Below are positions 1 through 53,346 of a DNA stretch of 53,346 nucleotides, piece by piece. The notes beneath the pieces were generated by a model, which was not told the origin of the DNA, did no database searches, and saw only the letters and a list, made by a program, of their open reading frames with translations. This DNA comes from a bacterium. Its GTDB lineage: Archaea > Thermoplasmatota > Thermoplasmata > Lutacidiplasmatales > UBA184. How positions within the stretch are numbered: position 1 is the stretch's first letter; every line of letters begins with the position of its first letter. Location: the NCBI GenBank assembly GCA_027309555.1, contig DAIDCO010000006.1, forward strand, positions 1-53,346, in the 5' to 3' direction. Both the position numbers and the translations under genes were made by a program.

Positions 1-214
1 GTCTCCAACGCTCCTCGGGCGCCTCGATCCGGCCCGCGCCCTCCCAGTGAGCCCCCGCTTTCCCGAGCTGGAGGAAAAGGACGCTCTGCCCTTCGACCTT
101 CGAGATCGATCGGGCATCACTCCAGAGCCGGACGGTACCCGCCCGCAGCCATCTCCGCAGGGCCTCGTCGGGAAAGCCGAGGAAGACCCAGCCGGAGGGA
201 TGTTCGGCGAACAT
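1..214 (-). CDS. hypothetical protein, 5' end present, 3' end runs off the window
   Basis: Absent from the ORF track because there is no stop in the window. ATG at 214 (complement) opens MFAEHPSGWVFLGFPDEALRRWLRAGTVRLWSDARSISKVEGQSVLFLQLGK... Composition is balanced and Trp-containing. By hand count its third-position GC is higher than the competing + frame. No family recognised. Confidence 0.35.
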   Translation of the reverse strand, partial: MFAEHPSGWVFLGFPDEALRRWLRAGTVRLWSDARSISKVEGQSVLFLQLGKAGAHWEGAGRIEAPEERWR

Positions 215-253
215 ACGTACCCGTAGAGCGTCCCCCGGCGGCGCGACGCCCGC

Positions 254-586
254 CTAGATCGGCCCGCCGCCGATCGGCCCGGAGATCCAGTTCCAAAAGT
301 CGTCCCGCCAGAAGTCGACCTCCTCGGGGACCCGGCGCAGCTCGAGGGGGTGGAGACCGGCGGCCTCCGCGGCGCGGAGTTCCCCCCGCAGTTGGTCGAC
401 CGCGTGGGCCGAGAGCCGATCCAGGGTCGCGGAGAGCGCGGACTTGAACCCGACATCGAGGAGGCGCGTCGGATGGCGCAGGACCAGTCGGAAATGGTGC
501 GCTCGGGTACCCTCGACCTCGAGCACCTGCCACTCGAGAGGCTCGTGACGCGCCCGTTGGAGCTCGAACGCAGCAAGATTCCCCAA
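254..586 (-). CDS. hypothetical protein (110 aa, non-ATG start)
   Basis: ORF track 254..586. Natural-looking composition (W/F/H present). The only possible starts are TTG 586 or GTG 526, and there is no internal Met. The antisense + ORF 350..784 has equally high GC3, so strand choice is not certain. Confidence 0.4.
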   Translation of the reverse strand: MGNLAAFELQRARHEPLEWQVLEVEGTRAHHFRLVLRHPTRLLDVGFKSALSATLDRLSAHAVDQLRGELRAAEAAGLHPLELRRVPEEVDFWRDDFWNWISGPIGGGPI

Positions 587-870
587 GGCGCGGGCGACGA
601 ACCGCTCGTCGTCGAGCCCCGGGCGGAGGAAGATGCCGACTTCGATCCCCTGCGACGTGTCGCGTCAACCCCTCCGGGTGCTATAGCTTCGACCGGGAAC
701 CTGACCCCGGAAACACCGGCCGACCGTCCCCGTGCCCGAGCGGCCAAGGGCTGCGGGTCGTGCGGGGGATGCTCCACGCAGTAGGGAGGTCCGATCCCGG
801 GTCGGGCCTCGCGCGGGTAAAGGTTAACGGGCGCGAGGGCGCTCGGCGGACCTCTCTGCTGGCGATCCTG

Positions 871-2013
871 ATGCTTCGACGCTCCCGTCTACCTATCCTC
901 CTCACCCTGGGAGCGGTCGCGGTCGTGCTGGTCCTGCTCTTCCTCTTGGTGGTCGTCGACTCCCCTGCGAGCCCGAGCGGGGCCCCTTCCTCGAGCCGCG
1001 CGATCCCCTACTCCGCCGCTCGCGCCTTGGCCGACTCGCCCGGCCTCTCGTACCAGGGCGGACCGTGGGTGGCGATCCTGGCCGTCGGGCTCGACTCTCC
1101 GAACTTCCTGACGATGCCGCTCAACTCCTCCCTTCTCTCGGGCACGCGATGCCCGTTCGAGCCGGCGCCCGGGGGATCCTCCTTGCTCTCGGTCCCGGCC
1201 TATAGCGGGAACGTTTCGGCCGGGCTGGCCCCGGCGTGGGAAGTCGTCTACCGCAATGCCGCCGGAGACGCCGCGATCGTCTCGGTGACGAGCAGCCAGG
1301 CATCCGTGCTCGGCACCTTCGCGTCCAACCAGTGCGGAGCCCTCTTCGGCATCTTCCCCCCGCTGCCGTCCGACGCCGTCAACAGCACGGTCGCCGGTAG
1401 AGCGGTCTCGCCCTTCGTCCGCAATTTCACGGCAGAGTACGCCGCCCTGTCGGCCGTCTATGCGCTGGGAGGCACGCCCGCCCTTCCGGGGGCAAGTCCC
1501 CGGGCCTTTTGGGCGATCTCGTTCACCACGTGTTCGGTCCTCGCGAGCCCGGGAAGTACCGGCGCGTTGTTCAATGCCACCGTGGACGCGGCGACCGGCC
1601 GGGTGACCTCCGCACAAACGAGGCTCGGCGTCCCGTGCGGCATTCCTACGACGCCGTACTCCCTCGGGGCCGCGTTGGTGCCATCGCCGGCGACCCTCAA
1701 CGGAACCCTCCACGTCGACTCGTCGGTGGTCGCAGACGCGTCCGATGGGATCACCGGGGCGAATCCGTCGGTCGAGGTTGTGAGCAGGACGACGGGCATG
1801 CCCGAGACCGGCGGGCACGTCTCGGCCGAAACGAGCCGCCTCGCGATCATCACCACGTACGACCCCCTCACGTTCTCCCCGTTGGGCGGAAGTACGACTC
1901 CGAACGCCATGGGCGATCAGCTCGTCGTGGCCTCCAGGGCGAATCTGTCGGGCGACTTTCTCCTCCTGGCGGGCGTTGGCTCCTTCGGGGGCACGGGGAA
2001 CCTCGGGCTCTAG
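871..2013 (+). CDS. membrane-anchored or secreted sequon-rich protein, probable surface glycoprotein
   Basis: ORF 760..2013 trimmed to ATG 871. MLRRSRLPILLTLGAVAVVLVLLFLLVV gives a basic n-region plus one hydrophobic anchor, followed by a Ser/Pro linker. At least 7 N-x-S/T sequons (NSS, NVS, NST, NFT, NAT, NGT, NLS). No family recognised. Confidence 0.65.
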   Translation: MLRRSRLPILLTLGAVAVVLVLLFLLVVVDSPASPSGAPSSSRAIPYSAARALADSPGLSYQGGPWVAILAVGLDSPNFLTMPLNSSLLSGTRCPFEPAPGGSSLLSVPAYSGNVSAGLAPAWEVVYRNAAGDAAIVSVTSSQASVLGTFASNQCGALFGIFPPLPSDAVNSTVAGRAVSPFVRNFTAEYAALSAVYALGGTPALPGASPRAFWAISFTTCSVLASPGSTGALFNATVDAATGRVTSAQTRLGVPCGIPTTPYSLGAALVPSPATLNGTLHVDSSVVADASDGITGANPSVEVVSRTTGMPETGGHVSAETSRLAIITTYDPLTFSPLGGSTTPNAMGDQLVVASRANLSGDFLLLAGVGSFGGTGNLGL

Positions 2014-2054
2014 GCTCCGCCGCCCGCTCCCTAGGTCGTGCGGGGGGGCATCGG

Positions 2055-2714
2055 TCAGCCCGAAGGAGTCACGTCCCCGCGGAGACTCATCGGGGGCCCC
2101 TCGAGCATCTTTAGGAGCTCCTCCACGGGCCGGGCGCCGGAGAGGCGAGTGCTGCCGTCGAAAAGGAAGAACGGCACCCCGTCGACCCCGAGTGCCGTCG
2201 CCCGCTGCTCATCCGAGCGGACCTGGAGCGTGAACGCCCGACCGGCGAGCACGCGTCGTGCGTCCGACTCCGAGAGACCCCCCTCGACCGCCAGTCGGAG
2301 AAGCGTCGGGAGATCCGCGAGGTACTCCCCCTCGCAGAAGTACGCGCGCTCGAATCGCTCCTCGAGGGCGGGACGGATCCCGCGAAGCTGGGCGAGCTGC
2401 AGCAGTCGATGCGCGTCGAGCGTGTTCGTCGGGCGCGCTCGCTCGAGGTGGAATCCGAGGCCTTCCTCCGCCGCCAGTCGGGTCAATCGGTCGTTCGCGA
2501 GCTGGGCGTCGCGGACCGAGATGCCGTACTTTTCCGACAGTGCCTCCGGGAGGGTCCGACCGGAGTCTCGCGGAGCTTCGGGGTCGAGTTCGAAGCTTCG
2601 GTACCGGACTTCGATGGTCTGCCGCCCTTCGAAGCGGCTCAACGCGGTCTCGAACCGGCGTCGCCCGAGGTAACACCACGGGCAGATCACGTCGGACCAT
2701 ACCTCGACCTGCAT
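2055..2714 (-). CDS. DsbA/FrnE-family thiol:disulfide oxidoreductase
   Basis: 219 aa with an N-terminal thioredoxin-fold CPWC motif (VWSDVICPWCYLG). The layout matches the DsbA / 2-hydroxychromene-2-carboxylate isomerase family. Confidence 0.88.
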   Translation of the reverse strand: MQVEVWSDVICPWCYLGRRRFETALSRFEGRQTIEVRYRSFELDPEAPRDSGRTLPEALSEKYGISVRDAQLANDRLTRLAAEEGLGFHLERARPTNTLDAHRLLQLAQLRGIRPALEERFERAYFCEGEYLADLPTLLRLAVEGGLSESDARRVLAGRAFTLQVRSDEQRATALGVDGVPFFLFDGSTRLSGARPVEELLKMLEGPPMSLRGDVTPSG

Positions 2715-2840
2715 CGATCGGGGGAGGTGGCCCCGGTGAATAACAGGTCCGTTGCGGCCCCGGAAGCGCGGTGGGAGGCGCGCCCTCGCACCTTAAGAGG
2801 TCCTCCCGGGTCCCGCGGCCGTACCCAACCGAGGATGACC

Positions 2841-2948
2841 ATGACTCCCAAACCTCACCGGCGCGCGAAACCGATCGGAAAGAAGCGTCACCACAAGCAG
2901 CGCCAGCTACGGATCGCGGCCCGGCGTCGTCAGGTCCGCTTGGGCTAG
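2841..2948 (+). CDS. candidate 35-aa Lys/Arg-rich micro-protein
   Basis: MTPKPHRRAKPIGKKRHHKQRQLRIAARRRQVRLG* lies in an otherwise empty 290-nt gap. GAGG sits 6 nt upstream of ATG 2841 (alternative ATG 2835). A TTAAGA box is at 2793..2798 and a C6-AA-G6 hairpin follows the stop. GC3 is only moderate. Confidence 0.35.
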   Translation: MTPKPHRRAKPIGKKRHHKQRQLRIAARRRQVRLG

Positions 2949-3006
2949 CGAGACCGCGAGGTTCGCCCCCCAAGGGGGGTCCGGGTGCGGGGGACCGGAG
3001 CGTTCG

Positions 3007-4128
3007 CTACGGCCCGGTCCGTTCCACGAGCGTCCGGTCGACCTCGGCCACGTTTCGACGTCCGGAGAGCGCCATCGACGTCGCGAGCTCCGTGGCGAGC
3101 AGGGAGAAGTATCGCTCGACCCCGGCTTCGCCGTCAGCGGCGAGCGCCCAGAGGAGGGGCCGCCCGATGCCGACCGCTCGGGCTCCGAGGGCGAGCGCGA
3201 TCAGGATGTCCGAGGCGCGACGGACGCCGCCGTCGAGGTAGACCTCGAGGCTCGACCCGACTGCCGCCACGATGGCTGGCAACGCCTCGAGGCTCGCTAC
3301 CGCTCCATCGAGCTGGCGGCCCCCGTGGTTCGAGACCACGATGCCCCGGACCCCCCTTCGTGCCGCCTCTCGGGCGTCCCGCTCATCCAGCACGCCCTTC
3401 AGGACCACCGGGAGCCGCGTGACCGACCGGATCTGGTCGACGACTTCCCAGGTCGCACCCGCGTCCGAGCGTAGCCGGTACAGCTCTCCCTGTCGTACGG
3501 GGCCCCGGGTCGGAGGCACCACGTCCCGGCCGTTCCCGATCGGTATCGACCCATCGATCGCGAACCCTCCTTCGGACTGCCGGTCCCGCACCGCGAGCAC
3601 CGGGGTATCGACGGTGAGCACGATAGCCGAGAAGCGGGCCCGCTCGGCCCGTTCGATCAACGAACGACTCACCTCGAAATCCGGCTGCAGGTACAGTTGG
3701 AACCATCGCGGTGCTTCTCCGCTGGCCGCCGCGATCTCCTCGAGCGAGCGGGAGCTGAGGGTGCTGTAGGCTCCGAGTACGTGGGCCCGACCGGCGGCCC
3801 GGGCCATGGCCACCTCTCCCTCGGGGTGAACCTGACCCTGGTACGCCATCGGAGCGACCCAGAACGGAACCCCCACGCGAGCGCCCAGGATCTCGGTGTG
3901 CAAGTCGACGGAGGAGACGTCCGCGAGCACCCGCGGTTTGAGGCCCCAGGAACGGAAGGCGTCCCGATTGGCCCGCAGCGTGCGCTCCTCCGATGCGCCT
4001 CCTTGAATGTAGGCCCAGAGAGCGTCGAGCGAGCGTCTCGATGCCGCCTCCTCGAGCTCGCCGAGCGTTCGGAAGGAGGTGATCGGAGGATCCATGGGTC
4101 GCACCGCCCGGCGCCCGGGGAGGCTCAC
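3007..4128 (-). CDS. FMN-dependent alpha-hydroxy-acid oxidase/dehydrogenase (lactate/glycolate/mandelate family)
   Basis: 373 aa with family hallmarks VAPMAYQ, VVSNHGGRQLDG and YLDGGVRRASD. Start is GTG 4128 or ATG 4095. Confidence 0.9.
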   Translation of the reverse strand: MSLPGRRAVRPMDPPITSFRTLGELEEAASRRSLDALWAYIQGGASEERTLRANRDAFRSWGLKPRVLADVSSVDLHTEILGARVGVPFWVAPMAYQGQVHPEGEVAMARAAGRAHVLGAYSTLSSRSLEEIAAASGEAPRWFQLYLQPDFEVSRSLIERAERARFSAIVLTVDTPVLAVRDRQSEGGFAIDGSIPIGNGRDVVPPTRGPVRQGELYRLRSDAGATWEVVDQIRSVTRLPVVLKGVLDERDAREAARRGVRGIVVSNHGGRQLDGAVASLEALPAIVAAVGSSLEVYLDGGVRRASDILIALALGARAVGIGRPLLWALAADGEAGVERYFSLLATELATSMALSGRRNVAEVDRTLVERTGP

Positions 4129-4253
4129 CTCGGTTTGAAGCCATCGCTACCCGCGACGATCCTGCTCCCTCGCTGCCGAGAACTCCCGCGGCGATCGGAG
4201 GGGCAGCGGAGGAGGCGAGCCCCGCAACGACGGGGCTCGGCCAACGACAACCG

Positions 4254-4260
4254 CTAATAG
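4254..4260 (+). promoter_or_regulatory. TATA-like box CTAATAG, 22 nt upstream of gmd GTG 4283
   Basis: An isolated AT-rich heptamer in GC-rich intergenic DNA at the same spacing as the other boxes listed. Confidence 0.4.
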
Positions 4261-4282
4261 CCCGGCTCCTCATCGTCGGCCC

Positions 4283-5281
4283 GTGGCGGACCGTTCGGCC
4301 CTGATCACGGGGATCACGGGACAAGACGGTTCCTATCTAGCGGAGCTGCTGGTCGAAAAAGGCTACCGCGTGTTCGGCCTCGTCCGCCGGCTGAGCACCC
4401 CCAATCTGTCGAACCTCGCCGCGATCGTCGACCGGGTCACCTTGCTCGACGGGGACCTGATCGATCAGTCCTCGCTCAACCAGGCGGTGCTGCGGGCGGA
4501 CCCGCAGGAGGTGTACAATCTCGGCGCCCAGTCGTTCGTGATGGCGTCGTTCAGCCAACCGGCGCTGACGGGCGAGATCACCGGGCTCGGGACCCTCCGC
4601 CTCCTGGAAGCGGTGAAGGCGCATGCCCCCACGGCGCGCGTCTACCAGGCATCGTCGAGCGAGATGTTCGGCCATGTCGAGCGGGAGCCCCAGGACGAGT
4701 CGACGCCGTTCCATCCTCGGAGCCCGTACGGCGTCGCCAAGGTGTACAGCTACTGGGCGGCGATCAACTATCGCGAGGCCTACTCGCTGTACGTCGCGAA
4801 CGGGATCCTCTTCAATCACGAGAGCCCCCGGCGCGGGCTCGAGTTCGTGACCCGAAAGATCACCGACGGGGTGGCTCGGATCCGGGCCGGTCGGGCGACG
4901 AGGATCACGCTGGGCAACCTCGATGCCCGTCGGGACTGGGGGTACGCCCCCGATTATGTCGACTTCATGTGGCGGACCCTTCAGCACTCCCGGCCCGACG
5001 ACTTCGTCGGCGCGACAGGGACCGCGCATTCGGTCCGGGAGTTCGCGGAAGCGGCGTTCCGGGCGGCCGGTATCCGGGACTGGGAACGCTACGTAAGGAC
5101 CGACCCCGCCCTTCACCGGCCCGCCGAGGTCTACAACCTCCGGGGCGATCCCTCGAAGGCCGCTCGGGAGCTTGGATGGCGGGCGTCGACCTCTTTCGAA
5201 GAGCTCGTGCGCCTCATGGTGGAGGCCGACCTCGAGCGCTACCACATCGACCCGAAAGGTGCCCCGGCCCCCGGGAGATGA
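4283..5281 (+). CDS. gmd: GDP-mannose 4,6-dehydratase
   Basis: 332 aa with near-textbook motifs: ALITGITGQDGSYLAELL, YQASSSEMFG, RSPYGVAKVY, NGILFNHESPRRG, FVTRKIT. GTG start lies 22 nt after a CTAATAG box. Confidence 0.95.
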   Translation: MADRSALITGITGQDGSYLAELLVEKGYRVFGLVRRLSTPNLSNLAAIVDRVTLLDGDLIDQSSLNQAVLRADPQEVYNLGAQSFVMASFSQPALTGEITGLGTLRLLEAVKAHAPTARVYQASSSEMFGHVEREPQDESTPFHPRSPYGVAKVYSYWAAINYREAYSLYVANGILFNHESPRRGLEFVTRKITDGVARIRAGRATRITLGNLDARRDWGYAPDYVDFMWRTLQHSRPDDFVGATGTAHSVREFAEAAFRAAGIRDWERYVRTDPALHRPAEVYNLRGDPSKAARELGWRASTSFEELVRLMVEADLERYHIDPKGAPAPGR

Positions 5282-5363
5282 CCTCCTTGGCCCCCCTCGG
5301 GGCTTTGCGCCGCCCCCCGGCGAAGACCTCGCACGTTCGAGTGTGAGGGGTGGGGGGATTCCC

Positions 5364-6356
5364 ATGGGATCTAGACCAACGGTCGCGGTGGTGGTGACCG
5401 CCTACCGTCGCCGAGAGTTCTATCTTCGCGCGGTCGATTCGGCGCTCCGACTCGACCCGGGACCGTTCTCCGTCGAGTACCTGCTCCTGCGGGACTTCGA
5501 GGATCCCGAGGTCGACCGGACGCTCGCCGCACGGGGGGTGCGGGTCGTCTCCGCCACCTCCCCGCGGGTCGGGGGGACCCTGGGGAAAGCCCTCGACCGG
5601 AGCGATGCCGAGTACTTCGCCTTCCTGGATGACGACGACCTCTGGTTGCCGACCCGGCTCCTAGGGTTCGCCGAGGTCCAGGCGGCGGTCCCCGACCTCG
5701 CGTACTACCACAACGGATTCCGGCTGTTCTCGGACCCCGCTCCGGCCAGGGAGGAGGGTGCCGAACCCCCCACCGGCCACCCCGGGGCCCGCGAGGGCAC
5801 GTGGTCCGTTCATCGGGAGTCCGACGGCGACCGGCTCCTGGCGTTTCTGGCCTCGGGCAATCAGGAGCGCAACTTCAGTTCCACGGTCGTCCATCGCTCA
5901 GCGTTCGAGCGGATCCGGACCGAGCTCGAGGAGCTCCCCGCGATGACCGACACGTGCGCGTTGTTCGCGGGACTGCTGTCGGGAGGTCCGCTGGCGTTCG
6001 ACGACCGGGTGTTCACCCTGGTCCGACGGCACCGACAGAACGTGTCGAAGACCGTCGGGGACATCCGGCTCCGCGCGGAAGCGCTCCAGCTCTTCGGGTC
6101 GATGACCTCCCGCGTCGGCCGATCCCCTACGGCCGCCCAGTACCTCCGGCTGCGCGTGGCCCGGGAGCAGATCTACAACCGGGTCCTCGGAGGCGCGAGC
6201 TCTCCGCGAGAGCTCCTCGAGGCCACCGGGGAGGTCCTGCGCTTCGGGCTTCGCCATCGCAGCCTCCGGGATCTCCAGTTCGTGGCTCTGGCGGTCGGCG
6301 GGCTCCTCGCCCCGTTCTCGATCCCCGCGCAGCGCCGGTGGCTGGTACCGAACTAG
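5364..6356 (+). CDS. family 2 (GT-A) glycosyltransferase
   Basis: ORF 5172..6356 trimmed to ATG 5364, which is preceded by GAGGGGTGGGGGG. PTVAVVVTAYRRREF and FLDDDD (DxD) fit a GT2 N-terminal domain. Confidence 0.8.
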   Translation: MGSRPTVAVVVTAYRRREFYLRAVDSALRLDPGPFSVEYLLLRDFEDPEVDRTLAARGVRVVSATSPRVGGTLGKALDRSDAEYFAFLDDDDLWLPTRLLGFAEVQAAVPDLAYYHNGFRLFSDPAPAREEGAEPPTGHPGAREGTWSVHRESDGDRLLAFLASGNQERNFSSTVVHRSAFERIRTELEELPAMTDTCALFAGLLSGGPLAFDDRVFTLVRRHRQNVSKTVGDIRLRAEALQLFGSMTSRVGRSPTAAQYLRLRVAREQIYNRVLGGASSPRELLEATGEVLRFGLRHRSLRDLQFVALAVGGLLAPFSIPAQRRWLVPN

Positions 6357-6490
6357 ACCGTGCCCCCGGGTCGGCCACCGCGAAGGAGGTCGTCCTCCGC
6401 GCGGGGGGGATCTCCGCCTTGCCGAGGCCACCCCTCGTGGAGAAAGGGCGGAGCAGAGAGCTTCCTCACGGATTGCGCTTCCCGCACGAG

Positions 6491-6498
6491 GGTTAAGA
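6491..6498 (+). promoter_or_regulatory. TATA-like box GGTTAAGA, 25 nt upstream of ATG 6524
   Basis: Same GGTTAA core as at 14962..14969 (complement) and 822..828. Confidence 0.5.
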
Positions 6499-6523
6499 AG
6501 CCGGACCGTCTGGAAACCCGAGA

Positions 6524-7651
6524 ATGACCGGAGCGAGGGGCTCGGCAGCGACGGCTCCGGACTCCGGCAGCTCCGCGCGCCGGCTCACGCTGATCAGCTA
6601 CCGATTGCGACGCGACAGCGGGGAGTCCCGTCTCACCTTCAACCTCGCCCGGGGCCTCCGGGACCGGGGTTTCGCCCCGGTGGTCCTCAGCCTCGACGCG
6701 AGCGCCGAGGTCCGGGAGGAGTACCGCACTGCCGGTGTCGACCTGCGGGTCGATGCCGGAAGCTGGGGAGCGCAGCAGGACTGGCAGATGATGGCCTACC
6801 GTCCCACGCTGGCCCGACGAGTCGCCCGGATGGCCCGCGGGCTTCCGCCGTCCGAAGTGTACTTGGTCGTCCAGGATGCCGCGATCCCCGTGGCGGCCGA
6901 GCCGCTGCCCGGCCGCACCGCATATCTCTGCAACGGCGACATGCAGCTACTGCTCCTCGACCCGGGGTTCCGCGCTGCCCATCGATGGGGCACGACCGTG
7001 CTGAGCGCCCGGTTCGTGCGGGCGCTCGAACATCACTCCGCGCTCGTTCGACGATTTGACCGAGTGCTCGCCAACAGCGAGTTCACTCGCGGACTGATGT
7101 CGTTCCTCTACGACGCTGCGATCGAGGGCGTGGTCTACCCTCCGGTCGACACCCGCCTCTTCGCGCCGGGGACCCCGGCGACCGAGTCCCCGCCGTACGC
7201 CCTCGCGGTGCTCAAGAGCCCGGCCGAACCGGCGTACCGGGCGATCGCCCGCATCGCGCAGCAGGTCCGGGTCCGGATCATCGGCCGGGCCACGGCGCCC
7301 CACGCGGAAACGCTCGGGCTCCTCGACGACGCGGCCCTCGTCGAACAGTACCGGGGGGCCCGAGTGACGCTCTCCCCATCGTTCCGGGAGTTCTTCGGGT
7401 ACGCCCTGGCCGAATCCATGGCCTGCGGGACGCCGTGCGTGGCGTTCGATCAAGGTGGGGCCCATGAGATCGTCCGACCGGGGCACGACGGCTGGCTCGT
7501 CCGCTCGGAGCCCGAACTCGAACGAGTCGTGACCGAACAACTGTGCCAACCGCCCGACCCCGCGCTGCGGGCCCGATGCGTGGAGTCGGCGCGGCGCTTT
7601 TCGATCGACGCTTCGACCGACGCCCTCACGAAGCATCTCGGCCTATCATGA
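6524..7651 (+). CDS. family 4 (GT-B) glycosyltransferase
   Basis: 375 aa with the C-terminal signature EFFGYALAESMACGTPCVAFDQGGAHEIV. Confidence 0.85.
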   Translation: MTGARGSAATAPDSGSSARRLTLISYRLRRDSGESRLTFNLARGLRDRGFAPVVLSLDASAEVREEYRTAGVDLRVDAGSWGAQQDWQMMAYRPTLARRVARMARGLPPSEVYLVVQDAAIPVAAEPLPGRTAYLCNGDMQLLLLDPGFRAAHRWGTTVLSARFVRALEHHSALVRRFDRVLANSEFTRGLMSFLYDAAIEGVVYPPVDTRLFAPGTPATESPPYALAVLKSPAEPAYRAIARIAQQVRVRIIGRATAPHAETLGLLDDAALVEQYRGARVTLSPSFREFFGYALAESMACGTPCVAFDQGGAHEIVRPGHDGWLVRSEPELERVVTEQLCQPPDPALRARCVESARRFSIDASTDALTKHLGLS

Positions 7652-9657
7652 GCCGCGCGGAGGACACCTCGCAGCGCCCGACCGACCTTCCACCGACGCC
7701 GGTCACGACTCGCCTCGGGCGACTGGTCCGGTCCCCGGTCCCCTACCTCTTGGCCGCGGTCGTTCTCTTCGCGGCCGGCTTCACGTACCTCACGTTCCTG
7801 CGCCTCGACTCCTTCCACAGCTCGATCAATGACCTCGGCGCGTTCAACCAGGTCTACTGGATCACGCTCCACGGCGGACCGAACAGCTGGCAAGCGACCC
7901 AATCGGCGACGTTCTACTCGAGCTACCCGTGGCAGAGCCTGGTCTTCGTCGTGATGCTCCCGGCGTACGCGGCGTTCCCCGACCCCCACACCCTCCTCGT
8001 GGGGCAAGGCATCGCGGTCCCGCTCGCCGCCTTGCCGATCTACCTCTTGGCGCGACGCTACCGGTTCTCTCCCTGGATGTCGTTCGGATTCGCCGGTCTG
8101 TACCTCCTCAACTATCAGGTCGAGTCGGCCGCCCTGAACGACTATCACCTGCAGGTCTTCTTTCCCGTGCTCTTCTTCTCGATGGTCCTCGCCTACGAGG
8201 CTCGCTGGAAGTGGGCGTTCGTGGTGCTCGCGTTCCTCGCGATGACCGTGAATCCCCTGACCCTCGGCGTGGTGCTCGCCTTCCTCGTCGCCCAGATGGT
8301 CCGCTCGGGAAGGCTCCGACGGAGCTGGGCGAGCCTCGCGAGAACGCTCCGCTCGCTGGCGAACCCTCGCTCGGCCGAGCCGTACGTGCTGGCCCTCGGG
8401 ATCGCCCTCTTCGCCTTCGAGGTGGCGAGCGGGTCGATCGCGGGATACCACGTCGGCGTCTCCTCCACCCAGGGGGGCGCCCCGCACTACTCGGCCACGG
8501 TGGAGACCCGTCTCGTCTTCCTTGCCATGACGTTCCTCCCCTTCCTCGGAGTAGCGTTCCTCACCTGGGAATCGCTCCTCACGGCGATCCCGCTCCTCGC
8601 GTTCCTCGGGGTCGCGGACCCGAGCTACTTCCACTTCGTCGGGCACCAGGACGCGTTCGAGTACCTGACGGTCGGCTTGTGGGGGCTCATGGTCTTCTCC
8701 CGCGACCGGTGGCTCCCGTACTGGGAAGCACGCCGTGCGGCGCCGCCCTCGCGGTTTCGCTCGCGACGGGCGCGCGCCTGGGGACGGGCCCCCGGGCTCC
8801 TCGGGGTGGCCGTCGCGGTAACGGCGGTCCTCTTCGCCGCGTTCTCTCCCCTCGCTCCCGGGACGAGTCAGCGGGGGTATCTCGGCACGATCAACGAGCT
8901 TCCCGGCCAGTTCGCGGGCCCGTCCACCGCCGACCGCTTCCTCGCGCAGACGATCGCGCTCGTTCCGTCCAATGCCTCGGTGCTCACCCAGAACAACGTC
9001 GTCCAGCTCACCGGCCGTCCGGCCTTCAATTGGGCGTTTCCGGGGAAACCCGGCACCATTCGCCCCCTGAACTATACGTACATCATCGCCGACGACTCGT
9101 CGGACTCGGTGGCGCAGTTCTGGTATGCCTATCTCGAGCCGTACGTCACTGCCGCGAGCCAATCGGGCGCCTTCGGGGTCTTCTCGATCGGGTACGGGAT
9201 CCTCGGGCTCGAGCAGGGATTCCACGGTCCCCCGCTCCTCCTCGGCCCGACGTTCTTTCCCGCGCGGTCGCTCCCCCTCTACTCCGGGCACTTGCAGGGG
9301 AACGTCGCGATCCACCCGGCGGCGAACGACTTTTCGTTCTGGTACGGTCCGTACCTGAGTCTCCCCGCCGGGAACTTCACGGTCACCTTCCAGCTGATGG
9401 TCACGAACGTCACCTCGGCGTCCGCCACGATCCTCGCGCTCGCCGTCTACAACTGGACCGGGGGCAGCGTGCACCCCTACCGGGAGGTCGGACTGACGGC
9501 GTCCGCGTTCGGCGCGGTCGGAGTCTGGGAGTACCTCCGCCTCAACTTCACGCTCCCCGTCGCCGCGTCGCACCTCGAGTTCGGCGGGCTGTTCCCGTCC
9601 CAGGTCGCGACGATCTACTTCGCGGGGGAGACCCTGACCGTGGACCGGCTCACGTGA
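7648..9657 (+). CDS. polytopic membrane protein, DUF2079-like, with a large sequon-rich C-terminal extracytoplasmic domain
   Basis: ORF 7543..9657 trimmed to ATG 7648, which overlaps the upstream stop (ATGA). Many TM helices cover roughly the first 400 aa. A soluble tail of about 250 aa carries NAS, NYT, NFT, NVT, NWT and NFT sequons. Confidence 0.7.
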   Translation: MSRAEDTSQRPTDLPPTPVTTRLGRLVRSPVPYLLAAVVLFAAGFTYLTFLRLDSFHSSINDLGAFNQVYWITLHGGPNSWQATQSATFYSSYPWQSLVFVVMLPAYAAFPDPHTLLVGQGIAVPLAALPIYLLARRYRFSPWMSFGFAGLYLLNYQVESAALNDYHLQVFFPVLFFSMVLAYEARWKWAFVVLAFLAMTVNPLTLGVVLAFLVAQMVRSGRLRRSWASLARTLRSLANPRSAEPYVLALGIALFAFEVASGSIAGYHVGVSSTQGGAPHYSATVETRLVFLAMTFLPFLGVAFLTWESLLTAIPLLAFLGVADPSYFHFVGHQDAFEYLTVGLWGLMVFSRDRWLPYWEARRAAPPSRFRSRRARAWGRAPGLLGVAVAVTAVLFAAFSPLAPGTSQRGYLGTINELPGQFAGPSTADRFLAQTIALVPSNASVLTQNNVVQLTGRPAFNWAFPGKPGTIRPLNYTYIIADDSSDSVAQFWYAYLEPYVTAASQSGAFGVFSIGYGILGLEQGFHGPPLLLGPTFFPARSLPLYSGHLQGNVAIHPAANDFSFWYGPYLSLPAGNFTVTFQLMVTNVTSASATILALAVYNWTGGSVHPYREVGLTASAFGAVGVWEYLRLNFTLPVAASHLEFGGLFPSQVATIYFAGETLTVDRLT

Positions 9658-10786
9658 GCGGCGACGCGGGTCCCCCGGCGCCGGGGGTGGGGGGCCCGCC
9701 CGCGAGCCGCCCGAGATCGCAGACGAAACGTTCCCAGGAGAATCGCGCGGCGAAGGCGTTTTGGCGGGCGACGAGCGAGGCGCGCAGCTCCGCGTCGTCG
9801 AGGACGCGCCGCACCCCCGCCGCAAGCGCCTCCGGGGTCGAGGGCGTGAGGACGACACCGGCTCCGAGCTCCGCGAGCCAACGGAACTCGGGCAGGTCGG
9901 TCGCCACCACCGGCAGGCCCGCCGAGGCGATCCGCGAGAACATCGCGCTGCCCCCCTGCGTCGCGCGGTAGGGCAACAATGCGACCGTCGAGCCCGTGAG
10001 CAGCCGTTCGAGCTCGGCGTCCGGGACGCGACCGTGGACCCGGATCCCCACCGCGCGCAAACGGGCCTCGAGGAGCGTGAGGTTCCGGCGGTAGGCGGGG
10101 TCCCGCTCCCGGAGAACCCGATGCGGGCCCCCGACGACGTCGATCGGTATCCGTTCGGGAACGAGGGAACGGATGGCCGGGAGGCGTTCGTGGCCCTTGT
10201 ACGGCGAGAGATACCCCGGAACCACGATCCCGAGGGCGGGGTCCTGCGGCGAGCCGACGCCCCTCCCCGGAGCGCAGGGAAGGGGCGTGAGGAGCGCGGG
10301 CGGGGTGTGATAGCGGCTCCGGAGGAGCTCGCCGACCGTCCGACTGAACGCCACGAGCTTCGCGCCCGTCACGTGCGCGACCGCCCAGTGAGCCCCGACC
10401 CGGACCCAGGGGGGGACCGGATAGCCCGTGGTCTCGGCGTCCATCGCTTCGATGAGATTGTGGACGAGGACGATCGTCTCGGGACCGGTGCGGCGGACCC
10501 GGCGCGAGAGGTGAAAGTACCCGACGAGGTTGCGAAGCGCGGACGAGCCCCACGCCGTCAGCCCGAGGTTGATGATCGCCGGTCCGTTCCACGCGCGGAC
10601 CTCCCGGAGCTGGGAGCGCTCGTGGTGACCGTCCGGGTCGGTCTCGAGGTACGTGACGGGACCGCCGAGACGGGCCCGGAGCTCGAGGCCGAAGTCCCCT
10701 ATCCCAGTGGCACGGTAGTTGTTGAGGAGGAGCGTGCCGCCCGCCGGTCGCGGGGTCGGGTCAACTTCGGGTATGGTTCGTAACAT
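9650..10786 (-). CDS. GT-B fold glycosyltransferase (GT1/GT4-like)
   Basis: 378 aa with a two-Rossmann layout. C-terminal region LLPYRATQGGSAMFSRIASAGLPVVATDLPEF. Overlaps the upstream GT2 stop by 26 nt. Confidence 0.75.
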   Translation of the reverse strand: MLRTIPEVDPTPRPAGGTLLLNNYRATGIGDFGLELRARLGGPVTYLETDPDGHHERSQLREVRAWNGPAIINLGLTAWGSSALRNLVGYFHLSRRVRRTGPETIVLVHNLIEAMDAETTGYPVPPWVRVGAHWAVAHVTGAKLVAFSRTVGELLRSRYHTPPALLTPLPCAPGRGVGSPQDPALGIVVPGYLSPYKGHERLPAIRSLVPERIPIDVVGGPHRVLRERDPAYRRNLTLLEARLRAVGIRVHGRVPDAELERLLTGSTVALLPYRATQGGSAMFSRIASAGLPVVATDLPEFRWLAELGAGVVLTPSTPEALAAGVRRVLDDAELRASLVARQNAFAARFSWERFVCDLGRLAGGPPTPGAGGPASPLT

Positions 10787-11681
10787 TCGGGGTGGACCGG
10801 CTCGTGGGGACGGGCCGGGAGCGGGCTCGCTCCTCGTCGAGGCGGGCCCGCAGGCGGAGGAGGCCGCTCCCGTGGAGGTAGATGTCCGAAGCGAGTCGGC
10901 CCCAACGGGTGCGCTTGACCTTGGTCTCGGTCCAGACGACCGGCATCTCGACGACCGGGATGCCCGCGCGATGGGCGAGGATCAGCATCTCGGTGTCCCA
11001 GAACCAGGAGTCTTCCCGAGAGAGCGGCAAAAGGCGGTGAACGGTGGAGGCGCTGAATGCCTTGAGCCCGCACTGGTGGTCCTGGATCGGCTCCTCGAAG
11101 GTGAGCCGGAGGAGACGGTTGTAGGCCTGGGAGACCAGGGAACGTACGGGAGGGCGGGAGAGCTGAGCGCCGGGCGCGTAGCGGGACCCGACCACGACCT
11201 CCTCTCCCGCGAGCACGCGGCGGACCGCGGTCACGACCGCTTCCGCCCCGGCGGCGAGGTCGGCGTCGGTGAAACAGTACACGTCCGCAGACTCCTTTGA
11301 CCAGAGCATCCGGAGGGCCCGACCCCGACCGAGGGCGCGGGGGCTTTCCTGGACGAGCAGCGAAGGGAGGCGTTCCCGCAGCTCGGCGAGGACCTTCTGG
11401 CTCCCGTCGGTCGACCCGTCCTCCGCGACGGCCAGGCGGTACGCGAGCCCCGAACGGTCCAGGACCCGCACGAGCTCGAGGATCGACGCCGCGAGTCGGG
11501 GGGCCTCGTTGCGTACCGGGACCGAGATGAGCACTCGGGGATGCGAGGCTTCGACTCCCGTCGCCTCCGGTCCGCGGGGGAGGGGGAAACGGGACCGCTC
11601 CATGGGCGAGGCGTTCGCGGGGGAAGGGCGCAGAATGTCGAGCGAGGGAACCTCGCCCAGGGGCCGGTACATCGCGTCCAT
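10761..11681 (-). CDS. family 2 glycosyltransferase (polyprenyl-phosphate sugar transferase-like)
   Basis: ORF 10761..11765 trimmed, because AT-rich TATA-like boxes at 11701..11733 lie inside the long version. Motifs: VLISVPVRNEAPRL, AEDGSTDGS, FTDADL. Start is ATG 11681 or 11672. Confidence 0.8.
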   Translation of the reverse strand: MDAMYRPLGEVPSLDILRPSPANASPMERSRFPLPRGPEATGVEASHPRVLISVPVRNEAPRLAASILELVRVLDRSGLAYRLAVAEDGSTDGSQKVLAELRERLPSLLVQESPRALGRGRALRMLWSKESADVYCFTDADLAAGAEAVVTAVRRVLAGEEVVVGSRYAPGAQLSRPPVRSLVSQAYNRLLRLTFEEPIQDHQCGLKAFSASTVHRLLPLSREDSWFWDTEMLILAHRAGIPVVEMPVVWTETKVKRTRWGRLASDIYLHGSGLLRLRARLDEERARSRPVPTSRSTPNVTNHTRS

Positions 11682-11962
11682 GTTCCGAACAGTTCCGAGG
11701 GTATAATTCGAACCGGGGCACCCCCTATTATAGTTGGGTATCGAATTCGTTTTGCCGTGCGTCACCTCGACACGGCCGCCCCTGCCGGGCCGAGGGCCAG
11801 GGTCCGGAGCTCTTCACCCGCATTCCCCCGGACCGTCGCCGACGCGAGAGAACCACGCTCCTGTACGCCGCGTGACCCCCTGCTAGGTCCGTCGGCCTAT
11901 CCGTACGTACGCCACGTACGACATCACACCGGCCTCGGGAAGCGGCCCGGGCGCTCGACGGC

Positions 11963-12910
11963 TCACGCGGCCCGTTCGGCCTCGCGCCAGTACTCGAGAG
12001 AGTCGGCGATCGTGCGGTCGATGGGATAGGTCGGGCTGTATCCCAGGCCCCGCAGGCGCGAAATGTCGGCCCGGTTCTCCGGCTCGTCGGTGGGCCGGAA
12101 GAGCGCCGGATCGGGCGTGATCTCGATCGGGACGCGCGCGATGCGGACGAGGGCCTCGGCGAACGAGCGGATCGAGTAGTTCTCCCCGGCTCCTACGTTA
12201 ACCGGCGAGCGGGGGTCCCCCACTTCGAAGACCGTCCACACCGCGCGCACCACGTCCCGGATGTCGGAGACGTCGCGTCGCGTGTCGAGGTTTCCGACCT
12301 TGAGCGGTCCGGCGCTGCCGGTCTTCTCGATCCGGGCGACCTGGCGGGCAAAGTCGTTCAGCGCGTCGCCGGTCTTGCCCGGCCCGGTCGTCCCGAACAG
12401 GCGCGCCCGCACGATCCGCAGCCCGAAGTTGAGCGAGTACTGCAACGACAGCATGTCCTGGGCGGCTTTCGAGACCCCGTACGGGTTCGTCGGGTTCAAC
12501 GCAAAATCCTCGGAGATCGGGAGTCGTGGCGGCACCCCGTAGGCGGCGGCGGAGGCGGCGAGGAGCGTCCCCTTCGCCGGCGGCGCGTTGCGGAGGGCTT
12601 CGTAGAGATAGATCGTTCCGAGGACGTTCGTCCGAAACGTGTCGGCCGGGTCCCGCCACGCCTTCTGGGCATACGCCTGGGCGGCGAGGTGGAACACGCC
12701 GTCGGGGCGGAGGTCGGTGACGAGGCGCTCGACGGCGGCGCGGTCCTGCATGTCGAGCCGCTCCCAGCGGATCCCCGAGCGGGGCAGGTCGCGTGCGGTG
12801 AGCTCCTGCGTGCTGAGATAGGTGCCCACGACCTCGTGCCCGAGCTCCCGGGCGTAGGTCGAGAGGTGGCGCCCGATGAACCCCGAGGCGCCGGTGATGA
12901 GGATCAGCAT
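11963..12910 (-). CDS. NAD-dependent sugar-nucleotide epimerase/reductase, GDP-4-keto-6-deoxy-D-mannose reductase (Rmd)-like
   Basis: ORF 11963..13108 trimmed to ATG 12910. Motifs: MLILITGASGFIGRHL (Rossmann), YGVSKAAQD (YxxxK). The C-terminal half is collinear with Rmd/GDP-6-deoxy-hexose reductases as I recall them. gmd is in the same cluster. Confidence 0.8.
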   Translation of the reverse strand: MLILITGASGFIGRHLSTYARELGHEVVGTYLSTQELTARDLPRSGIRWERLDMQDRAAVERLVTDLRPDGVFHLAAQAYAQKAWRDPADTFRTNVLGTIYLYEALRNAPPAKGTLLAASAAAYGVPPRLPISEDFALNPTNPYGVSKAAQDMLSLQYSLNFGLRIVRARLFGTTGPGKTGDALNDFARQVARIEKTGSAGPLKVGNLDTRRDVSDIRDVVRAVWTVFEVGDPRSPVNVGAGENYSIRSFAEALVRIARVPIEITPDPALFRPTDEPENRADISRLRGLGYSPTYPIDRTIADSLEYWREAERAA

Positions 12911-13079
12911 GGGGGCGGTCCCGGCCGGGCGCGTGGGTGCGACCCAGTCCGAGCGGGTTCCGGGCGGTTCCCGGGGGTACTCGGCAGCGTCTTCCCTCCC
13001 CGGCAGGAGGAGCGGACCGGCGTTATAGACCTTCCCGGCACGGGCGGGCGAGCGGCCTTCCGGGCGCCTCCACGGCCCG

Positions 13080-13880
13080 TCAGCGGTCCGAACCCGCCGC
13101 GGGGGCACCGGTCTCGGGGACCGGTACGCGGCTCGCGGGTCGACTTCGCAGGAGCGAGCGGAGACGGCGGGCGAGCGACAGCTCGGAAACGAAGATGCGC
13201 ACGAACCCGAGCCCCTCGGTGACCTTGCTCGTGCCGCTCGCGCGGGGTTCGAAGCGGAATCCGACCTCCGTCACCCTCTTGCCCTCGGCCATGACGAGCA
13301 CGAAGAGGAGGAGCTTGTAGCCCCGGTAGAGAGGGTCGAGGGGGACCCATATCTCCCGGCGAAAGGCGAAGTACCCCGAGACGGGGTCGGAAACCCGGCG
13401 GCTCGGCGGCAGGAGAAGGCGGGCGGCCCACTCGGCGCCGCGCGAGATCAACCATCGGGAGATCGTGCGCGGCCCCGCCGCGCCTCCCGGAGCGTACCGG
13501 CTCGCCACGACGAGCGCGCTTCCCCGCTCGAGCTCGCGGACCATGGCCGGCACGAGCGACGGGGGGTGTTGGAGGTCCGCGTCCATCACGACGACGTACG
13601 CTCCCTGCGCGGTCGAGATCCCCTGGCACTGGGCCCGCAACGTCGTCTGCTTCCCGTCGTGATACACGGGCCGCAGCCGAGGGTCCGACCGCGCGGCCGC
13701 AGAGAGGACTTCGCGCGTCCCGTCGGTGCTCCCGTCATCGACGATGATCACCTCGAACGAGGGGAGTTCCTGCGCGCGGAGCCCGTCGAGCAGCACCGGA
13801 AGATTCGCCCGCTCGTTGAACGTGGCCAGCACGATGGAGACCTTCGGAGGGGAGCCGTGCGGCCCGTCGATCGTTCCCAT
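13080..13880 (-). CDS. dolichyl/polyprenyl-phosphate glycosyltransferase (DPM1/Ppm1-like GT2)
   Basis: ORF 13080..14570 trimmed to ATG 13880. Motifs: KVSIVLATFNERANL, IIVDDGSTDGT, VMDADLQHPP. Confidence 0.85.
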   Translation of the reverse strand: MGTIDGPHGSPPKVSIVLATFNERANLPVLLDGLRAQELPSFEVIIVDDGSTDGTREVLSAAARSDPRLRPVYHDGKQTTLRAQCQGISTAQGAYVVVMDADLQHPPSLVPAMVRELERGSALVVASRYAPGGAAGPRTISRWLISRGAEWAARLLLPPSRRVSDPVSGYFAFRREIWVPLDPLYRGYKLLLFVLVMAEGKRVTEVGFRFEPRASGTSKVTEGLGFVRIFVSELSLARRLRSLLRSRPASRVPVPETGAPAAGSDR

Positions 13881-13891
13881 TCGATCCGCCC

Positions 13892-14938
13892 CTAGCTGGC
13901 CCCGCGGACCGACCAGGTCTGGAGCCCGTTCATTTCGAAGGAGAAGTCGGTCACGCTCCCCCCGGCCGAGACGACGGCGTTCGCGACGTCCGCCCTCCGG
14001 GCAAAGTCGCAGAACAGGAGCATGTAGCCGCCGCCTCCCGCGCCGAGGAGCTTGCCGCCGAGCGCGCCGGCCCCCCGGGCGCGAGCGTAGAGCGTATCGA
14101 TGCGAGGGTTCGAGATCCCCGGGGTGAACTGCTGCTTGAACTTCCACCCCTCGTCGAGCAGGCGACCCATCTCGTCGATGTTCCCGCGCAGGAGCTCGCG
14201 CTTCATGTCGACGGCGAGCCGACGGCTCGCGTCGAGCGCCGCGACCGTCTCCTCCCGCCGTTCGGTGTAGTTCCGCTGCTGCTGCTCGATGATGTCGTTC
14301 GAGAAGTGACCCGACCCCGTGTAGCAGAGCAACAGGCGGTAGGCGAGCTCGTTCAGAACGTCGGGCTGGATCTTGAGGGGGTTCACGATCGTGCGGTCCC
14401 GCTCGAACTCGAGGTAGTTGAACCCGCCGAAGGCGGCGGCGTACTGGTCCTGTCGACCCCCCTTGATCCCGAGCTCCTCCCGCTCGATACGGTACGCCAG
14501 CTCCGCGACCTCGTAGGCGGTCCGCGGCTCCCGCAGGTACCGCTGGAACGCGCCCACGAGTGCGACGCACATCGTCGACGAGCCTCCGAGGCCGGTGCCC
14601 GCCGGAGCGTCGGAGTGCAGGAACAACCGCAGATTCTCCTCGGCGCCGTGGCCCGCGACGGCGGGCCGCAGCACCTTGAGCGCGGCCTTGACCAGGTCGA
14701 GCTCCCCGTTGTACAGCAGGTCGGACGGTTTCTGATAGAGGATCTTCTGGTTGTAGTCGAGCGATTCCACCGTCGTGCTCCCCGCGCGACCCGGGACGAC
14801 CTCGAGCGTCGCGAAGGCGAACCGATCGATCGTGCAGTTCAGGACCGCCCCTCCCTTCTCCTCCGGGTAGGGAGAGACGTCCGTCCCACCTCCCGCGAAG
14901 CTGATCCGCAGCGGCGCCTTGCTGCGAAGAATCTGCAT
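13892..14938 (-). CDS. GHMP-family sugar kinase (COG2605 type, heptose-7-P / fucose kinase-like)
   Basis: The C-terminal 348 aa of composite ORF 13892..16963. Motifs: RISFAGGGTDV, PAGTGLGGSSTMCVA (GHMP motif II), GGKLLGAGGGGY. ATG 14938 lies 23 nt after a GGTTAAAG box. Confidence 0.85.
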   Translation of the reverse strand: MQILRSKAPLRISFAGGGTDVSPYPEEKGGAVLNCTIDRFAFATLEVVPGRAGSTTVESLDYNQKILYQKPSDLLYNGELDLVKAALKVLRPAVAGHGAEENLRLFLHSDAPAGTGLGGSSTMCVALVGAFQRYLREPRTAYEVAELAYRIEREELGIKGGRQDQYAAAFGGFNYLEFERDRTIVNPLKIQPDVLNELAYRLLLCYTGSGHFSNDIIEQQQRNYTERREETVAALDASRRLAVDMKRELLRGNIDEMGRLLDEGWKFKQQFTPGISNPRIDTLYARARGAGALGGKLLGAGGGGYMLLFCDFARRADVANAVVSAGGSVTDFSFEMNGLQTWSVRGAS

Positions 14939-14961
14939 CGACCGAGGACGGGAGGTAGCGA

Positions 14962-14969
14962 CTTTAACC
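14962..14969 (-). promoter_or_regulatory. TATA-like box GGTTAAAG, 23 nt upstream of GHMP-kinase ATG 14938
   Basis: Read on the complement strand. Preceded by purine-rich GAAA, which is BRE-like. Confidence 0.5.
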
Positions 14970-15003
14970 TTTCCTCGGGGACGCGCCGGCTCGGCGGTGG
15001 ACG

Positions 15004-15684
15004 CTAGCTCGACCGCGTCGGCAACGAGGCGGGGGCGTACCGGGGGAGCCGGTAGAGATGGACCCCCTCGGCCACGGCCCACAGAAGGATCGGCGCGACG
15101 ATCAGACGCTCCATGCCGCCGGGGCCCAATCCGAGAAACAGCCCGGCCGGGCCTCCGTAGGTCCCCGCGCTGAACAGCACGATCGCGAAGATCGTGATAC
15201 CTCCGCACAGGACCGTGAACGGTCGCGAGGACCCCCACCGCGCGGCGGGAACCATGGCGAACGAGACGACGACGAGGCCGAGGCCGGCGCCGAGGAAGGC
15301 GACCAAGGAGACGATGTCGTGCATGTGGCCGTTGAGGACCGGCGTCGTCTCGGGAAAGACCCCGACTCCGATCGCGCCGATCCCACCGATCAGGAGCAGG
15401 CTGAGGCCGGCGCCCCGGCTCGGTCGGTCGTCGAACGCCGACCAGATGAGGAGCGCACCGACGACCGCGCAGAGGCCGAGCAGGATGACCGAGGCATCGA
15501 ACACGAGCGCCCACGGGGAGTTCGCCCCGCCAAGGTCGCTGATGAAGTTCTGGGTGAGGCTGTAGTTCGGATACTGCGTCTGGACGACCGCCATCCCGAC
15601 GAGGAACTCGAGCCCCCCGAAGATCAGGACGGCCGCACCGGAGCGTACGGCGCGATGCACCATGGGTCCGGCTTCGTGGTTCAC
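15004..15684 (-). CDS. integral membrane protein, DUF998-like
   Basis: 226 aa with about 6 TM helices and a QNFISDLGG motif. Start is GTG 15684 or ATG 15663. Confidence 0.6.
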   Translation of the reverse strand: MNHEAGPMVHRAVRSGAAVLIFGGLEFLVGMAVVQTQYPNYSLTQNFISDLGGANSPWALVFDASVILLGLCAVVGALLIWSAFDDRPSRGAGLSLLLIGGIGAIGVGVFPETTPVLNGHMHDIVSLVAFLGAGLGLVVVSFAMVPAARWGSSRPFTVLCGGITIFAIVLFSAGTYGGPAGLFLGLGPGGMERLIVAPILLWAVAEGVHLYRLPRYAPASLPTRSS

Positions 15685-15866
15685 GCCTCTCGTCCCCGTC
15701 CGCCGGGCCTCCCGGGGGAGCGTGCGGCGCTTCGCCTCTTAGTCCTTGCGGCCGACCGGCAGCGAGTGCCCTGGGGGGGCTGAGGGTCGTGTACCGGGAC
15801 GCGTTCGAGGATCCTCCTGCGCCTTCTCCGGCCGCGCTCCGCTCCACCCGACCCCGCGCTGGCGGA

Positions 15867-15876
15867 AAGATATAGG
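15867..15876 (+). promoter_or_regulatory. TATA-like box AAGATATAGG, 23 nt upstream of GTG 15899
   Basis: The only AT-rich element in the 15685..15898 divergent gap. It supports the trimmed start. Confidence 0.5.
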
Positions 15877-15898
15877 CGTGGGTCTCGTTCCCCGCTCC

Positions 15899-16858
15899 GT
15901 GCGGATCCGGGCCGTGCTTCCACCGTTCCTTCCGCTCGAGGAGATCGAACGCCGCGTCCACGCGGTACTGCCTGAGGTGGAGGTGGTGACGTCGGTCGAG
16001 GCCGCCGGGCGGTACCGACCCGAGGAGATCGAGGTCCTGATCCTGACCACGTTTCACGGGCTGCCGGCGGAGACCGTGGAGCGACTCGGCGCCCTCCGAT
16101 TCGTCCAGGTCGCGAGCACGGGGTACGACCGCGTCGACCTCGACGCCTGCCGTTCCCGGGGCATCGGGGTCTCGAACATACCGGTCGCGAACTCGAAGAC
16201 CGTCGCCGAACACGTCGTCCTCTTCGCCCTCGCCCTCTTGCGCGACCTGCGGGGGCTCGACGCCGACCTCCGCAAGGGCGAATGGCCGAGGCTGACCGGG
16301 GCGAACGACCTCGCCGGCAAGGTCTTCGGGATCGCGGGAATGGGCCGGATCGGTCGGGAGCTCGCGGCGCGGCTCGTTCCGTTCGAAACCTCGACCATCT
16401 ACACCGACATCGTGCCGCTCGCTCCCGAGGAGGAGCGTCGGCTCGGCCTCACGCGGGTCAGCTGGGACGACCTCCTCGCCGAGTCGGATATCCTCTCGCT
16501 CCACCTGCCGCTCACCGACCGGACTCGGAACCTGGTCGACGCGCCGGCGTTCGCGCGGATGAAGGACCAGGCGATCTTCATCAATACGGCCCGGGCCGAG
16601 CTCGTCGACCCTGAGGCGCTCTGCCGCGCGGTGTCCGACGGTCGGCTCCGGGCCGGGATCGACGTCTACCCGTCGGAGCCCCCCGACCTCACCGACCCGG
16701 TCTTCCGCGCCCCGAACGCGCTCTGGACGCCGCACATCGCCGGCGTGACGTTCGAGGCCCAGCAACGGTTCCTTGAGGAGACGGTGAAGAACGTGCTTCG
16801 CTACGTGCAGGGAAAGGAACCGCTCTACCGCGTCGACACGCCGGGAGCCGCGCCGTAG
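15899..16858 (+). CDS. D-isomer-specific 2-hydroxyacid dehydrogenase
   Basis: ORF 15746..16858 trimmed to GTG 15899, which lies 23 nt after AAGATATAGG. NAD loop GIAGMGRIGRELAARL and catalytic-His region WTPHIAG. Confidence 0.85.
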   Translation: MRIRAVLPPFLPLEEIERRVHAVLPEVEVVTSVEAAGRYRPEEIEVLILTTFHGLPAETVERLGALRFVQVASTGYDRVDLDACRSRGIGVSNIPVANSKTVAEHVVLFALALLRDLRGLDADLRKGEWPRLTGANDLAGKVFGIAGMGRIGRELAARLVPFETSTIYTDIVPLAPEEERRLGLTRVSWDDLLAESDILSLHLPLTDRTRNLVDAPAFARMKDQAIFINTARAELVDPEALCRAVSDGRLRAGIDVYPSEPPDLTDPVFRAPNALWTPHIAGVTFEAQQRFLEETVKNVLRYVQGKEPLYRVDTPGAAP

Positions 16859-16886
16859 GAGCTCCGTCGGGTCCGGATTCTTCTGC

Positions 16887-18449
16887 ATGAAGGTCGCTCG
16901 GGCGCTCTCGGACGCACTGGCGGCCCACGGCATTGAGCGCGTGTTCGGCAACCCGGGCACCACCGAGCTCCCGTTCCTTGAGGGGTTGCGCCAGGAGTAC
17001 TACCTCACGCTCCACGACGCACTCGCGGTCGGGGCCGCGGATGGGGCCGCGCAGGTCCGCCGCGCACCGAGCGTCGCGAACCTCCACGCGGCGCCGGGGC
17101 TCGGCAACTCGATCGGGTTCATCGACTCCGCGCGACGCAACCGATCCCCGGTCGTGCTCACGGTCGGCCAGCAGGACCTGCGGCACGAGACCCAAGCGCC
17201 GCTCCTCTACGGCGACCTCGAATCGATGGTCCACGGGCTCGTGAAGTATTCCCACGAGGTTCGCGGCGCCTCGGAGCTCGACGACGCCGTGCGTCACGCA
17301 TTCCGTCACGCGCTCGAGCCACCGATGGGTCCGGTGTTGCTCAGCCTCCCGATGAACGTCCTCGAGGAGGAGGCCGCGCCGTACGGGGCCCCCGACCCTC
17401 CCCCCGACGACCGAGTGGACGACGTCACCCACCTCGCCGAGCGGATCCGGGCCGCGTCCGCCCCGGTCCTCGTCGTGGGCTTCGAGGTCGACGTCTTCGA
17501 TGCGTTCGCGGAGGTCGAGGCGCTCTCCGACCGGCTCGGCGCGCCGGTGTACGCCGAGCCGATCTGTTCCCGGGCCCCCGTTCCGGGAGCCTCCCGCCAC
17601 TTCGCGGGCGACCTCCTCCCCCACAGCGCCCTCATCTCCTCGCTCCTCGCTCCCCACGACCTCATCCTGCTCGTAGGCGCCGACCTGACGCTCTACCCCT
17701 ACAGCGCCGCGCCGCTGCCGCGGGGGGACCGAATGGTCTACCTCGGTTCGGACCCCTCGGTGCCGAACAAGCTCGAGTGCGACCGCGTCCTCGGCGACCT
17801 GAAGCGGCTCTTGACGGCGCTCCTCGCCGAGGTACCGCCGACCGGACGTCGGTTCTCGCGCCCGACCGATTTCCAGCGGGCGAACCGGGTGGCTCGCGCC
17901 GCGCCACGACTGGGCGGCGAGTACGTCGTCGATGCGATCCGCCGAGCGTTCCGCGGTTACTCGCTCGTGGACGAGTCGGTGTCGCTCATCCCCACGATGA
18001 AGTCGTGCGGATTCTACGACGGTCGGGACAGTTACTTCTCCTCCCGGAGCCAACAGCTCGGATGGGGGCTCGCCGCCGCGATCGGCATCGGACTCGAACG
18101 GCCGAAGACCGTGGTCGTGCTCGGGGACGGAGCGCTCCAGTACTCGGTACAGGCGCTCTGGACGCTCGCCCGCTACCGCGTACCGGTGAAGGTCGTGGTC
18201 GTGAACAACGGCGGGTACAACATCCTCAAGAGCTACTCGAAGGCGAACCATCCCCTGCTCGCGAAAGCCGCTTACCTCGACCTCCCCGGGGTCGACGTGG
18301 AAGGGCTTGCGAAGGCGTACGGACTCCCGGCGGAGAGCGCCTCGAGCGCGGAGTCGTTGGAACGCGCGCTTCTCCAGCTCCGGGAGACCGAGGGCCCGGC
18401 CGTACTGAACGTGGAGATGGACCGGACGGTCCCCGACCTTTTCTCCTAA
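16887..18449 (+). CDS. thiamine-diphosphate enzyme, benzoylformate decarboxylase / acetolactate synthase-like
   Basis: 520 aa. N-terminal FGNPGTTELPF and C-terminal TPP motif LGDGALQYSVQALWTLARYRVPVKVVVVNNGGYN. Confidence 0.9.
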   Translation: MKVARALSDALAAHGIERVFGNPGTTELPFLEGLRQEYYLTLHDALAVGAADGAAQVRRAPSVANLHAAPGLGNSIGFIDSARRNRSPVVLTVGQQDLRHETQAPLLYGDLESMVHGLVKYSHEVRGASELDDAVRHAFRHALEPPMGPVLLSLPMNVLEEEAAPYGAPDPPPDDRVDDVTHLAERIRAASAPVLVVGFEVDVFDAFAEVEALSDRLGAPVYAEPICSRAPVPGASRHFAGDLLPHSALISSLLAPHDLILLVGADLTLYPYSAAPLPRGDRMVYLGSDPSVPNKLECDRVLGDLKRLLTALLAEVPPTGRRFSRPTDFQRANRVARAAPRLGGEYVVDAIRRAFRGYSLVDESVSLIPTMKSCGFYDGRDSYFSSRSQQLGWGLAAAIGIGLERPKTVVVLGDGALQYSVQALWTLARYRVPVKVVVVNNGGYNILKSYSKANHPLLAKAAYLDLPGVDVEGLAKAYGLPAESASSAESLERALLQLRETEGPAVLNVEMDRTVPDLFS

Positions 18450-18486
18450 CGACGGTCGGTACGGTCGGGGGGCGCGACGGAGGAAG

Positions 18487-18906
18487 ATGGGATCGCGGTA
18501 CCAGAATCCCGCGCTCACGGTCGACGCCGTCTGGATCCAGCACGGCCGTCTGCTCCTCGTCCGGCGGGGCCGAGCTCCGTTTCGGGGAATGTGGGCGCTC
18601 CCGGGGGGGTTCGTCGAGCAGCGCGAGACCGTCGAGGCGGCCGTGGTGCGCGAACTTCGGGAGGAGACCGGCCTCTCGGCCCGCCCGTGGAAGATCGTCG
18701 GGGTCTACTCCGGCCCGGATCGCGACCCCCGAAAGCCCAGCACGAGCGTCGCGTTCCTGATGCGCGGTCGGGCCGGGCGACCCCGCGGTGGCGACGACGC
18801 CGAGGGAGCGGAATGGGTGCTACTCTCCGCCGCCCGACCCCTCGCGTTCGACCATGAGCGGATCGTGCGCGACGCCGTGCGCCTCTGGCGCCGCGTCCGC
18901 CGGTGA
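18487..18906 (+). CDS. Nudix hydrolase
   Basis: 139 aa with Nudix box GGFVEQRETVEAAVVRELREETGL. GGAGGAAG lies just upstream of the ATG. Confidence 0.85.
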   Translation: MGSRYQNPALTVDAVWIQHGRLLLVRRGRAPFRGMWALPGGFVEQRETVEAAVVRELREETGLSARPWKIVGVYSGPDRDPRKPSTSVAFLMRGRAGRPRGGDDAEGAEWVLLSAARPLAFDHERIVRDAVRLWRRVRR

Positions 18907-20406
18907 AGCGGGCCCCGTCGGCGGTGCGGCGGCGACCCGCCCCCGGGACCAGGAGAGCGCCGCCGCGAGGATGAGCACGCCGAGCGAACCCAGGAACGCG
19001 GCGTGGAGGCCGTTGAGGAAGTCGCTGCCGAGGCCCCCGATCAGGTTCGTGGTACCCAGGAAGACCTGGTAGGCCACGGCGCGGGGGATGCTCGCCGATG
19101 CGATCGTCAGGGCGAGCACGAAACTGAGGAGCGTGCCGAGGTTCGAGAGGGTGGCGCGGAGCCCGCTCACCGAACCGAAGGTCGACGGGCTCGCCTGGCT
19201 CATGATCGCGGTCGTGTTGGCCGGATAGAACATCCCGGAGCCGACGCCCCCGAGGACCGAGATCGCCGGGATCCATCCGAGCCAGGAGTCCGGTGTCAGC
19301 AGCGAGTAGAGTCCCACGGCGACCGCCATCGCGAGGATGCCTCCCGTGGCGAGGGCCCGGGGGCCGAAGCGGTCGACGCGGCGTCCCATGTAGGGGCCGA
19401 CGAAGGCGCCGACGAGGTAGCCGGGAACGAGCAGCAGGGAAGCGTTGAGCGGAGAGAGCCCGCGCAACCCCTGAAGGTACATCGTGAGCAGGAAGACCAC
19501 GGAGAGGTACCCGAGCGCCTGGAGGAACCCCGCCAGGAGCGAGAATCCGAGCAGGCGGTTCCGCAACTGGCGGAGGTCCACCATCGGGTGGGAGATCCGG
19601 AGCTCGAGCGCGACAAAGAGCGGCAGCAACAGCGCCCCGGCGACCACGTACGCGGCATTGAGGAGCGAGGCGCCATACGAGGCGATCTCGATCGCCCCGT
19701 AGCAGATGAGCGTCAGCGCGATGGAGAACGTGAGGAATCCCCCGAGGTCGAAGTGGACTCGCTTGCGCTCGGTCCGAGGCAGGGTCCGAAGTCCGAGGGC
19801 GACCGCTCCGATGCCGATCGGGATGTTGATGAAGAAGATGTACCGCCAGCCGAGGGCGGTCGTGATCACGCCTCCGAGCAGAATCCCGAGGATCGCCCCG
19901 ATGCTCCAACCGAACACGAGGTAGCCGAACGCGCGTCCGCGACGCAGGGGAGGGAAGACCGTCGCGATGAGCGCCGCCCCGTTCGAGAACATCACGGCCC
20001 CGCCGACGGCCTGCACGGCCCGGGCGGCGACGAGGAACGTCACGTTCGGCGCGAAGCCCGAGAGCGCCGAGCCGATGGTGAAGACCGAGAATCCGGTGTT
20101 GTAGACGAGCCCCCGCCCCAGGAGATCTCCGATCTGGCCGGCCTGGGTGGTGAGCGCCGTCGTGATCAGGAGGTAGATCAAGATCGTCCAGATCACCGAT
20201 TCAAGCGGCGCCGAGAGGTCGCCGGAGATGGTGGGGAAAGCGAGGATGACGATCGTACTGTCGATCGCGACCATCAGCGATCCGAGCGCCGTGAGGACGA
20301 GGACGCTCGTCTCGTGCGCGGTGGTGCTCGGGCGAGAGGCGTTGGGCGCCGCGAGCGGAGGCGGGCCGACGGAGCCCACGGGGAACGCGCGCACGGGAGT
20401 ACTCAT
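18820..20406 (-). CDS. MFS transporter, DHA2 (EmrB/QacA, 14-TM)-like
   Basis: 528 aa with about 14 hydrophobic helices. The 3' end overlaps the convergent Nudix gene by 87 nt. Confidence 0.88.
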   Translation of the reverse strand: MSTPVRAFPVGSVGPPPLAAPNASRPSTTAHETSVLVLTALGSLMVAIDSTIVILAFPTISGDLSAPLESVIWTILIYLLITTALTTQAGQIGDLLGRGLVYNTGFSVFTIGSALSGFAPNVTFLVAARAVQAVGGAVMFSNGAALIATVFPPLRRGRAFGYLVFGWSIGAILGILLGGVITTALGWRYIFFINIPIGIGAVALGLRTLPRTERKRVHFDLGGFLTFSIALTLICYGAIEIASYGASLLNAAYVVAGALLLPLFVALELRISHPMVDLRQLRNRLLGFSLLAGFLQALGYLSVVFLLTMYLQGLRGLSPLNASLLLVPGYLVGAFVGPYMGRRVDRFGPRALATGGILAMAVAVGLYSLLTPDSWLGWIPAISVLGGVGSGMFYPANTTAIMSQASPSTFGSVSGLRATLSNLGTLLSFVLALTIASASIPRAVAYQVFLGTTNLIGGLGSDFLNGLHAAFLGSLGVLILAAALSWSRGRVAAAPPTGPASPADAAPEAHGVAHDPLMVEREGSGGGE

Positions 20407-20644
20407 GAGCCGGACCGCCGCGCAGTTCCGCGGGAAGGATTAGAGGTTGCGCCCCCGGAGGGCGCGAGACGCCCGTGCGACTCGTCGTCCGCAGTTTCGG
20501 CCGGACTCCCGTCCCTCCGTGGGGCGGCCGACGTTCTCGCGTCGACGCTTTCGTCGGGCGATGGCGGTTTTCGTCGGGAGCAAGGCGGGCACCCGGGCAA
20601 ATCCTCAAATCGGAACGGACGCCTTCCGAGGGCCGGAGCGGAAG

Positions 20645-21799
20645 ATGACGTATCGCACGACGATGACCGGTAGCTGGTTCCGGCCGAAGGAGATCCTCTC
20701 CCTGCTCGCCGCGAGCCCGACGGGCGAGCTCGGGGTCGGCCACGCCGACACCTACCTCGCGGCCGAGCGTGCGACGATTCGGGAACAGCTCCACCCCCTC
20801 GGAAGCGCGCACGGGCTCGACGAGGTGTCGAACGGCCAGCAACGGGTCGCCGGCTACACGAGCTTCCTTCCCCACCGCTTCACCGGCTTCTCGGCGACCG
20901 AACGCGTCTCGATGCCGATGAACACCGAGCTCCTCGAGGACCTGGTCGAGTCGAATCCCGCGATGGCCGCGGCCATGGGGAGCGTCGAGCGATCGTTTTC
21001 CCTGCCGAAGATCGTCGCCCCGCTCGCGTACGCCGGGGCGGAGAGCGCGGCGCGGGAGGCGCACGACGCGGTCCGCCTCGCGAAGGAGGAACGGGCCCCG
21101 AGCCTCTTCCTCCCCTCGCCCTCCCCCGGGGTGATCACGATCTTCTATCCGAACAACCCCGAGATCTATCCGACCCACCTCGATTACCTGAACGCGCTTT
21201 CCCACGAGCTCGCGAAGGAGTATCGGGCGATCCTCGAGGTCCCGGGGACCGTCCTCCAGATCGATGCCCCCGACCTGGCGATGGGCAAGCAGACCGCCTC
21301 GGGTTGGGGCACCGATTTCTATGCGGCGCTCCCGCACCATGTCGACGCGATCAACTCGGCGATCCGGGGCCTGCCCCGGGAGCGCGTTCGCGTCCACTAC
21401 TGCTACGGGAACTACGCGGCCTCGCACGAGACGGACGCCGACTTTGCCCGGGTCCTTCCCGAGCTCGCGCGGCTCCGGGTCGGGGCGATCGTCGGCGAAC
21501 TCGCGAACCCGCGTCACGAAGGGGACCTCGTCCTCCTCGGACGATACGCCCGGGAACAGGGCTGGCCGTCGCACCTCGCGTTCGTCGGGGGTGTGATCGA
21601 CGTGAAGACCCCGATCGTCGAGTCGAAGGAGACGGTCCGTATGCGGCTCGACCTCCTCGGGAAGATCGTGGGCGAGGAGAACGCCTGGGGCGGAACGGAC
21701 TGCGGTTTCGAGACGTTCGCCGGCATGAACGGGGTGACCCATCCGGTCGCCCTCCGCAAGTTGCGCGCGCTCGCCGAGGGGGCCGCGCTCCCCGGTTAA
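20645..21799 (+). CDS. MetE C-terminal-domain-like (cobalamin-independent methionine synthase / UROD-like, COG0620) protein
   Basis: ORF 20447..21799 trimmed to ATG 20645, with GGAGCGGAAG upstream. Opens MTGSWFRPKE and has a zinc-site-like VHYCYGN. Confidence 0.75.
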   Translation: MTYRTTMTGSWFRPKEILSLLAASPTGELGVGHADTYLAAERATIREQLHPLGSAHGLDEVSNGQQRVAGYTSFLPHRFTGFSATERVSMPMNTELLEDLVESNPAMAAAMGSVERSFSLPKIVAPLAYAGAESAAREAHDAVRLAKEERAPSLFLPSPSPGVITIFYPNNPEIYPTHLDYLNALSHELAKEYRAILEVPGTVLQIDAPDLAMGKQTASGWGTDFYAALPHHVDAINSAIRGLPRERVRVHYCYGNYAASHETDADFARVLPELARLRVGAIVGELANPRHEGDLVLLGRYAREQGWPSHLAFVGGVIDVKTPIVESKETVRMRLDLLGKIVGEENAWGGTDCGFETFAGMNGVTHPVALRKLRALAEGAALPG

Positions 21800-21883
21800 G
21801 CGACCCCAGAGGGGGTGCTCGACGTGAGCCCCGACCGGTGAGCCGCTAGCGTCTTATCGAGCGGCCGGGTGGCGCGCGCGCCA

Positions 21884-22585
21884 ATGGCTCAGCGCGCCCA
21901 GATGGAGCAGCATCCCCGACCGACCCTCCTCTCCGATTTCATTCTCGGTGGCCAGGACGGGCTCGTCAATGTCTTGGGGATCCTGCTCGGCCTGGTCGCC
22001 GCGAACGCCCCGGCCCATTTCATCCTGATCGCGGGCCTGGCCGCGCTCGCGGCGGAATCGCTCGCCATGGCGGCGGTCGCCTACACCTCGACCGAGTCGC
22101 GTCGCAAGCTCTACCACAGCGAGATCGCGCGAGAAGAGCGGGAGATGCGGGAGGTGCCCGAGCTCGAGCGGGAGGAGGTCCGGGTCATCCTGCGGGACTG
22201 GGGGTACGAGGGCGCCGAGGTCGACGACATGCTCGCGCGCATCGAGAAGAAGCCGAAGGCTTGGCTGAATCTCATGATGGCCTTCGAGCTGAACCTGAGC
22301 CCGATCGGGACCGACGCGCCCCGGAAGAGCGCCGCCGTGGTCGGGGGCTCGACCCTGCTCGGCCACCTCATTCCGCTCCTTCCGTTCTTCTTCCTCTTGA
22401 ACGACCCGCATCTCGCGGCGTACGTCGCCGTCGTCCTGAGCGCGATCACGCTCTTCCTGATCGGCTGGTACGAAGCGAAGCTGACGATCGGCTCGCTCTG
22501 GAAGAGCGGCCTTCGAATGCTGGTGATCGGGCTGGGCTCGGGGTTCGCCGGGTTCCTGATCGGCGTGGCGATCCCGTTCCTCTAG
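21884..22585 (+). CDS. VIT1/CCC1-family iron/manganese transporter
   Basis: Motif LSDFILGGQDGLVNVLGILLG plus C-terminal TM helices. ATG 21884 lies 25 nt after CTTATC. Confidence 0.82.
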   Translation: MAQRAQMEQHPRPTLLSDFILGGQDGLVNVLGILLGLVAANAPAHFILIAGLAALAAESLAMAAVAYTSTESRRKLYHSEIAREEREMREVPELEREEVRVILRDWGYEGAEVDDMLARIEKKPKAWLNLMMAFELNLSPIGTDAPRKSAAVVGGSTLLGHLIPLLPFFFLLNDPHLAAYVAVVLSAITLFLIGWYEAKLTIGSLWKSGLRMLVIGLGSGFAGFLIGVAIPFL

Positions 22586-22658
22586 CGAGGTGGATCGGGA
22601 TCAAGGAGCCGGGGAGTTCCGGGCCGAAGGCTTTTCTGTCCGACCGCGTGGGGCCCGT

Positions 22659-23444
22659 GTGCCTCGCGCTCCCCCCCCACTTTCAGCGCGTTTTCGACTG
22701 GATGGGCACCGGGCCCTCCTTACCGGCGCGGCGGGAGGGATCGGAGAGGCGATCGCCCGCACGTTCTCCGAGGCCGGGGCCTCGCTCGCGCTCGTCGACC
22801 GGGACGCCGTACGCCTCCGCGCCCTGGCCCGATCCCTGTCGACAGCGGGTCCCGCTCCGATCGTCGCCCCCGCCGACGTGACCCGCGTCGCCGAGGTCGC
22901 GCGCGCCGTCCGTACCGCCGCCGCGGGGCTCGGAGGCCTCGATATCCTGGTCAACGCCGCGGGCGTCACGGCGAAGGGCAGTGTGGCGACGACCGATCCG
23001 GCCGCGTGGCGCGCGCTCCTCGACATCAACCTCACGGGGACGTTCCTCGTCTGCCACGAGGCGGTCCCGCACCTGCGCCGGTCCAAGGACGCTGCGGTCG
23101 TGACGATCTCTTCGGTCTACAGTCTGATCGGGGGTCGGGACCGCGCGGCGTACTCGGCCTCGAAGGGCGGTCTCGACGCGCTGACCCGCTCCATGGCGGC
23201 CGACCTCGCGCCGGACGGGATCCGCGTGAACGCCGTGAACCCCGGGTTCATCCGCACCCCCATGACCGCGCCGACCCTCCGCGACCCGAAGGCGATGCGA
23301 TTCTTCCGTGCGGCGACGCTCCTACCGCGTCTCGGCGACCCCCAGGACGTCGCCGACGCCGTCCTCTACTTGGTCTCGCCCGCCTCCCGGTTCGTCACCG
23401 GGATCTGTCTCGCGCTGGATGGGGGTCGCGCGCTCGGTCGCTGA
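22659..23444 (+). CDS. short-chain dehydrogenase/reductase
   Basis: Motifs TGAAGGIGEAIA, NAAG and YSASK. The start is uncertain: GTG 22659 is chosen, but the ORF opens at 22590. Confidence 0.85.
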   Translation: MPRAPPPLSARFRLDGHRALLTGAAGGIGEAIARTFSEAGASLALVDRDAVRLRALARSLSTAGPAPIVAPADVTRVAEVARAVRTAAAGLGGLDILVNAAGVTAKGSVATTDPAAWRALLDINLTGTFLVCHEAVPHLRRSKDAAVVTISSVYSLIGGRDRAAYSASKGGLDALTRSMAADLAPDGIRVNAVNPGFIRTPMTAPTLRDPKAMRFFRAATLLPRLGDPQDVADAVLYLVSPASRFVTGICLALDGGRALGR

Positions 23445-23482
23445 CCCGCGCCCGGCGCTCGAGGTGAAAGGAGCTATCAGCG

Positions 23483-24958
23483 ATGCCGGTGCGTACGGAG
23501 GGTAGCCCGGTCGAGCGGATCGTGACGTGGGGCCTCGGCCTCCGCTGGACCGACGTTCCCGAGAACGTGCGCGAAATGGCCCGCGCGATCGCGACGGATT
23601 GTGTCGGGTGCGCCCTCGGTGGACTCGACTCCCGAAAGTCTCGAGCGGCGGCGACCTGGGCCCGCGGCTTCCCCCAGCGGGCCGGTGTCTCGATCCCAGG
23701 AAGTCCCGAGCGGCTGGCCCCCGGACCCGCCGCGTTCGCCTGGGGGGAGCTCGTCAACGCGCTCGAGTTCGATCCGGACCTCACTCCGTGTCACGTGGCC
23801 CCGTTCGTTCTGCCCGCGCCGTGGGTCGCCGCGGAGCTCGGCGAACGGTCCGGCCGCGACCTCCTGGTCGCGGTCGTGGTAGCCCACGAGGTCGCGGCGC
23901 AGATCGCCGGACGCATGCCGGGGCTCCGTTCGGTCGGTGGGAGCGCGCGGAGACCGACCTACGAGTTCCGCGAGCGCTGGAGCGCGTACACCGCCGGCAT
24001 CGTCGGGGCAGTCGTGGGTGCGGCGCGCCTCGCCCGGACCGAACCGGCCACGGTCCTCTCGGCCCTCGGGATCGCGGCCGGCCTCGCGCCCGTGCCCATC
24101 AGCTCGCGCTTCTTCTTCACCGCCCGGCCGTCGGACCTCAAGTACGGGTCCCCCGGATGGGTCAGCCTTGGCGCGGCGACCGCGCTCGAACTCGCCCGCG
24201 CCGGCTACCGGGGGGACCCCGACGCGCTGGTCGGTCCGAACGGGCTCCTGGCGATCCTCGGCAATGGTCCCGCGGATGTCGAGGGGGCCGCGGCCGACCT
24301 CGGTCACCACTGGCGGATCCTCGATTCCGTCTTCAAACGGTTCCCCACCGGGGGCGTGGGGCACGTCGGGCTCGACCTCTTCGAGCGATTCCTTTCCGAG
24401 ACCGGGACTGCCCCGGAGGCGATCGAGTCGGTCGAGGTGACCTCGGACCCGATCGTCGAGGTGCCTGTGCTCGCGAACCGGGAGGTCCGTGATCCGGTCG
24501 ATGCCCAGTTCGCCTTGGCCTGGGGATTCGCCCTTCTACCGTACTACGCCCCGGGCCCGGCCTGGCAGTCCTCCGCTGCGCTCCAGGACCCGCGGGTCTC
24601 CCGTCTTTTCGCCAAAGTACGGATCCGGGCCGACCCGTCCGTCGTCCGGGACCTCTACCGGCAGCTCGTCACGGAGAAGCTCCCGTACGTTCGGCGCCGG
24701 CCGACCCGCGTGCGCGTGCGGGCGGGCGGCCGGACGTGGGAGAGGTCCGACGCGGTCGCGGAAGGCTATCCCGAGCGGCCCATACCGCCGAACGACCGGC
24801 GCATCAAGTTCCTGCGGAACACGGCGGGCCACCTCCCGACCCGCACGGCCCACCAGCTCTTCACGCGCCTGCTCGCCCTCGACCGGGAGCCCACGCTCGC
24901 CCCGATCTCCGGACTCCTGCGGCGGGCGCGCGTTGCCCCGGTAGGGCGGGCCCCATGA
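23483..24958 (+). CDS. MmgE/PrpD-family protein (paralog 1)
   Basis: 491 aa. AAAGGAG lies 9 nt upstream. The N-terminus LRWTDVPENVREMARAIATDCVGCALGG is typical of 2-methylcitrate-dehydratase-fold proteins. Confidence 0.82.
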   Translation: MPVRTEGSPVERIVTWGLGLRWTDVPENVREMARAIATDCVGCALGGLDSRKSRAAATWARGFPQRAGVSIPGSPERLAPGPAAFAWGELVNALEFDPDLTPCHVAPFVLPAPWVAAELGERSGRDLLVAVVVAHEVAAQIAGRMPGLRSVGGSARRPTYEFRERWSAYTAGIVGAVVGAARLARTEPATVLSALGIAAGLAPVPISSRFFFTARPSDLKYGSPGWVSLGAATALELARAGYRGDPDALVGPNGLLAILGNGPADVEGAAADLGHHWRILDSVFKRFPTGGVGHVGLDLFERFLSETGTAPEAIESVEVTSDPIVEVPVLANREVRDPVDAQFALAWGFALLPYYAPGPAWQSSAALQDPRVSRLFAKVRIRADPSVVRDLYRQLVTEKLPYVRRRPTRVRVRAGGRTWERSDAVAEGYPERPIPPNDRRIKFLRNTAGHLPTRTAHQLFTRLLALDREPTLAPISGLLRRARVAPVGRAP

Positions 24959-26382
24959 ACGCCGACCTGATCGTTCGTGGGGGCCGCGTCGTCACCGACG
25001 GCTACCGCATGGAAGCGGACGTTGTCATCGAGGAGGGTCGCGTAACGGGACTCCTCCGCGACTCCTCCCACGTCGCGGCTGACCGGGTCGTGGATGCCCG
25101 GGGGAAGTTCGTGCTCCCCGGGCTCATCGACCCCCACACCCACTGGGGCGTGTTCAATTTGCCGGATCTCGATGCGTTCGCCGACCAGTGCGCGAGCGAG
25201 TCGGCCTCTTCGCTCGCGGGGGGAGTGACGACGGTGATGCACTGCGCGATGGACCAAGGCTCCTACCTCACCCACCTGCCCCGGAAACAAGAACGGATCG
25301 AATCGCGCGCCGGGGTCGACGTCGTCTTCTATCCGGCGCTGACGAGCCTCGCGCAGGTCGCGGAGGTCTCAGCGCTCGTCGCCCAGGGGGTCACCTCCTT
25401 CAAGATGTTCCTGAACGGCGACGCCTTCTACGGGATCGGCGAGAGCGCCTTCTACGCCGGGCTCCGCGAGGTCCTGCGGTGCGGCGGGACGCCCATGGTC
25501 CATTGCGAGTGGACGCCGCCGGCGCTCGACCTCCTTTCGCACGAGCTCGAGGCGGCGGGGAGAACCGACCTCAAAGCATGGGCCGACGCCCGCCCGAACG
25601 TCCTCGAGCTCACCGCCATGGAGCGGGTCTTCCGGCTGGCCGAGTCGCTCGCCGGACCCGTCTACATCGTCCACGTCTCGACGCGGGAAGGACCGGCGCT
25701 CGGAGCGTCGGCGCGCGCCCGCGGCGTCGAGGCGTACCTCGAAACCTGCCCCCACTACCTCGCGCTCGACTACACGATGCCGTCGATCGCCCAGCTCGGG
25801 AAGGTGAAGCCCCCGATCCGGGGACCGGCGGACCGGGAAGGCCTCTGGAGCGGTCTTCTCTCCGGACAGATCGACACGGTCGGTACCGACCACTGCACCC
25901 TGCTCCTCCGCGCCGCGAAGGTGGGGAAGGGGGACATCTGGAGCCAGCAGAACGGGTTCGCGGGGACCGAGACGATGCTGCCGATCCTTCTCAGCGAAGG
26001 CGTGCGGAAGCGGGGCCTGACCCTCGAGCGGCTCGTCGAGCTCACCTCGGCGAACGCGGCGCGGATCCACCGGATCCCGGGGAAGGGATCGATCCGGCCG
26101 GGATCGGATGCCGACCTCACGATCGTCGACCTCGAACGGACGGCGACCCTGAGCGCCGACACGTTGCACTCCGCGTGCGACTTTACCCTCTACGAAGGCT
26201 GGAAGGTCACCGGAATGCCGGTCCTGACCATCCGGGGCGGGGCGGTGGTGATGGAGGAGGGGACGATGCGCCGCGGTCCCCCCGGCCGAGTGCTCCGGAC
26301 CGCACGACGCGAGGCGTCGGCGACCGGCCGCGGCGCTTCCTCCCCGAGCCGCGTCGACGACCCCGCGCATCGGAGCCGATAA
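24955..26382 (+). CDS. cyclic amidohydrolase, dihydropyrimidinase/hydantoinase type (A1)
   Basis: ORF 24736..26382 trimmed to ATG 24955, an ATGA overlap with the PrpD-like stop. All metal-site elements are present: DPHTHWG, TSFKMF, MVHCE, YIVHVS, GTDHC. Confidence 0.9.
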   Translation: MNADLIVRGGRVVTDGYRMEADVVIEEGRVTGLLRDSSHVAADRVVDARGKFVLPGLIDPHTHWGVFNLPDLDAFADQCASESASSLAGGVTTVMHCAMDQGSYLTHLPRKQERIESRAGVDVVFYPALTSLAQVAEVSALVAQGVTSFKMFLNGDAFYGIGESAFYAGLREVLRCGGTPMVHCEWTPPALDLLSHELEAAGRTDLKAWADARPNVLELTAMERVFRLAESLAGPVYIVHVSTREGPALGASARARGVEAYLETCPHYLALDYTMPSIAQLGKVKPPIRGPADREGLWSGLLSGQIDTVGTDHCTLLLRAAKVGKGDIWSQQNGFAGTETMLPILLSEGVRKRGLTLERLVELTSANAARIHRIPGKGSIRPGSDADLTIVDLERTATLSADTLHSACDFTLYEGWKVTGMPVLTIRGGAVVMEEGTMRRGPPGRVLRTARREASATGRGASSPSRVDDPAHRSR

Positions 26383-26408
26383 AGCGACCGGCCGCTACGG
26401 GATGGATC

Positions 26409-27788
26409 GTGGGCGGCTACGACCGGGTACTTCGGGGCGGACGGGTGGTCACCTCGACCGCGGTGGTCGAGGCGGACGTGGCGATCGAGGGAGAGCACAT
26501 CGTCGCGGTGGCCAAGACGCTCTCCCCGCACGGTGCCTCGGTCCTTGACATCACGGGGAAGATCCTCCTTCCCGGCGGCATCGACCCGCACACGCACATC
26601 GCCTACGGGCAGCGGCCGTTCTCCCAGAACATCCGCTCGGAGACGGAATCGATGGCCGTCGGCGGCATCACGTCGGGGTTCTCCTTCGTCGGGCGGAAGG
26701 ACCCGTATTCCTCGCACCTGCCGGAGCTCATCCGCACGCTCGCGCAGGAGAGCCTGCTCGACGTCGGCTTTCATCCGATCATCGGGCGCCCCGAGCAGGA
26801 GGCGGAGCTCCCGAGGCTCCTCTCCGACCATGGGGTCGCGACGTTCAAGTTCTACCCGGCGACTCGGGCCGCGGAGATCTATCCCGAGGTCTGGGGGATC
26901 GATGACGGGCTCTTCTATCTCGCCCTCCAGCACATCCGCGCGCTCGGAGCCCCCGCGTCGGCGCTCGTGCATGCCGAAAACTGGGAGATGCATCCCTACC
27001 TGCGGGAGGAGATGATCCGGGCCGGCCGCACCGACCAGGCCGCCTACTGCGAGTCGCGTCCGCGGTTCTGCGAAGAGGACGGGGTCCTTCGGACGATCCA
27101 CTTCGCCGAGCGCCTCGGCTGCCCAACGTACATCGTGCACGTGTCGACGGCGGAGGGGGCCCGAATGATCGGGGAGGCCCAGCAGCGGGGCGTCCCCGTC
27201 ATCGGCGAGACCTGTCCGCAGTACCTGTGCTTCACACAGGACGACCGCTTCGAAGTGATCGCCCGAGTGAACCCTCCCCTCCGAAGCCGGTCGGACAACG
27301 AGGCCCTGTGGCAGGCGCTCGCTCGCGGCGACATCCGCTGCCTGGGCTCCGACCACATCCCGAACCGGACGAAGTCGATGGCGACCGACAATGTTTGGAC
27401 CACGAAAGTGGGCGGCTACCCCGGCTCGGGAGTGATCCTGCCGGTCCTGATGAGCGAAGGAGTTCGAAGGGATCGCATCGACCTCCCGACGGTCGCACGG
27501 GTCTCGAGCGAGAACGCGGCGCGCTGGTTCGGCCTCTACCCGCACAAGGGAGCGATCTTGCCCGGCGCCGACGCCGACCTCGTCGTCTGGGACCCCCGGC
27601 GCGAGGTCACCTACTCGCCCGAGCTCGGTCACCTCTCCTCGGACTTCTCCTGGTTCACCGGCCGCGTGTTCCACGGTTGGCCGTCCCACGTCTTCCGCCG
27701 GGGCGAGCTCGTGGTCGAGGAGAACGAACTGCGGGCGAAGCCCGGGAGCGGTCGGTACCTCAGAAGGCCCCTTCCGCCCGCGACCTGA
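26409..27788 (+). CDS. cyclic amidohydrolase, dihydropyrimidinase/hydantoinase type (A2)
   Basis: The C-terminal 459 aa of composite ORF 25188..27788, with a GTG 26409 start. Metal-site elements: DPHTHIAYG, ATFKFY, LVHAEN, YIVHVST, GSDHIP. Confidence 0.88.
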   Translation: MGGYDRVLRGGRVVTSTAVVEADVAIEGEHIVAVAKTLSPHGASVLDITGKILLPGGIDPHTHIAYGQRPFSQNIRSETESMAVGGITSGFSFVGRKDPYSSHLPELIRTLAQESLLDVGFHPIIGRPEQEAELPRLLSDHGVATFKFYPATRAAEIYPEVWGIDDGLFYLALQHIRALGAPASALVHAENWEMHPYLREEMIRAGRTDQAAYCESRPRFCEEDGVLRTIHFAERLGCPTYIVHVSTAEGARMIGEAQQRGVPVIGETCPQYLCFTQDDRFEVIARVNPPLRSRSDNEALWQALARGDIRCLGSDHIPNRTKSMATDNVWTTKVGGYPGSGVILPVLMSEGVRRDRIDLPTVARVSSENAARWFGLYPHKGAILPGADADLVVWDPRREVTYSPELGHLSSDFSWFTGRVFHGWPSHVFRRGELVVEENELRAKPGSGRYLRRPLPPAT

Positions 27789-29229
27789 CCGATCTGCGTC
27801 GGTCGGGACCCGCGGGCGTGCCGGGCGCGGGCCCCACGACCTCGGAGAGCTCGGCGAGGAGTCCCGCGATCCCGTCGTCCGGCTGTGCGTTCCACCACCG
27901 GTCCCATTCGCGGGCCGCTTCCGCGGCGAGGACGCGCGGAGAAAGCGAGCGGACGAACTTCTCCCGCACCTCCTCCACGGTCATCGGCCGCTCGGGGTCG
28001 CCCCAGCGGTGCCGGACCGTCGCCGTCGCGGGAGGCCGGTCCTTGAAGTGGATCGTGACCTCCGCGGTGGTCGTTCGCGGGTACTGACGGGTCGCCTTTG
28101 GATCCTCTCGGAGGAGTACCCGATGGGCCAGGGCCAGCACGAACGGGTCGGACCTACGCCCGGGGCGAAAGCGCTCGGGTCCGAGCGTTCCGTCCGAGAT
28201 GCCGGCGGCGATCACGTACCGCAGGCTCTGCGTCAGTTCGGCGAGCGGGCTCGAACGGACGGGCATCGAGCCGGTGAGCGAGAGCGCGGCTCGGTACGTT
28301 CGCACCTCGACCGACCGGACGTCCCGGGGGTCGGTCGGCCGGCCGGCGAGGATCTGACGGGCGGCGTCGAGCGGCCCGTGCGCATGCCGACCTCCTGGGT
28401 ACGGCTTCAGGTAGACCTCGTCGATCGCAAAAGGGTCCCGCGGACCGCGCTCGAGCCGTCGGAGGATCGGTCGCGGGGCCAGTTGGTCGAGCAAACCATG
28501 GGGCGGCGCGAAGCTGGTCCCATCTGCCCCGAGACCTTCCCGTGCCCAGAAGGCGGCGCGCAGCCCGAGCTCGGCCGCCATGCCGGCAACGAGCGGCTTC
28601 GCCGAGCTCCGCATCGCCTGCATGAGCGAGATCGGCACGGCGAAGGCGGCGGTCGAAACGGCGCGGCAGGTCGTAGCCAGGTCGCTCTCGAGCAGTCGAG
28701 AGGCGGCCACCGCGGCGCCGAGCGGCCCACAGGTACCGTCCGGGTAGAACCCGCCCTCGGTCTGCCCGGGAAAGAGCGCTGCGCCGAACCGAACGCTCAC
28801 CTCGTAGCCGGCCACGACCGCCGCGAGGACCGCGCCCAGAGAACGCCCGCCCGACTCTCCGACCGCGAGCCCCGCCGGGATCGCTCCCTCGCACGGGTGG
28901 AGCCCCGCGCGACGATGACCGTCCTGGGCCTCGAGTAGGTCGATATGGACCGCATTGTGGAACGCGGCGCCGAACGGAGCCGCCGAACGCCCCCAGCCGA
29001 GGATCGTCGCTCGCCCCTCGGGGAGCGGCCCGTTCGCCCGGCCGACCGATATTGCTTCGGGAAAGTCGGAAGCGGCGACCATGTTGCCGAGCGCATCCAA
29101 GAGACAGAGCCGGCTCTTTCGGAGGGTCCTCGAGGGCAGCCTCGCGAGCGTCAGGACGGACAGGGGACGCAGGAGCCGCTCGAGGATCCGGGCCCGTTGG
29201 TTTCCGGGAACGGGCTTCCGCGGGGCCAC
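27760..29229 (-). CDS. MmgE/PrpD-family protein (paralog 2)
   Basis: ORF 27760..29352 trimmed to GTG 29229, which lies 25 nt after a weak CGTTATGC box. Collinear with the PrpD fold along its whole length. Confidence 0.78.
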   Translation of the reverse strand: MAPRKPVPGNQRARILERLLRPLSVLTLARLPSRTLRKSRLCLLDALGNMVAASDFPEAISVGRANGPLPEGRATILGWGRSAAPFGAAFHNAVHIDLLEAQDGHRRAGLHPCEGAIPAGLAVGESGGRSLGAVLAAVVAGYEVSVRFGAALFPGQTEGGFYPDGTCGPLGAAVAASRLLESDLATTCRAVSTAAFAVPISLMQAMRSSAKPLVAGMAAELGLRAAFWAREGLGADGTSFAPPHGLLDQLAPRPILRRLERGPRDPFAIDEVYLKPYPGGRHAHGPLDAARQILAGRPTDPRDVRSVEVRTYRAALSLTGSMPVRSSPLAELTQSLRYVIAAGISDGTLGPERFRPGRRSDPFVLALAHRVLLREDPKATRQYPRTTTAEVTIHFKDRPPATATVRHRWGDPERPMTVEEVREKFVRSLSPRVLAAEAAREWDRWWNAQPDDGIAGLLAELSEVVGPAPGTPAGPDRRRSVRSRAEGAF

Positions 29230-29410
29230 GGCTCCGCCCGACTCGCGGGTCCCGCATAACGGGTTCGGCTGCGGGGCCTCTGAACCGATTCCGCGTAACA
29301 CCTTTCGGGCGGGGTCCGGCGCCCGGGGTGGGCCGGAATACATAACCCCCACTGAACTCTCTTATACCGGAACTCTTGTGCCGTGTCAAGGCTTCGCTCG
29401 CATCGACCCA

Positions 29411-29433
29411 CCGGTGAGACGCGGGTCTACCGG
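29411..29433 (+). promoter_or_regulatory. stable hairpin in the predicted 5' leader of the substrate-binding-protein gene
   Basis: CCGGTGAGAC-GCGG-GTCTACCGG forms 9 bp with one bulged G. The flanking CCACCGG (29408..29414) and CCGGTGG (29436..29442) can form a mutually exclusive alternative helix. Confidence 0.3.
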
Positions 29434-29467
29434 GTCCGGTGGCGATGGAGGGCCGAGGAGAAAACGA

Positions 29468-30787
29468 ATGGGAACCAGTGAAGGAACCGCTTCGACCGGA
29501 TCGACCACGCCGAACGTCACTCCACCACCGAGGTCCGGGGGCCGCAGGACCATCGCGATCGCCGTCGCCGTGGTGCTCATCCTCGCGGCGCTCGGGGGGG
29601 GCTTGTACTACTACTACTCGACCCAGTCGAGCAGCAGCGGCAATTTCACCGTCGGCGTCGTCGGACCGATGACCGGAGCGCTCGGACCGGCCGGGACACC
29701 GTGGGCTGACGGAGTCACGGTCTGGGCGAATGCGATGAACGCCCAAGGAGGGGTCCACTTCAACGGCAAGACCCTGCACGTGGTCGTGAAGATGTACGAC
29801 GACCAGAGCAACCCGTCGCAGGCGATCCAGCTCGTGACGCAGGCGGTCAGTGGAGATCACGTCGACATGTTGATCACCGGCTTCCTGACGCCGGACACGG
29901 ACGCGATCGCGTCGACCGTTCAGACGCTGCAAGTGCCGATCGTCGCGAACGCGGCGGACGACCCCGAATTCCATGTGGGGAACCCGTACCTGTTCTCGAT
30001 CTACCCGACGACGGCCCAGCAGATGGAGTCGTTCGCGCAGTTCTTCGGCTCGTTGAGCCCGGTACCCACGAACGTCTCTACGCTTTACGCCAACGAGGAG
30101 GCCATGATCGGGCTGCTCGGGACCACCATTCACCTGATGGGTCCGAGTTACAACATCGTCTACAACCAGACGTACGACCCGACCACCCTCACGAGCTCGA
30201 GCGCGGACTCCTACCTGCTCTCGGCGAGCTCCCCGCACCCGAACATGCTGATGGTCTCGGACGAGTATCCGGGGAACGTCATCACCTGGATCCAGCAAAT
30301 GAAGTCGCTCAACGTCCGACCCTCGCTGATCTTCTCCGAGGACATGTGGGACGCCCCGTTCTTCATCAGCCAGCTCGGCGCCGACGCCAACGGCATCATC
30401 GGCCAGGACAACTGGGCCGCGAACATGACGAAGGCGGAGGCGAGCGGGAACTACGCGAACGCGACCTACTGGTATCAGCAGATGAACGCGACGTTCGGAC
30501 AGACGATCGCGATCAACCAGCTGCCGTACCAAGCGATCATGGCCGCGGAGGTACAGTTCGCCGCGATCCAGAAGGCCGGCGCCACTTCCGGCCCGGCGGT
30601 CGCGGCCGCGCTCGCGGGCCTGAACATGTCGACGGTCGATGGGCGCTTCGTGGCGAATCCGTTCGGGCTCGACATCGCCCGCGGTCCGTTCGTCATCCAG
30701 GTCCAGAACGGCCTACCGGAGATCATCGCTCCCGCCCAGTACGCGACGGCAACGCCGGTCTATCCGCTGCCGCCCACGTGGCCCTAG
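29468..30787 (+). CDS. ABC transporter substrate-binding protein, LivJ/type-I periplasmic-binding fold, TM-anchored
   Basis: ORF 28955..30787 trimmed to ATG 29468, with GGAGGAG 8 nt upstream. It has an N-terminal TM anchor (IAIAVAVVLILAALGG) and Ser-rich linker rather than a lipobox, then GVVGPMTGALGPAG typical of Leu/Ile/Val-binding-protein-like SBPs. Many sequons. Confidence 0.85.
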   Translation: MGTSEGTASTGSTTPNVTPPPRSGGRRTIAIAVAVVLILAALGGGLYYYYSTQSSSSGNFTVGVVGPMTGALGPAGTPWADGVTVWANAMNAQGGVHFNGKTLHVVVKMYDDQSNPSQAIQLVTQAVSGDHVDMLITGFLTPDTDAIASTVQTLQVPIVANAADDPEFHVGNPYLFSIYPTTAQQMESFAQFFGSLSPVPTNVSTLYANEEAMIGLLGTTIHLMGPSYNIVYNQTYDPTTLTSSSADSYLLSASSPHPNMLMVSDEYPGNVITWIQQMKSLNVRPSLIFSEDMWDAPFFISQLGADANGIIGQDNWAANMTKAEASGNYANATYWYQQMNATFGQTIAINQLPYQAIMAAEVQFAAIQKAGATSGPAVAAALAGLNMSTVDGRFVANPFGLDIARGPFVIQVQNGLPEIIAPAQYATATPVYPLPPTWP

Positions 30788-30848
30788 TCGACGGAGGCAT
30801 CCCCACGGCGAACCCCCACGAAACTCCGAATCAGGAGGGCTAGGTTTC

Positions 30849-31739
30849 GTGGGGTTCAACCCTTTCCTGGTCGCGCTTTTCGGCGGGCTCGGCGTCGGCA
30901 GCCTCTACGTCGTCTTCGCGCTCGGCATGAACCTCCTCATCGGAGTCATGCGGGTGATCAACTTCACCCACGGCTACCTCATGCTGCTCGGTTCGTACCT
31001 GACCTACTTCCTGTGGGAGTGGTATGGCCTCAACCCGCTCCTGTCGCTCCTCATCGTGATGCCGGCTCTGTTCGCGGTCGGCGTCCTGTTCCATTTCATC
31101 ATGGTCCAGCCGGTGCTGAAGCGTCGTTCCTTCGAGGACACGACGCTGCTGCTCACGTTCGCGGGCCTCCTGATCATGGACAACCTCTTCGTGAAGTTCT
31201 GGACCGACAACCAGCGCCAGGTCCCCACGAGTTACTTCAACACGCCCGTGATCTTCTCGACCCCGTGGGGGGATGCGGTCCTCTCCCAGGTCGTCCTCAT
31301 TGGCGCCGGCCTCGCCGCCGCGGCGGTCATCGCGCTCGGTCTGTTCCTGCGGTACACGTGGACCGGGCGCGCGATGCGCGCGGCGAGCCAGGACCTCCTC
31401 GCGGCGCGGCTCCTCGGCATTCCCGCGACGCGCCTCTACGCGATCAGCTTCGGCATCTCGGGGCTGCTCGCCGGCATTGCGGGCGTCGTGGTCGCGATGG
31501 AGTTCCTATTTTACCCCGAGTTCGGGTTCAACTACCTGCTCAAGGCGTTCGGCGTGATCATGATGGGAGGCCTCGGCAGCCTCGTCGGGACGATCGCCGG
31601 TGGCCTCACGCTCGGGGTCGCGGAATCGATGACCGCGTGGGCGTACAACGGGGAGTATGGCACTTGGGCGAACGGGGCCGCGTACGTGGCGATCCTGGTG
31701 GCCCTCGCGATTCGCGCCCTCCTGGGGAAGTCCCGGTGA
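30849..31739 (+). CDS. ABC transporter permease, LivH-like
   Basis: ORF trimmed to GTG 30849, with AGGAGGG upstream. Motifs GMNLLIGVMRVINFTHG and GGLGSLVGTIAGG. Confidence 0.9.
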   Translation: MGFNPFLVALFGGLGVGSLYVVFALGMNLLIGVMRVINFTHGYLMLLGSYLTYFLWEWYGLNPLLSLLIVMPALFAVGVLFHFIMVQPVLKRRSFEDTTLLLTFAGLLIMDNLFVKFWTDNQRQVPTSYFNTPVIFSTPWGDAVLSQVVLIGAGLAAAAVIALGLFLRYTWTGRAMRAASQDLLAARLLGIPATRLYAISFGISGLLAGIAGVVVAMEFLFYPEFGFNYLLKAFGVIMMGGLGSLVGTIAGGLTLGVAESMTAWAYNGEYGTWANGAAYVAILVALAIRALLGKSR

Positions 31740-32725
31740 GCTCGACCCCGTCCGCCCTCCCGTCCGCGGCGGGGGCCCGCCGAGAGATCGCCCGGCTTCT
31801 CCGGTGGAATCACCGTCGGTCGATCCTTCTCGGAGTCTTCGGCCTGCTTGCGCTCCTCCCGATCGTGTACCCGAGCCCGTACACGATCGCCACCGTCCTG
31901 TTCTACATCCCGTGGTACCTCGCCATGGCCCAGAGTTGGAACATCTCGGGGGGGTACAGCGGCCAACTGAGCTTCGGGCACTGGGGATTGCTCGGAGTGG
32001 GGGCGTACACGAGCGCCATCCTCGCCGTGACCTACGGCTGGAACCTCCTGGCCGCGATGGCGATGGCCGCCGTCGTCACGTTCCTCTTGGGGCTCCTCAT
32101 CGGGTTCATCGGCGCGGCGCTCCGGGGGCCCTACTTCACCATCGCGACCCTGGCGAGCGCCGCGCTCATGCAGCTGATCCTCCTCAACTGGAAATCGCTG
32201 ACCCTCGGCTCGCTCGGCTTTCCGATCTTTTTCATTATCGTTCCGCCGACGGACCTCTACTACGGTGCGCTGGCGCTCGGGGCGGTCGCGACCGCGATGG
32301 TCTACCTCATCTCCCGCAGCCGGATCGGCCTCGCGTTCCAAGCGATCCGCGAGAACGAGGACGTCGCGACCGCCACGGGCATCTACGCGCGGGGCTACAA
32401 GGCGCTCGCCTTCGGCCTCAGCGCGTCGATCATGGGTCCGGTGGGAGGGCTCTACGCCTTCGCGTCGCACTACATCGACCCGACGTCCGCCTTCAATCTG
32501 CTCTACAACCTCCAGATCATCCTGATGGTCGTGGTCGGAGGGCGGGGCAAGGTCCTCGGTCCGCTCGTCGCGGCCGTCCTCTTCGCCTGGGTCTTCGAGG
32601 TCGCGTTGACGAGCTTCAACGTCTACAACTACCTCCTCACCGGCGTCGTCATCTTCGTCGCGGTCCTGCTCATCCCCCGGGGCATCTTCGGGTTCCGAGG
32701 CATGCCGAAGCTCCTTCAGTTCTGA
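31736..32725 (+). CDS. ABC transporter permease, LivM-like
   Basis: GTG 31736 overlaps the LivH-like stop (GTGA). Motifs GGYSGQLSFGH and VVGGRGKVLGPL. Confidence 0.9.
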   Translation: MSSTPSALPSAAGARREIARLLRWNHRRSILLGVFGLLALLPIVYPSPYTIATVLFYIPWYLAMAQSWNISGGYSGQLSFGHWGLLGVGAYTSAILAVTYGWNLLAAMAMAAVVTFLLGLLIGFIGAALRGPYFTIATLASAALMQLILLNWKSLTLGSLGFPIFFIIVPPTDLYYGALALGAVATAMVYLISRSRIGLAFQAIRENEDVATATGIYARGYKALAFGLSASIMGPVGGLYAFASHYIDPTSAFNLLYNLQIILMVVVGGRGKVLGPLVAAVLFAWVFEVALTSFNVYNYLLTGVVIFVAVLLIPRGIFGFRGMPKLLQF

Positions 32726-32774
32726 GCCGACGGGTCCCTGGAAACTCGGCCCGACCGCGCGAGCCCGCCGCGAT

Positions 32775-33539
32775 CTACATCCCGAGGAATGCCCGCCGGA
32801 TTTCGGGATGGTCGAGGAGCTCTCGGGCGGACCCCTGGTCGACGATTCGTCCTTGGGAGAGCACGTAGGCCCGGTCAGCGATCTGGAGGATCTGGCGGAC
32901 GTTCTGCTCCACCGCGAACACGGTCACGCCCCGGTCCGCGAGCGAACGGAGCGTCTGGAAGACCCGCGTGACGACCTGGGGGGCGAGGCCCAGCGACGGC
33001 TCGTCGACCACAAGGAGGCGCGGGCGGGCCATGAGCGCGCGTCCGATCGCAAGCATCTGCGCCTCCCCCCCCGAGAGGGTCTTTGCCGACTGCCGCGCGC
33101 GTTCCCGCAGGATCGGGAACATCGCGCAGACCTCTTCGTACGTCTCCTCGAAACGGACCCGTGCCGGCCGGAGATAGGCGCCGAGGGCGAGGTTGTCCCG
33201 GACGCTCATGTTGGGGAACACGTGCCGCCCCTCGGGGACGAGGGAGATACCGGTCGCGACGATCGACTCGGGAGAACGGCCCGTCAGCTTCCGTTCCCCG
33301 AGGTACGTGATCCCGCTCGAGGTCGGGATCAGCCCCGTGATCGCCCGTAGCAGTGTCGTCTTGCCCGCTCCATTCGGGCCCACGAGCGCCGTGAACCGGT
33401 GTTCGGGAATCTCGAGACTGACCTCGTGGAGGACATCCATACGGTCGTAGCCCGCGCGCAGGGACTCGATTCGCAGCGAGCCCGCACCGGCGGCCGCATC
33501 GCCCGGCGCGGCGGGTTGCGCGGAAGGAGCGGAGGACAT
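32775..33539 (-). CDS. ABC transporter ATP-binding protein, LivF-like
   Basis: The C-terminal 254 aa of composite ORF 32775..34367. Walker A GPNGAGKTT, VPEGRHVFPNMSV, signature LSGGEAQML, Walker B LLVVDEPS. Confidence 0.9.
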   Translation of the reverse strand: MSSAPSAQPAAPGDAAAGAGSLRIESLRAGYDRMDVLHEVSLEIPEHRFTALVGPNGAGKTTLLRAITGLIPTSSGITYLGERKLTGRSPESIVATGISLVPEGRHVFPNMSVRDNLALGAYLRPARVRFEETYEEVCAMFPILRERARQSAKTLSGGEAQMLAIGRALMARPRLLVVDEPSLGLAPQVVTRVFQTLRSLADRGVTVFAVEQNVRQILQIADRAYVLSQGRIVDQGSARELLDHPEIRRAFLGM

Positions 33540-33571
33540 GCGGAGACCGCCGGCGGGAACGCTCCGGTAGA

Positions 33572-34198
33572 TTAAGCGTTCGTCCGCGGGGCGAGGGAGG
33601 CGAGAAGCTCGGAGGAGCTCACGACCGCCCCCACGGTGTCCGCGAGGTTGCGGAGCGCGGCGCGGTGGAGCTCTTCGTCGATCCCGGCGACCGCGTCCCG
33701 CACGATCACGACGTCGAGGTCCCGGGCAAAGGCGTCCCGGGCGGTCGCGTCGACGCAGACGTGCGAAAGGACCCCCGTCAGGACGACGGAACGGACGCCT
33801 GCTCCCTCGAGCCGGTCCGCGAGGTCGGTACCGAAGAAGCCGGAGTACCGGCTCTTGTAGACCACGGGCTCCTCGGCGGTCGGCGTGAGTTCTCGGACGA
33901 TCTCGGTCTCGGCGGAACCGGGCGTGAAGAACGGCGCGGAGCGGGTCGAGTACGCCCGAGGGAGCACGTGGTGGAGGCGCGCCGGATAGTCCGAGCCGTC
34001 CGCCCGATAGCGGTAGGCGGTGTAGAGGCGCGGCCACCCCGCGGCCCGGAACCGCTCGCGCAGGCGCTGGATGGTCGGGACGAGGTCCCCCGCGTCGCGC
34101 AGGCCCCGACCGTGTCGGGCGTACGCGCCGTCCGGGGCAACGAACCCAACCTGCATGTCCACGATCAAGAGCGCGGGGCGTTCCAGGTGGGCGAGCAT
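33572..34198 (-). CDS. isochorismatase-family cysteine hydrolase (Iso1)
   Basis: 208 aa with the catalytic D-K-C elements: LLIVDMQ, VVYKSRYSGFFGT, GVLSHVCVDATARDA. Confidence 0.85.
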   Translation of the reverse strand: MLAHLERPALLIVDMQVGFVAPDGAYARHGRGLRDAGDLVPTIQRLRERFRAAGWPRLYTAYRYRADGSDYPARLHHVLPRAYSTRSAPFFTPGSAETEIVRELTPTAEEPVVYKSRYSGFFGTDLADRLEGAGVRSVVLTGVLSHVCVDATARDAFARDLDVVIVRDAVAGIDEELHRAALRNLADTVGAVVSSSELLASLAPRTNA

Positions 34199-34220
34199 GG
34201 CGCGAGTATCGAGACGAGGG

Positions 34221-34227
34221 ATTTAAG
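34221..34227. promoter_or_regulatory. single shared TATA-like element ATTTAAG between divergent start codons 34198 (-) and 34255 (+)
   Basis: It lies 22 nt from the complement ATG and 27 nt from the + ATG. There is no other AT-rich element in the 56-nt gap. Confidence 0.5.
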
Positions 34228-34254
34228 CATCGAATGGCTGCCGAGGCGGTTTCC

Positions 34255-35457
34255 ATGAGCACGAGGGGCCGGCCGCTCGACGGGCTACGGGTCGTGGAGC
34301 TCGCCCAGGGGATCGCGGGACCGTACTGCGCGATGGTCCTCGCCGACCTCGGCGCGGACGTGATCAAGGTCGAGATTCCCCGGGTCGGCGACCTCGCCCG
34401 GGGCTGGGGACCGCCGTTCGCCTCGCCGCATAACTCGGCCTACTTCCTTTCGGTCAACCGCAACAAGCGCTCGGTCGAGCTCGACCTCAAGTCGCCGTAC
34501 GGTAAGGAGGCCCTGCGACGGCTGGTGACGGAGGCCGACGTGCTCGTCGAGAACTTCCGGCCCGGCACGATGGCCGACCTCGGCTTCGACGTCGCCACGC
34601 TTAGGACGCTGCGGCCGAACCTGCTCATCGCCTCCGTCACGGGATACGGGCCGGGGGGTCCGAGTCGCAACGACCCCTCGTTCGACCTCATCGCCCAGGC
34701 CCGGTCGGGGTTGATGAGCGTCACGGGCACGGTCGCCGGAGACCCGATCCGGGTCGGGATCGCCCTGTTCGACCTCGCGGCCGGCCTCTACGCCGCGATC
34801 GGGGTCCTGGTCCAGTTGCGCGAGCGCGACGCCGGACGCGCCACCGTGCCGGTGGAGGTGAACCTCCTCGATACCTCGGTGTCGATGCTGACGCATTGGC
34901 TGCCGATCCTGAGCCTCGAAGGCAAGGTCCCGCCGCCGAGCGGAACCGCGCACCCGCTGATCGTCCCCTATCAGGTCTTCCCCACCCGAGAGGGATTCGT
35001 GGCCCTCGGCGTGTCGACGGACGTCCTCTGGCACCGGTTCTGCAGCGCGCTCGGGCTCGGCGCGATCGAGAACGACCCGAAATTCTCGACGAACGCCGCC
35101 CGCGTCGCGCATCGGAGCGAGGTGCTCGCCTTCGTCCTTCCCGCCCTCGCCCAATGGACGGCGCCCGAGGCCGCCGCCGAGATGAGCCGGGCGGGGGTCC
35201 CCTGCGCGGTGGTCGCCCGGATCGAAGATCTGCCGCGCGACCCCCAGGTCGTTTTCAACCGGTCGATCGAGACAATGTCGGCGCCCCACGCAAGCTCGGT
35301 GATGGTCGGGGGCTCGCCGCTCCGTTCTCTCCTGCCCGAGGAGGAGTCGCTCGTGCGCCGGCCCGCCCCGGACCTTGGAGAGCACACCGAGGAGGTCCTG
35401 CGCGAGATCGGGCTGTGGCCGCCGGTCCGAACCCCGGCCCGTGAAGGGGGCCGATGA
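34255..35457 (+). CDS. family III CoA-transferase (CaiB/BaiF-like)
   Basis: Opens MSTRGRPLDGLRVVELAQGIAGPYCAMVLADLGADVIKVE. ATG 34255 is preferred over 34234 because it lies 27 nt after the ATTTAAG box. Confidence 0.9.
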   Translation: MSTRGRPLDGLRVVELAQGIAGPYCAMVLADLGADVIKVEIPRVGDLARGWGPPFASPHNSAYFLSVNRNKRSVELDLKSPYGKEALRRLVTEADVLVENFRPGTMADLGFDVATLRTLRPNLLIASVTGYGPGGPSRNDPSFDLIAQARSGLMSVTGTVAGDPIRVGIALFDLAAGLYAAIGVLVQLRERDAGRATVPVEVNLLDTSVSMLTHWLPILSLEGKVPPPSGTAHPLIVPYQVFPTREGFVALGVSTDVLWHRFCSALGLGAIENDPKFSTNAARVAHRSEVLAFVLPALAQWTAPEAAAEMSRAGVPCAVVARIEDLPRDPQVVFNRSIETMSAPHASSVMVGGSPLRSLLPEEESLVRRPAPDLGEHTEEVLREIGLWPPVRTPAREGGR

Positions 35458-36272
35458 AGGCGATCGACGTGGTCGCGAACCTTCGGAACGCCCACTACGT
35501 GAACGCCATCCGACCGTACATGGAGGAGGCGTGGAAGACGCTGCGCCAGGACATGGACCGCCTCATCATCGCCCCGGAACGAATGGTCGAGGAGATGGAC
35601 CGGGCCGGCATCGAGCGTGCGTTCCTCATCGCGGCCAAGGGCGAGGGCTGGGAGGTGCCGTACGAGGACGTGGCCGAAGTCGTCCGCGAGTACCCGGACA
35701 AGTTCTCGGCGCTGGCCGGCTTCAACCCGTTCCACGGCATGAAGGGCGTCGCGCGACTGGCCGAGGCGGTCGAGAAGCACGGCTTCATCGGGGCGCACGT
35801 CTACCCGCACTGGTTCCGGCGGGCGCCGAACGACGCGATCTACTACCCGTTCTATGCGAAGTGCGTCGAGCTCGACATTCCCGTCCAGATGCAGGTGGGC
35901 CACGCGACCCCGATGACGTACCTCCCGTCGGTCGCGCACCCGATCGCGCTCGAGGACATCGCGATCTACTTTCGCGAGCTACGGATCATCGGCATCCACA
36001 TGGGCTACCCGTGGACCGAGGAGATGATCTCGGTCGCCTATCGGTTCCCGAACATCTACATCGCCCCGGACGCCCACGCACCGAAGTACTGGGAGCCGCG
36101 ATTCGTCGACTACCTGCGGACTCGAGGGAAACGGAAGGTTCTCTTCGGTACGGACTACCCCATCGTCGGCTTCGAGCGGGCGATGGCCGAGCTCGCGGAC
36201 CATCGCCTTCCGGACGAGGTCCTCGAGCGGTTCCTGCGGGAGAACGCCCGGGAGGTCTACCGACTTCACTGA
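35454..36272 (+). CDS. amidohydrolase_2 (ACMSD/LigI/LigJ-like metal-dependent hydrolase/decarboxylase/hydratase)
   Basis: 272 aa with an ATGA overlap onto the CoA-transferase stop. TIM-barrel hydrolase pattern with HVYPHW, IGIHMGYPW and LFGTDYP. Confidence 0.8.
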   Translation: MKAIDVVANLRNAHYVNAIRPYMEEAWKTLRQDMDRLIIAPERMVEEMDRAGIERAFLIAAKGEGWEVPYEDVAEVVREYPDKFSALAGFNPFHGMKGVARLAEAVEKHGFIGAHVYPHWFRRAPNDAIYYPFYAKCVELDIPVQMQVGHATPMTYLPSVAHPIALEDIAIYFRELRIIGIHMGYPWTEEMISVAYRFPNIYIAPDAHAPKYWEPRFVDYLRTRGKRKVLFGTDYPIVGFERAMAELADHRLPDEVLERFLRENAREVYRLH

Positions 36273-36346
36273 GCGGGAGCGGCCTCCGGGGACGCACGCT
36301 GATAAACCCGGGTCGCCGTAGACCCGCGGAGCAACCCCGCGGAACT

Positions 36347-37243
36347 ATGAACGCAGCCGTACGACGTCCCTCGCTGGGCGCGCGCCTCGCGGCCGGACCC
36401 ATCGTCGTGGCCCCCGGTGCCTACGACGCCCTCTCGGCCCGGCTCGTCGAACGGGCCGGCTTTCCCGCGGTGTACGCGAGCGGTGCCGGCGCCTCCTACA
36501 GCCTCCTCGGTTCCCCCGACATCGGCCTGCTCTCGTTCGCCGAGATGCGGGACCAAGTCTCCCGGATCGCGGCCGCGGTGGGGATCCCGGTGATCGCGGA
36601 CGGCGACACCGGCCACGGCAATGCGCTCAACGTCCGGCGGACCGTCCGCGAGTTCGAGTCGGCCGGGGCGAGCGCGATCCAGCTCGAGGACCAGACGTTC
36701 CCCAAGCGATGCGGCCACCTGAGCGAGAAGACCGTCATCCCGACATCGGAGATGGTCGGGAAGCTCCGCGCGGCGGCGGACGCTCGGGCTTCCTCCGAGA
36801 CCCTCGTCATCGCGCGCACCGACGCGCTCGCTGTGGAAGGCGTGGATGCCGCGCTCGAGCGCTTGCGGGCGTACTCGGAGGCCGGGGCGGACGTGCTGTT
36901 CCTCGAGGCCCCTCCCGACGTCCCGACGATGCAGCGCGCCTGCGCCGAGCTCGGCCGGCCGATGATGGCGAACATGGTCGAGGGCGGGAAGACGCCGCTC
37001 CTCTCGGCGGCCGAGCTCGAGAAGATCGGATACCGACTCGTCATCTTTCCCGGCGCGGGCGCGCGGGTCGCCGCGTTCGCTCTGCGAGAGCTCTATACGA
37101 CGCTCGCCCGGGAGGGAACGACATCGTCCCTCCTCGACCGTATGCTGCTCTTCGACGAGCTCAACCGAGTCGTGGGCCTTCCCGAGCTCCGGGCGACGGG
37201 GGCGCGGTTCCAGGGGTCCTCCTCCACGTCGAGGCCGGAATGA
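36347..37243 (+). CDS. isocitrate lyase/PEP mutase-family C-C lyase (methylisocitrate / dimethylmalate lyase-like)
   Basis: ORF trimmed to ATG 36347. Motifs: DGDTGHGN, the lyase-type catalytic loop FPKRCGHLSEK with Cys, and IARTDA. Confidence 0.88.
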   Translation: MNAAVRRPSLGARLAAGPIVVAPGAYDALSARLVERAGFPAVYASGAGASYSLLGSPDIGLLSFAEMRDQVSRIAAAVGIPVIADGDTGHGNALNVRRTVREFESAGASAIQLEDQTFPKRCGHLSEKTVIPTSEMVGKLRAAADARASSETLVIARTDALAVEGVDAALERLRAYSEAGADVLFLEAPPDVPTMQRACAELGRPMMANMVEGGKTPLLSAAELEKIGYRLVIFPGAGARVAAFALRELYTTLAREGTTSSLLDRMLLFDELNRVVGLPELRATGARFQGSSSTSRPE

Positions 37244-38526
37244 GCCGCCCCCAGACGCAGATCGAACGCACCCTCTCGCTCCATGCGACCGAGGCGCCGG
37301 GTCGCCCGGTCGAACCCGAGGAGTTCGTCGAGGTCGAGGTCGATCGCCTCGTCCTGCTCGATATGGCCGCGACCCATCCGGAGTTCCTCGCCCACCTGCC
37401 ACGCCGCGTTCACCGCCCCGAGCGGGTCGCCTGGGTCTTCGACCACCTCGTCCCCGCGCCGACCGTCGAGCTCGCGTCGGGCCTCGTGAAGCTCCGCGAG
37501 CTGGCCGCACGCTGGGGCATCACCTCGGTCTTCGACATCGGCCGGGGCGGCATTTCGCACCCGCTCATGGCCGAGAAGGGCTGGGTCCGCCCGGGCGAGA
37601 TCCTCGCGAACACCGATTCGCACACCTGCGCCGCGGGCGCGCTCGGCTGCGCCGGCCGGGGGGTCGGCATGCTCGAGGTCATGAGCATCCTCTCGACCGG
37701 ACGCACCTGGTTCCGGGTCGGGGAAACGGTCCGTGCGAGCCTCTCCGGACACCTCGCACCGGGGGTCGCGGGGAAGGACGTCTTCCTTTCGCTGGCCGGG
37801 GAGTTCGGCGCGATCCCCGGCCGGAACATCGAGTTCGCCGGTGACGGGATCGCCGGACTTCCGATTCCCACGCGCCAGGCGATCGCGACGATGTGCGCGG
37901 AGATCAGCGCCGAGTTCGCCCTCTTCCCCCCCGACGCCCGCGCGCTCGACTACGTCCGCGCCCGCGTGCCGGCCGACGAACCCCTCGCCCCGGTCCGCGC
38001 CGACCCGGACGCGTCGTACGCCGCAGAGTGGCGGGTCGACCTCTCGGGGGTCGAGCCGCTCGTCGCGCTCCCGAACCGGGTCGCCCGGAACGTCCGGCTC
38101 GTCTCCGAGGTCGCGGGGGTGACCATCACGCGCGCGGTGGTCGGCTCGTGCGCGAACGGCACGATCGAGGACCTGGAAGCGGTCGCGAACGTGCTCCGCG
38201 GCCGCCGCGTGCATCCCGGCGTCGTTTTCACGGTGACCCCCACCACCTCCGACGTCATGGCGGAGGCCGCCCGTCGGGGGCTGATCGACACGATCGTCGC
38301 GGCGGGCGCGCTCGTCACGAGCCCGACGTGCGGCGCCTGCTTCGGGGGCCACATGGGGGTCCTCGGCGACGGGGAGGTCTGCGTGACGAGCACGACTCGC
38401 AATTTCCAAGGACGGATGGGCTCGCCGAACGCGAAGATCTACCTTGCATCGAGCGCGACCGTGGCCGCGAGCGCCGTCGCGGGTTGTCTCGCCGACCCGC
38501 GGGGACTCGAGGGGAAGCGCCCGTGA
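37240..38526 (+). CDS. aconitase-family dehydratase large subunit (LeuC/HacA/DmdA-like)
   Basis: ATG 37240 overlaps the lyase stop (ATGA). Motif NTDSHTC and Fe-S cysteines in GSCANG and SPTCGACFG. Confidence 0.88.
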   Translation: MSRPQTQIERTLSLHATEAPGRPVEPEEFVEVEVDRLVLLDMAATHPEFLAHLPRRVHRPERVAWVFDHLVPAPTVELASGLVKLRELAARWGITSVFDIGRGGISHPLMAEKGWVRPGEILANTDSHTCAAGALGCAGRGVGMLEVMSILSTGRTWFRVGETVRASLSGHLAPGVAGKDVFLSLAGEFGAIPGRNIEFAGDGIAGLPIPTRQAIATMCAEISAEFALFPPDARALDYVRARVPADEPLAPVRADPDASYAAEWRVDLSGVEPLVALPNRVARNVRLVSEVAGVTITRAVVGSCANGTIEDLEAVANVLRGRRVHPGVVFTVTPTTSDVMAEAARRGLIDTIVAAGALVTSPTCGACFGGHMGVLGDGEVCVTSTTRNFQGRMGSPNAKIYLASSATVAASAVAGCLADPRGLEGKRP

Positions 38527-39008
38527 AGCTCGTCGGCCGCGCCTGGGTCTTCGACGACGACATCAACACCGACCTCCTCTATCCCGCGGCCTGTTTCCGC
38601 CTCCCGGTGGAGGAGCGACCGGCGCTCACGATGAGCGCGAACCGGCCGGGGTGGTCGCGGGAGGTCCGCCCCGGCGACCTTCTCGTCGCGGGAACGAACT
38701 TCGGAACCGGATCCTCCCGACCCGCCGCGGACAACCTGAAGGCGCTCGGGGTCGCGGGCGTCGTCGCGGAGTCGATCAACGGCCTCTTCTTCCGCAATGC
38801 GATCAACACGGGACTCCCCGTCCTCGAGGCGCCGGGCGTGCGCGCGTTCGTACGCGAAGGCACCCGGGTCGAGATCGACCTCGACACCGGAGCGATCCGG
38901 TCGGAGGGACGGACCCTGAACGTGCGGCCGCTGCCCGGCTTTCTCGCCCGGATCCTCGCGGAGGGGGGGATCCTCCCCCGGCTCCGCAAGGAAGGCTATA
39001 TCGACTAG
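38523..39008 (+). CDS. aconitase-family dehydratase small subunit (LeuD/HacB/DmdB-like)
   Basis: GTG 38523 overlaps the large-subunit stop (GTGA). GTNFGTGSSRPAA occupies the position of the LeuD G-x-NFGCGSSRE-H-A loop but is diverged. Confidence 0.85.
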   Translation: MKLVGRAWVFDDDINTDLLYPAACFRLPVEERPALTMSANRPGWSREVRPGDLLVAGTNFGTGSSRPAADNLKALGVAGVVAESINGLFFRNAINTGLPVLEAPGVRAFVREGTRVEIDLDTGAIRSEGRTLNVRPLPGFLARILAEGGILPRLRKEGYID

Positions 39009-39037
39009 CGCGGTTCCGCCGCGTGCGAGGGATCCGG

Positions 39038-39730
39038 ATGCGGCATCCATGGGAATCGATGATGGACGGGCTCGATCGCGAGGTCGTCACGGCCGCCGGA
39101 TACGGAAAGGAGCGGCCGCTGGGAAAGGCCCCGGTCCTTCTCGTGATCGACGCGCAGTACAACTACGTCGGAGAGGACCTCCCGATCCTCGATTCGATTC
39201 GGAAGTTCCCGACGAGCGTCGGCCACGCGGCGTACGAGGCCTTGCCGCAGGTACTCGCCCTCGTCCGGGCCTTCCGGGAACGGAAGCGTCCGGTGATCTT
39301 CACGACCGTCGCTCCGAAGGAGGCGCTGCTCCCCTTCTCGATCAGCGGCCGCGTCCACGCCGACCGCAAGTCGGAAACGCTGGTCGCCGGCCACCGCGGC
39401 ACCGAGATCGTCGAGGCGCTGCGACCCGAGCCCGGCGAGGTCGTTATCGACAAGGCGTTCGCGAGCGCCTTCCTCGGGACCCCGCTCGCGACGATCCTCA
39501 CGCTGCAGCGGGCCGATACCGTGGTGGTCTGCGGCGGCACGACCAGCGGCTGCGTGCGCGGGACCGCGGTCGACGCGGCGGGTCTCGGGTACCATGTCGT
39601 GGTCGCCGAGGATGCGGTCTTCGACCGCATCACGCTCTCGCACGCCGCGAGCCTGCTCGACCTCTGGATGAAGTACGCGAACGTGTATCCCGCCGAGCGG
39701 GTCCTCGAGTGGGTCCGCTCGCTCCCATGA
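39038..39730 (+). CDS. isochorismatase-family cysteine hydrolase (Iso2; N-carbamoylsarcosine amidase / maleamate amidohydrolase-like)
   Basis: ORF trimmed to ATG 39038. Catalytic elements: LLVIDAQ, VIDKAFASAFLGT, CGGTTSGCVRGTAVDA. Confidence 0.85.
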   Translation: MRHPWESMMDGLDREVVTAAGYGKERPLGKAPVLLVIDAQYNYVGEDLPILDSIRKFPTSVGHAAYEALPQVLALVRAFRERKRPVIFTTVAPKEALLPFSISGRVHADRKSETLVAGHRGTEIVEALRPEPGEVVIDKAFASAFLGTPLATILTLQRADTVVVCGGTTSGCVRGTAVDAAGLGYHVVVAEDAVFDRITLSHAASLLDLWMKYANVYPAERVLEWVRSLP

Positions 39731-41112
39731 GCGACCTCCTCCTCAAGAACGCCCGCCTCGTTTTCCCGCACCGCGGGGTCGTGGACGGCGAGATCGGGAT
39801 CTCAGGCGGCCGCATCGACTCGGTCGGAAAGGACCTCGGGAGGGCCGACCACGAGATCGACCTTCACGGCGCGCTCGTCGGCCCCGGGATCGTCGACCCG
39901 CACACGCACCTCGGGATCTACCGTGCGGCCCACGAGGACGCCCGGACCGAATCCGAATGCGCGGTGCGCGGCGGCGTCACGACGATGGTGACCTACTGGC
40001 GCGTCGGGGAACCGTACACCGACGGGCTCGTGGCCTACGGACGCGCCTTCGGGGAGTTCCGCGAGCGGCTAGAGGGGCAGATGCACACCGACTACGCGGT
40101 CAACCTCGGCATGCTGACCCGCGCGCACCTCGGCGAGGTCCCCGACCTCGTCCACCGACAAGGCGTGACGACCCTCAAGTACTTCGCGCACTACGAGGGC
40201 CGCGCGGACATCGGCCACGACCTCGATACGGGGTACTTCTTCGCGCTCGCGGAAGAGGTCGCTCGCCTCTCCCCGGCGGTGCCGGCGATCCGGTTGAGCG
40301 TCCACAGCGAGGACCCCTACGTGGTCCGGGAGGCTACCGACCGGGAAAAGAAGGCCGGGGGAAACGACCTCGAGGCCTACCGTCGCGCCCGGCCCGAGCT
40401 CGCGGAAGCCATAGCGGTCGACCGCCTCGGCGAAGTGGCCCTCGCGACCCGGGCGCCGATGATCCTCCCGCACGTGAGCTCCGCCATCGGCTACGCCCGC
40501 GCGCACGAGTTCGTCGCGCGGGGCGCGGACCTGACGATCGAGACGAGCCTCCACTACCTCACGCTGACGACCGAGAGCCCGGCCGGGATCCTTGCGAAGG
40601 TGAATCCCGCGGTCCGACGGGCCGAGGACGTCGAGGCGCTCTGGTCGGCCGTCGCCGCCGGCGGGCTTGGTTGCATTGGAAGCGACCACGCCTCGAATCT
40701 CCGGCAAGAGAAGTCGGAGCTCTGGAGCGCGAAACCGGCGTTCGCGGGCACGGGTCTCCTGTTGCCGCTCCTCTTCGAGGAAGGGGTCGTGCGGCGCCGG
40801 CTCCTCTCGCCGGAATCACTCTGGGGGATCCTCGCCGAGAACAACGCGCGGGCCCATGGGCTCTTTCCCCGGAAGGGGGCCCTCGTCCCCGGCGCCGACG
40901 CCGACTTGGTGGTCCTGGGGAAGCTCTCGGAGCCGCGCCGTGTGACGGTCGAGTCGGTCCACTCGGCCAGCGACTACTCCCCGTACGAGGGCCGGGAGCT
41001 CCACCACGTCCCCACCCATACCTTCGTGCGGGGCGAGCTCGTGGCCGACGCGGAGGGGGTCCGTGGGCCAGGCCATGGGGCGTACCTCCACCGTCCGCTC
41101 GGCCTCGACTGA
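39727..41112 (+). CDS. cyclic amidohydrolase, dihydropyrimidinase/hydantoinase type (A3)
   Basis: ATG 39727 overlaps the Iso2 stop (ATGA). Metal-site elements: DPHTHLG, TTLKYF, LSVHSED, ILPHVSS, GSDHAS. Confidence 0.9.
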   Translation: MSDLLLKNARLVFPHRGVVDGEIGISGGRIDSVGKDLGRADHEIDLHGALVGPGIVDPHTHLGIYRAAHEDARTESECAVRGGVTTMVTYWRVGEPYTDGLVAYGRAFGEFRERLEGQMHTDYAVNLGMLTRAHLGEVPDLVHRQGVTTLKYFAHYEGRADIGHDLDTGYFFALAEEVARLSPAVPAIRLSVHSEDPYVVREATDREKKAGGNDLEAYRRARPELAEAIAVDRLGEVALATRAPMILPHVSSAIGYARAHEFVARGADLTIETSLHYLTLTTESPAGILAKVNPAVRRAEDVEALWSAVAAGGLGCIGSDHASNLRQEKSELWSAKPAFAGTGLLLPLLFEEGVVRRRLLSPESLWGILAENNARAHGLFPRKGALVPGADADLVVLGKLSEPRRVTVESVHSASDYSPYEGRELHHVPTHTFVRGELVADAEGVRGPGHGAYLHRPLGLD

Positions 41113-41133
41113 GCTCGGGCGGCCCGGGGGACC

Positions 41134-42513
41134 CTACGCCGCGCGGGCGGGAACGAACTGCCCGCGCCCGGCGAGGTCCGGCACCTCGCCCGGGAAGACC
41201 CCTTCGGCGACGGTGACCCCGCGGCTCACGGTCCGGACCGGGACGCCCGTGAGCTCCCAGCCTTCGAACATCGTGAACTCGCTGTGATGGTGCAGCCGGT
41301 CGTTCCGGATCGTCGTCGTCGCCTTCGGGTCGACCAGCACGAAGTCGGCGTCCGCCCCGAGCTGTAGGACGCCCTTCCGGGGATAGTAGCCGAACCGGCG
41401 GGCCGGACCCTCGGCGAGGAGGTAGAGCAGTCGATCCCAGTCGAGGCGCCCGGCAAACGCCTCCCGGAGCAGTACGGGGTACATCGTCTCGCTGCCGGGG
41501 AAGCCGGGCGGGATCGAGAAGATGTCCGCCGCGCCGGGGGCCTTCTCCGCGCTCGGGGCCGCGTGGTCGGAAGCGAGGAAGTCCACGGTGCCGTCCCGGA
41601 CCCCGGCCCACATCGCGTCGACCTCGGCGCGGCTGCGGAGCGGTGGGTTGACCTTCGCGTAGGGACCCCGATCGCGGTAGGCCGACGTGTCGAAGAAGAG
41701 GTAATGCGGGCACGTCTCGACCGAGAGGTCGGCCCCGGCGGCGCGCGCGGCGCGGACGGTGGGGAGCGTGAACCCGCTGCTCAGGTGGACGATGTGTACG
41801 GCCGCGCCGGCGGCGCGCCCGAGGCGAGCGACGCGACCGACCGCGTCGTCTTCGGCGACGGTCGGTCGGGAGTCGGTGTAGACGTCGGGCGTCGTCCGCC
41901 CGGCCTCTTTCAGCCGGCGGGTTGCCTCCGCGACGATCGAGGGGTTCTCCGCGTGGACTTCGAGGGGGGCGCCGGTCCCGGCGAGCCGCTCGGCGACCGC
42001 AAGGATCGTCGCGTCGTCGCACGCGGTGTACTCTCCGACGGGGTTCCACCCCAGGTACACCTTCACGCCGGCGACCCCGGCGCGGACGAGCGCCGGGATC
42101 TCCGCGAGGTTCCCGGCGCAGCCACCGCCATGCACCCCGAAATCCACGACCGAGCTCGCCCGGCCGAGGGCGACCTTCGCCTCGAGCGACGGGAGCGTGA
42201 GCGTGGGAGGGCAGTGCTCGGGGGTCGACGCGGCCTGCTCGACGAACGTCGTAACTCCCCCCGACGCGCAGGCCCGGCTCCCCGTGCCGATGTCCGTGCG
42301 GTCGGGGCGCCCGTAGGTGAAGTGGGTGTGGGTGTCGACGGCCCCCGGCAAGAGCAGAGCGCCGCGGGCATCGATCGTGCGGTCCGCGACGGGGAGGTGG
42401 GCATCCGTACAGATCCGAACGACGCGACCCGCTTCGACCGCGATCCCGGCGGAGACCCACTCCCCCCGCCACCGTAGGCGGGCGGAGCGGACCGTGAGGT
42501 CGACGGGGCTCAC
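41134..42513 (-). CDS. cyclic amidohydrolase, allantoinase/dihydroorotase/L-hydantoinase type (A4)
   Basis: ORF 41134..42666 trimmed to GTG 42513, which overlaps the upstream stop (GTGA). Metal-site elements: DTHTHFT, AGVKVY, LEVHAEN, HIVHLSS, ASDHAA. Confidence 0.88.
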   Translation of the reverse strand: MSPVDLTVRSARLRWRGEWVSAGIAVEAGRVVRICTDAHLPVADRTIDARGALLLPGAVDTHTHFTYGRPDRTDIGTGSRACASGGVTTFVEQAASTPEHCPPTLTLPSLEAKVALGRASSVVDFGVHGGGCAGNLAEIPALVRAGVAGVKVYLGWNPVGEYTACDDATILAVAERLAGTGAPLEVHAENPSIVAEATRRLKEAGRTTPDVYTDSRPTVAEDDAVGRVARLGRAAGAAVHIVHLSSGFTLPTVRAARAAGADLSVETCPHYLFFDTSAYRDRGPYAKVNPPLRSRAEVDAMWAGVRDGTVDFLASDHAAPSAEKAPGAADIFSIPPGFPGSETMYPVLLREAFAGRLDWDRLLYLLAEGPARRFGYYPRKGVLQLGADADFVLVDPKATTTIRNDRLHHHSEFTMFEGWELTGVPVRTVSRGVTVAEGVFPGEVPDLAGRGQFVPARAA

Positions 42514-43349
42514 GCCGGCGCTCCCCCGAGACGCTCGACGACCGTGCCGCCGGGGTTCGTCCACCCCGAACGGAAGTAGAACGCTGACTCGATGTGACGC
42601 GGGGCGAGAGGCAGGAGCTCCTCGTTTTCGGCAGGGTAGAGCTTCAGTTCGCCGCTCCCCTTCCAAACGTCGGTGACGACCCGGCCGGTCGTTTGGACTC
42701 GGACGAGCTCATGGACCGAAGGGGGGCGGCGCGGGTCGACGTTCGGAAGGTAACGGATCCCGAAGTACGTCCCGAGGCGGGGCAATTCCTCGGCCCGCGA
42801 GGCGCTCTCGAGCGTCACCCCCGCGAAAAGGATCCGCTCTCCGTGGCGAGAGAGCACCCCTGCGAGGCGGGCGCCGGGCCCGATCGGGGGCAATTTCGGG
42901 TGCAGAGGGTGAAGCCGCGTCATGCGGACCTGCGCGACCTTCTTCGGCCAGCCGTTGAGCCAGCCCCGCGCCATCGACCAGTCGTGGTCGGTCCAGATGA
43001 AGGGCAAGTAGACGCCGGCCTCCCCCCGGTAGCGGCAGGAGACGGTGACGATCGCTTCGCCGTACTGGGTGGCCTCGGGCTGGCGGTAGGCGAGGTCCGG
43101 GTCGCCGTCGCTGACCGAGATGACCTCCGTGACGCGGGCGGTCACCCGGTCGGGCTCGGGCCCCGGCTCGAGGGGAGGCGGGAGGACCCGGCGCACGGCT
43201 TCGGGGTCGGCCCGGTAGACGACCTGGATCACATCGGAGGCAAAGTGCCACGGCGGGTGGTCGACGATCCCGCTCTTCCCTTCGGGTCCGAACGGGGGCG
43301 TATACCCCGGAGCGGTCAACGGAGGGGTCCCGGGAGGGGATGCGTTCAT
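42510..43349 (-). CDS. acetoacetate decarboxylase (ADC)-family protein
   Basis: The C-terminal 279 aa of composite ORF 42510..44399. The N-terminal pattern PPWHFASDVIQVVYRADPEAVRRVLPPPLEP and the overall size fit PF06314-type proteins, judged from memory. Confidence 0.7.
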   Translation of the reverse strand: MNASPPGTPPLTAPGYTPPFGPEGKSGIVDHPPWHFASDVIQVVYRADPEAVRRVLPPPLEPGPEPDRVTARVTEVISVSDGDPDLAYRQPEATQYGEAIVTVSCRYRGEAGVYLPFIWTDHDWSMARGWLNGWPKKVAQVRMTRLHPLHPKLPPIGPGARLAGVLSRHGERILFAGVTLESASRAEELPRLGTYFGIRYLPNVDPRRPPSVHELVRVQTTGRVVTDVWKGSGELKLYPAENEELLPLAPRHIESAFYFRSGWTNPGGTVVERLGGAPA

Positions 43350-43360
43350 GGAACTCGCCG

Positions 43361-44104
43361 CTAGGCGGGCGCTCCGGCCGCCGGTTCCGCCCGGCCGAGG
43401 TAGGCTTCGACCACGGCCGGGTCCTGGCTCGCCGCACGCACGTCGCCATTGAACAGGAGCTGGCCGTGGTGGAGGACGAGGACCCGGTCGATCAGCTGGA
43501 AGAGCGACTCTACCACGTGCTCGGTGACGAGCAACGTGATCCCGCGGGCGTGGATGCGTCGGATGATCTCGACGATCTCGCTCAGCTCGGCGGGGTTGAG
43601 ACCCGCCATGACCTCGTCCAGCAGCAAGAGCTCGGGAGAGGCCGCGAGCGCCCGGGCGACCTCGAGCCGCTTGCGCCCCGCGAGGGTGAGCTCGTTCGAC
43701 CGGGCCGAGGCGCGGTCCGCGAGGTCGGTGACCGCGAGGACCTCGTCGACCGTGAGCGGCGGCAGACCGGCCCGCGGGCGGCGGGCCCCGAAGAGCGCAC
43801 CGACACGGACGTTCTGCTCCACCGTGAGGTCCGGGAACGCCTGGGCGAGCTGGAAGGTCTGAACGAGGCCACGGTGGCAACGGCGGTGCGGCGCCCAACG
43901 GGTGACGTCGGTTTCCTGGAATACGATCCGTCCGCTCGTAGGAGGGATCATGCCGGACAAGAGCGCGAACAGCGTGGTCTTCCCGGCCCCGTTCGGACCG
44001 ATCAGCCCGAGGATCTCCCCTTCGGCAATGTCGAAGGAGACGTTCGAGACGGCCATCACTCCCGCGAACCGCTTGGTGAGGCCTTCCACCGTGAGCAACG
44101 TCAC
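43361..44104 (-). CDS. ABC transporter ATP-binding protein, LivG-like
   Basis: 247 aa. Motifs: LLTVEGLTKRFAGVMAVSNVSF, Walker A GPNGAGKTT, LLLLDEVMAGL. GTG 44104 lies 25 nt after a CCTTTAAG box. Confidence 0.9.
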   Translation of the reverse strand: MTLLTVEGLTKRFAGVMAVSNVSFDIAEGEILGLIGPNGAGKTTLFALLSGMIPPTSGRIVFQETDVTRWAPHRRCHRGLVQTFQLAQAFPDLTVEQNVRVGALFGARRPRAGLPPLTVDEVLAVTDLADRASARSNELTLAGRKRLEVARALAASPELLLLDEVMAGLNPAELSEIVEIIRRIHARGITLLVTEHVVESLFQLIDRVLVLHHGQLLFNGDVRAASQDPAVVEAYLGRAEPAAGAPA

Positions 44105-44129
44105 GAAGGCCGTCGAACGCGATGCGCTC

Positions 44130-44137
44130 CTTAAAGG
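44130..44137 (-). promoter_or_regulatory. TATA-like box CCTTTAAG, 25 nt upstream of LivG-like GTG 44104
   Basis: Read on the complement strand. It defines a separate LivG-ADC-A4 transcription unit. Confidence 0.5.
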
Positions 44138-44218
44138 CTCCGGGACTCCGAGGCTGCCGGCGGAGCGCGCCGGCGGCGAAGCCGTGGGCCGGGCCCCTCC
44201 GGCCGCAGCGCGGTTGGA

Positions 44219-44449
44219 CTACGTCGCGCGGCCGGAGCGGACGACCCCGGCCCGGTAGCGGTCGTTCAGGCTCGACCGCCGGAACCAGGAGCGCAGGCGT
44301 CGCGTCTCGTGGCGGCGGCAGGCGGCGCACCAAACGATGAGCTCGCGGGGCCCGGCCAGTTCGGGGGTCCGGAGGTGTTCGGTCTCGGGGTGTCCGCACC
44401 CGCGATCGAGGCAGGGGTGGGGGCCGCGCAGGTCGGTGAGGGGAGGCAT
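44219..44449 (-). CDS. candidate 76-aa zinc-ribbon-like, Arg-rich micro-protein
   Basis: Cys pairs CLDRGC(GH) and CAAC. Third-position GC is very high by hand count. Its own AT-rich box (44469..44483) lies 19-27 nt upstream of the ATG. No family recognised. Confidence 0.4.
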   Translation of the reverse strand: MPPLTDLRGPHPCLDRGCGHPETEHLRTPELAGPRELIVWCAACRRHETRRLRSWFRRSSLNDRYRAGVVRSGRAT

Positions 44450-44468
44450 GGCCCTTGTTGTATGCGTG

Positions 44469-44483
44469 TTTATACGTATTAAA
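44469..44483 (-). promoter_or_regulatory. AT-rich double box TTTAATACGTATAAA upstream of the 76-aa ORF
   Basis: Read on the complement strand. TATAAA lies 19 nt and TTTAAT 27 nt upstream of ATG 44449. This is one of the most AT-rich stretches I noticed in the window. Confidence 0.45.
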
Positions 44484-44546
44484 GGTGACGAATCCGCCGG
44501 GTCGACCGCGCCCCTTCGCGGTCGCCCCGCGACGCCCGGTCGTCGG

Positions 44547-44789
44547 CTACGACTGGAGAATGCGGACCTCTTTCGCGACGTGGGCGGCCTTTTCCTTCTC
44601 GGAAAGGCCCCGCAGGTGCATGGAGACCGTAACGGTGCCGTTGAGCTCCAAGGGCTCGGGGACCAAGGGAAGTCGAAGGCTGACCCGATCGAGCCGGACG
44701 GTGAGCTCCCCGTGGCGGTCGGCGAGCGCCTCCATCAGTCCCAGGAACGGGTTCGACCCGGTAAGGGCGGCGGGAGCGACGGGAGCCAT
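44547..44789 (-). CDS. hypothetical 80-aa protein
   Basis: Balanced composition: MAPVAPAALTGSNPFLGLMEALADRHGELTVRLDRVSLRLPLVPEPLELNGTVTVSMH... Divergent from the HTH regulator. The palindrome 44811..44824 occupies its -22..-35 region. Confidence 0.5.
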   Translation of the reverse strand: MAPVAPAALTGSNPFLGLMEALADRHGELTVRLDRVSLRLPLVPEPLELNGTVTVSMHLRGLSEKEKAAHVAKEVRILQS

Positions 44790-44810
44790 ACGAACGGCAT
44801 CGCCTGCCGA

Positions 44811-44824
44811 GATAGGAACCTATC
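44811..44824. promoter_or_regulatory. perfect 14-bp palindrome GATAGGAACCTATC, candidate operator
   Basis: GATAGG-AA-CCTATC is exactly self-complementary. It sits between the divergent 80-aa ORF (ATG 44789) and the HTH regulator (ATG 44894), 21 nt upstream of the former. Confidence 0.5.
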
Positions 44825-44865
44825 GCCGAGCGCCGCGATTCGTTCCATTTGTTAATGAATCAGTG

Positions 44866-44872
44866 TATAAAT
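44866..44872 (+). promoter_or_regulatory. TATA box TATAAAT, 21 nt upstream of regulator ATG 44894
   Basis: A canonical-looking TATA in a GC-rich context. It supports trimming the regulator start. Confidence 0.5.
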
Positions 44873-44893
44873 GACCCCGCCGTCCCCTTCCCG

Positions 44894-45556
44894 ATGAGCG
44901 AACCGGCCGCACCGCCCCGGGAAAGCGGCTACTCGAGCCCGAAGCGCGGGATCCTCCGGTTTCTGAAAACGCAGTCGGACGCACCGCTCGAAGGGATCGC
45001 TCGGGCGCTCGGGATCTCGAAGGTCGCCGCGCTCGGGCATTTGAAGCGGCTCGAGGCAGATGGCCTGCTCGAGCGGTCGTACCGCGCGGGAAAGGTCGGC
45101 CGCCCACGTCTCTTCTTCCGGCTCGCGCCGGGCGCCGCCGCCCTCTTTCCCCACGGCTACACCGAGATGTCCCTCTGCGCGCTCGACTTCATCGAACGCC
45201 GCCTCGGCCGCACCGCGGTCCGGGAGCTCCTGAGCCAGCGCGCCGGCGAGGTCGCCGACCGCCACCATGCACGGATCCCCCCCGGCTCGCTCGCGGAGCG
45301 CGTCGGAGAGCTCGTCCAGATCCGGACCGAAGGGGGGTACATGGCCGAGATCGGGCCCCGACGGCGCGGCTCGGTCGAGATGGTCGAGCATAACTGCCCG
45401 ATCCTCGCGATCGCGGAGCGCTACCCCGAGGCGTGCGAGACGGAGCGGCGGATGTTCGAGTCGCTCCTCGGTGCGGAGGTCGATGTGGCGCATCGCGTCG
45501 TCGCGGGCGACCCGGTCTGCCGGTTCCTCGTGCGGGAGAAGCGAGCCCTCCCATGA
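44894..45556 (+). CDS. winged-HTH transcriptional regulator (ArsR/COG2345-like) with C-terminal Cys-containing sensor domain
   Basis: ORF 44849..45556 trimmed to ATG 44894, which lies 21 nt after TATAAAT. HTH region ILRFLKTQSDAPLEGIARALGISKVAALGHLKRLEADGLLER. C-terminal HNC-x12-C...C pattern. Confidence 0.8.
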   Translation: MSEPAAPPRESGYSSPKRGILRFLKTQSDAPLEGIARALGISKVAALGHLKRLEADGLLERSYRAGKVGRPRLFFRLAPGAAALFPHGYTEMSLCALDFIERRLGRTAVRELLSQRAGEVADRHHARIPPGSLAERVGELVQIRTEGGYMAEIGPRRRGSVEMVEHNCPILAIAERYPEACETERRMFESLLGAEVDVAHRVVAGDPVCRFLVREKRALP

Positions 45557-46290
45557 GCGCCGCCTCCGCTCACCGCCTCGCGCTGGTCACCGGGGCGAGC
45601 CGGGGCCTCGGCGCCACGGTGTCGCGGTTCCTCTCGGCGGAGGGGTTCGACCTGGTCCTCACCGCCCGGGGCCGTCCCGCCCTCGAGGCAGCGGCCTCCT
45701 CCCTCGCCTCGTTCGGAACGCGGATCGTGGCCGAGGCGGGGGATGTGAGCTCGCCCGCCCACCGACGGACGCTCGCCGAGCGCGTACGGGAGATGGGCCC
45801 GGGGCTCGACCTCCTCCTCAACAACGCGAGCGAACTCGGTCCCTCTCCGTTGCCTCCGCTCGCCGAGTACCGCCTTTCCGAGCTCGAGTCCGTCTTTCGG
45901 ACCAACGTCGTGGCTCCGCTCGGACTCGTCCAGGAGCTCCTTCCGAACCTCGCGCGGGGTCACGGGCTCGTGGTCAACATCTCGAGCGACGCCGCGCTCG
46001 CGGGCTACCCTGGCTGGGGGGGCTACGGCGCGAGCAAGGCCGCGCTCGACCTCGTCAGCCGGACGCTCGCCCGCGAGCTCGCCGACCGTCCGGTCGCGGT
46101 GGTCTCGGTCGACCCGGGAGACCTTCGGACCGCGATGCACCAGGCCGCGTATCCGGGCGAGGACATCTCCGACCGCCCGCTCCCGGAGGTCACGATCCCG
46201 TTCTGGGCGTGGCTCCTTCACCAGCCGAGAGCGGAGATCTCGGGCCAGCGCTTCCGCGCTCAGGCCGACCGGTGGGAGGTACCGGGATGA
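45553..46290 (+). CDS. short-chain dehydrogenase/reductase
   Basis: ATG 45553 overlaps the regulator stop (ATGA). Motifs LVTGASRGLG, NNAS, YGASKAAL. Confidence 0.85.
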   Translation: MSAASAHRLALVTGASRGLGATVSRFLSAEGFDLVLTARGRPALEAAASSLASFGTRIVAEAGDVSSPAHRRTLAERVREMGPGLDLLLNNASELGPSPLPPLAEYRLSELESVFRTNVVAPLGLVQELLPNLARGHGLVVNISSDAALAGYPGWGGYGASKAALDLVSRTLARELADRPVAVVSVDPGDLRTAMHQAAYPGEDISDRPLPEVTIPFWAWLLHQPRAEISGQRFRAQADRWEVPG

Positions 46291-47365
46291 AACCCGTATC
46301 GCTCGGATTCCCCGTCCCGAGGGCGCTCGGGGCCGACCGGACCCCCGAGGACCGGGGATGCCCGAGAGACGAAGTCCGGCTGCTCGTGAGCCGCCCCGAG
46401 GGAGATACCCATCATCGGTTCCTCGACCTGCCGACTCTCCTACGGCCCGGCGACCTCCTCGTGGTCAACGAGAGCGCGACGGTCCCCGCCAGTCTCGAAG
46501 CGCGGGGCGCCTTCGGGAGGTTCCGGGTGAGCCTCTCGACGGCCTACGGGCGCGGCCTCTGGCTGATCGAGCCCCGGAAAGGCTTCTCCGAGCCCGGGCC
46601 GCTTCCGCTCGCTCCCGGGGATCCCCTCGAGATCGGCGGAGTGGCGGGCCGGTACGTCGCGGATTTTCCGGGCATTCCGCGCCTTGGGTTCTTCCATGCC
46701 GAGGGCGACCTCGCGGCGTCGATGCGCGAGCGGGGACGGCCCATCCGGTACGGCTACCTGTCCCGGGAGTACCCGATCGAGGCGTACCAGACGCTCTTCG
46801 CACGGGTCCCGGGGAGCGCCGAGATGCCGAGCGCAGGCCGACCGTTCACCCCGCGCCTCCGGGAGGGACTTCGTCGTGCGGGGATCGACGTGGCCCCGAT
46901 CCTCCTCCACACCGGCGTCTCGAGCCTGGAGGCCCGCGACATCGCCCCGCTCACCGTACCGGTCTACCCCGAGCCGTTCGAGGTCCCGACCCGGACCGTG
47001 GAGGCCGTCCGGCGCGCCCGCGAGCGCGGCGCCCGCGTGGTCGGGGTCGGCACCACCGTCGTGCGCGCCCTCGAGTCGGCGACCGATGCGGGAGAGCTCC
47101 GGCCCGCGCGGGGCTTCACGCGGCTCTACGTCGGCCCCGCGACGGCCTCCTCACGGGTTTCCATGAGGCCGAATCGACCCATCTCGCGCTCCTCGCCGCG
47201 TTCGCGGGCCTACCGCGCCTGCGACGAGCGTATCGCACCGCGATCGACTCGGGGTATCTCTGGCACGAGTTCGGCGACAGCCACCTGCTCTGGCGCGACG
47301 GGGCGGACGGCCGGTCCGGCGGCGGAGGAGGCACGACGTCCGGCCGTGGGGGCGCGAGCGCCTAG
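46287..47365 (+). pseudogene. QueA-like S-adenosylmethionine ribosyltransferase-isomerase family gene, interrupted by a frameshift near 47136..47141
   Basis: ATG 46287 overlaps the SDR stop (ATGA). The N-terminal 283 aa are collinear with QueA (PGDLLVVNESATVPA, GVGTTVVRALESA) up to ...TRLYVGP. The conserved C-terminus DGLLTGFHEAESTHLALLAAFAG...GYLWHEFGDSHLL continues in the -1 frame (ORF 46358..47365). The original frame decays into R/S/P-rich nonsense. Confidence 0.75.
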
Positions 47366-47379
47366 GAGCCGACGCGAAC

Positions 47380-48309
47380 CTACTTCGCGGACCCGAGACC
47401 GGCCCGGCCCCGCAACGCGTGATAGAACCCGCCGAAGCTCGTGGCGGTCGGGGTGCGCAGGCCCTGGAGGCGCATCTGCTCCCGGACCTCTTTCGGGCTC
47501 TGCCGGAGGTCGAGCGTCTTCGTGGTGTCGAAACGGTACTGGAACGTGCCCGACGGGCCCCGGGGGAATGCCTCCCAGTCCTTCGCGGTCGTGGGACGGA
47601 GCTCGTGGAGCCGCTGGCCCTCGCGCGGCGCGAACGCCGGCAGGGTGAGGTGCTCCTCGGTGAGCCAGAGCATCGTCGCGTCGCGGATCGCCTGGCTCGT
47701 CGTCTCATCGAGCGCACCGGGGGCTACCTGCGACTGCACCCAGTCGACGAGCGCATCGAAGGTCTTCTCCGCGTTCTCCTCGAGCATCACGAGGACCGCG
47801 ACCCGGATCGCGCTGCGACGCAGCTGCTGGATCCCCGTGTCGCTCAAGCGGTACTCGACGCTGAGCCCAAGCAGGCTTTCCGCGTTGTCCCCGAGGTCCT
47901 TCAGCGGCAGCACGAAGAGCGGGACCGGCGCCTCGGTCTCCTGGATATACCACAACGAGAACTCACGGCCGTTCGTGATCAGGGCGAGCGGCACCTTGGC
48001 GGCCTTCGCGTGCTCCGCGACCTCACCGGCATCGGAGACGTTCCCGGTCCGCTCGCGGACATCGAGAAAGAGGCGGGGCTGGCCGTCCCCGTTGAGGAGG
48101 GCGTAGTCGACGTGACGGTCCGAGCCGCGCACGGGGAAGTCGAGGAATACCTGGCGCTTGTCGTGCGGGTCCCATCCGATCGCGACGAGGAACGGATTGA
48201 CGATCCAGTGACGGATCTGCTGTTCGGTGACATCCTCGACGTCCCGCAGGACCTCTCCCGCGACCTGCGAGAACTCGGTGAGCCGCCGGCTCAGATCGAC
48301 TGCTTCCAT
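47380..48309 (-). CDS. HsdR_N-like (type I restriction R-subunit N-terminal, PD-(D/E)xK-fold) domain protein with an uncharacterised C-terminal domain
   Basis: 309 aa. TEQQIRHWIVNPFLVAIGWDP...HVDYALLNGDGQPRLFLDVRE matches my recollection of the HsdR_N pattern, with D-V-R in place of E-x-K. ATG 48309 lies 26 nt after TTTTAAA. Confidence 0.55.
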   Translation of the reverse strand: MEAVDLSRRLTEFSQVAGEVLRDVEDVTEQQIRHWIVNPFLVAIGWDPHDKRQVFLDFPVRGSDRHVDYALLNGDGQPRLFLDVRERTGNVSDAGEVAEHAKAAKVPLALITNGREFSLWYIQETEAPVPLFVLPLKDLGDNAESLLGLSVEYRLSDTGIQQLRRSAIRVAVLVMLEENAEKTFDALVDWVQSQVAPGALDETTSQAIRDATMLWLTEEHLTLPAFAPREGQRLHELRPTTAKDWEAFPRGPSGTFQYRFDTTKTLDLRQSPKEVREQMRLQGLRTPTATSFGGFYHALRGRAGLGSAK

Positions 48310-48335
48310 CGACCCGGGCGATGGGAGGTGGTGGG

Positions 48336-48342
48336 TTTAAAA
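48336..48342 (-). promoter_or_regulatory. TATA-like box TTTTAAA, 26 nt upstream of ATG 48309
   Basis: Read on the complement strand. It lies in the 50-nt gap after the NmrA-like stop and gives the HsdR_N-like gene its own promoter. Confidence 0.5.
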
Positions 48343-48359
48343 GTAACCCGGCCGCACCG

Positions 48360-49262
48360 CTACTCCGCGCGGAGCCGGCGGGCCTCCAACGCGACGAACG
48401 GCTCGACGGCCGCGAGCGGACGGTCGAGCCCCTCGTACGGCGGCAGCCCGAGGTCGTCCGCGAGCAGCCACTCCACCTCATACACGTAAAGGAGCGTGGA
48501 GCCGACGATCTCGAGGAGGCGCGCGAGACGGAGGGCGCCTCGGGGCGAGAAACGGAGGTAGCGCGGAGTCCGGCCGAGCGCGCGGAACATCGCGTCCGTG
48601 AGGTCGCGATAGCGCCAGCGCTCCGGGCCCCCCGCGGTGACGTTGTGGGAATCGGGGAGGGTCGCCTCCCGGTGCAGGATCCGGGCGAGGTCGGGCGCCG
48701 CGAGAGGGCTCACGTGGTACGCCCCGTCCCCGAACATGGGAAATCGGCCGTAGCGGTGCATCGTACGCAGCATCACCGTGAGCAGCTTGTCCCGAGGCGC
48801 GAACAGCATCGTCGGCCGGACGATGGCGTAGGAGAGGCCGCTCGCCTCGAGCGCCCGGTCGACCCGTCGCTTGTGGACGAGGTAGGGAAGACCCGTCTCG
48901 AGCGAGGGCGGTGCATCGGGTACGCTGACGTGGACGAACCGGCGTACGCCCACCTCCCGCGCGGCCCGGACGAGGCGGAGGAGCCCCTCCCCGAGCGGGG
49001 CAAAGCGGCGCTCGGGCCCGAAGCGATACCAGGCGACGGTCAGTACGAGATCGACGTCGCGCAATAGCGGAGCCCAGTCGGCCACGCTCGCCACGTCGGC
49101 GCGTACCCACTCGACGTCGTAGCGGGACTCTTCGGGGACCGGATGCCGATGGAGCGAACGGATACGCCAATGGGGGCCGAACTCGGCGAGAACGTGGCGG
49201 CCGACGAGGCCGCCCGAACCCCCCACGAGCAAGAGCCGCGGCCGCGGCGCGAGGTCGCTCAT
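48360..49262 (-). CDS. atypical SDR, NAD(P)H-binding NmrA/NDUFA9-like protein
   Basis: 300 aa. LLLVGGSGGLVGRHV Rossmann loop. ATG overlaps the lipB stop (ATGA). Confidence 0.75.
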   Translation of the reverse strand: MSDLAPRPRLLLVGGSGGLVGRHVLAEFGPHWRIRSLHRHPVPEESRYDVEWVRADVASVADWAPLLRDVDLVLTVAWYRFGPERRFAPLGEGLLRLVRAAREVGVRRFVHVSVPDAPPSLETGLPYLVHKRRVDRALEASGLSYAIVRPTMLFAPRDKLLTVMLRTMHRYGRFPMFGDGAYHVSPLAAPDLARILHREATLPDSHNVTAGGPERWRYRDLTDAMFRALGRTPRYLRFSPRGALRLARLLEIVGSTLLYVYEVEWLLADDLGLPPYEGLDRPLAAVEPFVALEARRLRAE

Positions 49263-49933
49263 CCCGGCGGAGGCGCCGCCGATGCGCGCTCCCGAGGGAC
49301 GGCGATGGACGCCCCGCGGACGCCGTCCACAAAGATCGCCTGCCAGGCGGCTACCACGGGCGGCCGGACCTCCTCGAGCGGGACGGGTCGGCCGAGCTCG
49401 CGCTCGAGCGACGTCATCACCCCGCCGTCAAAGCCACACGGATGGAAGCGCCGGAACTGGTCGAGGTCGACCGCGACGTTGAGCGCGAAGCCGTGGAGGG
49501 TCACCCAGTGGTCGACGGCGATGCCGACCGAGGCGATCTTGCGTTCCCCCTCGACCCAGACCCCGCGACGGCCCTTCACGTGCTCGGCGAAGACGCCGAA
49601 CGTCTCTAGGGCCCGGATCACGATCTCCTCGACCTCGTGGACGAATCGGCGAACATCCCGGCCCCGTGGCGTGAGGTCGACGATGGGATAACCCACGAGC
49701 TGCCCCGGCCCGTGGTAGGTCGCCTGACCCCCGCGCTCCACCGCGATCACGGGAAGGCCGCTCGCGGCGGCGGAGCCGTCGTCTCCTTCGACGCCGACCG
49801 TCACGACGGGGGGATGCTCGACGAGCACCAGCGTGTCTTCGACCGAACCCGCTCGACGGGCGGCCGCGAGCGCGCGCATCGCGAGCAGGGCGTCCGCGTA
49901 GTCGCGCCGTCCCCAATCACGGACGGTGTTCAT
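49259..49933 (-). CDS. lipB: octanoyl/lipoyl transferase
   Basis: ORF 49259..50146 trimmed to ATG 49933. Motifs ERGGQATYHGPGQLVGYPI, KIASVGI, HPCG. Confidence 0.9.
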   Translation of the reverse strand: MNTVRDWGRRDYADALLAMRALAAARRAGSVEDTLVLVEHPPVVTVGVEGDDGSAAASGLPVIAVERGGQATYHGPGQLVGYPIVDLTPRGRDVRRFVHEVEEIVIRALETFGVFAEHVKGRRGVWVEGERKIASVGIAVDHWVTLHGFALNVAVDLDQFRRFHPCGFDGGVMTSLERELGRPVPLEEVRPPVVAAWQAIFVDGVRGASIAVPRERASAAPPPG

Positions 49934-51359
49934 CGCCCCGTCGCCTCGCAACGTGCATCGGCTCGCCGAGCCAGAGAAGGGCGGCCTCCCCGAGCGCCTC
50001 GGAGAACGTCGGGTGGGGATGGATCGTCGCGGCGACGTCCCGGACGGTGGCGCCCATCTCGATCGCATGCGCGGCCTCCGCAACGAAATCCCCGACGTGC
50101 TCCCCCGCGGCGTGCACGCCCAGTAACAGTCCGGTCGATTCGTCACCGACGACCTTCACCCATCCCTGCGTTGCGTGACTCGCGTGGGCCCGGCCGAGGG
50201 CCGCGTACGGGAAGCGTGCCTCCTTGGCCCGGTAGCCGCGGGCCTGGGCCTCCGTCGTGGTGAGCCCGACGGACGAGAGCTCGGGCACGGTAAAGACGAC
50301 CGCGGGGATCGCCTGGAAGTCGAATCGGCTCGGGCGCCCGGCGATCGCCTCGGCCGCAACGATACCCTCCCGGTAGGCCTTGTGCGCCATCATGGGCGGG
50401 CGGGCCGCGTCGCCCACGGCGTAGATGTTCGGCTGGCTCGTCCGCAGCTGATCGTCGAGCGTGGGGAATCCGGTCTTACCGTCGAACGCGACCCCCGCTT
50501 CCTCGAGCCCGAGGTCGCGGGTATCGGGTCGCTTGCCGACCGTCACGAAGAGCCGCTCCGCCCGAAGTTCCTCCCGGCCGTGGGGTCCCTCCACCGTCAT
50601 TGCGACCGAGTCGGAGTCCCGGCGCAGCGCCACGGCCTTCGTGCCGACGCGGACCTCCACCCCGAGGGATTCGAGCGCCCGAGTGAGCTCCCGGGAAAGG
50701 TCCGCCTCCACGCCAGGGAGCAGCTGAGGCAGGAGCTCGACGATCGAGACCTCCACGCCGACGCGGGCGAGGAACTCCCCGAGCTCGCAGCCGCTCACGC
50801 CCCCCCCGAGGATGAGCATCGACCGGGGCAGCGATCGGAGCGAGAGGAGCTCCCAGGCGTTGACGACGCGCTCGCCGTCGGTCTCGAACCCGGGGATCGT
50901 CACGTGCACGGCGCCGGTCGCGATGACCGCCTGAGCGAAATCGATCCGTTCGTGGCCCCCGTCGGGCGCCGTGAGGTCCGCCGACCGGGGTCCCGTGAAC
51001 CGAGCCCGGCCGGTGAGCACCGTCGCCCCGGCGGCCTTGAGCAGCGTCGCCACGCCCCCGCGCTCCTTCGCGACGACCTCCTCCTTCCATCGCATCGCGG
51101 AGGCGAGGTCGAATCGGACGTCGGGCGCGACGACCCCGACCTCGGCGCCTTCGGATCGGACCGCCTGGTAGAGGATCGACGCATGGATGAGCGCCTTCGA
51201 CGGGATGCACCCCCGGTTCAGGCATTCCCCGCCGAGCTCGCCTTTCTCGACGAGGAGGACCTTCTTGCCGAGCTGGCCGGCCCGGATCGCCGCCATGTAG
51301 CCCCCCGGACCTCCGCCCAGGACCAGGACCTCGGTCGAGCGAGAGTAGGTGCCCGCCAT
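49917..51359 (-). CDS. lpd: dihydrolipoyl dehydrogenase (E3)
   Basis: 480 aa. FAD loop VLGGGPGGY and redox-active disulfide GGECLNRGCIPSK. The C-terminal interface domain has HPHPTFSE. Confidence 0.95.
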   Translation of the reverse strand: MAGTYSRSTEVLVLGGGPGGYMAAIRAGQLGKKVLLVEKGELGGECLNRGCIPSKALIHASILYQAVRSEGAEVGVVAPDVRFDLASAMRWKEEVVAKERGGVATLLKAAGATVLTGRARFTGPRSADLTAPDGGHERIDFAQAVIATGAVHVTIPGFETDGERVVNAWELLSLRSLPRSMLILGGGVSGCELGEFLARVGVEVSIVELLPQLLPGVEADLSRELTRALESLGVEVRVGTKAVALRRDSDSVAMTVEGPHGREELRAERLFVTVGKRPDTRDLGLEEAGVAFDGKTGFPTLDDQLRTSQPNIYAVGDAARPPMMAHKAYREGIVAAEAIAGRPSRFDFQAIPAVVFTVPELSSVGLTTTEAQARGYRAKEARFPYAALGRAHASHATQGWVKVVGDESTGLLLGVHAAGEHVGDFVAEAAHAIEMGATVRDVAATIHPHPTFSEALGEAALLWLGEPMHVARRRGDEHRP

Positions 51360-51365
51360 CGTGCG

Positions 51366-52427
51366 TCACTCCTCCGTCCGGTCCGCCCGGCGGGGGGTAG
51401 AACGCGGTGAGTAGACCTCTTCGGTCAGCGATTCCGCCCTCGGCGCGGGCGCAGCCTCCGCCGCCTCGGCCGCGGCGCGGACCGCGGCCTCGGCCTCGGA
51501 CCGGATCTCCTCCGCGAGCGCCGCCGAAAGGAGGCCTTCCGCGGTCATCCAGGCCGCCAGGCGGAGGTACGGGTCGTGGCGTCGGCCGCGCTCGGCCCAG
51601 TCGGCGGGCTGGTATCGGGTCGGGTCGTCCGAGCTCGTGTGCGGCGTCATGCGGTAGGTGCGGAACTCGAGCATCGTCGGACCGCGACCCGCGCGGGCGT
51701 CCGCGAGCGCCGCGCGCATCTCTCGGTAGACCTCGAAGAAATCGGTGCCGTCCACGCGACGACCGGGGATCCCGTACGCGGCGGCCTTCGACGCGAGGTT
51801 CGCTACCGCCGTCTGGTGCTCGACCGGCACCGAGATCGCCCATTGGTTGTTCGCGCAGGCGAAGACGACCGGGAGTCGGAAGACGCCGGCGAAGTTGAGC
51901 CCCGCGTGGAAGTCGTTCGAGCTCGTCGCTCCGTCCCCAAAGAAGGCAAGGGCGACGCCGGGGTCCTGCCTCAGCCGCAGCGCGTACGCGAGCCCGACCG
52001 CCTGGGTGATCTGCGTGCCGATCACCGACGACATCGAGACATGGTGCACTTCTCGCGCCGTGGGATGGCAGGGCATCTGACGCCCCCCCGCCGGGTCGAG
52101 GGCGTCGGCGTAGATCGAATGCGCGTAGGTGGAAAGCGAGTAGCCGCGCACGAGCGCGACGAGCGGTTCCCGGAGTCCGGGGAAGACCCAGTCCTCGGGA
52201 GCGCTCGCGAGACCGGTCGCGACGTTCACCGCCTCCTGACCGGTCGCGGCCCCGTAGAACCCGATCCGGCCCTGCCGCTGGAGCGCCTGCATGCGCGCGT
52301 CGAGCGAGCGGCCGATCGTCATCCAGCGGTACGCCGTGAGGAGGGTCTGCTTCCAGTCCTCTCCCAGCAGCGGCGCGACCTCTTCGGCGGTGTGGGGCAA
52401 CGCCTCGACGGTCGGCGGTGCGCTCAT
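51366..52427 (-). CDS. 2-oxoacid dehydrogenase E1 component, alpha subunit
   Basis: 353 aa. TPP-binding FFGDGATSSNDFHAGLNFAGVFRLPVVFACANNQWAIS and YRMTPHTSSDD. Confidence 0.9.
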   Translation of the reverse strand: MSAPPTVEALPHTAEEVAPLLGEDWKQTLLTAYRWMTIGRSLDARMQALQRQGRIGFYGAATGQEAVNVATGLASAPEDWVFPGLREPLVALVRGYSLSTYAHSIYADALDPAGGRQMPCHPTAREVHHVSMSSVIGTQITQAVGLAYALRLRQDPGVALAFFGDGATSSNDFHAGLNFAGVFRLPVVFACANNQWAISVPVEHQTAVANLASKAAAYGIPGRRVDGTDFFEVYREMRAALADARAGRGPTMLEFRTYRMTPHTSSDDPTRYQPADWAERGRRHDPYLRLAAWMTAEGLLSAALAEEIRSEAEAAVRAAAEAAEAAPAPRAESLTEEVYSPRSTPRRADRTEE

Positions 52428-53346
52428 GCGAGCTCGGCGAACAGTTGGTGCGGGTCCTCGAGGTACGCCTTCACGGTCGCGAGGAACTGCGCGCCGTCGA
52501 TCCCGTCGATCACCCGGTGGTCGAGCGAGATCGAGAGGTTCATGAGGTCGGCCGGGCCGATCGTGCCGTCGGCCCGATAGACCGGTCGTCGCTGGATCTT
52601 GTGGACGCCGAGGATGCCGACCTCGGGGTAGTTCAGGATCGGCGTCGCGAGAACGCCGCCCAGCGCCCCGAGACTCGTGATCGTGAACGTGCTCCCCGAA
52701 AGCTCCGCTCGGGTCAGCTTGCCGGCCTTTCCGCGCTCCGCAAGGTCCTGGATCTCTCGAGCGAGCTGGGAGACGCTCTTCTGGTCCGCGTTTCGGACCA
52801 CCGGCACGATGAGACCCTCGGGGGCGGCCGCCGCGATCCCGAGGTGGTAGGCCGAGCGAACGACGAGCTCCTCCCGGGCGTCGTCCATGGTCGCATTGAG
52901 GCGCGGGTGGGCCCGGAGACCGGCCACCACCGCCTTGACGAGGAACGGAAGATAGCTCAGCCGGACCCCTTGCTTTTCGACGTGTTTCGCCATCCGGTCC
53001 CGCAGATGGACGAGTTCGGAGACATCGATCTCCTCGACGTAGGTGAAGTGGGCGGCCCGGTGGGTCGACTCCGTCATGTGCACGAAGATGACCCGTCGGA
53101 TCCCTCGGATCGGAATCCGCTCGCGCACGTCGTTCGCCAAGGGCTCGGGAGCCGCCACGGTCCGCGGGGCGTCCGCGGACCTCGTGGGTTCGACCCCGGG
53201 ACGCACCGCGGTGGCGGGGACCGGCGGGATCGCCTTCGTCCCCGAAGGCGACGCGAGGTCCGCCTCGGTGATTCGCCCCACGGGCCCGCTCCCTCGGACG
53301 TTCGCGAGATCGATCCCTCGCTCTGCCGCGAGTCGCCGCAGATAGG
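52424..53346 (-). CDS. dihydrolipoamide acyltransferase (E2), 5' end outside the window
   Basis: Catalytic domain ending ...SLDHRVIDGIDGAQFL. The frame stays open upstream of the tracked start and reads YLRRLAAERGIDLANVRGSGPVGRITEADL, a peripheral-subunit-binding domain. The lipoyl domain must therefore lie beyond 53346. Confidence 0.9.
   Translation of the reverse strand, partial: YLRRLAAERGIDLANVRGSGPVGRITEADLASPSGTKAIPPVPATAVRPGVEPTRSADAPRTVAAPEPLANDVRERIPIRGIRRVIFVHMTESTHRAAHFTYVEEIDVSELVHLRDRMAKHVEKQGVRLSYLPFLVKAVVAGLRAHPRLNATMDDAREELVVRSAYHLGIAAAAPEGLIVPVVRNADQKSVSQLAREIQDLAERGKAGKLTRAELSGSTFTITSLGALGGVLATPILNYPEVGILGVHKIQRRPVYRADGTIGPADLMNLSISLDHRVIDGIDGAQFLATVKAYLEDPHQLFAELA

Follow-up and report, generated by a model that had tools for sequence, protein, structure and literature searches.

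A conserved gene cluster in a probable Thermoplasmata archaeon and its possible role in the degradation of carboxylated cyclic amides, imides or ureides

Overview

A block of about 21 kb (22659-44104) in the window, the whole stretch of 53,346 nucleotides analysed, carries 20 genes which, with modest confidence, we take to be a real, selectively maintained catabolic cluster for the degradation of one or more carboxylated cyclic amide, imide or ureide compounds, most likely without oxygenases. As called by codon usage, the genes fill the block exactly, from the start of an SDR gene to the start of a minus-strand ATPase gene, and are held in six transcription units:

22659..23444, plus strand: SDR oxidoreductase, whose gene opens the SDR-PrpD1-A1(-A2) operon (Pfam adh_short_C2, 223 bits)
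23483..24958, plus strand: PrpD1, very divergent member of the MmgE/PrpD family (Pfam N and C domains)
24955..26382, plus strand: A1, cyclic amidohydrolase of the hydantoinase/dihydropyrimidinase type (TIGR02033 299 bits, cutoff 393)
26409..27788, plus strand: A2, cyclic amidohydrolase (TIGR02033 321, cutoff 393)
27760..29229, minus strand: PrpD2, MmgE/PrpD family, convergent with A2 (Pfam 137 and 105 bits)
29468..30787, plus strand: substrate-binding protein, Peripla_BP_6 (Pfam); it has a linker rich in Ser/Thr and, at its N-terminus, a membrane anchor
30849..31739, plus strand: ABC permease, LivH-like (BPD_transp_2)
31736..32725, plus strand: ABC permease, LivM-like (BPD_transp_2)
32775..33539, minus strand: ABC ATPase, LivF-like (ABC_tran)
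33572..34198, minus strand: Iso1, cysteine hydrolase (amidase) of isochorismatase fold (Pfam 152 bits)
34255..35457, plus strand: family III CoA-transferase (CoA_transf_3, 368 bits)
35454..36272, plus strand: AH2, Amidohydro_2 protein, BB4693 subfamily (Pfam 133 bits)
36347..37243, plus strand: C-C lyase of the ICL/PEP-mutase family with a KRCGH loop
37240..38526, plus strand: LeuC-like [4Fe-4S] (de)hydratase large subunit (PRK00402 414, cutoff 385; hacA_fam 386.4, cutoff 385.7)
38523..39008, plus strand: small subunit of the LeuD/DmdB type, whose recognition loop is non-canonical (TIGR02087 139, cutoff 109)
39059..39730, plus strand: Iso2, cysteine hydrolase from the subgroup that includes N-carbamoylsarcosine amidase and maleamate amidase
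39709..41112, plus strand: A3, cyclic amidohydrolase (best NCBIfam model ErtD, 208, cutoff 600)
41134..42513, minus strand: A4, cyclic amidohydrolase, nearest to allantoinase and dihydroorotase (TIGR03178 317, cutoff 358)
42510..43319, minus strand: ADC-family protein of the aldolase-dehydratase/MppR subgroup (Pfam ADC 180 bits)
43361..44104, minus strand: ABC ATPase, LivG-like (ABC_tran and BCA_ABC_TP_C)

Gene content and enzyme families

All the families which an earlier note had named from the DNA were confirmed by Pfam: four Amidohydro_1 (459-475 aa), two Isochorismatase, one Amidohydro_2 and two MmgE_PrpD proteins, together with Aconitase plus Aconitase_C, PEP_mutase/ICL, CoA_transf_3, ADC and adh_short, and a five-part importer of the Liv type (Peripla_BP_6, two BPD_transp_2 and two ABC_tran). 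The start given there for the substrate-binding protein (29468) also stood, as it adds the N-terminal membrane anchor and agrees with orthologues of 439 aa; a PDB search with this protein gave no informative relative (at most 26 bits). The catalytic motifs are complete across the enzymes of the cluster, with the exception of AH2. Compared with the NCBIfam models, none of the enzymes encoded by the 20 genes reached an equivalog cutoff; none belongs to a characterised housekeeping equivalog, which the earlier note had set as a refuting outcome, as the scores of PrpD1, PrpD2, the lyase and A1-A4 illustrate.

Each of the cyclic amidohydrolases A1-A4 keeps the full set of metal motifs (DxHxH, Lys, His, His, Asp-His), their mutual identity being 34-36%. 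Their best-scoring models are dihydropyrimidinase, allantoinase and ErtD, all four proteins staying under the hydantoinase, allantoinase and dihydroorotase cutoffs of NCBIfam, and the top PDB match of A2 is the D-hydantoinase 1yny (255 bits). PrpD1, whose gene overlaps that of A1 by 4 nt, had no match in NCBIfam and weak ones in PDB (IRG1/CAD and IDS-epimerase, at most 31 bits), while its homologues are restricted to the lineage (18 at 56-83% identity, the next best at 29%). PrpD2 matched IDS-epimerase and cis-aconitate decarboxylase in PDB at about 57-61 bits, and reached about 30 bits with PrpD equivalogs whose cutoffs are 458-950. Judged from their sequences, both PrpD proteins are too divergent for a reaction to be assigned. 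The SDR passes solely the glucose 1-dehydrogenase subfamily model of NCBIfam (217.4, cutoff 215), and no equivalog.

The lyase carries KRCGH at residue 120 and gave 211 bits with the petal death protein, 193 with 2,3-dimethylmalate lyase and 181-192 with methylisocitrate lyases in PDB. It is thus marginally nearer to the first two than to the methylisocitrate lyases, and it retains Arg where the latter have Arg. With the prpB model of NCBIfam it gave 284 bits (cutoff 354). It shares the motifs NMVEGGKTP and IFPGAGAR with its bacterial orthologues, which are 52-57% identical. LeuCD enzymes, of the aconitase superfamily, typically act on substituted maleates. In the cluster, the LeuC-like subunit has the cluster cysteines Cys304, Cys364 and Cys367, and the LeuD-like subunit has the loop LLYPAACFRLP, as well as GSSRP instead of GSSRE, in every Thermoplasmata copy but not in the bacterial ones; the role of the LeuD recognition-loop motif is treated in PMC7308503.

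As regards the cysteine hydrolases, the Asp, Lys and Cys of Iso1 line up with their counterparts in 3hu5, and its scores with the BiuH and RutB models of NCBIfam are about 79 bits (cutoffs 370-378). Iso2 matched the PDB entries 26st (111 bits), 4l07 (104), 1nba (72) and 3ot4/3uao (70), with Lys and Cys aligned; besides N-carbamoylsarcosine amidase, these are presumably maleamate amidases. Its bacterial homologues (42-52% identity) often bear the JGI automatic label 'maleamate amidohydrolase'. The CoA-transferase gene probably starts at 34255 (alternatively 34234), its orthologues being of 400 aa, and the top NCBIfam models of the protein were succinate-glutarate CoA-transferase (310, cutoff 750) and succinyl-CoA:mesaconate CoA-transferase (246, cutoff 700). 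The gene overlaps by 4 nt that of AH2, which had no match in NCBIfam and 79 bits with 3irs in PDB. The AlphaFold model of AH2 (pLDDT 93) has as fold neighbours, by structure comparison, 3irs and then hydroxybenzoate decarboxylases, LigW, ACMSD, LigJ and LigI. Since the usual HxH metal ligands are missing from the whole protein, its chemistry is, at the level of sequence, not fixed by its family. Finally, the ADC-family protein carries a PKK motif (residues 125-127) and matched 4zbo (139 bits), MppR 4jm3 (131) and 5upb (130) in PDB; its gene and that of A4 overlap by 4 nt.

Conservation and origin

The genes are conserved together in no fewer than eight related contigs/MAGs labelled Thermoplasmata archaeon. 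The same genes cluster in loci L003-L012 and L091-L093, one rearranged version included, and in L093 the genes stay together after shuffling of the sub-operons. The proposal that the grouping is a real cluster was thus substantiated, as was the co-conservation of the PrpD-A1-A2 and lyase-LeuCD-Iso-A3 blocks, seen in several species-level relatives. Fixed partners across the relatives are A1-PrpD1, A2-PrpD2 (adjoining still in the rearranged L007 and L093), A3-Iso2 and A4-ADC, and the SDR is kept upstream of PrpD1 in L091, L092 and L093. In L005 and L006, A1, A2, PrpD1 and PrpD2 have been lost and the remainder is retained. The dN/dS values of orthologues (0.06-0.35) correspond to purifying selection, and no regulator is co-conserved with the cluster.

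In view of the co-conservation in relatives so labelled, the clustering despite shuffling and the dN/dS values, the window probably belongs to an archaeon, an uncultured high-GC member of the Thermoplasmata, which probably lives in soil. The term 'island', if meant as a horizontally acquired insert, found no support: GC is even, there is no tRNA, and the genes scanned include no integrase or transposase family; nothing points to a recent horizontal insertion.

Two sub-modules of the cluster recur, separately, in bacteria. One comprises PrpD, Iso2, a cyclic amidohydrolase and LeuCD, some versions adding the lyase, a CoA-transferase or a Liv ABC importer, while the other joins Amidohydro_2 with a CoA-activating enzyme and a cysteine hydrolase. 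Five bacterial Iso2 contexts were sampled (L094-L098), and PrpD is accompanied by an Amidohydro_1 protein in every one. LeuC, LeuD or both were seen in four of the five, as was a Liv-type ABC system, while a CoA-transferase occurs in two and the lyase (57% identical) in one. The Iso2-amidohydrolase pair is also present in the bacterial loci L028, L051, L088, L094, L095 and L097. The partner of AH2 in bacteria is a CoA ligase or a CoA-transferase; of 76 bacterial AH2 loci, 38 have a homologue of Iso or of the CoA-transferase within 10 kb. Each bacterial version has a flavin oxidoreductase, which the archaeal cluster lacks; in two of them the FAD_binding_2 family is present, to which the tricarballylate dehydrogenase TcuA belongs. 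Ureibacillus aquaedulcis and Mailhella massiliensis are among the cultured bacteria that carry a version of the cluster.

Proposed pathway

The substrate would be one compound or a small related family, carboxylated and with a ring that is a cyclic amide, imide or ureide. Substituted cyclic imides of the maleimide, succinimide or glutarimide type are our leading guess, with carboxylated hydantoins or dihydropyrimidines ranked second. The compound would be taken up through the Liv-type ABC system with its binding protein, which is anchored in the membrane, after which the binuclear-metal enzymes A1-A4 would open the ring(s) and Iso1 and Iso2 would release the leftover amide or carbamoyl nitrogen as ammonia. 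The PrpD proteins and the LeuCD-like Fe-S hydratase may then eliminate, isomerise and hydrate a substituted maleate- or aconitate-type acid to a substituted malate, to be split by the KRCGH lyase into a 2-oxo acid (or glyoxylate) and a carboxylic acid. The CoA-transferase, with AH2, would activate an acid intermediate or product, and the ADC-family aldolase-dehydratase might handle a 2-oxo-enoate side product, the branched acid ending as central metabolites. The order of the steps and the roles of PrpD1, PrpD2, AH2, ADC and SDR are those which we infer; the sequence suggested earlier, from import through ring opening, deamidation and (de)hydration to cleavage, is consistent with the families. 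Among the features that speak against this reading, the flavin oxidoreductase of every bacterial version has no counterpart here, and the cluster has no co-conserved regulator.

Comparison with known systems

A literature search found no pathway with this enzyme combination, in agreement with the earlier statement that it is not known from any characterised route. Cyclic-imide metabolism, biochemically known from Blastobacter sp. A17p-4 and pseudomonads, proceeds through imidase and half-amidase to a dicarboxylate. The pathway logic is alike (ring opening by a cyclic amidohydrolase, an ammonia-releasing amidase, a maleate- or succinate-type acid reaching central metabolism), but here the candidate half-amidase is of isochorismatase fold and the ring-opening enzyme has four paralogues, and that scheme has no place for a PrpD/LeuCD/ICL-type trio further down the route or for the pairing of AH2 with the CoA-transferase. 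The nicotinate fermentation of Eubacterium barkeri ends with dimethylmaleate hydratase (DmdAB) and 2,3-dimethylmalate lyase (Dml). In the cluster, too, a two-subunit LeuCD-type hydratase adjoins a lyase from the ICL/PEP-mutase family; its small subunit scores above the cutoff of the subfamily model 'LeuD/DmdB family', and the lyase is near a solved 2,3-dimethylmalate lyase, itself fungal; however, none of the 20 genes matches the enamidase, B12 mutase, methylitaconate isomerase or molybdenum hydroxylase families.

The methylcitrate cycle (PrpD, aconitase, PrpB) shares three protein families and a formal dehydrate/rehydrate/cleave sequence, whereas here the scores fall well short of the equivalog cutoffs for PrpD and PrpB, there is no methylcitrate synthase and the trio sits among ring and amide hydrolases. 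The NicF/Ami maleamate amidohydrolases and N-carbamoylsarcosine amidase, of isochorismatase fold, form the subgroup in which Iso2 has its best PDB matches (70-111 bits), but the cluster has neither a nicotinate-pathway dioxygenase or deformylase nor creatinine-pathway genes. Among characterised enzymes, A1 and A2 are most closely related to D-hydantoinase and dihydropyrimidinase, of the hyu and reductive pyrimidine systems, yet racemase, M20 or nitrilase-type carbamoylase and dihydropyrimidine dehydrogenase are absent and the scores fall under equivalog cutoffs. The isonicotinate/citrazinate route of Mycobacterium sp. INA1, via citrazyl-CoA, 2,6-dioxopiperidine-4-carboxyl-CoA and tricarballylate, needs CoA activation, reduction, imide ring hydrolysis, deamidation and tricarboxylate handling. 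By analogy, the cluster would offer a candidate family for every step, but it lacks an FAD_binding_2 enzyme and a molybdenum hydroxylase. No report of the genes of this route was found in the literature search.

Alternative explanations

The block could instead be a co-located set of at least two small catabolic operons that are independent and serve different substrates, with no single pathway; for instance, a carboxylic acid amide might be the substrate of AH2, the CoA-transferase and Iso1, and another compound that of PrpD, Iso2, amidohydrolase, LeuCD and the lyase. We consider this rather unlikely. It would fit the six transcription units, the gene losses of L005/L006 and the four ancient amidohydrolase paralogues, each with a different partner; moreover, since the two modules are separate in bacteria, a single linear pathway is unproven. 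Nevertheless, all units are adjacent in every sampled relative, the reshuffled ones too, and bacterial L051, L074 and L095 join elements of both modules in a single locus. In addition, there is a single importer, whose ATPase genes lie one each in two different units, which are therefore tied together.

Variant housekeeping, in which a reductive pyrimidine or hydantoin route feeds a methylcitrate-cycle-like PrpD/aconitase/PrpB trio for propionyl-CoA disposal, is very unlikely. The A proteins do score top with dihydropyrimidinase and allantoinase models, and the prpB score of the lyase and the presence of PrpD- and aconitase-family proteins agree with it, but all these scores lie under the curated cutoffs, that of PrpD2 by far, and PrpD1 has no match. 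Furthermore, none of the 20 genes matches the methylcitrate synthase, dihydropyrimidine dehydrogenase, beta-ureidopropionase or aminotransferase families, the LeuD loop is non-canonical and the lyase motif is of the petal death protein/dimethylmalate lyase type, not that of methylisocitrate lyase. A biosynthetic cluster, e.g. one that makes a non-proteinogenic amino acid or some small heterocyclic metabolite, is highly improbable. It is suggested by the ADC-family protein, which gives 150 bits with the model of the enduracididine enzyme MppR, but this is far under the cutoff of 380, the region has a dedicated binding-protein-dependent importer, and the families NRPS, PKS, ATP-grasp, aminotransferase and exporter have no match among the 20 genes. 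The bacterial counterparts, moreover, bear IclR or GntR regulators and uptake transporters, typical of catabolism.

Implications

In our reading, the cluster represents a conserved but uncharacterised route and, since smaller versions of it occur in cultured bacteria, the pathway is open to testing.

Organization of the gene cluster

Raw lists of open reading frames consist mostly of spurious frames, because the GC content is about 70% across the whole window, and genes were called with a codon log-odds caller trained on the window itself, a simple GC3 filter having missed genes. In total 48 genes were called, among which genes 20–39 fill positions 22659–44104 exactly. This cluster is composed of six transcription units, with 4-nt overlaps at many gene junctions; in the following list A1–A4 are cyclic amidohydrolases, Iso1 and Iso2 isochorismatase-fold cysteine hydrolases, PrpD1 and PrpD2 MmgE/PrpD proteins, AH2 an Amidohydro_2 protein, and SBP the binding protein of the ABC importer:

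(+) SDR, PrpD1, A1, A2
(-) PrpD2
(+) SBP, permease, permease
(-) ATPase, Iso1
(+) CoA-transferase, AH2 (35454-36272), lyase (36347..37243), LeuC, LeuD, Iso2, A3
(-) A4, ADC, ATPase

Each of the families named in the earlier note was recovered by Pfam, and the KRCGH motif of the lyase was located at residue 120. The start proposed there for SBP, 29468, also proved sound, since the protein then gains a transmembrane anchor at its N-terminus, together with a Ser/Thr-rich linker, and fits the 439-aa orthologues; the membrane anchor is compatible with an archaeal host. On the other hand, the description of the cluster as an island, in the sense of horizontal transfer, had to be abandoned. The composition is even (GC 0.65–0.73 inside the cluster vs 0.68–0.72 outside), no tRNA was found in the window, no integrase or transposase family occurs among the genes scanned, which comprised the cluster and its flanks, and the cluster is present in related MAGs. 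It is, therefore, vertically maintained and not an inserted island.

The very short divergent intergenic region between Iso1 and the CoA-transferase (34199–34254) holds a TATA-like ATTTAAG. The motif lies about 30 nt ahead of the CoA-transferase ATG (34255) and about 25 nt from where Iso1 starts. As a promoter element, it would be in keeping with an archaeal TATA box shared by both genes and with leaderless transcripts.

Conservation in archaeal relatives

The closest AH2 homologues (82–93% identity) lie on long contigs. The four best loci (L009–L012), from species-representative genomes, are titled 'MAG: Thermoplasmata archaeon' with differing isolate names, the label 'Thermoplasmata archaeon' is also carried by other Iso2 and AH2 homologues, and one related contig comes from a soil metagenome. 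Going by these depositor labels and by the type of anchor on SBP, the window probably derives from an uncultured, high-GC Thermoplasmata archaeon. The gene order of the window is repeated, at 62–93% amino acid identity, in the archaeal loci L003/L004 with L091, in L010 with L012, and in L092, whose flank stops within the CoA-transferase gene and shows the first half only. In L005/L006 the importer and the core are kept, while A1, A2 and both PrpD genes are missing. L007/L008 and L093 (GCA_027378585.1) are rearranged, with A4-ADC-ATPase followed by A2, PrpD2, SDR-PrpD1-A1 and the importer, still contiguous. Throughout these loci, the pairs A1/PrpD1, A2/PrpD2, A3/Iso2 and A4/ADC are constant neighbours. 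Random juxtaposition of the blocks, the outcome that could have undone the earlier proposal, was thus not encountered, the genes being in the same order or rearranged but contiguous. Moreover, dN/dS was 0.06–0.35 for all orthologous pairs between the window and four relatives.

A second, distant ADC paralogue (about 25% identical) edges the cluster of the relatives (L003/L004 19126–19875, L005/L006 2874–3710, L092 8190–8993); it was searched for in the window and is absent there. Members of the order RBG-16-68-12 ('Ca. Angelarchaeales'), which are soil Thermoplasmata, are reported to live as aerobic heterotrophs, to have numerous Liv-type transporters and to possess a keto-acid dehydrogenase complex (PMC9038741); the window resembles that description.

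Ring and amide hydrolases

A1–A4 carry the Amidohydro_1 TIM barrel and the binuclear metal ligands, as established by Pfam and alignment. Their mutual identity is only 34–36%, yet the DxHxH motif, the carbamylated Lys, the two His and the Asp-His are retained in all four paralogues (D59/H61/H63, K150, H183, H240 and D312-H313 in A1 numbering). Nevertheless, none of the four reaches the cutoff of the curated equivalogs TIGR02033, TIGR03178, PRK02382 and ErtD: A1 and A2 score 299 and 321 bits vs the D-hydantoinase cutoff of 393 (TIGR02033), A3 208 bits vs the ErtD cutoff of 600, and A4 317 bits vs the allantoinase cutoff of 358 (TIGR03178). The same holds for the cluster as a whole. Membership of housekeeping clades had been named as a possible refutation, and no enzyme of the cluster reached an NCBIfam equivalog cutoff; only broad subfamily models were passed, by LeuC, LeuD (LeuD/DmdB) and the SDR.

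Residues D14, K115 and C148 of Iso1 align with the Asp-Lys-Cys triad of 3hu5, and K132 and C165 of Iso2 with N-carbamoylsarcosine amidase, the catalytic Asp of Iso2 probably being that of the 'VIDAQ' stretch within the Pfam match. Since the catalytic Lys and Cys (and, in Iso1, also the Asp) align with solved structures, both proteins are assigned by sequence as cysteine amidases and not as isochorismatases. For Iso1, the resemblance is to generic cysteine hydrolases, RutB and biuret hydrolase. The best PDB matches of Iso2 are N-carbamoylsarcosine amidase and 4l07/4l08, which we take to be maleamate amidases (Ami), at only 70–111 bits, and the NicF/Ami pathway context is missing. Judged by such residues, the proteins of the cluster look catalytically competent.

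Organic-acid enzymes

PrpD1 had no NCBIfam match, and PrpD2 scored 23–33 bits vs PrpD equivalog cutoffs of 458–950. With these cutoffs missed and no methylcitrate synthase nearby (Pfam found no citrate-synthase family gene in the cluster), assignment of either protein as 2-methylcitrate dehydratase was rejected. The closest CHARACTERISED relatives of both are cis-aconitate decarboxylase and iminodisuccinate epimerase, a weak resemblance. PrpD1 is, in addition, lineage-restricted, with 18 homologues at 56–83% identity and the next at 29%.

LeuC and LeuD belong to the LeuCD/HacAB-type aconitase superfamily. LeuC has all its 4Fe-4S ligands (C304, C364, C367) and passes PRK00402 (414 vs 385) as well as the hacA_fam subfamily model, while LeuD passes the small-subunit LeuD/DmdB model TIGR02087 (139 vs 109). 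The GSSRE motif and the recognition loop have a role in substrate choice (PMC7308503); LeuD has GSSRP where GSSRE is conserved, and a unique recognition loop, LLYPAACFRLP. Given this motif, the non-canonical loop and the missed LeuC and LeuD equivalogs (TIGR02083, 335 vs 611; TIGR02084, 102 vs 246), the pair was not accepted as a canonical isopropylmalate isomerase or homoaconitase.

The lyase is a member of the ICL/PEP-mutase superfamily, with KRCGH and the Mg-binding DGD and LEDQ present. Its closest relatives are carnation petal death protein (PDP, 211 bits) and Aspergillus 2,3-dimethylmalate lyase (DML, 193 bits), with methylisocitrate lyases just behind (181–192 bits). The Arg found at one position in methylisocitrate lyases is retained; the NMVEGGKTP motif, however, is the PDP/DML form, vs NITEFGATP in methylisocitrate lyase, and the score of 284 bits is below the prpB cutoff of 354 (TIGR02317), for which reasons the assignment as PrpB was rejected. 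As regards the remaining enzymes, ADC groups with the aldolase-dehydratase/MppR subgroup and contains the PKK motif, the SDR passes only the glucose 1-dehydrogenase subfamily model of NCBIfam, and the best model of the CoA-transferase is succinate-glutarate CoA-transferase, sub-threshold.

The Amidohydro_2 protein

AH2 had no NCBIfam match and by sequence resembles only the uncharacterised BB4693. Its AlphaFold model (pLDDT 93) has as fold neighbours the non-oxidative hydroxybenzoate decarboxylases, LigW, ACMSD, LigJ and LigI, and the fold search gave nothing nearer than the uncharacterised 3IRS. HxH is absent throughout the protein, whose N-terminus reads AIDVVANL. Therefore, a metal-dependent decarboxylase or hydratase of the ACMSD, LigW, gamma-resorcylate decarboxylase or LigJ kind was rejected, since the fold is shared but the N-terminal HxH/ExH ligands are missing. 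The lack of HxH extends to the whole BB4693-type subfamily of Amidohydro_2 proteins (3876 homologues at E<=1e-20), which is devoid of these metal ligands and has D5 and N9 invariant instead, a feature shared by the 27 homologues aligned. Members of this subfamily habitually adjoin CoA ligases or transferases.

Bacterial counterparts

AH2 homologues of 45–53% identity were sampled at 76 bacterial genome loci, where neighbours were recorded within 10 kb. An isochorismatase-fold homologue was present at 25 of these loci, CoA-transferase III at 15 and Liv-type permeases at 15, with hydantoinase-like, lyase, LeuCD or PrpD homologues at 3–7 loci each. In three bacterial loci (L051, L074, L088) and on a Roseomonas plasmid, AH2 adjoins an AMP-forming CoA ligase in place of the transferase, and the plasmid contexts of AH2 homologues repeat the same triad of AH2, adenylate-forming enzyme and cysteine hydrolase. 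This substitution of ligase for transferase means that AH2, CoA activation and the cysteine hydrolase are a single conserved module.

Iso2 homologues of 42–47% identity were sampled in five bacterial contexts (L094–L098), including a protein listed under Mailhella massiliensis (L094) and Ureibacillus aquaedulcis (L095, GCA_030418165.1). PrpD-family genes and an Amidohydro_1 protein occur in all five, LeuC and/or LeuD in four, a Liv-type ABC system in four and CoA-transferase III in two. The lyase of L094 is 57% identical to that of the window, with the NMVEGGxTP and IFPGxxxR motifs in common, and L097 has an extra PrpF-family isomerase. A flavin oxidoreductase of the FAD_binding_2, OYE or nitroreductase type is present in all five and missing from the archaeal cluster. 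The regulators in the bacterial versions are of the IclR or GntR families; alongside the archaeal cluster, no regulator gene is conserved. From this recurrence in bacteria, the archaeal cluster is seen as an expanded fusion of two modules which are widespread and, as far as could be found, undescribed.

Flanking genes

Pfam and NCBIfam applied to about 28 non-cluster genes returned domain-neutral metabolic families only. Between 4283 and 14938 there is a cell-envelope glycosylation cluster, with two GDP-mannose-dehydratase/epimerase-type genes, five glycosyltransferases, a DUF2079 membrane protein and a GHMP kinase, for which the best model was D-glycero-D-manno-heptose 7-phosphate kinase HddA (267 bits, below the cutoff of 600). 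Upstream of the catabolic genes, positions 15878–18906 contain a D-2-hydroxyacid dehydrogenase, a benzoylformate-decarboxylase-like TPP enzyme (339 vs a cutoff of 493) and a NUDIX gene, a neighbourhood found again on a second contig (L001). An FMN-dependent 2-hydroxyacid dehydrogenase/oxidase gene lies at 3007–4128, 18.5 kb from the cluster, and a 52% identical homologue is found in L093 (19091–20173), about 2 kb past the last gene of the cluster and after two kinase genes.

Next to the cluster, at 44849–46290, a SufR-like/ArsR-type HTH regulator (104 bits, with the SufR cutoff at 179) shows translational coupling to a second SDR. Its place by the cluster is not shared by L010, which makes it an improbable regulator of the cluster. 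There follows a stretch of 1.09 kb (46291–47379) without a confident gene, where an ORF (46358–47365) of poor codon usage, matching the QueA family of queuosine synthesis over only 50 C-terminal residues, may be a gene remnant. Finally, 49259–53344 (-) encodes a 2-oxoacid dehydrogenase complex, in which E2, truncated at the end of the window, is followed by E1-alpha, E3 and LipB, with no E1-beta seen in the window. In L010, a homologue 80% identical to this E2 directly follows the ATPase of the cluster; conceivably, the complex is linked to the 2-oxo acid that the lyase would produce.

A putative route and its substrate

The cluster is rated as a hydrolytic N-heterocycle catabolic cluster; the catabolic interpretation of the earlier note is supported within the limits of sequence analysis. 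The same note knew of no route with this gene combination, and literature searches agreed: neither those on dimethylmalate lyase/dimethylmaleate, maleimide/imidase, BB4693, petal death protein and citrazinate/isonicotinate clusters, nor those on PrpD with hydantoinase and isochorismatase and on Thermoplasmata with hydantoinase, returned the combination. Methylcitrate-cycle, reductive-pyrimidine and biosynthetic readings are all given low weight.

In the proposed route, the substrate would be imported by the ABC system, its ring or rings opened by A1–A4, and the amide or carbamoyl nitrogen taken off by Iso1/Iso2. A cis-enedioate, in the form of a substituted maleate or aconitate, would undergo elimination or isomerisation by the PrpD type and hydration by the LeuCD type. 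An ICL-type reaction would then break a C-C bond, leaving an acid together with either a 2-oxo acid or glyoxylate, and CoA transfer would follow. The order of the steps, the roles of PrpD1/2, AH2, ADC and SDR, and the substrate are all our inference.

Since the cluster has no oxygenase or hydroxylase, the route requires a substrate that is hydrolysable from the start. Substituted cyclic imides would be the leading class, given that maleate-type acids are what LeuCD enzymes act on, that Iso2 is similar to maleamate/carbamoyl amidases and that the lyase is similar to 2-alkylmalate lyases; carboxylated hydantoins or dihydropyrimidines would be the alternative class. Among the imides, candidates are tetrapyrrole-derived maleimides, of which hematinic acid would give pyruvate and glutarate (the best match of the CoA-transferase is the sub-threshold succinate-glutarate model); a glutarimide, such as citrazinate-derived 2,6-dioxopiperidine-4-carboxylate, is a further candidate. 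Comparison of SBP with the PDB yielded no informative ligand-bound relative. In its fullest form, the substituted-imide proposal would make the cluster an enlarged, archaeal version of an undescribed route that is widespread (also in Mailhella, Ureibacillus, Rhizobiaceae and others) and serves the hydrolytic mineralisation of substituted cyclic imides, candidates being alkyl- or carboxyalkyl-maleimides such as methyl-ethyl-maleimide and hematinic acid, or a glutarimide, with new PrpD, LeuCD and ICL/PEP-mutase specificities and a metal-ligand-deficient Amidohydro_2 enzyme. Taken together, we regard this as rather unlikely.

Significance

Orphan catabolic clusters are numerous. This one stands out in being conserved across domains, in giving contexts for several orphan enzyme subfamilies and in being experimentally tractable. 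What the present analysis adds is a probably archaeal host, the vertical maintenance of the cluster and the two modules widespread in bacteria, including cultured strains; since cultured bacteria carry the core, the hypothesis is directly testable by growth, induction and enzyme assays. If true, it would provide the first functions for the BB4693-type Amidohydro_2 proteins, the divergent MmgE/PrpD proteins, the PDP/DML-like lyase orthogroup and the GSSRP variant of LeuD. Moreover, it would represent a complete, oxygen-independent recycling of ring-amide carbon and nitrogen, a pathway in an abundant, uncultured group of soil archaea with counterparts in gut sulfate-reducer relatives and soil Firmicutes.

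Follow-up and report, generated by a model that had tools for sequence, protein, structure and literature searches.

Seven genes, all on the plus strand, occupy positions 34255–41112 of the window, i.e. the whole stretch of 53,346 nt that was analysed. GC3 frame plots, the list of open reading frames and independent gene calls, the latter taken from the identical NCBI contig DAIDCL010000008.1, agreed on exactly this number. The genes code for a family III CoA-transferase (34255–35457), an Amidohydro_2 protein (35454–36272), a lyase of the ICL/PEP-mutase superfamily (36347–37243), the LeuC-type large (37240–38526) and LeuD-type small subunit (38523–39008) of an aconitase-family hydratase, an isochorismatase-fold amidase (39038–39730) and a cyclic amidohydrolase (39727–41112). 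The first-pass annotation had described a tightly chained operon with overlapping start and stop codons at four junctions. Both statements were borne out, as all four 4-nt overlaps were read in the sequence (ATGA at 35454, 37240 and 39727, GTGA at 38523). At the two remaining junctions, the genes are separated by 74 and 29 nt. Three translationally coupled blocks can be distinguished: the CoA-transferase with the Amidohydro_2 protein, the ICL-type lyase with LeuC and LeuD, and the amidase with the cyclic amidohydrolase. In six other Thermoplasmata species represented by MAGs (L006–L011), gene order, the four overlaps and the two gaps are all identical, and the proteins share 77–93% amino acid identity with those of the window. 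A dN/dS of 0.06–0.17 for each of the seven genes indicates purifying selection.

A candidate archaeal TATA box, the AT-rich GATTTAAGCA at 34220–34229 on the plus strand, lies approximately 26–31 nt upstream of the first ATG, a position which suggests that the leader of the operon mRNA may be short or absent. AT-rich stretches are scarce in this region: between 33500 and 41200 a single 8-mer with at least seven A/T was found, at position 33568. The AT-containing element GATAAAC sits in one of the two intergenic gaps, and internal promoters could occupy both of them.

The CoA-transferase (400 aa) is of the CaiB/BaiF/Frc type and matches PF02515 (CoA_transf_3) over its full length with 368 bits. 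No NCBIfam equivalog cutoff was reached, the top model being succinate-glutarate CoA-transferase (310 against 750), and the top PDB match is SUGCT (9br6, 252 bits). The partner protein (272 aa; PF04909, 133 bits) is a TIM-barrel protein of the COG2159 type, in which the N-terminal HxH metal ligands are replaced by IDVVAN; the motif IDVV(A/C)NL is kept both in clusters of the window type and in the rearranged ones described below. Its single good PDB match is the uncharacterised BB4693 (3irs), and its homologues, more than 3800, are unnamed. Among 46 metagenome loci harbouring such a homologue, 27 have a CoA ligase or CoA-transferase within 2.5 kb (AMP-dependent CoA ligase beside 19, family III CoA-transferase beside 8). 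Other frequent neighbours are isochorismatase (12 loci), MmgE/PrpD (7 loci) and hydrolases of ring amides, which represent three distinct folds. This block is reminiscent of CaiB/CaiD, FldA/FldBC and Frc/Oxc, where a family III CoA-transferase is paired with a thioester-acting enzyme: here too the partner is coupled, and its family repeatedly adjoins CoA-activating genes. It differs in that the partner is an Amidohydro_2 protein devoid of the HxH ligands. On the basis of gene neighbourhood, it is proposed that the transferase would convert a pathway acid to its CoA thioester, which the HxH-less protein would then transform as in the CaiB/CaiD or FldA/FldBC pairs. To our knowledge, no member of the Amidohydro_2 family acts on a CoA ester.

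The second block starts with the lyase (298 aa; PF13714, 170 bits; PEP_mutase/ICL 170/54). Its earlier assignment to the ICL/PEP-mutase family held, and the catalytic KRCGH at residues 120–124 places it in the C–C lyase branch and not in the mutase branch. Further motifs are DGD (85–87), ED (114–115), ANMVEGGKTP (208–217) and IFPGAGAR (233–240). The top NCBIfam model is prpB (284.5, below the cutoff of 354.4), while PDB scores are nearly equal for the petal death protein (211 bits), the dimethylmalate lyase of A. niger (193 bits) and PrpB (188–192 bits). The lyase carries an arginine aligned with Arg241 of PrpB, which is missing in dimethylmalate lyase, and it also keeps the residue aligned with Pro236. 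Its direct adjacency to a two-subunit aconitase-family hydratase was likewise confirmed, and the small subunit (161 aa; Aconitase_C, 38 bits) passes the NCBIfam 'LeuD/DmdB' subfamily model (TIGR02087, 139 bits, cutoff 109). The same adjacency was found in about 20 unrelated bacterial loci, and the set of lyase, LeuC and LeuD recurs in bacteria even as a mobile module, for example between transposons on pLGM of Ancylobacter pratisalsi.

The large subunit (428 aa; Aconitase, 264 bits) is of the archaeal LeuC/HacA type. It passes NF001614 (414 bits, cutoff 385), displays the cluster cysteines C304, C364 and C367, and has its top PDB match in M. jannaschii (4kp1/4nqy, 278 bits). The LeuC equivalogs stay far under cutoff, and both LeuC and LeuD equivalog scores are below 55% of the respective cutoffs. 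In the small subunit, the motif GTNFGTGSSRPAA spans residues 57–69 and includes GTGSSRPAA (61–69). Its divergence had been taken as an argument against a housekeeping isomerase, which proved weak: the LeuD of Thermogymnomonas acidicola reads GLGSSRPAA, and its gene lies next to the his operon, in a biosynthetic cluster of the composition LeuC-LeuD-Iso_dh-HMGL-like. The motif alone thus does not discriminate against a housekeeping enzyme. In a neighbour-joining tree, the LeuC of the same organism forms the sister group of the window clade (51% identity). The specificity loop of LeuD, as defined by alignment to 3vba, 2pkp and 1v7l, is AACFR (residues 22–26), and among 78 homologues compared the change from HICYT to AACFR is confined to the window clade. 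Arg26 in this loop aligns with Arg26 of M. jannaschii HacB, a residue that binds the distal carboxylate of a tricarboxylate.

The third block combines the amidase (230 aa; PF00857, 119 bits) with the cyclic amidohydrolase (461 aa; Amidohydro_1/3). The amidase displays the triad D38, K139 and C172 when set against the published family description (PMC5806882). In line with the first reading, which had named the fold of NicF and N-carbamoylsarcosine amidase, its best solved relatives are N-carbamoylsarcosine amidase (111 bits) and the NicF-type amidases (3ot4/3uao, 70 bits), 3uao being NicF (PMC5806882); 4l07/4l08 matched with 104 bits. The cyclic amidohydrolase belongs to the hydantoinase/allantoinase/dihydropyrimidinase/dihydroorotase superfamily and has a complete set of binuclear-metal ligands (H59, H61, K151, H193, H249, D320). 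Its top NCBIfam models (ErtD 208, allantoinase 194, dihydropyrimidinase 184) all stay under cutoff, and L-hydantoinase (1gkr) was matched with 154 bits. No 'enamidase' entry occurs among its 60 best solved relatives, which lends no support to the earlier suggestion of an enamidase-like ring opener. Overall, the lyase, LeuC, the amidase and the cyclic amidohydrolase all retain their catalytic residues. None of the enzymes of the operon reached an NCBIfam equivalog cutoff, and therefore no activity can be transferred to them.

In two other genomes (GCA_046703545.1 and GCA_046705445.1), the seven functions are present in a different arrangement: Amidohydro_1-LeuC-LeuD, lyase, Amidohydro_2, an MFS transporter, CoA_transf_3 and an amidase-signature protein (PF01425). 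There, the PF01425 amidase stands in place of the isochorismatase-type amidase and the MFS protein in place of an ABC transporter, which is non-orthologous displacement around a constant core. Further variants have isochorismatase or PF04199 cyclase/formamidase genes beside Amidohydro_1-LeuC-LeuD. That all seven functions re-associate, rearranged and with swapped amidase and transporter, speaks for a single pathway. In the rearranged clusters, LeuD has the HICYT loop, identical to that of the biosynthetic-context LeuD, so that a housekeeping or dual role of the hydratase may still be envisaged.

The operon most likely encodes an uncharacterised pathway which opens a nitrogen-containing ring acid, frees ammonia and splits the carbon chain, and which is distinct from nicotinate fermentation. 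More specifically, we see about an even chance that it serves to degrade a carboxylated cyclic amide, imide or ureide by hydrolysis, with hydratase and lyase subsequently cleaving an unsaturated di- or tricarboxylate and with a CoA sub-module attached; the chances appear similarly balanced that the seven genes form a single catabolic operon, assembled from three coupled enzyme pairs or triplets, in a Thermoplasmata archaeon of high GC content. In such a pathway, the binuclear-metal cyclic amidohydrolase would open the C–N bond of the ring, and the Asp-Lys-Cys amidase would take off the leftover amide or carbamoyl nitrogen as ammonia. The Fe–S hydratase would hydrate the double bond of a cis-unsaturated di- or tricarboxylate of the maleate or aconitate type, and cleavage of the 2-hydroxy acid so formed by the lyase would yield a carboxylic acid together with a 2-oxo acid, either glyoxylate or pyruvate. 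The CoA step could precede ring opening or come after cleavage. The order of reactions, the substrate class and all activities were deduced from protein families, residues, conservation and co-occurrence; the ABC uptake system and the paralogous amidohydrolases that flank the operon also count in favour of ring-amide catabolism. Judged by its solved relatives, the amidase could act on a carbamoyl substrate (ureide route) just as well as on a primary amide (imide route). The ureide route would lead to an amino acid, unusable by an aconitase-type hydratase, a point against the proposed reading.

Cyclic imide metabolism as in the Blastobacter scheme (imidase, half-amidase, maleate hydratase) and the imidase and amidase steps of fungal nicotinate degradation offer the same succession of ring hydrolysis, amide hydrolysis and maleate-type hydration by a LeuCD-like enzyme. 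Unlike the operon, the known imide route ends with D-malate dehydrogenase instead of an ICL-type lyase and has no CoA module, and the fungal enzymes are of different families (HxnM is polysaccharide-deacetylase-like, HxnN another amidase type). The succession of a cyclic imidase and an amidase is a documented and established route of ring-nitrogen release (PMC9304392). The route from creatinine via N-methylhydantoin (hydantoinase and N-carbamoylsarcosine amidase) and the NicF/Ami maleamate amidases also resemble the third block: the opening of the ring by a hydrolase is immediately followed by the action of an Asp-Lys-Cys amidase with the isochorismatase fold, and the operon enzyme has its best matches of known structure among these amidases. 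However, the match reaches only about 100–110 bits and no equivalog cutoff, the ring hydrolase is of the metal-dependent Amidohydro_1 type and not of the ATP-dependent HyuAB type, and the hydratase and lyase have no counterpart there.

Alternatively, hydratase, lyase, CoA-transferase and the neighbouring MmgE/PrpD could form a tricarboxylate module similar to the end of the methylcitrate cycle (PrpD, aconitase, PrpB), with PrpD-type dehydration, LeuCD-type rehydration and PrpB-type cleavage to succinate and a 2-oxo acid, the amidohydrolases serving separate nitrogen scavenging. The prpB model, the conserved catalytic loop, the Pro236 and Arg241 equivalents, Arg26 of LeuD, the adjacency of lyase and hydratase, the MmgE/PrpD genes within the island, and the PrpD-LeuC-LeuD-lyase sets of Oscillospiraceae, Acidimicrobiia and S. 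cattleyicolor are in line with this reading. It is nevertheless unlikely, as neither citrate synthase nor methylcitrate synthase is encoded in the 53-kb window, the gene most tightly kept beside LeuCD in archaea is that of the cyclic amidohydrolase and not PrpD, and the amidase gene is translationally coupled to that of the ring hydrolase within the same operon. Moreover, the lyase remains under the prpB cutoff, its ANMVEGGKTP resembles the petal death protein whereas PrpB has ANITEFGATP, and the hydratase is of the LeuCD and not the AcnB/AcnD type. That the seven genes are co-transcribed but serve two or three unrelated pathways would agree with the two gaps, one of them with GATAAAC, and with the modules occurring apart from each other in bacteria; the conservation of the entire colinear block in six species and its re-association with other amidase and transporter families make this quite improbable.

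The first-pass annotation had interpreted lyase and hydratase as Dml and DmdAB of the nicotinate fermentation of E. barkeri (dimethylmaleate to 2,3-dimethylmalate to propionate and pyruvate), with enamidase- and NicF-like amidohydrolases. The pairing of the two adjacent families stood, as did the match to the 'LeuD/DmdB' model; hydration followed by retro-aldol cleavage would be common to both systems, the lyase has the catalytic cysteine loop with A. niger dimethylmalate lyase as second-best PDB match, and the amidase is related to NicF. The pathway assignment did not stand and is very unlikely. Nicotinate dehydrogenase/Mo-hydroxylase, 6-hydroxynicotinate reductase, the 2-(hydroxymethyl)glutarate enzymes, B12 mutase and methylitaconate isomerase are all missing from the window and the syntenic loci, and the host is an archaeon. 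The lyase, with its PrpB-type arginine, is no nearer to the sole dimethylmalate lyase in the PDB than to PrpB or the petal death protein. The ring hydrolase has no 'enamidase' entry among its 60 best solved relatives, and the operon adds a cyclic amidohydrolase and a cysteine amidase, as well as a CoA-transferase and an Amidohydro_2 protein left unexplained by nicotinate fermentation. Finally, it is most improbable that LeuC and LeuD are the housekeeping isopropylmalate/homoaconitate isomerase embedded by chance among catabolic genes: the Thermogymnomonas outgroup with its GSSRP motif would fit, but no leuA or leuB is nearby, LeuC overlaps the upstream lyase gene by 4 nt, and the loop change limited to the window clade, the recurrent lyase–hydratase adjacency and the low equivalog scores all speak against it.

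The operon is part of a larger amidohydrolase/transport island of 22 kb, which was missed in the first reading, as was the archaeal nature of the host. The upstream part (22560–29343, mixed strands), which may be linked to the function of the operon in view of its proximity, contains an SDR gene, an MmgE/PrpD gene (23483–24958) coupled by ATGA to a cyclic amidohydrolase gene (24955–26382), a further cyclic amidohydrolase gene (26409–27788) and a second MmgE/PrpD gene (27760–29343, minus strand); within the flanks covered, PrpD2 is conserved in relatives. A Liv-type ABC uptake system (29468–33539), identified from Pfam and gene calls, follows with a binding protein (29468–30787) and two permeases (30849–31739 and 31736–32725) on the plus strand and an ATPase (32775–33539) on the minus strand; it is colinear with the operon in L006–L011. 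A second isochorismatase-family amidohydrolase (33572–34198, minus strand; PF00857, 152 bits), divergent from the operon and also kept in these six species, is BiuH/RutB-like but under cutoffs and shares 29% identity with the operon copy. Downstream, a convergent unit of three genes on the minus strand (41134–44107) encodes an ABC ATPase (43361–44107), an ADC/MppR-like protein (42510–43319) and a fourth cyclic amidohydrolase (41134–42513), the latter two joined by a GTGA overlap at 42510–42513. This unit is kept in L006, L007, L009 and L010.

The seven genes at 34255-41112 form a compact operon on the forward strand. From Pfam and NCBIfam matches they code for a CoA-transferase (CoA_transf_3, 34255-35457), an Amidohydro_2 protein (35454-36272), a lyase of the PEP mutase/isocitrate lyase (ICL) type (36347-37243), the large subunit of an aconitase-type hydratase (LeuC/HacA type, 37240-38526), its small subunit (Aconitase_C, LeuD/DmdB family, 38523-39008), an isochorismatase-type amidase (39038-39730) and a cyclic amidohydrolase resembling hydantoinase, allantoinase and dihydropyrimidinase (39727-41112), referred to below as ring hydrolase. 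Third-position GC plots (the window has 70% G+C), an ORF table and the genes called for a public contig of identical sequence (GCA_027309605.1, DAIDCL010000008.1) all agreed. The operon reported by the first-pass annotation was thus confirmed to the base, as the family assignments are those it had given, and all four ATGA or GTGA overlaps that it had claimed were found. At the remaining two junctions the genes are 74 and 29 nt apart. The sole AT-rich element upstream of the first gene, GATTTAAGCA, lies about 26-31 nt before the ATG and would fit an archaeal TATA box with a leader that is short or lacking. At 53,346 nt the window exceeds the matching contig of the NCBI MAG (47,740 nt). Operon fragments identical to the window were present in the Logan assemblies of runs SRR9320197, SRR9320198 and SRR9320199.

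Relatives of the LeuC-like protein were sought in one genome per species. Every relative above 80% identity belongs to a 'Thermoplasmata archaeon' MAG (six species, loci L006-L011), and the next matches reach at most 57%, in a pattern-based scan that missed many relatives. This places the operon in a high-GC, uncultured archaeon of the Thermoplasmata. A tblastn search with 21 proteins of the surrounding region against 80 fetched loci showed that gene order is kept from the upstream MmgE/PrpD gene to the downstream ABC ATPase in L006, L007, L009 and L010, and also in the shorter loci L008 and L011 as far as these reach, with protein identities of 64-94% across the six. All six display 4-nt overlaps at the same four junctions (CoA-transferase/Amidohydro_2, lyase/LeuC, LeuC/LeuD and amidase/ring hydrolase) and leave 44-80 nt and 26-36 nt between the genes at the two others. 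The operon therefore consists of three translationally coupled blocks. The dN/dS ratio of each operon gene, calculated against two of the related species, was 0.06-0.17.

LeuC relatives with 52-56% identity were traced to their own contigs. In GCA_046703545.1 and GCA_046705445.1 the same functions occur in a different order: Amidohydro_1-LeuC-LeuD is followed by the lyase and Amidohydro_2 genes on the other strand and, further along, by an MFS transporter, CoA_transf_3 and an amidase-signature amidase. The proteins of these rearranged clusters are the best matches of the operon proteins of the window (ring hydrolase 34% identity, LeuC 54-56%, LeuD 51-52%, lyase 46-48%, Amidohydro_2 49-51%, CoA-transferase 38-39%). 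Two more contigs carry Amidohydro_1-LeuC-LeuD, one with a lyase and a PF04199 cyclase/formamidase, the other with two isochorismatases and an Opp-type ABC system. The core thus stays constant while the fold of the amidase and the type of transporter are exchanged, which is the strongest argument that all seven genes would serve one pathway made of ring opening, deamidation, hydration and C-C cleavage.

In bacteria, about 20 of the examined loci have LeuC-LeuD near a lyase homologue (42-50% identity), and none of them contains an amidohydrolase. In Acidimicrobiia and Mycobacterium these sets are flanked by MmgE/PrpD and CoA-transferase genes. On plasmid pLGM of Ancylobacter pratisalsi the lyase-LeuC-LeuD trio stands alone between transposons. 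The recurrence of the pair and the transposon-flanked trio argue that hydratase and lyase are a portable module for the carbon skeleton. Judged from these neighbourhoods, the amidohydrolase front end is an addition of the archaeal lineages.

The ring hydrolase showed full-length matches to cyclic amidohydrolase family models. Inspection and motif position revealed every predicted ligand of the binuclear metal centre of the family (the HxH pair H59 and H61, the carbamylatable Lys K151, H193, H249 and D320). Its distance to L-hydantoinase, allantoinase, dihydropyrimidinase and ErtD is about the same, and the protein remained below the equivalog cutoffs for named activities (best: ErtD, 208.5 vs 600 bits; allantoinase, 193.8 vs 357.85). 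The operon amidase has the triad Asp38-Lys139-Cys172 in conserved motifs, as expected from isochorismatase-fold cysteine amidohydrolases (PMC5806882). Among solved structures it is closest to N-carbamoylsarcosine amidase, 4l07/4l08 and NicF (3ot4/3uao; 3uao in PMC5806882), suggesting that a carbamoyl group or a primary amide could be its target.

The hydratase has general features in common with DmdAB, the 2,3-dimethylmaleate hydratase: two aconitase-family subunits (PF00330/PF00694), three cluster cysteines in LeuC (C304, C364 and C367) and a small subunit whose score with the LeuD/DmdB subfamily model lies above the cutoff (TIGR02087, 139.1 vs 108.95 bits). LeuC passes solely the broad model of the aconitase/IPM dehydratase large subunit family. 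The pair failed all LeuC, LeuD and Hac equivalog models (TIGR02083, 334.8 vs 610.65; TIGR00170, 153.8 vs 560; TIGR02084, 102 vs 245.85), and a neighbourhood survey of the window identified no leuA- or leuB-type gene.

The first-pass annotation had taken the divergent LeuD motif as an argument against a housekeeping isopropylmalate isomerase. An alignment of 78 small subunits fell into two types. One is the canonical LeuD/HacB type of archaea, found in M. jannaschii, P. horikoshii and Bathyarchaeia, which combines GCGSSRE(H/Q)A with a longer YL-x-x loop. In the other, shared by all loci whose LeuC has 43% or more identity to that of the window, the motif is G-x-GS-x-R-(P/A/N/W), mostly with P, and the loop is shorter by one residue. 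The window LeuD reads GTGSSRPAA and lacks the GCGSSRE(H/Q)A motif. Because of this split the motif is real and marks a large, separate subfamily, but its use as a mark of a non-housekeeping enzyme was rejected: the LeuD of Thermogymnomonas acidicola, found in a biosynthetic context, reads GLGSSRPAA. The GSSRP variant thus fails to tell catabolic from biosynthetic enzymes, and caution is needed in its use. The LeuC of T. acidicola (51% identity) belongs to the neighbour-joining sister group of the window clade, and its gene lies in LeuC-LeuD-Iso_dh-HMGL-like, adjoining the his operon. The HMGL-like synthase of this locus (L086, 8001-12435) has a C-terminal AsnC_trans_reg (RAM) domain, a feature of lysine-regulated homocitrate synthases, so that the 'LeuCD' of T. 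acidicola could be a homoaconitase or serve both purposes.

The specificity loop of LeuD was also considered. It reads AACFR in the window clade vs HICYT in T. acidicola, and Arg26 of the window protein aligns with Arg26 of M. jannaschii HacB, which presumably contacts the distal carboxylate of homoaconitate. In bacteria, many LeuD proteins encoded beside a lyase have x-A-(F/M/L)-R at the same site. As a separator of catabolic from biosynthetic enzymes the loop works only partly, since the catabolic-looking rearranged archaeal clusters share the biosynthetic-context HICYT; from these residues a dual role of the hydratase may be envisaged.

The lyase has the K-R-C-G-H loop of C-C lyases at 120-124 and acidic metal ligands (DGD at 85-87, ED at 114-115); its gating loop and Mg-ligand residues align with 1zlp, 3fa3 and 1mum. 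With this K(K/R)CGH-type loop and these ligands it belongs to the C-C lyase branch of the ICL/PEP-mutase superfamily and is not a PEP mutase. Scores were 211 bits with petal death protein (1zlp), 193 with the 2,3-dimethylmalate lyase of A. niger (3fa3), this fungal enzyme being the only dimethylmalate lyase in the comparison, and 188-192 with PrpB. Both prpB equivalog cutoffs were missed (TIGR02317, 284.5 vs 354.4; NF008455, 238 vs 353). Examined for a preference between dicarboxylate and tricarboxylate substrates, the residues form a mosaic. The segment ANMVEGGKTP matches petal death protein, and IFPGAGAR carries a Pro and an Arg aligned with Pro236 and Arg241 of E. coli PrpB; the Arg aligned with Arg241 is absent from dimethylmalate lyase and petal death protein. 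Both signatures are common to the archaeal lyases of the rearranged clusters. By residues and scores, there appears to be no specific pull of the lyase toward dimethylmalate lyase.

The CoA-transferase is a full-length family III enzyme (PF02515, 367.8 bits, profile positions 1-366), nearest to the SUGCT, YfdE and Frc types with no equivalog cutoff met. Its coupled partner contains the Amidohydro_2 domain (PF04909, 133 bits) and lacks the N-terminal HxH metal ligands, with IDVVAN at 4-9; IDVV(A/C)NL is kept in both cluster types. The sole good solved relative is itself uncharacterised, and there are more than 3800 unnamed homologues, many of them about 50% identical in bacteria. On three traced contigs the neighbours are an AMP-dependent ligase, acyl-CoA dehydrogenase, hydantoinase A/B, isochorismatase or Amidohydro_1. 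Among 46 metagenome loci with a length of 6 kb or more, genes within 2.5 kb included an AMP ligase in 19, isochorismatase and TctC binding proteins in 12 each, a family III CoA-transferase in 8, MmgE/PrpD in 7 and a cyclase in 4; a homologue of the lyase is present in four of the 46 as well. With other family III transferases the partner enzyme works on the CoA thioester, and by analogy we infer that the Amidohydro_2 protein would act on the thioester made by its neighbour. In cultured bacteria the gene was found on p546-2 of Roseomonas haemaphysalidis and on a plasmid of Comamonas endophytica (NZ_CP106882, locus L179, 362907-369830). The order on the latter is TctC-Amidohydro_2-AMP ligase-acyl-CoA dehydrogenase-hydrolase-isochorismatase, followed by two polysaccharide-deacetylase-family genes; the hydrolase is an alpha/beta hydrolase. 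This cluster appears to be the bacterial equivalent of the modules for CoA activation and amide hydrolysis; in strain 5MLIR it offers a tractable system for finding the substrate.

The best-supported reading, to which we give about an even chance, is that the operon serves the catabolism of a carboxylated cyclic amide, imide or ureide, with the CoA sub-module attached. The ring would be opened and the product deamidated; the resulting cis-unsaturated di- or tricarboxylate would then be hydrated and cleaved in a retro-aldol reaction to a 2-oxo acid and an acid. A cyclic imide would directly give a usable substrate for the hydratase, and the first two steps of this route have a documented precedent (PMC9304392). 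A ureide would suit the amidase equally well but would leave the hydratase without substrate. Speculatively, the substrates could be substituted maleimides, including hematinic acid, or citrazinate-type dihydroxypyridine carboxylates; hematinic acid might ultimately yield pyruvate and glutarate, which would suit a glutarate-type CoA-transferase. It appears rather unlikely that every element of a more specific proposal holds together, namely an undescribed, purely hydrolytic and non-oxidative removal of nitrogen from cyclic imides, a split by aconitase-type hydratase and ICL-type lyase, and an Amidohydro_2 protein acting on a CoA thioester. Its candidate substrates would be tetrapyrrole-derived methyl-/carboxyethyl-maleimides (e.g. 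hematinic acid) or citrazinate-type dihydroxypyridine carboxylates, full hydrolysis of which would give aconitate-like acids.

An unlikely alternative is the nicotinate fermentation of Eubacterium barkeri, which the first-pass annotation had proposed from the Dml/DmdAB-like arrangement: the other genes of that pathway are absent from the window and the syntenic loci, with no Mo-hydroxylase, 6-hydroxynicotinate reductase, enamidase, B12 mutase or methylitaconate isomerase in a Pfam/NCBIfam survey of the window and the gene calls of the syntenic loci, and no PrpF-type isomerase in the window. Of that interpretation, the enzyme pair and the catabolic character were retained, and the nicotinate pathway and the motif argument were abandoned. 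Literature searches on imide-metabolising enzymes, on combinations of enzymes and on Thermoplasmata together with these enzymes retrieved no description of the cluster.

In this archaeal operon, known enzyme families stand in a new, uncharacterised combination. If the catabolic assignment of the modules is right, uncultured peat and wetland Thermoplasmata possess a compact and conserved system for mineralising ring nitrogen and passing the carbon to central metabolism. Its parts reach beyond archaea, as the lyase-LeuC-LeuD trio and as the pair of Amidohydro_2 and CoA activation in soil and freshwater bacteria. Assigning the substrate would annotate many proteins now misnamed 'amidohydrolase family protein' or '3-isopropylmalate dehydratase'. 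Should the more specific proposal be true, the HxH-less protein would be the first in its superfamily with a demonstrated activity on a CoA thioester, in a family with thousands of homologues in soil bacteria.

The operon is located within an island of about 22 kb (22.5-44.1 kb), which also holds a second isochorismatase-family gene, two MmgE/PrpD genes, an ADC/MppR-like gene, an SDR gene and a Liv-type ABC uptake system. Three further cyclic amidohydrolase paralogues are present, 32-36% identical to one another and to the operon copy, so that four such genes (two at 24955-27788, then 39727-41112 and 41134-42513) lie within 18 kb; none reached an NCBIfam equivalog cutoff. An ATGA overlap couples the one at 24955-26382 to a gene of the MmgE/PrpD family (23483-24958); we know of no precedent for this pair. 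At 27760-27788 a cyclic amidohydrolase gene (+) and an MmgE/PrpD gene (-) converge with a 29-nt overlap of their 3' ends. The acetoacetate-decarboxylase-family gene at 42510-43319 (-), with MppR of enduracididine biosynthesis as top model (150 bits vs a cutoff of 380), shares a GTGA overlap with the start of a cyclic amidohydrolase gene and is conserved in related MAGs. The ABC system is split (29468-33539 and 43361-44107): the binding protein and two permeases are encoded on the forward strand, and the two ATPase genes, on the reverse strand, flank the operon on either side with 10 kb between them. The island, which encodes the Fe-S hydratase, is closely followed downstream by a winged-helix regulator gene (44849-45556) with the cyanobacterial Fe-S regulator SufR as top NCBIfam match (104 bits, below the cutoff of 179).

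Outside the island the window contains cell-envelope glycosylation genes, a 2-oxoacid dehydrogenase complex and unrelated genes, and a tRNA scan of the whole window found none. The dehydrogenase genes (49259-53281, reverse strand) code for E2 (52424-53281), E1 (51366-52427) and E3 (49917-51359), followed by a lipoate-protein ligase (49259-49933), here in an archaeon. A similar E1/E2 set adjoins an Amidohydro_1-LeuC-LeuD cluster in another of the fetched loci (L093).

Follow-up and report, generated by a model that had tools for sequence, protein, structure and literature searches.

Organisation of the locus

In the window, the whole stretch of 53,346 nucleotides that was analysed, seven genes lie on the forward strand at positions 34255-41112, in the order CoA-transferase, Amidohydro_2 protein, PrpB/petal-death-protein-like lyase, LeuC-like subunit, LeuD-like subunit, Iso2 and A3. 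Overlaps of four nucleotides were found at four of the six junctions, and this spacing suggests that the seven genes are co-transcribed and translationally coupled. The last junction is the ATGA overlap at 39727-39730 already reported in the initial annotation, where the start codon ATG of A3 (39727-39729) runs into the stop codon TGA of Iso2 (39728-39730).

The first gene (34255..35457, +) encodes a family III CoA-transferase (PF02515, 367.8 bits), and the start at 34255 gives a protein of 400 aa, equal in length to the orthologue at locus L012. Its best NCBIfam model is succinate-glutarate CoA-transferase with 310 bits against a cut-off of 750, and succinyl-CoA:mesaconate CoA-transferase is likewise below cut-off. 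The stop codon overlaps by 4 nt the start of the second gene (35454..36272, +), a COG2159-type metal hydrolase, decarboxylase or hydratase of the Amidohydro_2 family (PF04909, 133 bits), for which the best PDB match is the uncharacterised BB4693 (3IRS), decarboxylases and 4-oxalomesaconate hydratase matching weakly. Homologues of this protein occur near A3-like genes with 42-45% identity at three loci (L019, L042 and L053) and 36% at a fourth (L084). The third gene (36344..37243, +) is a C-C lyase of the PrpB/ICL superfamily, of the 2-alkylmalate or methylisocitrate lyase type (PEP_mutase, 166 bits), and translation from the ATG at 36344 yields 299 aa, the length of the orthologue. Among PDB structures it is closest to the petal death protein (1ZLP, E 8e-61), to methylisocitrate lyases and to the fungal 2,3-dimethylmalate lyase 3FA3, with 1ZLP, 1O5Q and 3FA3 all at E 1e-55 to 1e-61. 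The catalytic KRCGH loop (K-[KR]-C-G-H) is present, and the score of 279 bits for the prpB equivalog is below its cut-off of 354.

The LeuC-like large subunit of an aconitase-family hydro-lyase (37240..38526, +; PF00330, 264 bits) scores 386.4 bits and thus barely above the cut-off of 385.7 for the homoaconitate hydratase family TIGR01343, and is joined by a GTGA overlap to the LeuD-like small subunit (38523..39008, +), which reaches 138.7 bits for the LeuD/DmdB model TIGR02087 (cut-off 109). The substrate loop of the small subunit is known to read YLRT in homoaconitase and YLVM in isopropylmalate isomerase. In the LeuD-like protein it reads CFRL. Alignment pairs the Arg of this loop with an Arg in 2PKP, the small subunit of homoaconitase, and with a Val in the isopropylmalate isomerase 3VBA; the bacterial members of the module described below have Lys at this position. 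The CFRL arginine may have a functional meaning. A separate, housekeeping-like LeuCD pair is encoded on contig C80 and a PyrC-like gene on contig C30 of the same genome, and housekeeping roles for the LeuCD-like pair of the operon and for A3 were rejected on these grounds.

A second isochorismatase-family cysteine hydrolase, Iso1 (33572..34198, −; PF00857, 152 bits, cut-off 27), is transcribed divergently from the operon and heads, as initially annotated, a unit with a LivF-like ATPase (32775-33440). Iso1 and Iso2 share only 29% identity, and the Asp-Arg pair common to Iso2 and the carbamoylsarcosine and maleamate amidases is missing from Iso1. Its best PDB matches, 3HU5, 3IRV, RutB and EntB, have similar scores and place it in no clear clade, and its scores for the RutB and BiuH equivalogs (78.7 for TIGR03614 and 79.3 for NF050097) are below cut-off. 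Further upstream, 29570..32725 (+) encodes the binding protein (Peripla_BP_6) and two permeases (BPD_transp_2) of a Liv-type ABC importer, which probably takes up the substrates of the island; Liv importer genes also flank the operon in the orthologous loci L012, L013 and L017. On the other side a convergent unit (41134..44104, −) encodes a LivG-like ATPase (ABC_tran), an ADC/MppR-like protein (ADC, 179.8 bits) and A4 (Amidohydro_1), a paralogous cyclic amidohydrolase 34% identical to A3. This unit is kept in L010, L011 and L017.

The hydrolases Iso2 and A3

Iso2 (39038-39730, +; 230 aa) matches the isochorismatase family with 118.7 bits (PF00857, cut-off 27). Both the D-K-C triad and the GGTTSGCVR motif ascribed to it at first were recovered, the triad as D38, K139 and C172 in columns aligned with 4L07 and Iso1, and in the 26ST alignment, which begins at residue 70, C172 is likewise matched by a Cys. 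The top PDB match is the N-carbamoylsarcosine amidohydrolase 26ST (E 9e-31, 110.6 bits), followed by 4L07 and 4L08 (E 1e-28; 103.6 bits for 4L07), which we take to be Ami of Pseudomonas putida S16; the carbamoylsarcosine amidohydrolase (CSHase) 1NBA scores 71.6 bits and NicF 69.7 bits (3OT4), the NicF structure 3UAO also being among the best matches. RutB, BiuH, nicotinamidases and isochorismatases score at most 40 bits in the PDB comparison, the nicotinamidase structures giving weak, partial alignments of 29-35 bits, and the NCBIfam equivalogs of RutB (TIGR03614, 39.1 bits, cut-off 378) and BiuH (NF050097, 55.5 bits, cut-off 370) are far out of reach. With scores this low, Iso2 was ruled out as a nicotinamidase, isochorismatase, RutB or BiuH. 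Placed among characterised cysteine hydrolases by PDB bit scores, Iso2 is assigned to the clade of N-carbamoylsarcosine and maleamate amidases, and Iso1 showed no clear affinity. R197 of Iso2 belongs to the Asp-Arg pair common to 26ST and 4L07 in the PDB alignments. If this pair is read through Arg202 of the Arthrobacter CSHase, as it presumably can be, it suggests a small acyclic carboxylate-bearing amide as the substrate of Iso2. Orthologues of Iso2 are 80-88% and bacterial relatives 40-48% identical, and several of the latter (44-47% identity) carry the JGI name maleamate amidohydrolase.

A3 (39727-41112, +; 461 aa) has Amidohydro_1 and Amidohydro_3 matches and aligns end to end with the L-hydantoinase 1GKR (E 6e-44), followed by allantoinases and D-hydantoinases among its best PDB matches. 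The metal ligands H59, H61, K151, H193, H249 and D320 (HxH, Lys, His, His, Asp) align with those of 1GKR and are invariant over 27 relatives. Judged from its sequence, A3 is a binuclear-metal cyclic amidohydrolase of the hydantoinase/allantoinase/dihydroorotase superfamily and the predicted ring opener. It is nevertheless below every NCBIfam equivalog cut-off for hydantoinase, allantoinase, dihydroorotase and ErtD, with 176 bits for D-hydantoinase/dihydropyrimidinase (TIGR02033, cut-off 393), 194 for allantoinase (TIGR03178, cut-off 358), 173 for dihydroorotase (TIGR00857, cut-off 279) and, as its best equivalog, 208 for ErtD (NF058538, cut-off 600). Cyclic imides are documented substrates of D-hydantoinases (PMC13098106). 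The starts of Iso2 and A3 are consistent with their orthologues, which measure 229 aa and 461 aa and align with a coverage of 99-100%.

The initial annotation had seen no canonical carbamoylase in the window, and this was extended here to the assembly of 2.04 Mb, which is 90% complete: neither an M20 nor a nitrilase-type carbamoylase was found in either. No gene of the assembly was above the cut-off of the M20 'hydantase' model TIGR01879, and two weak M20 matches on other contigs are ArgE/DapE-like and CpsA-like. The sole CN_hydrolase gene of the genome lies on contig C52 and scores best as the glutaminase domain of NAD synthase.

Conservation of the module in archaea and bacteria

The whole operon, including the 4-nt overlap of Iso2 and A3, is kept in five Thermoplasmata loci, where A3 is 64-81% identical. 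For the locus search a closer alignment of 11 A3 sequences was used, the 27-sequence alignment being too diverse. Isochorismatase-family genes directly adjoin cyclic amidohydrolases (A) in several bacterial lineages, and the set of isochorismatase-family gene (Iso), cyclic amidohydrolase, LeuCD and lyase recurs with shuffled order in Bacillota, as Iso-A-lyase-LeuC-LeuD in Fictibacillus, lyase-LeuC-LeuD-...-Iso-A in Paradesulfitobacterium and genome G460, and lyase-LeuC-LeuD-A-Iso in genome G326. Subsets of the module are found in Dehalococcoidia, Acidobacteriota and other bacteria, such as Iso-lyase-A at L016 and A with LeuCD and lyase at L026 and L028. Of 52 bacterial loci, 11 have an isochorismatase-family gene no more than 10 kb from the amidohydrolase, versus none of 30 Nitrososphaeria loci. 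The amidohydrolases linked in this way are spread over at least four separate clades, which argues for a functional and not an inherited linkage.

Most of the closest bacterial relatives of A3 (35-40% identity) are not beside an isochorismatase-family gene, so this partnership is one of several solutions. The partners of the bacterial relatives include a CoA-transferase (28/52), MmgE/PrpD (27/52) and a PF04199 cyclase-family hydrolase (24 loci). A fumarate-reductase-like flavoprotein occurs in 10 bacterial loci and is absent from the archaeon, and the bacterial and archaeal substrates may therefore differ. Among 401 Bacillota genomes nine have an Iso2-like gene, three of them with the module. 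Iso2-like genes also occur in quite different contexts (L097, L112 and L114). The Bacillota locus L114 has its Iso2-like gene together with a dihydropyrimidine-dehydrogenase (DPD)-like gene and a nucleobase permease, and Iso2-like loci that have no cyclic amidohydrolase (L109, L112 and L114) contain tricarboxylate or TRAP transporters, a dihydroxyphthalate-decarboxylase-like gene, CN_hydrolase, UbiD or the DPD-like gene, and no CE4 gene was seen in these three loci.

Predicted pathway and comparison with known systems

What is observed is which families the genes belong to, that catalytic residues are intact, how the operon is built and that the module is conserved; from this we infer a reaction order, an amide rather than a carbamoyl chemistry and a substrate class. 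In the reading that we favour, with some reserve, the operon is a conserved catabolic one that degrades a small carboxylated N-heterocycle, of which a cyclic imide is the most likely kind, and Iso2 and A3 are the enzymes that set its nitrogen free. A3 would hydrolyse the ring to a half-amide, and Iso2, as a Cys-Lys-Asp hydrolase, would cleave the terminal amide to give ammonia and a substituted maleate-, aconitate- or homoaconitate-like acid. This acid would be hydrated or isomerised by the LeuCD-like enzyme, the resulting substituted malate would be split by the PrpB/petal-death-protein-like lyase into a 2-oxo acid and a carboxylic acid, and one of the two products would be activated by the CoA-transferase. 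The pathway leaves the Amidohydro_2 gene without a role, which was counted against it, as were the bacterial A3 relatives that have no isochorismatase-family neighbour, the flavoprotein of bacterial loci and the Iso2-like genes in different contexts.

That Iso2 supplies a second hydrolytic step, as first proposed, is the best reading of its matches to 26ST and maleamate amidases, but the hydantoin or dihydropyrimidine frame leading to an amino acid in which this was put fits poorly with the LeuCD, lyase and CoA-transferase context. In that frame A3 would be a hydantoinase or dihydropyrimidinase and Iso2 a non-canonical N-carbamoyl-(amino acid) amidohydrolase releasing an amino acid, CO2 and NH3, so that an isochorismatase-fold enzyme would take the place of the carbamoylase in a classical hydantoin, dihydropyrimidine or dihydroorotate route, comparable to the route from N-methylhydantoin via N-carbamoylsarcosine to sarcosine. 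We regard this as unlikely, though it has a good deal to draw on: the best solved relative of Iso2 is an N-carbamoylsarcosine amidohydrolase, with 1NBA matching as well, A3 has L-hydantoinase, allantoinase and D-hydantoinase as nearest structures, the classical carbamoylases were not found in the assembly, and the Iso2-like gene of L114 has a pyrimidine-type neighbourhood. The top structural relatives of both proteins, carbamoylase and L-hydantoinase, would thus also be compatible with ureide chemistry. However, maleamate amidases score nearly as high with Iso2 and lend their name to its bacterial relatives, and A3 falls short of all the equivalog cut-offs. The conserved hydro-lyase, 2-alkylmalate/methylisocitrate-type lyase and CoA-transferase use no amino acids, no aminotransferase, deaminase, amino-acid oxidase or ammonia-lyase is found in the operon, and a search of the genome at E 1e-10 gave no homologue of the Rubrobacter Asp_Glu_race-family gene (PF01177). 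Since these partners take unsaturated or hydroxy carboxylic acids, a half-amidase role of Iso2 yielding a di- or tricarboxylate is more likely than that of an N-carbamoyl-amino-acid hydrolase.

The order of the two steps could be the reverse, or the two enzymes could act on different bonds of one substrate, with Iso2 first removing an exocyclic carboxamide in the manner of a nicotinamidase and A3 then opening a lactam, so that the nitrogen leaves as an amine or enamine. Nicotinamidases do belong to the isochorismatase superfamily, Iso2 precedes A3 in the archaeal operon as well as in L098 and L099, and gene order alone does not fix the reaction order. Against this stand the weak and partial nicotinamidase matches, the opposite gene order, A before Iso, of G326 and four actinobacterial loci, and the acyclic substrate suggested by the Asp-Arg motif if read through Arg202, and we consider such a reversal improbable. 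This GC-rich archaeal genome has many four-base overlaps, several of them in the same island, and Iso2 and A3 could be functionally unrelated genes packed together in a compact genome, or LeuCD and the lyase could be biosynthetic. Yet the pairing and the five-gene set recur in both archaea and bacteria and in more than one gene order, and a housekeeping LeuCD and a PyrC-like gene are present elsewhere, which makes an adjacency devoid of pathway meaning very improbable.

Substrates that might be proposed, speculatively, for the operon are tetrapyrrole-derived maleimides and dihydroxypyridine carboxylates. In its most specific form, which we hold to be improbable, the pathway of Iso2-A3 with LeuCD and the lyase would degrade carboxylated cyclic imides of the maleimide type, e.g. 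hematinic acid and related monopyrrole fragments of degraded haem and chlorophyll, by hydrolytic steps not described before. The imide would be ring-opened and deamidated to a methyl-homoaconitate-like acid, which would be hydrated and split into pyruvate and glutarate, or 2-oxoglutarate and propionate. If true, this would involve archaea and bacteria in the final mineralisation of tetrapyrroles and give a gene context to the orphan activity 'maleimide hydrolase', listed with an EC number in PMC11424739. More generally, the module is found in soil-type Thermoplasmata and several bacterial phyla and probably handles a common environmental nitrogen heterocycle. It offers a short gene list for orphan imide and half-amide hydrolase activities, and the annotation of many genes as 'dihydroorotase', 'D-hydantoinase' or 'nicotinamidase-related amidase' is probably incorrect.

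Two-step hydrolytic removal of a ring nitrogen is already known, but the combination of a hydantoinase-superfamily opener, an Iso2-type amidase, LeuCD and a PrpB-type lyase was not found described in the literature searched on imides, hematinic acid and maleimide hydrolase, maleamate and carbamoylsarcosine amidases, citrazinate and isonicotinate, hydantoinases and dimethylmalate lyase. In the creatinine/N-methylhydantoin route (1NBA, 3EEF and 26ST) a five-membered ring is opened and a cysteine hydrolase of the Iso2 clade removes the terminal carbamoyl or amide group. The opener of N-methylhydantoin is of the ATP-dependent HyuA/HyuB type and not a binuclear-metal cyclic amidohydrolase. Unlike in the archaeal operon, the product of that route is the amino acid sarcosine, and LeuCD, lyase and CoA-transferase partners are absent. 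NicF and Ami (3UAO; 4L07/4L08) of nicotinate and nicotine catabolism are cysteine hydrolases of the same clade, and NicF yields ammonia and an unsaturated dicarboxylate straight after ring opening (PMC5806882). In these pathways, however, ring opening is oxidative, with a dioxygenase and a deformylase, and maleate is isomerised to fumarate, whereas in the operon the opener is hydrolytic and hydration followed by cleavage is the predicted fate of the product. Two further enzymes of the isochorismatase fold, RutB (ureidoacrylate amidohydrolase) and BiuH (biuret hydrolase), follow directly on the opening of a heterocycle in their own pathways, as NicF does (PMC5806882), but Iso2 is far below both equivalog cut-offs.

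A proven two-step nitrogen salvage by a cyclic imidase and an amidase is that of HxnM and HxnN in Aspergillus nidulans (PMC9304392). The logic is the same, from imide via half-amide to dicarboxylate and ammonia, but HxnM and bacterial imidases such as BpIH have the polysaccharide-deacetylase fold and HxnN is an amidase-signature enzyme, and the folds of A3 and Iso2 differ from both. Cyclic imides are also metabolised by an imidase and a half-amidase in Blastobacter sp. With the classical hydantoinase process and reductive pyrimidine catabolism A3 shares superfamily and metal site, but those routes use the M20 or nitrilase-type carbamoylase that was not found in this assembly, and this operon continues with organic-acid enzymes. 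The nicotinate fermentation of Eubacterium barkeri employs the dimethylmaleate hydratase DmdAB and the 2,3-dimethylmalate lyase Dml. Its nitrogen is released by a single enamidase and it needs a B12 mutase that is absent here, but DmdAB and Dml, compared by description only, resemble this operon in that a two-subunit hydro-lyase of the LeuCD type is followed by a KRCGH lyase of the PrpB superfamily.

Organisation of the island

The window is contig C81 of an assembly of 2.04 Mb in 114 contigs that is 90% complete. Since its GC content is about 70%, raw ORF lists were crowded with shadow frames and genes were therefore called by third-position GC, the calls being verified with Pfam and NCBIfam. 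A Liv-type binding protein (29570-30787) with two permeases (29570-32725 in all, forward) precedes a LivF-like ATPase (32775-33440) and the isochorismatase-family hydrolase Iso1 (33572-34198), both on the reverse strand. The forward-strand operon that follows consists of a family III CoA-transferase (34255-35457), an Amidohydro_2 gene (35454-36272), a PrpB/ICL-family lyase (36344-37243), LeuC-like (37240-38526) and LeuD-like (38523-39008) genes, a second isochorismatase-family hydrolase, Iso2 (39038-39730), and the cyclic amidohydrolase A3 (39727-41112), with 4-nt overlaps at four of the six junctions. Downstream on the reverse strand lie the amidohydrolase A4 (41134-42513), an ADC/MppR-like gene (42510-43319) and a LivG-like ATPase (43361-44104). 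A1 and A2, also cyclic amidohydrolases, are encoded upstream of these features, as are two MmgE/PrpD genes.

Each paralogous amidohydrolase is tightly linked to a partner of a different family (22878-29229 and 41134-43319). A1 has an MmgE/PrpD gene directly upstream (junction 24955-24958), and the start of A4 is overlapped by the ADC/MppR-like gene (42510-42513). The island may process several related ring compounds by different second steps. On contig C48 (around 27000-38400) the genome has a second island, whose genes include paralogues of the CoA-transferase and the PrpB-like lyase, both at 31% identity, and of the ADC-like protein, at 25%. At 46287-47400 of the window this archaeal genome encodes a QueA-family protein (Queuosine_synth, 154 bits); an HTH regulator and an SDR gene lie upstream of it.

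Affinities of Iso2 and A3

The overlap between Iso2 and A3 described in the initial annotation was borne out, an ATGA at 39727-39730 being common to the Iso2 stop and the A3 start, and both gene starts agree with the lengths of the orthologues. The D-K-C triad of Iso2 was likewise recovered (columns D38, K139 and C172), together with the motif GGTTSGCVR. Among solved structures Iso2 is closest to the N-carbamoylsarcosine amidohydrolase 26ST (E 9e-31), followed by 4L07/4L08 (E 1e-28), the Pseudomonas putida S16 maleamate amidase Ami. An Asp-Arg pair of Iso2 (R197) is common to 26ST and 4L07; its counterpart in the Arthrobacter CSHase, Arg202, binds the substrate carboxylate. N-carbamoylsarcosine and maleamate are nearly isosteric, with the terminal CONH2 two atoms from the carboxylate, and amide and carbamoyl chemistry are therefore inseparable by sequence alone. 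Further top matches were the Arthrobacter carbamoylsarcosine amidase 1NBA and 3OT4/3UAO, confirmed to be NicF (PMC5806882). In the PDB comparison RutB, BiuH, nicotinamidases and isochorismatases scored at most 40 bits, and Iso2 fell far below the cut-offs of both NCBIfam equivalogs (RutB and BiuH). By PDB scores Iso1 falls in no clear clade; it lacks the Arg matching R197 and is only 29% identical to Iso2.

The metal-site residues of A3 (H59, H61, K151, H193, H249 and D320) align with those of the L-hydantoinase 1GKR and are invariant in 27 relatives. A3 is about equally distant from L-hydantoinase, allantoinase and D-hydantoinase, and exceeds no NCBIfam equivalog cut-off. Its nearest relatives, orthologues of 65-83% identity, occur only in MAGs of Thermoplasmata archaea, and a second tier of about 40% identity is bacterial.

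A proposed imide and half-amide route

The lyase is closest to the petal death protein, methylisocitrate lyases and 2,3-dimethylmalate lyase and retains a KRCGH loop. The LeuCD-like pair attains the cut-offs of the homoaconitate-hydratase and LeuD/DmdB families. A substrate-loop Arg of the LeuD-like protein is matched by Arg in the homoaconitase 2PKP and by Val in the isopropylmalate isomerase 3VBA, and its bacterial counterparts have Lys. Read through the YLRT/YLVM determinant of the small-subunit loop, this Arg hints at a substrate bearing an extra carboxylate.

The substrates of the lyase, the LeuCD-type enzyme and the CoA-transferase are carboxylic acids, and no amino-acid-handling enzyme is encoded among the operon genes. 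In the proposed pathway A3 would open a cyclic imide, Iso2 would deamidate the half-amide, LeuCD would hydrate the resulting cis-unsaturated acid, the lyase would cleave the hydrated acid and the CoA-transferase would activate one product. Cyclic imides are hydrolysed by D-hydantoinases (PMC13098106). Speculative candidate substrates are maleimides with alkyl or carboxyalkyl groups. One of these, hematinic acid, would yield pyruvate and glutarate, which would fit the best, sub-threshold, match of the CoA-transferase. Tautomeric dihydroxypyridine carboxylates, for instance citrazinate giving aconitate, are also a speculative choice. A literature search returned nothing on microbial catabolism of such maleimides or dihydroxypyridine carboxylates.

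On the model of the initial annotation A3 is hydantoinase-like and Iso2 could stand in for the missing N-carbamoylase, a route that would end in an amino acid. Its observation that M20 and nitrilase-type carbamoylases are missing from the window extends to the whole assembly: no match exceeded the cut-off of the M20 'hydantase' model, the weak M20 matches are ArgE/DapE-like and CpsA-like, and the sole CN_hydrolase is NAD-synthase-like. At 90% completeness a canonical carbamoylase is likely to be truly absent from the genome. The top PDB matches, a carbamoylase for Iso2 and a hydantoinase for A3, also speak for this model. A role of Iso2 in the second hydrolytic step is made plausible by its carbamoylsarcosine/maleamate amidase affinity, but the amino-acid route is less likely, since the operon partners handle carboxylic acids and none handles amino acids; the imide/half-amide reading is therefore preferred and the carbamoylase model considered unlikely. 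Less probable still is a reversed order, with Iso2 acting before A3. Five Thermoplasmata loci preserve the complete operon together with the Iso2/A3 overlap, and adjacency by chance is disfavoured.

Related clusters and known systems

In bacteria the five functions of the module (Iso, amidohydrolase A, LeuC, LeuD and lyase) are rearranged. Fictibacillus enclensis has IclR-Iso-A-lyase-LeuC-LeuD-MFS-flavoprotein, Paradesulfitobacterium ferrireducens and a second Bacillota genome have Liv-lyase-LeuC-LeuD-ETF-flavoprotein-Iso-A-FadH/OYE-like, and a third Bacillota genome has lyase-LeuC-LeuD-A-Iso. Subsets occur on an uncultured-bacterium contig (Iso-lyase-A), in two Dehalococcoidia (Iso-lyase, A nearby), in one Acidobacteriota locus (Amidohydro_2, lyase, A, Iso, CoA-transferase) and in two loci with A, LeuCD and lyase. 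An isochorismatase gene lay within 10 kb of the amidohydrolase in 11 of the 52 bacterial loci fetched with A3, versus none of 30 Nitrososphaeria loci. An Iso2-like gene was present in only 9 of the 401 Bacillota genomes sampled, and three of these nine had the module. A quick tree spread the Iso-linked amidohydrolases over at least four clades, so the partnership was assembled repeatedly.

The closest bacterial A3 relatives mostly have other neighbours: CoA-transferase (28/52), MmgE/PrpD (27/52), in 24 loci a PF04199 cyclase-family hydrolase and in 20 an HpcH-type lyase. We infer that loci of the MmgE/PrpD and PF04199 type encode a pathway of this kind running through CoA esters, in which another enzyme serves as the second hydrolase. 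The PF04199 'cyclase', an arylformamidase-type hydrolase of 24 actinobacterial and Rubrobacter loci (e.g. L014:1405-2214), stands beside A3-like genes together with CoA-transferase, MmgE/PrpD and HpcH-type lyase, and is possibly a non-homologous stand-in for the isochorismatase-type amidase.

A soluble flavoprotein of the fumarate-reductase/flavocytochrome-c type (about 455 aa; TcuA is a weaker match) adjoins A3-like genes in Rubrobacter, Bacillota and other bacteria, in 10 loci of both the Iso and the CoA-ester type (L014, L015, L020, L021, L022, L027, L034, L089, L098, L099); the archaeal genome has no homologue at E 1e-10. Directly after the Iso-amidohydrolase pair of Paradesulfitobacterium is a 651-aa FadH/OYE-type Fe-S flavoenzyme (L099:10140-12095), just below the mycofactocin OYE-2 cut-off and matching the BaiCD and bilirubin reductase models below cut-off, which may reduce the ring ahead of hydrolysis. 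A Bacillota cluster at L114:6236-19941 has neither cyclic amidohydrolase nor PrpB-type lyase; its Iso2-like gene (37% identity) is accompanied by TctABC, a nucleobase permease, a citrate/sulfate-type symporter, UbiD, LeuCD, a gene of the isocitrate/isopropylmalate-dehydrogenase family and a dihydropyrimidine-dehydrogenase-like Fe-S flavoprotein. The neighbours of the Iso2-like gene at L112:6360-13532 are TctC/TctA/TctB, a CN_hydrolase and a 4,5-dihydroxyphthalate decarboxylase homologue (PDB 9JP7, E 1e-68; no Pfam match at E 1e-5). In the ammonia-oxidising Nitrososphaeria the A-like cyclic amidohydrolases form a clade that is well conserved, with 28-32% identity to A1/A2 and no partner gene within 10 kb (L057, L060, L062-L068, L071-L075, L077, L080-L083, L085-L088, L090-L096).

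RutB, NicF and BiuH act after ring opening in other pathways (PMC5806882). In Aspergillus nidulans an imidase and an amidase form a proven nitrogen-salvage pair (PMC9304392) with the same two-step pairing, although their folds are unrelated to those of A3 and Iso2. The Iso2-A3 pair is a fresh variation on this known two-step logic, within an uncharacterised module spanning archaea and bacteria.

Follow-up and report, generated by a model that had tools for sequence, protein, structure and literature searches.

QueA (EC 2.4.99.17; PDB 1WDI, 1VKY, 1YY3) catalyses one of the oddest uses of SAM, in which ribose is turned into a carbocycle, and to our knowledge preQ1 in tRNA is so far its sole known substrate. 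The SoxR regulons of non-enteric bacteria comprise few genes, for oxidoreductases, monooxygenases and pumps; redox-cycling compounds induce them, and they deal with small redox-active molecules. Classical short-chain dehydrogenases/reductases (SDRs) act on small carbonyls or alcohols. SufR (M. tuberculosis, cyanobacteria) and ArnR (Corynebacterium), which are [4Fe-4S] regulators of COG2345, share an N-terminal wHTH, a GRP AT-hook and a C-terminal C-X12-C-X2-E-X24-C ligand spacing, and proteins of the SufR family bind A/T-rich DNA through this hook (bioRxiv 10.64898/2025.12.26.696629).

Relatives of QueA, of the classical SDRs and of SufR meet in one operon of the window analysed here, a stretch of 53,346 nucleotides from a soil-type archaeon (MAG of 114 contigs, 90% complete). 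The archaeal character of the genome, part of the original prediction, is borne out by two TBP genes, by an archaeal TgtA as sole TGT and by closest homologues that carry the label Thermoplasmata archaeon. The operon consists of three genes on the + strand, and we could confirm from the sequence that they are chained by ATGA overlaps as predicted: a SufR-like regulator (44894..45556), a classical SDR (45553..46290) and a QueA-family gene that begins at 46287 and ends in a TAG stop at 47363-47365. The ATGA at 45553-45556 joins the regulator stop to the SDR start, and that at 46287-46290 the SDR stop to the QueA-like start. We think it probable that this is an autoregulated leaderless operon, induced by redox or Fe-S stress, in which a SufR-like repressor controls the SDR and a remodelled QueA using SAM on an acceptor other than preQ1-tRNA.

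The resemblance of the QueA-like protein to QueA extends over its full length. It shares the two-domain fold, aligns end to end (E 1.7e-53 to T. thermophilus QueA) and is covered in full by PF02547, here in two frames; an AF2 model of the intact allele P0003 (pLDDT 90) gave structural matches only to 1wdi, 1vky and 1yy3, all of the QueA fold. Thirty-seven invariant positions are common to QueA-like and canonical proteins, among them R27, D56, N61, H208, E229, GTT..R..E, H299 and the C-terminal GD. Unlike canonical QueA, however, it reaches only about half of the equivalog cut-off scores and fails both (NF001140, 171.2 vs 324 bits; TIGR00113, 132.5 vs 267.45 bits). The SDR-linked QueA-like proteins form their own clade by FastTree (branch 0.85, support 100), which is recovered by IQ-TREE under LG+C20 (SH-aLRT 100), and 14 motif positions are switched between the two clades, each at least 90% conserved within either. 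The canonical motifs PLPPY, GSVAAPTAGLHF, TNFHLP and YRFxSYGD are not matched by the QueA-like protein; where canonical QueA has PLPPY, AAPTAGLHF, TNFH and YRFxSYGD, the QueA-like clade has PIRYGY, EMPSAGRPF, TGFH and YLWHEFGD, respectively. The WHEFGD-type end is the signature of the QueA-like clade, which includes many Actinomycetota, in keeping with the earlier suggestion that this C-terminus was of a divergent actinobacterial type. Judged by its sequence, the protein is not a canonical QueA; it grouped with canonical QueA in neither tree, which supports the prediction of a QueA paralog rather than a tRNA enzyme. The current annotation of all proteins of this clade as a tRNA enzyme is very probably wrong.

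The distribution of queuosine and archaeosine genes points the same way. Our search of the archaeon's own genome (90% complete) identified only the archaeosine set, TgtA, QueC and ArcS, and did not find QueF, QueG, QueH or a Q-type Tgt, so the bacterial queuosine pathway is absent from this census, as had been proposed. Among 151 genomes of Actinomycetes, the QueA-like paralog is present in 44 (one of them, G524, an unpublished genome) and Tgt in 20, with an overlap of 0, although this 0 of 44 overstates the statistics because kin genomes are not independent. QueC was above the cut-off in none of the 151, with a model that also missed some control genomes, and a search of Nonomuraea, Amycolatopsis and Streptomyces isolates returned no TGT of any type. 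Conversely, five genomes of Deinococcota carry a canonical QueA and a copy from the QueA-like band side by side.

These data weigh against the reading in which the QueA-like protein is a true (epoxy)queuosine synthase acting on archaeal tRNA, with the SDR as a new epoxyqueuosine reductase in place of QueG/QueH. We know of no SDR chemistry that includes epoxide deoxygenation, and the genome lacks QueF and a Q-type Tgt, its sole TGT being the TgtA for position 15. The failed equivalog cut-offs, the separate clade, the switched motifs, the absence of Tgt and QueC from all 44 paralog-bearing Actinomycetes searched and the Deinococcota with both copies argue against it as well. In its favour are the full-length QueA fold with its strong match to the T. 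thermophilus enzyme, the occurrence of bacterial Q genes in some archaea (PMC8204110) and the absence of QueG and QueH, owing to which a replacement reductase would be needed. We rejected such a new reductase pathway and regard queuosine synthesis as extremely improbable here; the enzyme pair almost certainly serves a purpose other than queuosine synthesis.

The pairing with the SDR defines the clade. Of 80 loci, spread over about ten phyla, 78 have an orthologous SDR gene immediately before the QueA-like gene, as do 15 loci of Thermoplasmatota, and in two proteins, P0186 (589 aa) and P0222 (606 aa), the two are fused. With the regulator included, the triad occurs in 14 of the 16 archaeal main-clade loci with enough upstream sequence, so that the arrangement, whose conservation had been put forward as the point to survey, is found well beyond this genome. 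The SDR itself (245 aa vs about 250 expected; PF00106, adh_short, 4e-41) has the classical cofactor motif VTGASRGLG (TGxxxGxG), LLNNAS (NNAS), ISS and YGASK (S...YxxxK, the Ser-Tyr-Lys residues), with an Arg after strand 2, and is probably NADP(H)-dependent. Its matches in the PDB are only generic or uncharacterised SDRs, e.g. of the YciK type, and give no pointer to a substrate. Our literature search on QueA, QueA-like paralogs and archaea found no paper describing an SDR-linked QueA-like clade.

The copy in the window carries a frame break. The N-terminal 284 codons (46287..47138, + strand), in the frame of the ATG at 46287 (to 47147), match PF02547 positions 6-268 (E 3e-45 to 1.5e-42), and the C-terminal 74 codons plus TAG (47141..47365, + strand), in another frame from 47141, match positions 273-322 (E 1.4e-14 to 2.7e-14); at 1079 nt, the length of 46287-47365 is not divisible by 3. 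Both parts are 100% identical to the intact allele P0003, the first to its residues 1-284 and the second to its C-terminus. The intact public alleles are 365 aa long, 7 residues more than this copy, and P0003 and P0123 have ERPV(R/L)AL between ...YVGP and DGLLTGFH...; 19 nt are thus missing in this assembly, where two bases (47139..47140, + strand) stand in place of 21. An exact-pattern scan of metagenome contigs for the break region, with 1-25 bases allowed at the break, gave no match. The deletion may have arisen very recently, as a lesion or a variant; otherwise it is an error of the assembly. It would be rather unlikely, in our view, that the locus is a dead relic, with the QueA-like gene a pseudogene and the operon without present function: the deletion does shift the frame after codon 284 and costs the translated product its conserved C-terminal quarter, but at least two other public contigs carry intact alleles to which both flanks are 100% identical in protein, neither the regulator nor the SDR is damaged and there is no second lesion, and the QueA-like family is overall intact and conserved. 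Such identity, together with a single lesion, suggests a very recent event, a variant within the population or a MAG assembly error.

The first gene encodes the regulator, a protein of 220 aa, and the earlier description of it as a COG2345-like HTH protein with a Cys-rich sensor tail holds: Pfam places its wHTH with MarR_2/HTH_24, the SufR model TIGR02702 matches it at positions 3-208 of 208, and the tail carries cysteines. It has an AT-hook of the GRP type, KVGRPR, and a C-terminal pattern, C-X12-C-X2-E-X24-C, with three Cys and a fourth metal ligand at the spacing of C179/C192/E195/C220 of Mtb SufR; NC-X12-C-E-T-E-X24-C is kept in 27 homologues. It is thus predicted to be a SufR-like [4Fe-4S]-type redox sensor. 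It differs from SufR proper in that it scores below the equivalog cut-off (104 vs 178.8 bits) and heads an SDR/QueA-like operon rather than a suf operon, its cluster and DNA binding being predictions. As in the SufR and ArnR systems, the archaeal operon is preceded by an A/T-rich promoter box. A TATA box, TATAAAT (44866..44872, + strand; read from the sequence), precedes the ATG at 44894 by about 25 nt, a distance that implies a leaderless transcript, and GTATAAA is kept upstream in related archaeal loci. About 10 nt upstream of it lies the box TTTGTTAAT (44848..44856, + strand), a candidate operator of the SufR-like regulator; a TTTGTnAA-type box stands at the same place before the regulator gene in the window and in 12 related archaeal loci (two of them from one genome), a count that covers loci with enough upstream sequence shown and leaves out L012 and L015, which have too little. 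Further upstream in the window there is a palindrome at 44811-44824. An archaeal COG2345 regulator unconnected with suf thereby gains a first candidate target operon.

In bacteria the pair is found next to other sensors. A SoxR with the CIGCGCLSLxxC motif is encoded divergently upstream of the pair in 9 bacterial loci, and in 8 of these 9 a SoxR box (TTGAC, palindrome, long spacer) lies between soxR and the pair, as in non-enteric SoxR regulons, which the archaeal copy departs from in having a SufR-like sensor. Near the pair in about 21 loci are a GAF-HisKA_3 kinase and a NarL-type regulator. Going by their protein motifs, the regulators adjoining the pair are redox sensors, of the SufR-like [4Fe-4S] type in archaea, SoxR in bacteria, and GAF kinases. 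Our literature search found no paper on a SoxR regulon that lists a QueA-family gene.

The mechanism we favour would run as follows. The SufR-like [4Fe-4S]-type repressor would autoregulate the operon, and redox or Fe-S stress would switch on the expression of two cooperating enzymes, an NADP(H)-type SDR and a remodelled member of the QueA family. The latter would most likely still bind SAM and run QueA-type chemistry, in which adenine and methionine are lost and the ribosyl carbons are transferred and isomerised, but the nucleophile would be neither preQ1 in tRNA nor any 7-deazaguanine; the SDR would add a redox step with NADPH just before or after. The use of SAM and a carbocyclic or epoxide product are suggested by the retained QueA fold and the 37 invariant positions, which are consistent with the earlier idea that SAM is turned into a carbocyclic product on an acceptor other than tRNA, and we infer that this acceptor is a small molecule. 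It is unlikely that the enzyme instead modifies under stress a macromolecule other than preQ1-tRNA, be it a base in another RNA or in DNA, or an amine or thiol group of a protein. It descends from an enzyme that acts on tRNA, and it has kept the barrel domain and several conserved arginines (R27, R250 and R260), but the canonical R336 is lost, the obligate coupling or fusion is with a classical SDR of 245 aa, from a class of small-substrate enzymes, and the pair belongs to SoxR regulons, which handle small redox-active molecules.

A further reading is that the pair is part of a natural-product cluster making a cyclopentane-type metabolite, given that SAM is turned into a carbocycle by QueA (PMC9092360) and that many of the carriers are actinomycetes. 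We rejected this reading, which we hold to be very improbable: biosynthetic neighbours are not conserved and the flanks vary by lineage, the adjoining regulators are stress sensors rather than pathway-specific activators, and the two genes stand as a unit of their own in species-representative genomes, bacterial and archaeal, from about ten phyla (at least 584 stretches), small archaeal genomes included. More tentatively, we speculate that the pair is a new stress-defence chemistry of bacteria and archaea under the control of Fe-S redox sensors, SufR-like and SoxR. An epoxy-cyclopentane unit derived from the ribose of SAM might be grafted onto a redox-active small molecule, which would disarm it, or a cyclopentane reductone-type protectant might be made; by either route, if true, a QueA-type reaction would for the first time be at work outside tRNA. 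With the same fold, the coupling or fusion to an SDR and the presence in genomes without Tgt or QueC, a second, non-tRNA use of QueA chemistry becomes directly testable, and the link to SufR-like and SoxR regulators tells experimenters under which condition to induce it.

When the genes around the pair were clustered, no consistently linked accessory gene that would name the acceptor was found; the only groups were lineage-specific, encoding for example an ABC ATPase, SerB, an acyl-CoA ligase, a biotin carboxylase, DUF2332, LysE and a lipoate ligase. A defence system was rejected, PADLOC having given no defence-system link. The plasmid search yielded a Nonomuraea entry of chromosome size and a single canonical queA. 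Longer fused forms are combinations with the SDR and with response regulators only, and in high-GC DNA some of them may have arisen from read-through in gene calling.

The three genes of the operon, all on the forward strand, encode a 220-aa regulator (Pfam wHTH; ATG 44894 to TGA 45554-45556), a 245-aa SDR (Pfam adh_short, 4e-41; ATG 45553 to TGA 46288-46290) and a member of the QueA family (Pfam Queuosine_synth, PF02547; ATG 46287 to TAG 47363-47365). An ATGA overlap is present at each of the two junctions, and the predicted three-gene chain is thus borne out by the sequence, the gene identities being supported by Pfam. A TATA box (TATAAAT, 44866-44872, + strand) lies about 25 nt 5' of the regulator's ATG, and this spacing is consistent with a leaderless archaeal transcript of the operon. 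Located 5' of this promoter is a perfect 14-bp palindrome, GATAGGAACCTATC (44811-44824), a near-identical version of which, GATAGGAAACTATC, occupies the same place in the related Thermoplasmata locus L041; it may serve as a further operator or be part of the divergent 80-aa ORF. Directly 3' of the operon is a convergent HsdR_N-like gene (47380-48309, - strand), of which a homologue of about 315 aa (PF13588 at 5.8e-5, under the Pfam cut-off) is found on the opposite strand, 3' of the QueA-like gene, in 6 related archaeal loci. This syntenic gene is probably just a conserved neighbour.

The QueA-like stretch of the window (46287-47365, 1079 nt) has a broken frame, PF02547 positions 6-268 being in frame with ATG 46287 as far as 47147, and positions 273-322 in another frame from 47141. 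Two intact 365-aa alleles, P0003 and P0123, exist in the protein database (NCBI contigs of 53,167 and 131,590 nt); both are 100% identical to the two window pieces and carry 7 additional residues, ERPV(R/L)AL, where these pieces meet. The intact alleles need 21 bases at this point and the window has 2, so that 19 nt are missing. As there is no other lesion in the window's gene, the gap either arose very recently, is a variant within the population or stems from faulty assembly; the source is a MAG of 114 contigs, and a pattern scan of metagenome contigs for intact DNA at the break gave no match. Residues 344-365 of P0003 (window 47297-47362) form a tail, about 21 residues long and rich in Gly, Ser and Arg, that is missing from the 344-aa homologues and modelled with low confidence (pLDDT of about 50).

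The source genome is archaeal: it has two TBP genes, and its close homologues are labelled Thermoplasmata archaeon. Its one TGT is TgtA (TIGR00432, 427 bits for a cut-off of 350; Q-type model, 108 bits for a cut-off of 306.75), and together with QueC and ArcS/DUF5591, also present, this is an ordinary archaeosine set. QueF, QueG and QueH were not found in this 90% complete MAG, in which the QueA-like gene is the sole PF02547 match. The genome thus appears to be without preQ1 synthesis, a position-34 insertion enzyme and epoxyqueuosine reductase, and the census agrees with the original prediction that a bacterial queuosine pathway is lacking.

The prediction of a paralog distinct from canonical QueA is upheld by both equivalog scores and phylogeny. 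P0003 falls below the cut-offs of NF001140 (171 bits vs 324) and TIGR00113 (132 vs 267). With phmmer, 809 clusters were retrieved at E < 1e-30 from 1.84 billion representatives, and a scan of species-representative genomes with clade-specific peptide patterns gave confirmed stretches, at least 584 in number. The 80 best of them come from Thermoplasmata and Bathyarchaeota among the archaea, and from Chloroflexota, Deinococcota, Actinomycetota, Acidobacteriota, Dormibacterota, Vulcanimicrobiota, Bacillota, Gemmatimonadota and one alphaproteobacterium among the bacteria; 78 of the 80 loci have an orthologous SDR directly 5' and in the same orientation. A QueA homologue of some kind occurs in 93 of 401 genomes from the window's phylum and adjoins an SDR in the 7 closest and 8 more distant class-level loci, and SDR-QueA-like fusions also exist (P0186, 589 aa; P0222, 606 aa). 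Every SDR-linked protein in our trees belongs to a single clade (FastTree branch 0.85, support 100; IQ-TREE LG+C20, SH-aLRT 100); the QueA proteins of E. coli and Deinococcota fall outside it, as do 14 QueA homologues of Thermoplasmatota that have no SDR. Archaeal and bacterial members are intermixed within the clade, which suggests gene transfer between soil archaea and bacteria. The SDR-less archaeal homologues (L022-L031 and L033-L036, from genomes G016, G036, G050, G055, G086, G089, G096, G131, G156, G208, G259, G298, G358 and G365) lie near canonical QueA in the tree, and some of these genomes are small, complete and from the window's class. Several actinomycete loci (L059, L076, L080 and L093, from Streptosporangiaceae and relatives) have a gene of the ACT-ACT-HAD phosphoserine-phosphatase type directly 3' of the QueA-like gene and co-oriented with it, most likely as lineage synteny and not as a functional link.

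The SDR-linked enzyme very probably does not serve queuosine synthesis. It is the sole PF02547 member in Nonomuraea glycinis, Amycolatopsis rifamycinica and one Streptomyces isolate, all three of which lack a TGT of any type. As kin genomes are not independent, the following figures are counts and not statistics: among 151 Actinomycetes genomes of at least 90% completeness, PF02547 is matched in 44, always in a low band (175-257 bits) and never canonical, 20 have a Q-type Tgt, none of them among the 44 (the result is unchanged without G524, an unpublished genome among these carriers), and none of the 151 has QueC above the cut-off; in Deinococcota, scores are 342-451 bits for canonical QueA (377-451 for full-length matches) and 232-266 bits for a second band, with both bands in 5 genomes and the second only in 4. 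True bacterial queuosine genes (QueA, QueH, Tgt) have been reported by Castelle et al. in DPANN and Methanosarcinales (PMC8204110), a situation different from that of the SDR-linked clade, of which we found no description in the literature.

The only matches to the AF2 model of P0003 (pLDDT 90) are the three solved structures of QueA, with which the sequence aligns end to end. When 88 main-clade sequences were compared with 45 of canonical type (those of E. coli and Deinococcota, plus the SDR-less homologues of Thermoplasmatota), the same residue was at least 90% conserved in both sets at 37 positions, and 14 positions were conserved within each clade yet different between them (P0003 numbering, main clade/canonical: T65/V, I153/P, Y155/P, E179/A, M180/A, S182/T, R185/L, P186/H, S213/T, G297/N, H305/L, L331/R, W332/F and E334/S). 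These switches affect the best-conserved motifs of QueA and bring in charged or acid-base residues, a pattern which suggests that the core reaction may be retained with a rebuilt acceptor site. QueA is the closest known enzyme, and several of its defining membership features fail here.

The window's regulator matches the SufR model over its full length, under the cut-off, and has a GRP AT-hook and a tail reading N-C, 12 residues, C-E-T-E, 24 residues, C. This C-X12-C-X2-E-X24-C spacing is that of the [4Fe-4S] ligands of M. tuberculosis SufR (C179, C192, E195 and C220; bioRxiv 10.64898/2025.12.26.696629); non-SufR members of COG2345 are widespread, Thermoplasmata included, with known targets mostly lacking (same source). 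The predicted triad does recur: the regulator is 5' and co-oriented in 14 of the 16 archaeal main-clade loci with sufficient upstream sequence, whose promoters have in common a TTTGTnAA box directly 5' of the TATA box. Other sensors take its place in bacteria. A divergent SoxR (CIGCGCLSLxxC motif) lies 5' of the pair in 9 of the 80 loci, 8 of them with a SoxR-type promoter in the spacer (such as TTGACT with the palindrome TTAAAGTTAACTTTAA after it); a GAF-HisKA_3 kinase and a NarL-type regulator are near the pair in about 21 loci, and a MarR adjoins the Nocardia copy. Redox or Fe-S control of the operon is the reading that we moderately favour.

Loss or oxidation of the regulator's putative cluster would then derepress the operon, the QueA-like enzyme would act with SAM on a nucleophile other than preQ1-tRNA or any 7-deazaguanine, and the SDR would, with NADPH, ready that nucleophile or rework the product. 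The acceptor is somewhat more likely to be a small molecule than a macromolecule; that the product is a SAM-derived carbocycle is a more tentative proposal. In a Trueperaceae genome, the pair is followed by two VOC/glyoxalase genes. The VOC fold is one of those known to open epoxides (FosA/FosX), and its presence beside the pair would fit, if weakly, an epoxide product of the QueA type.
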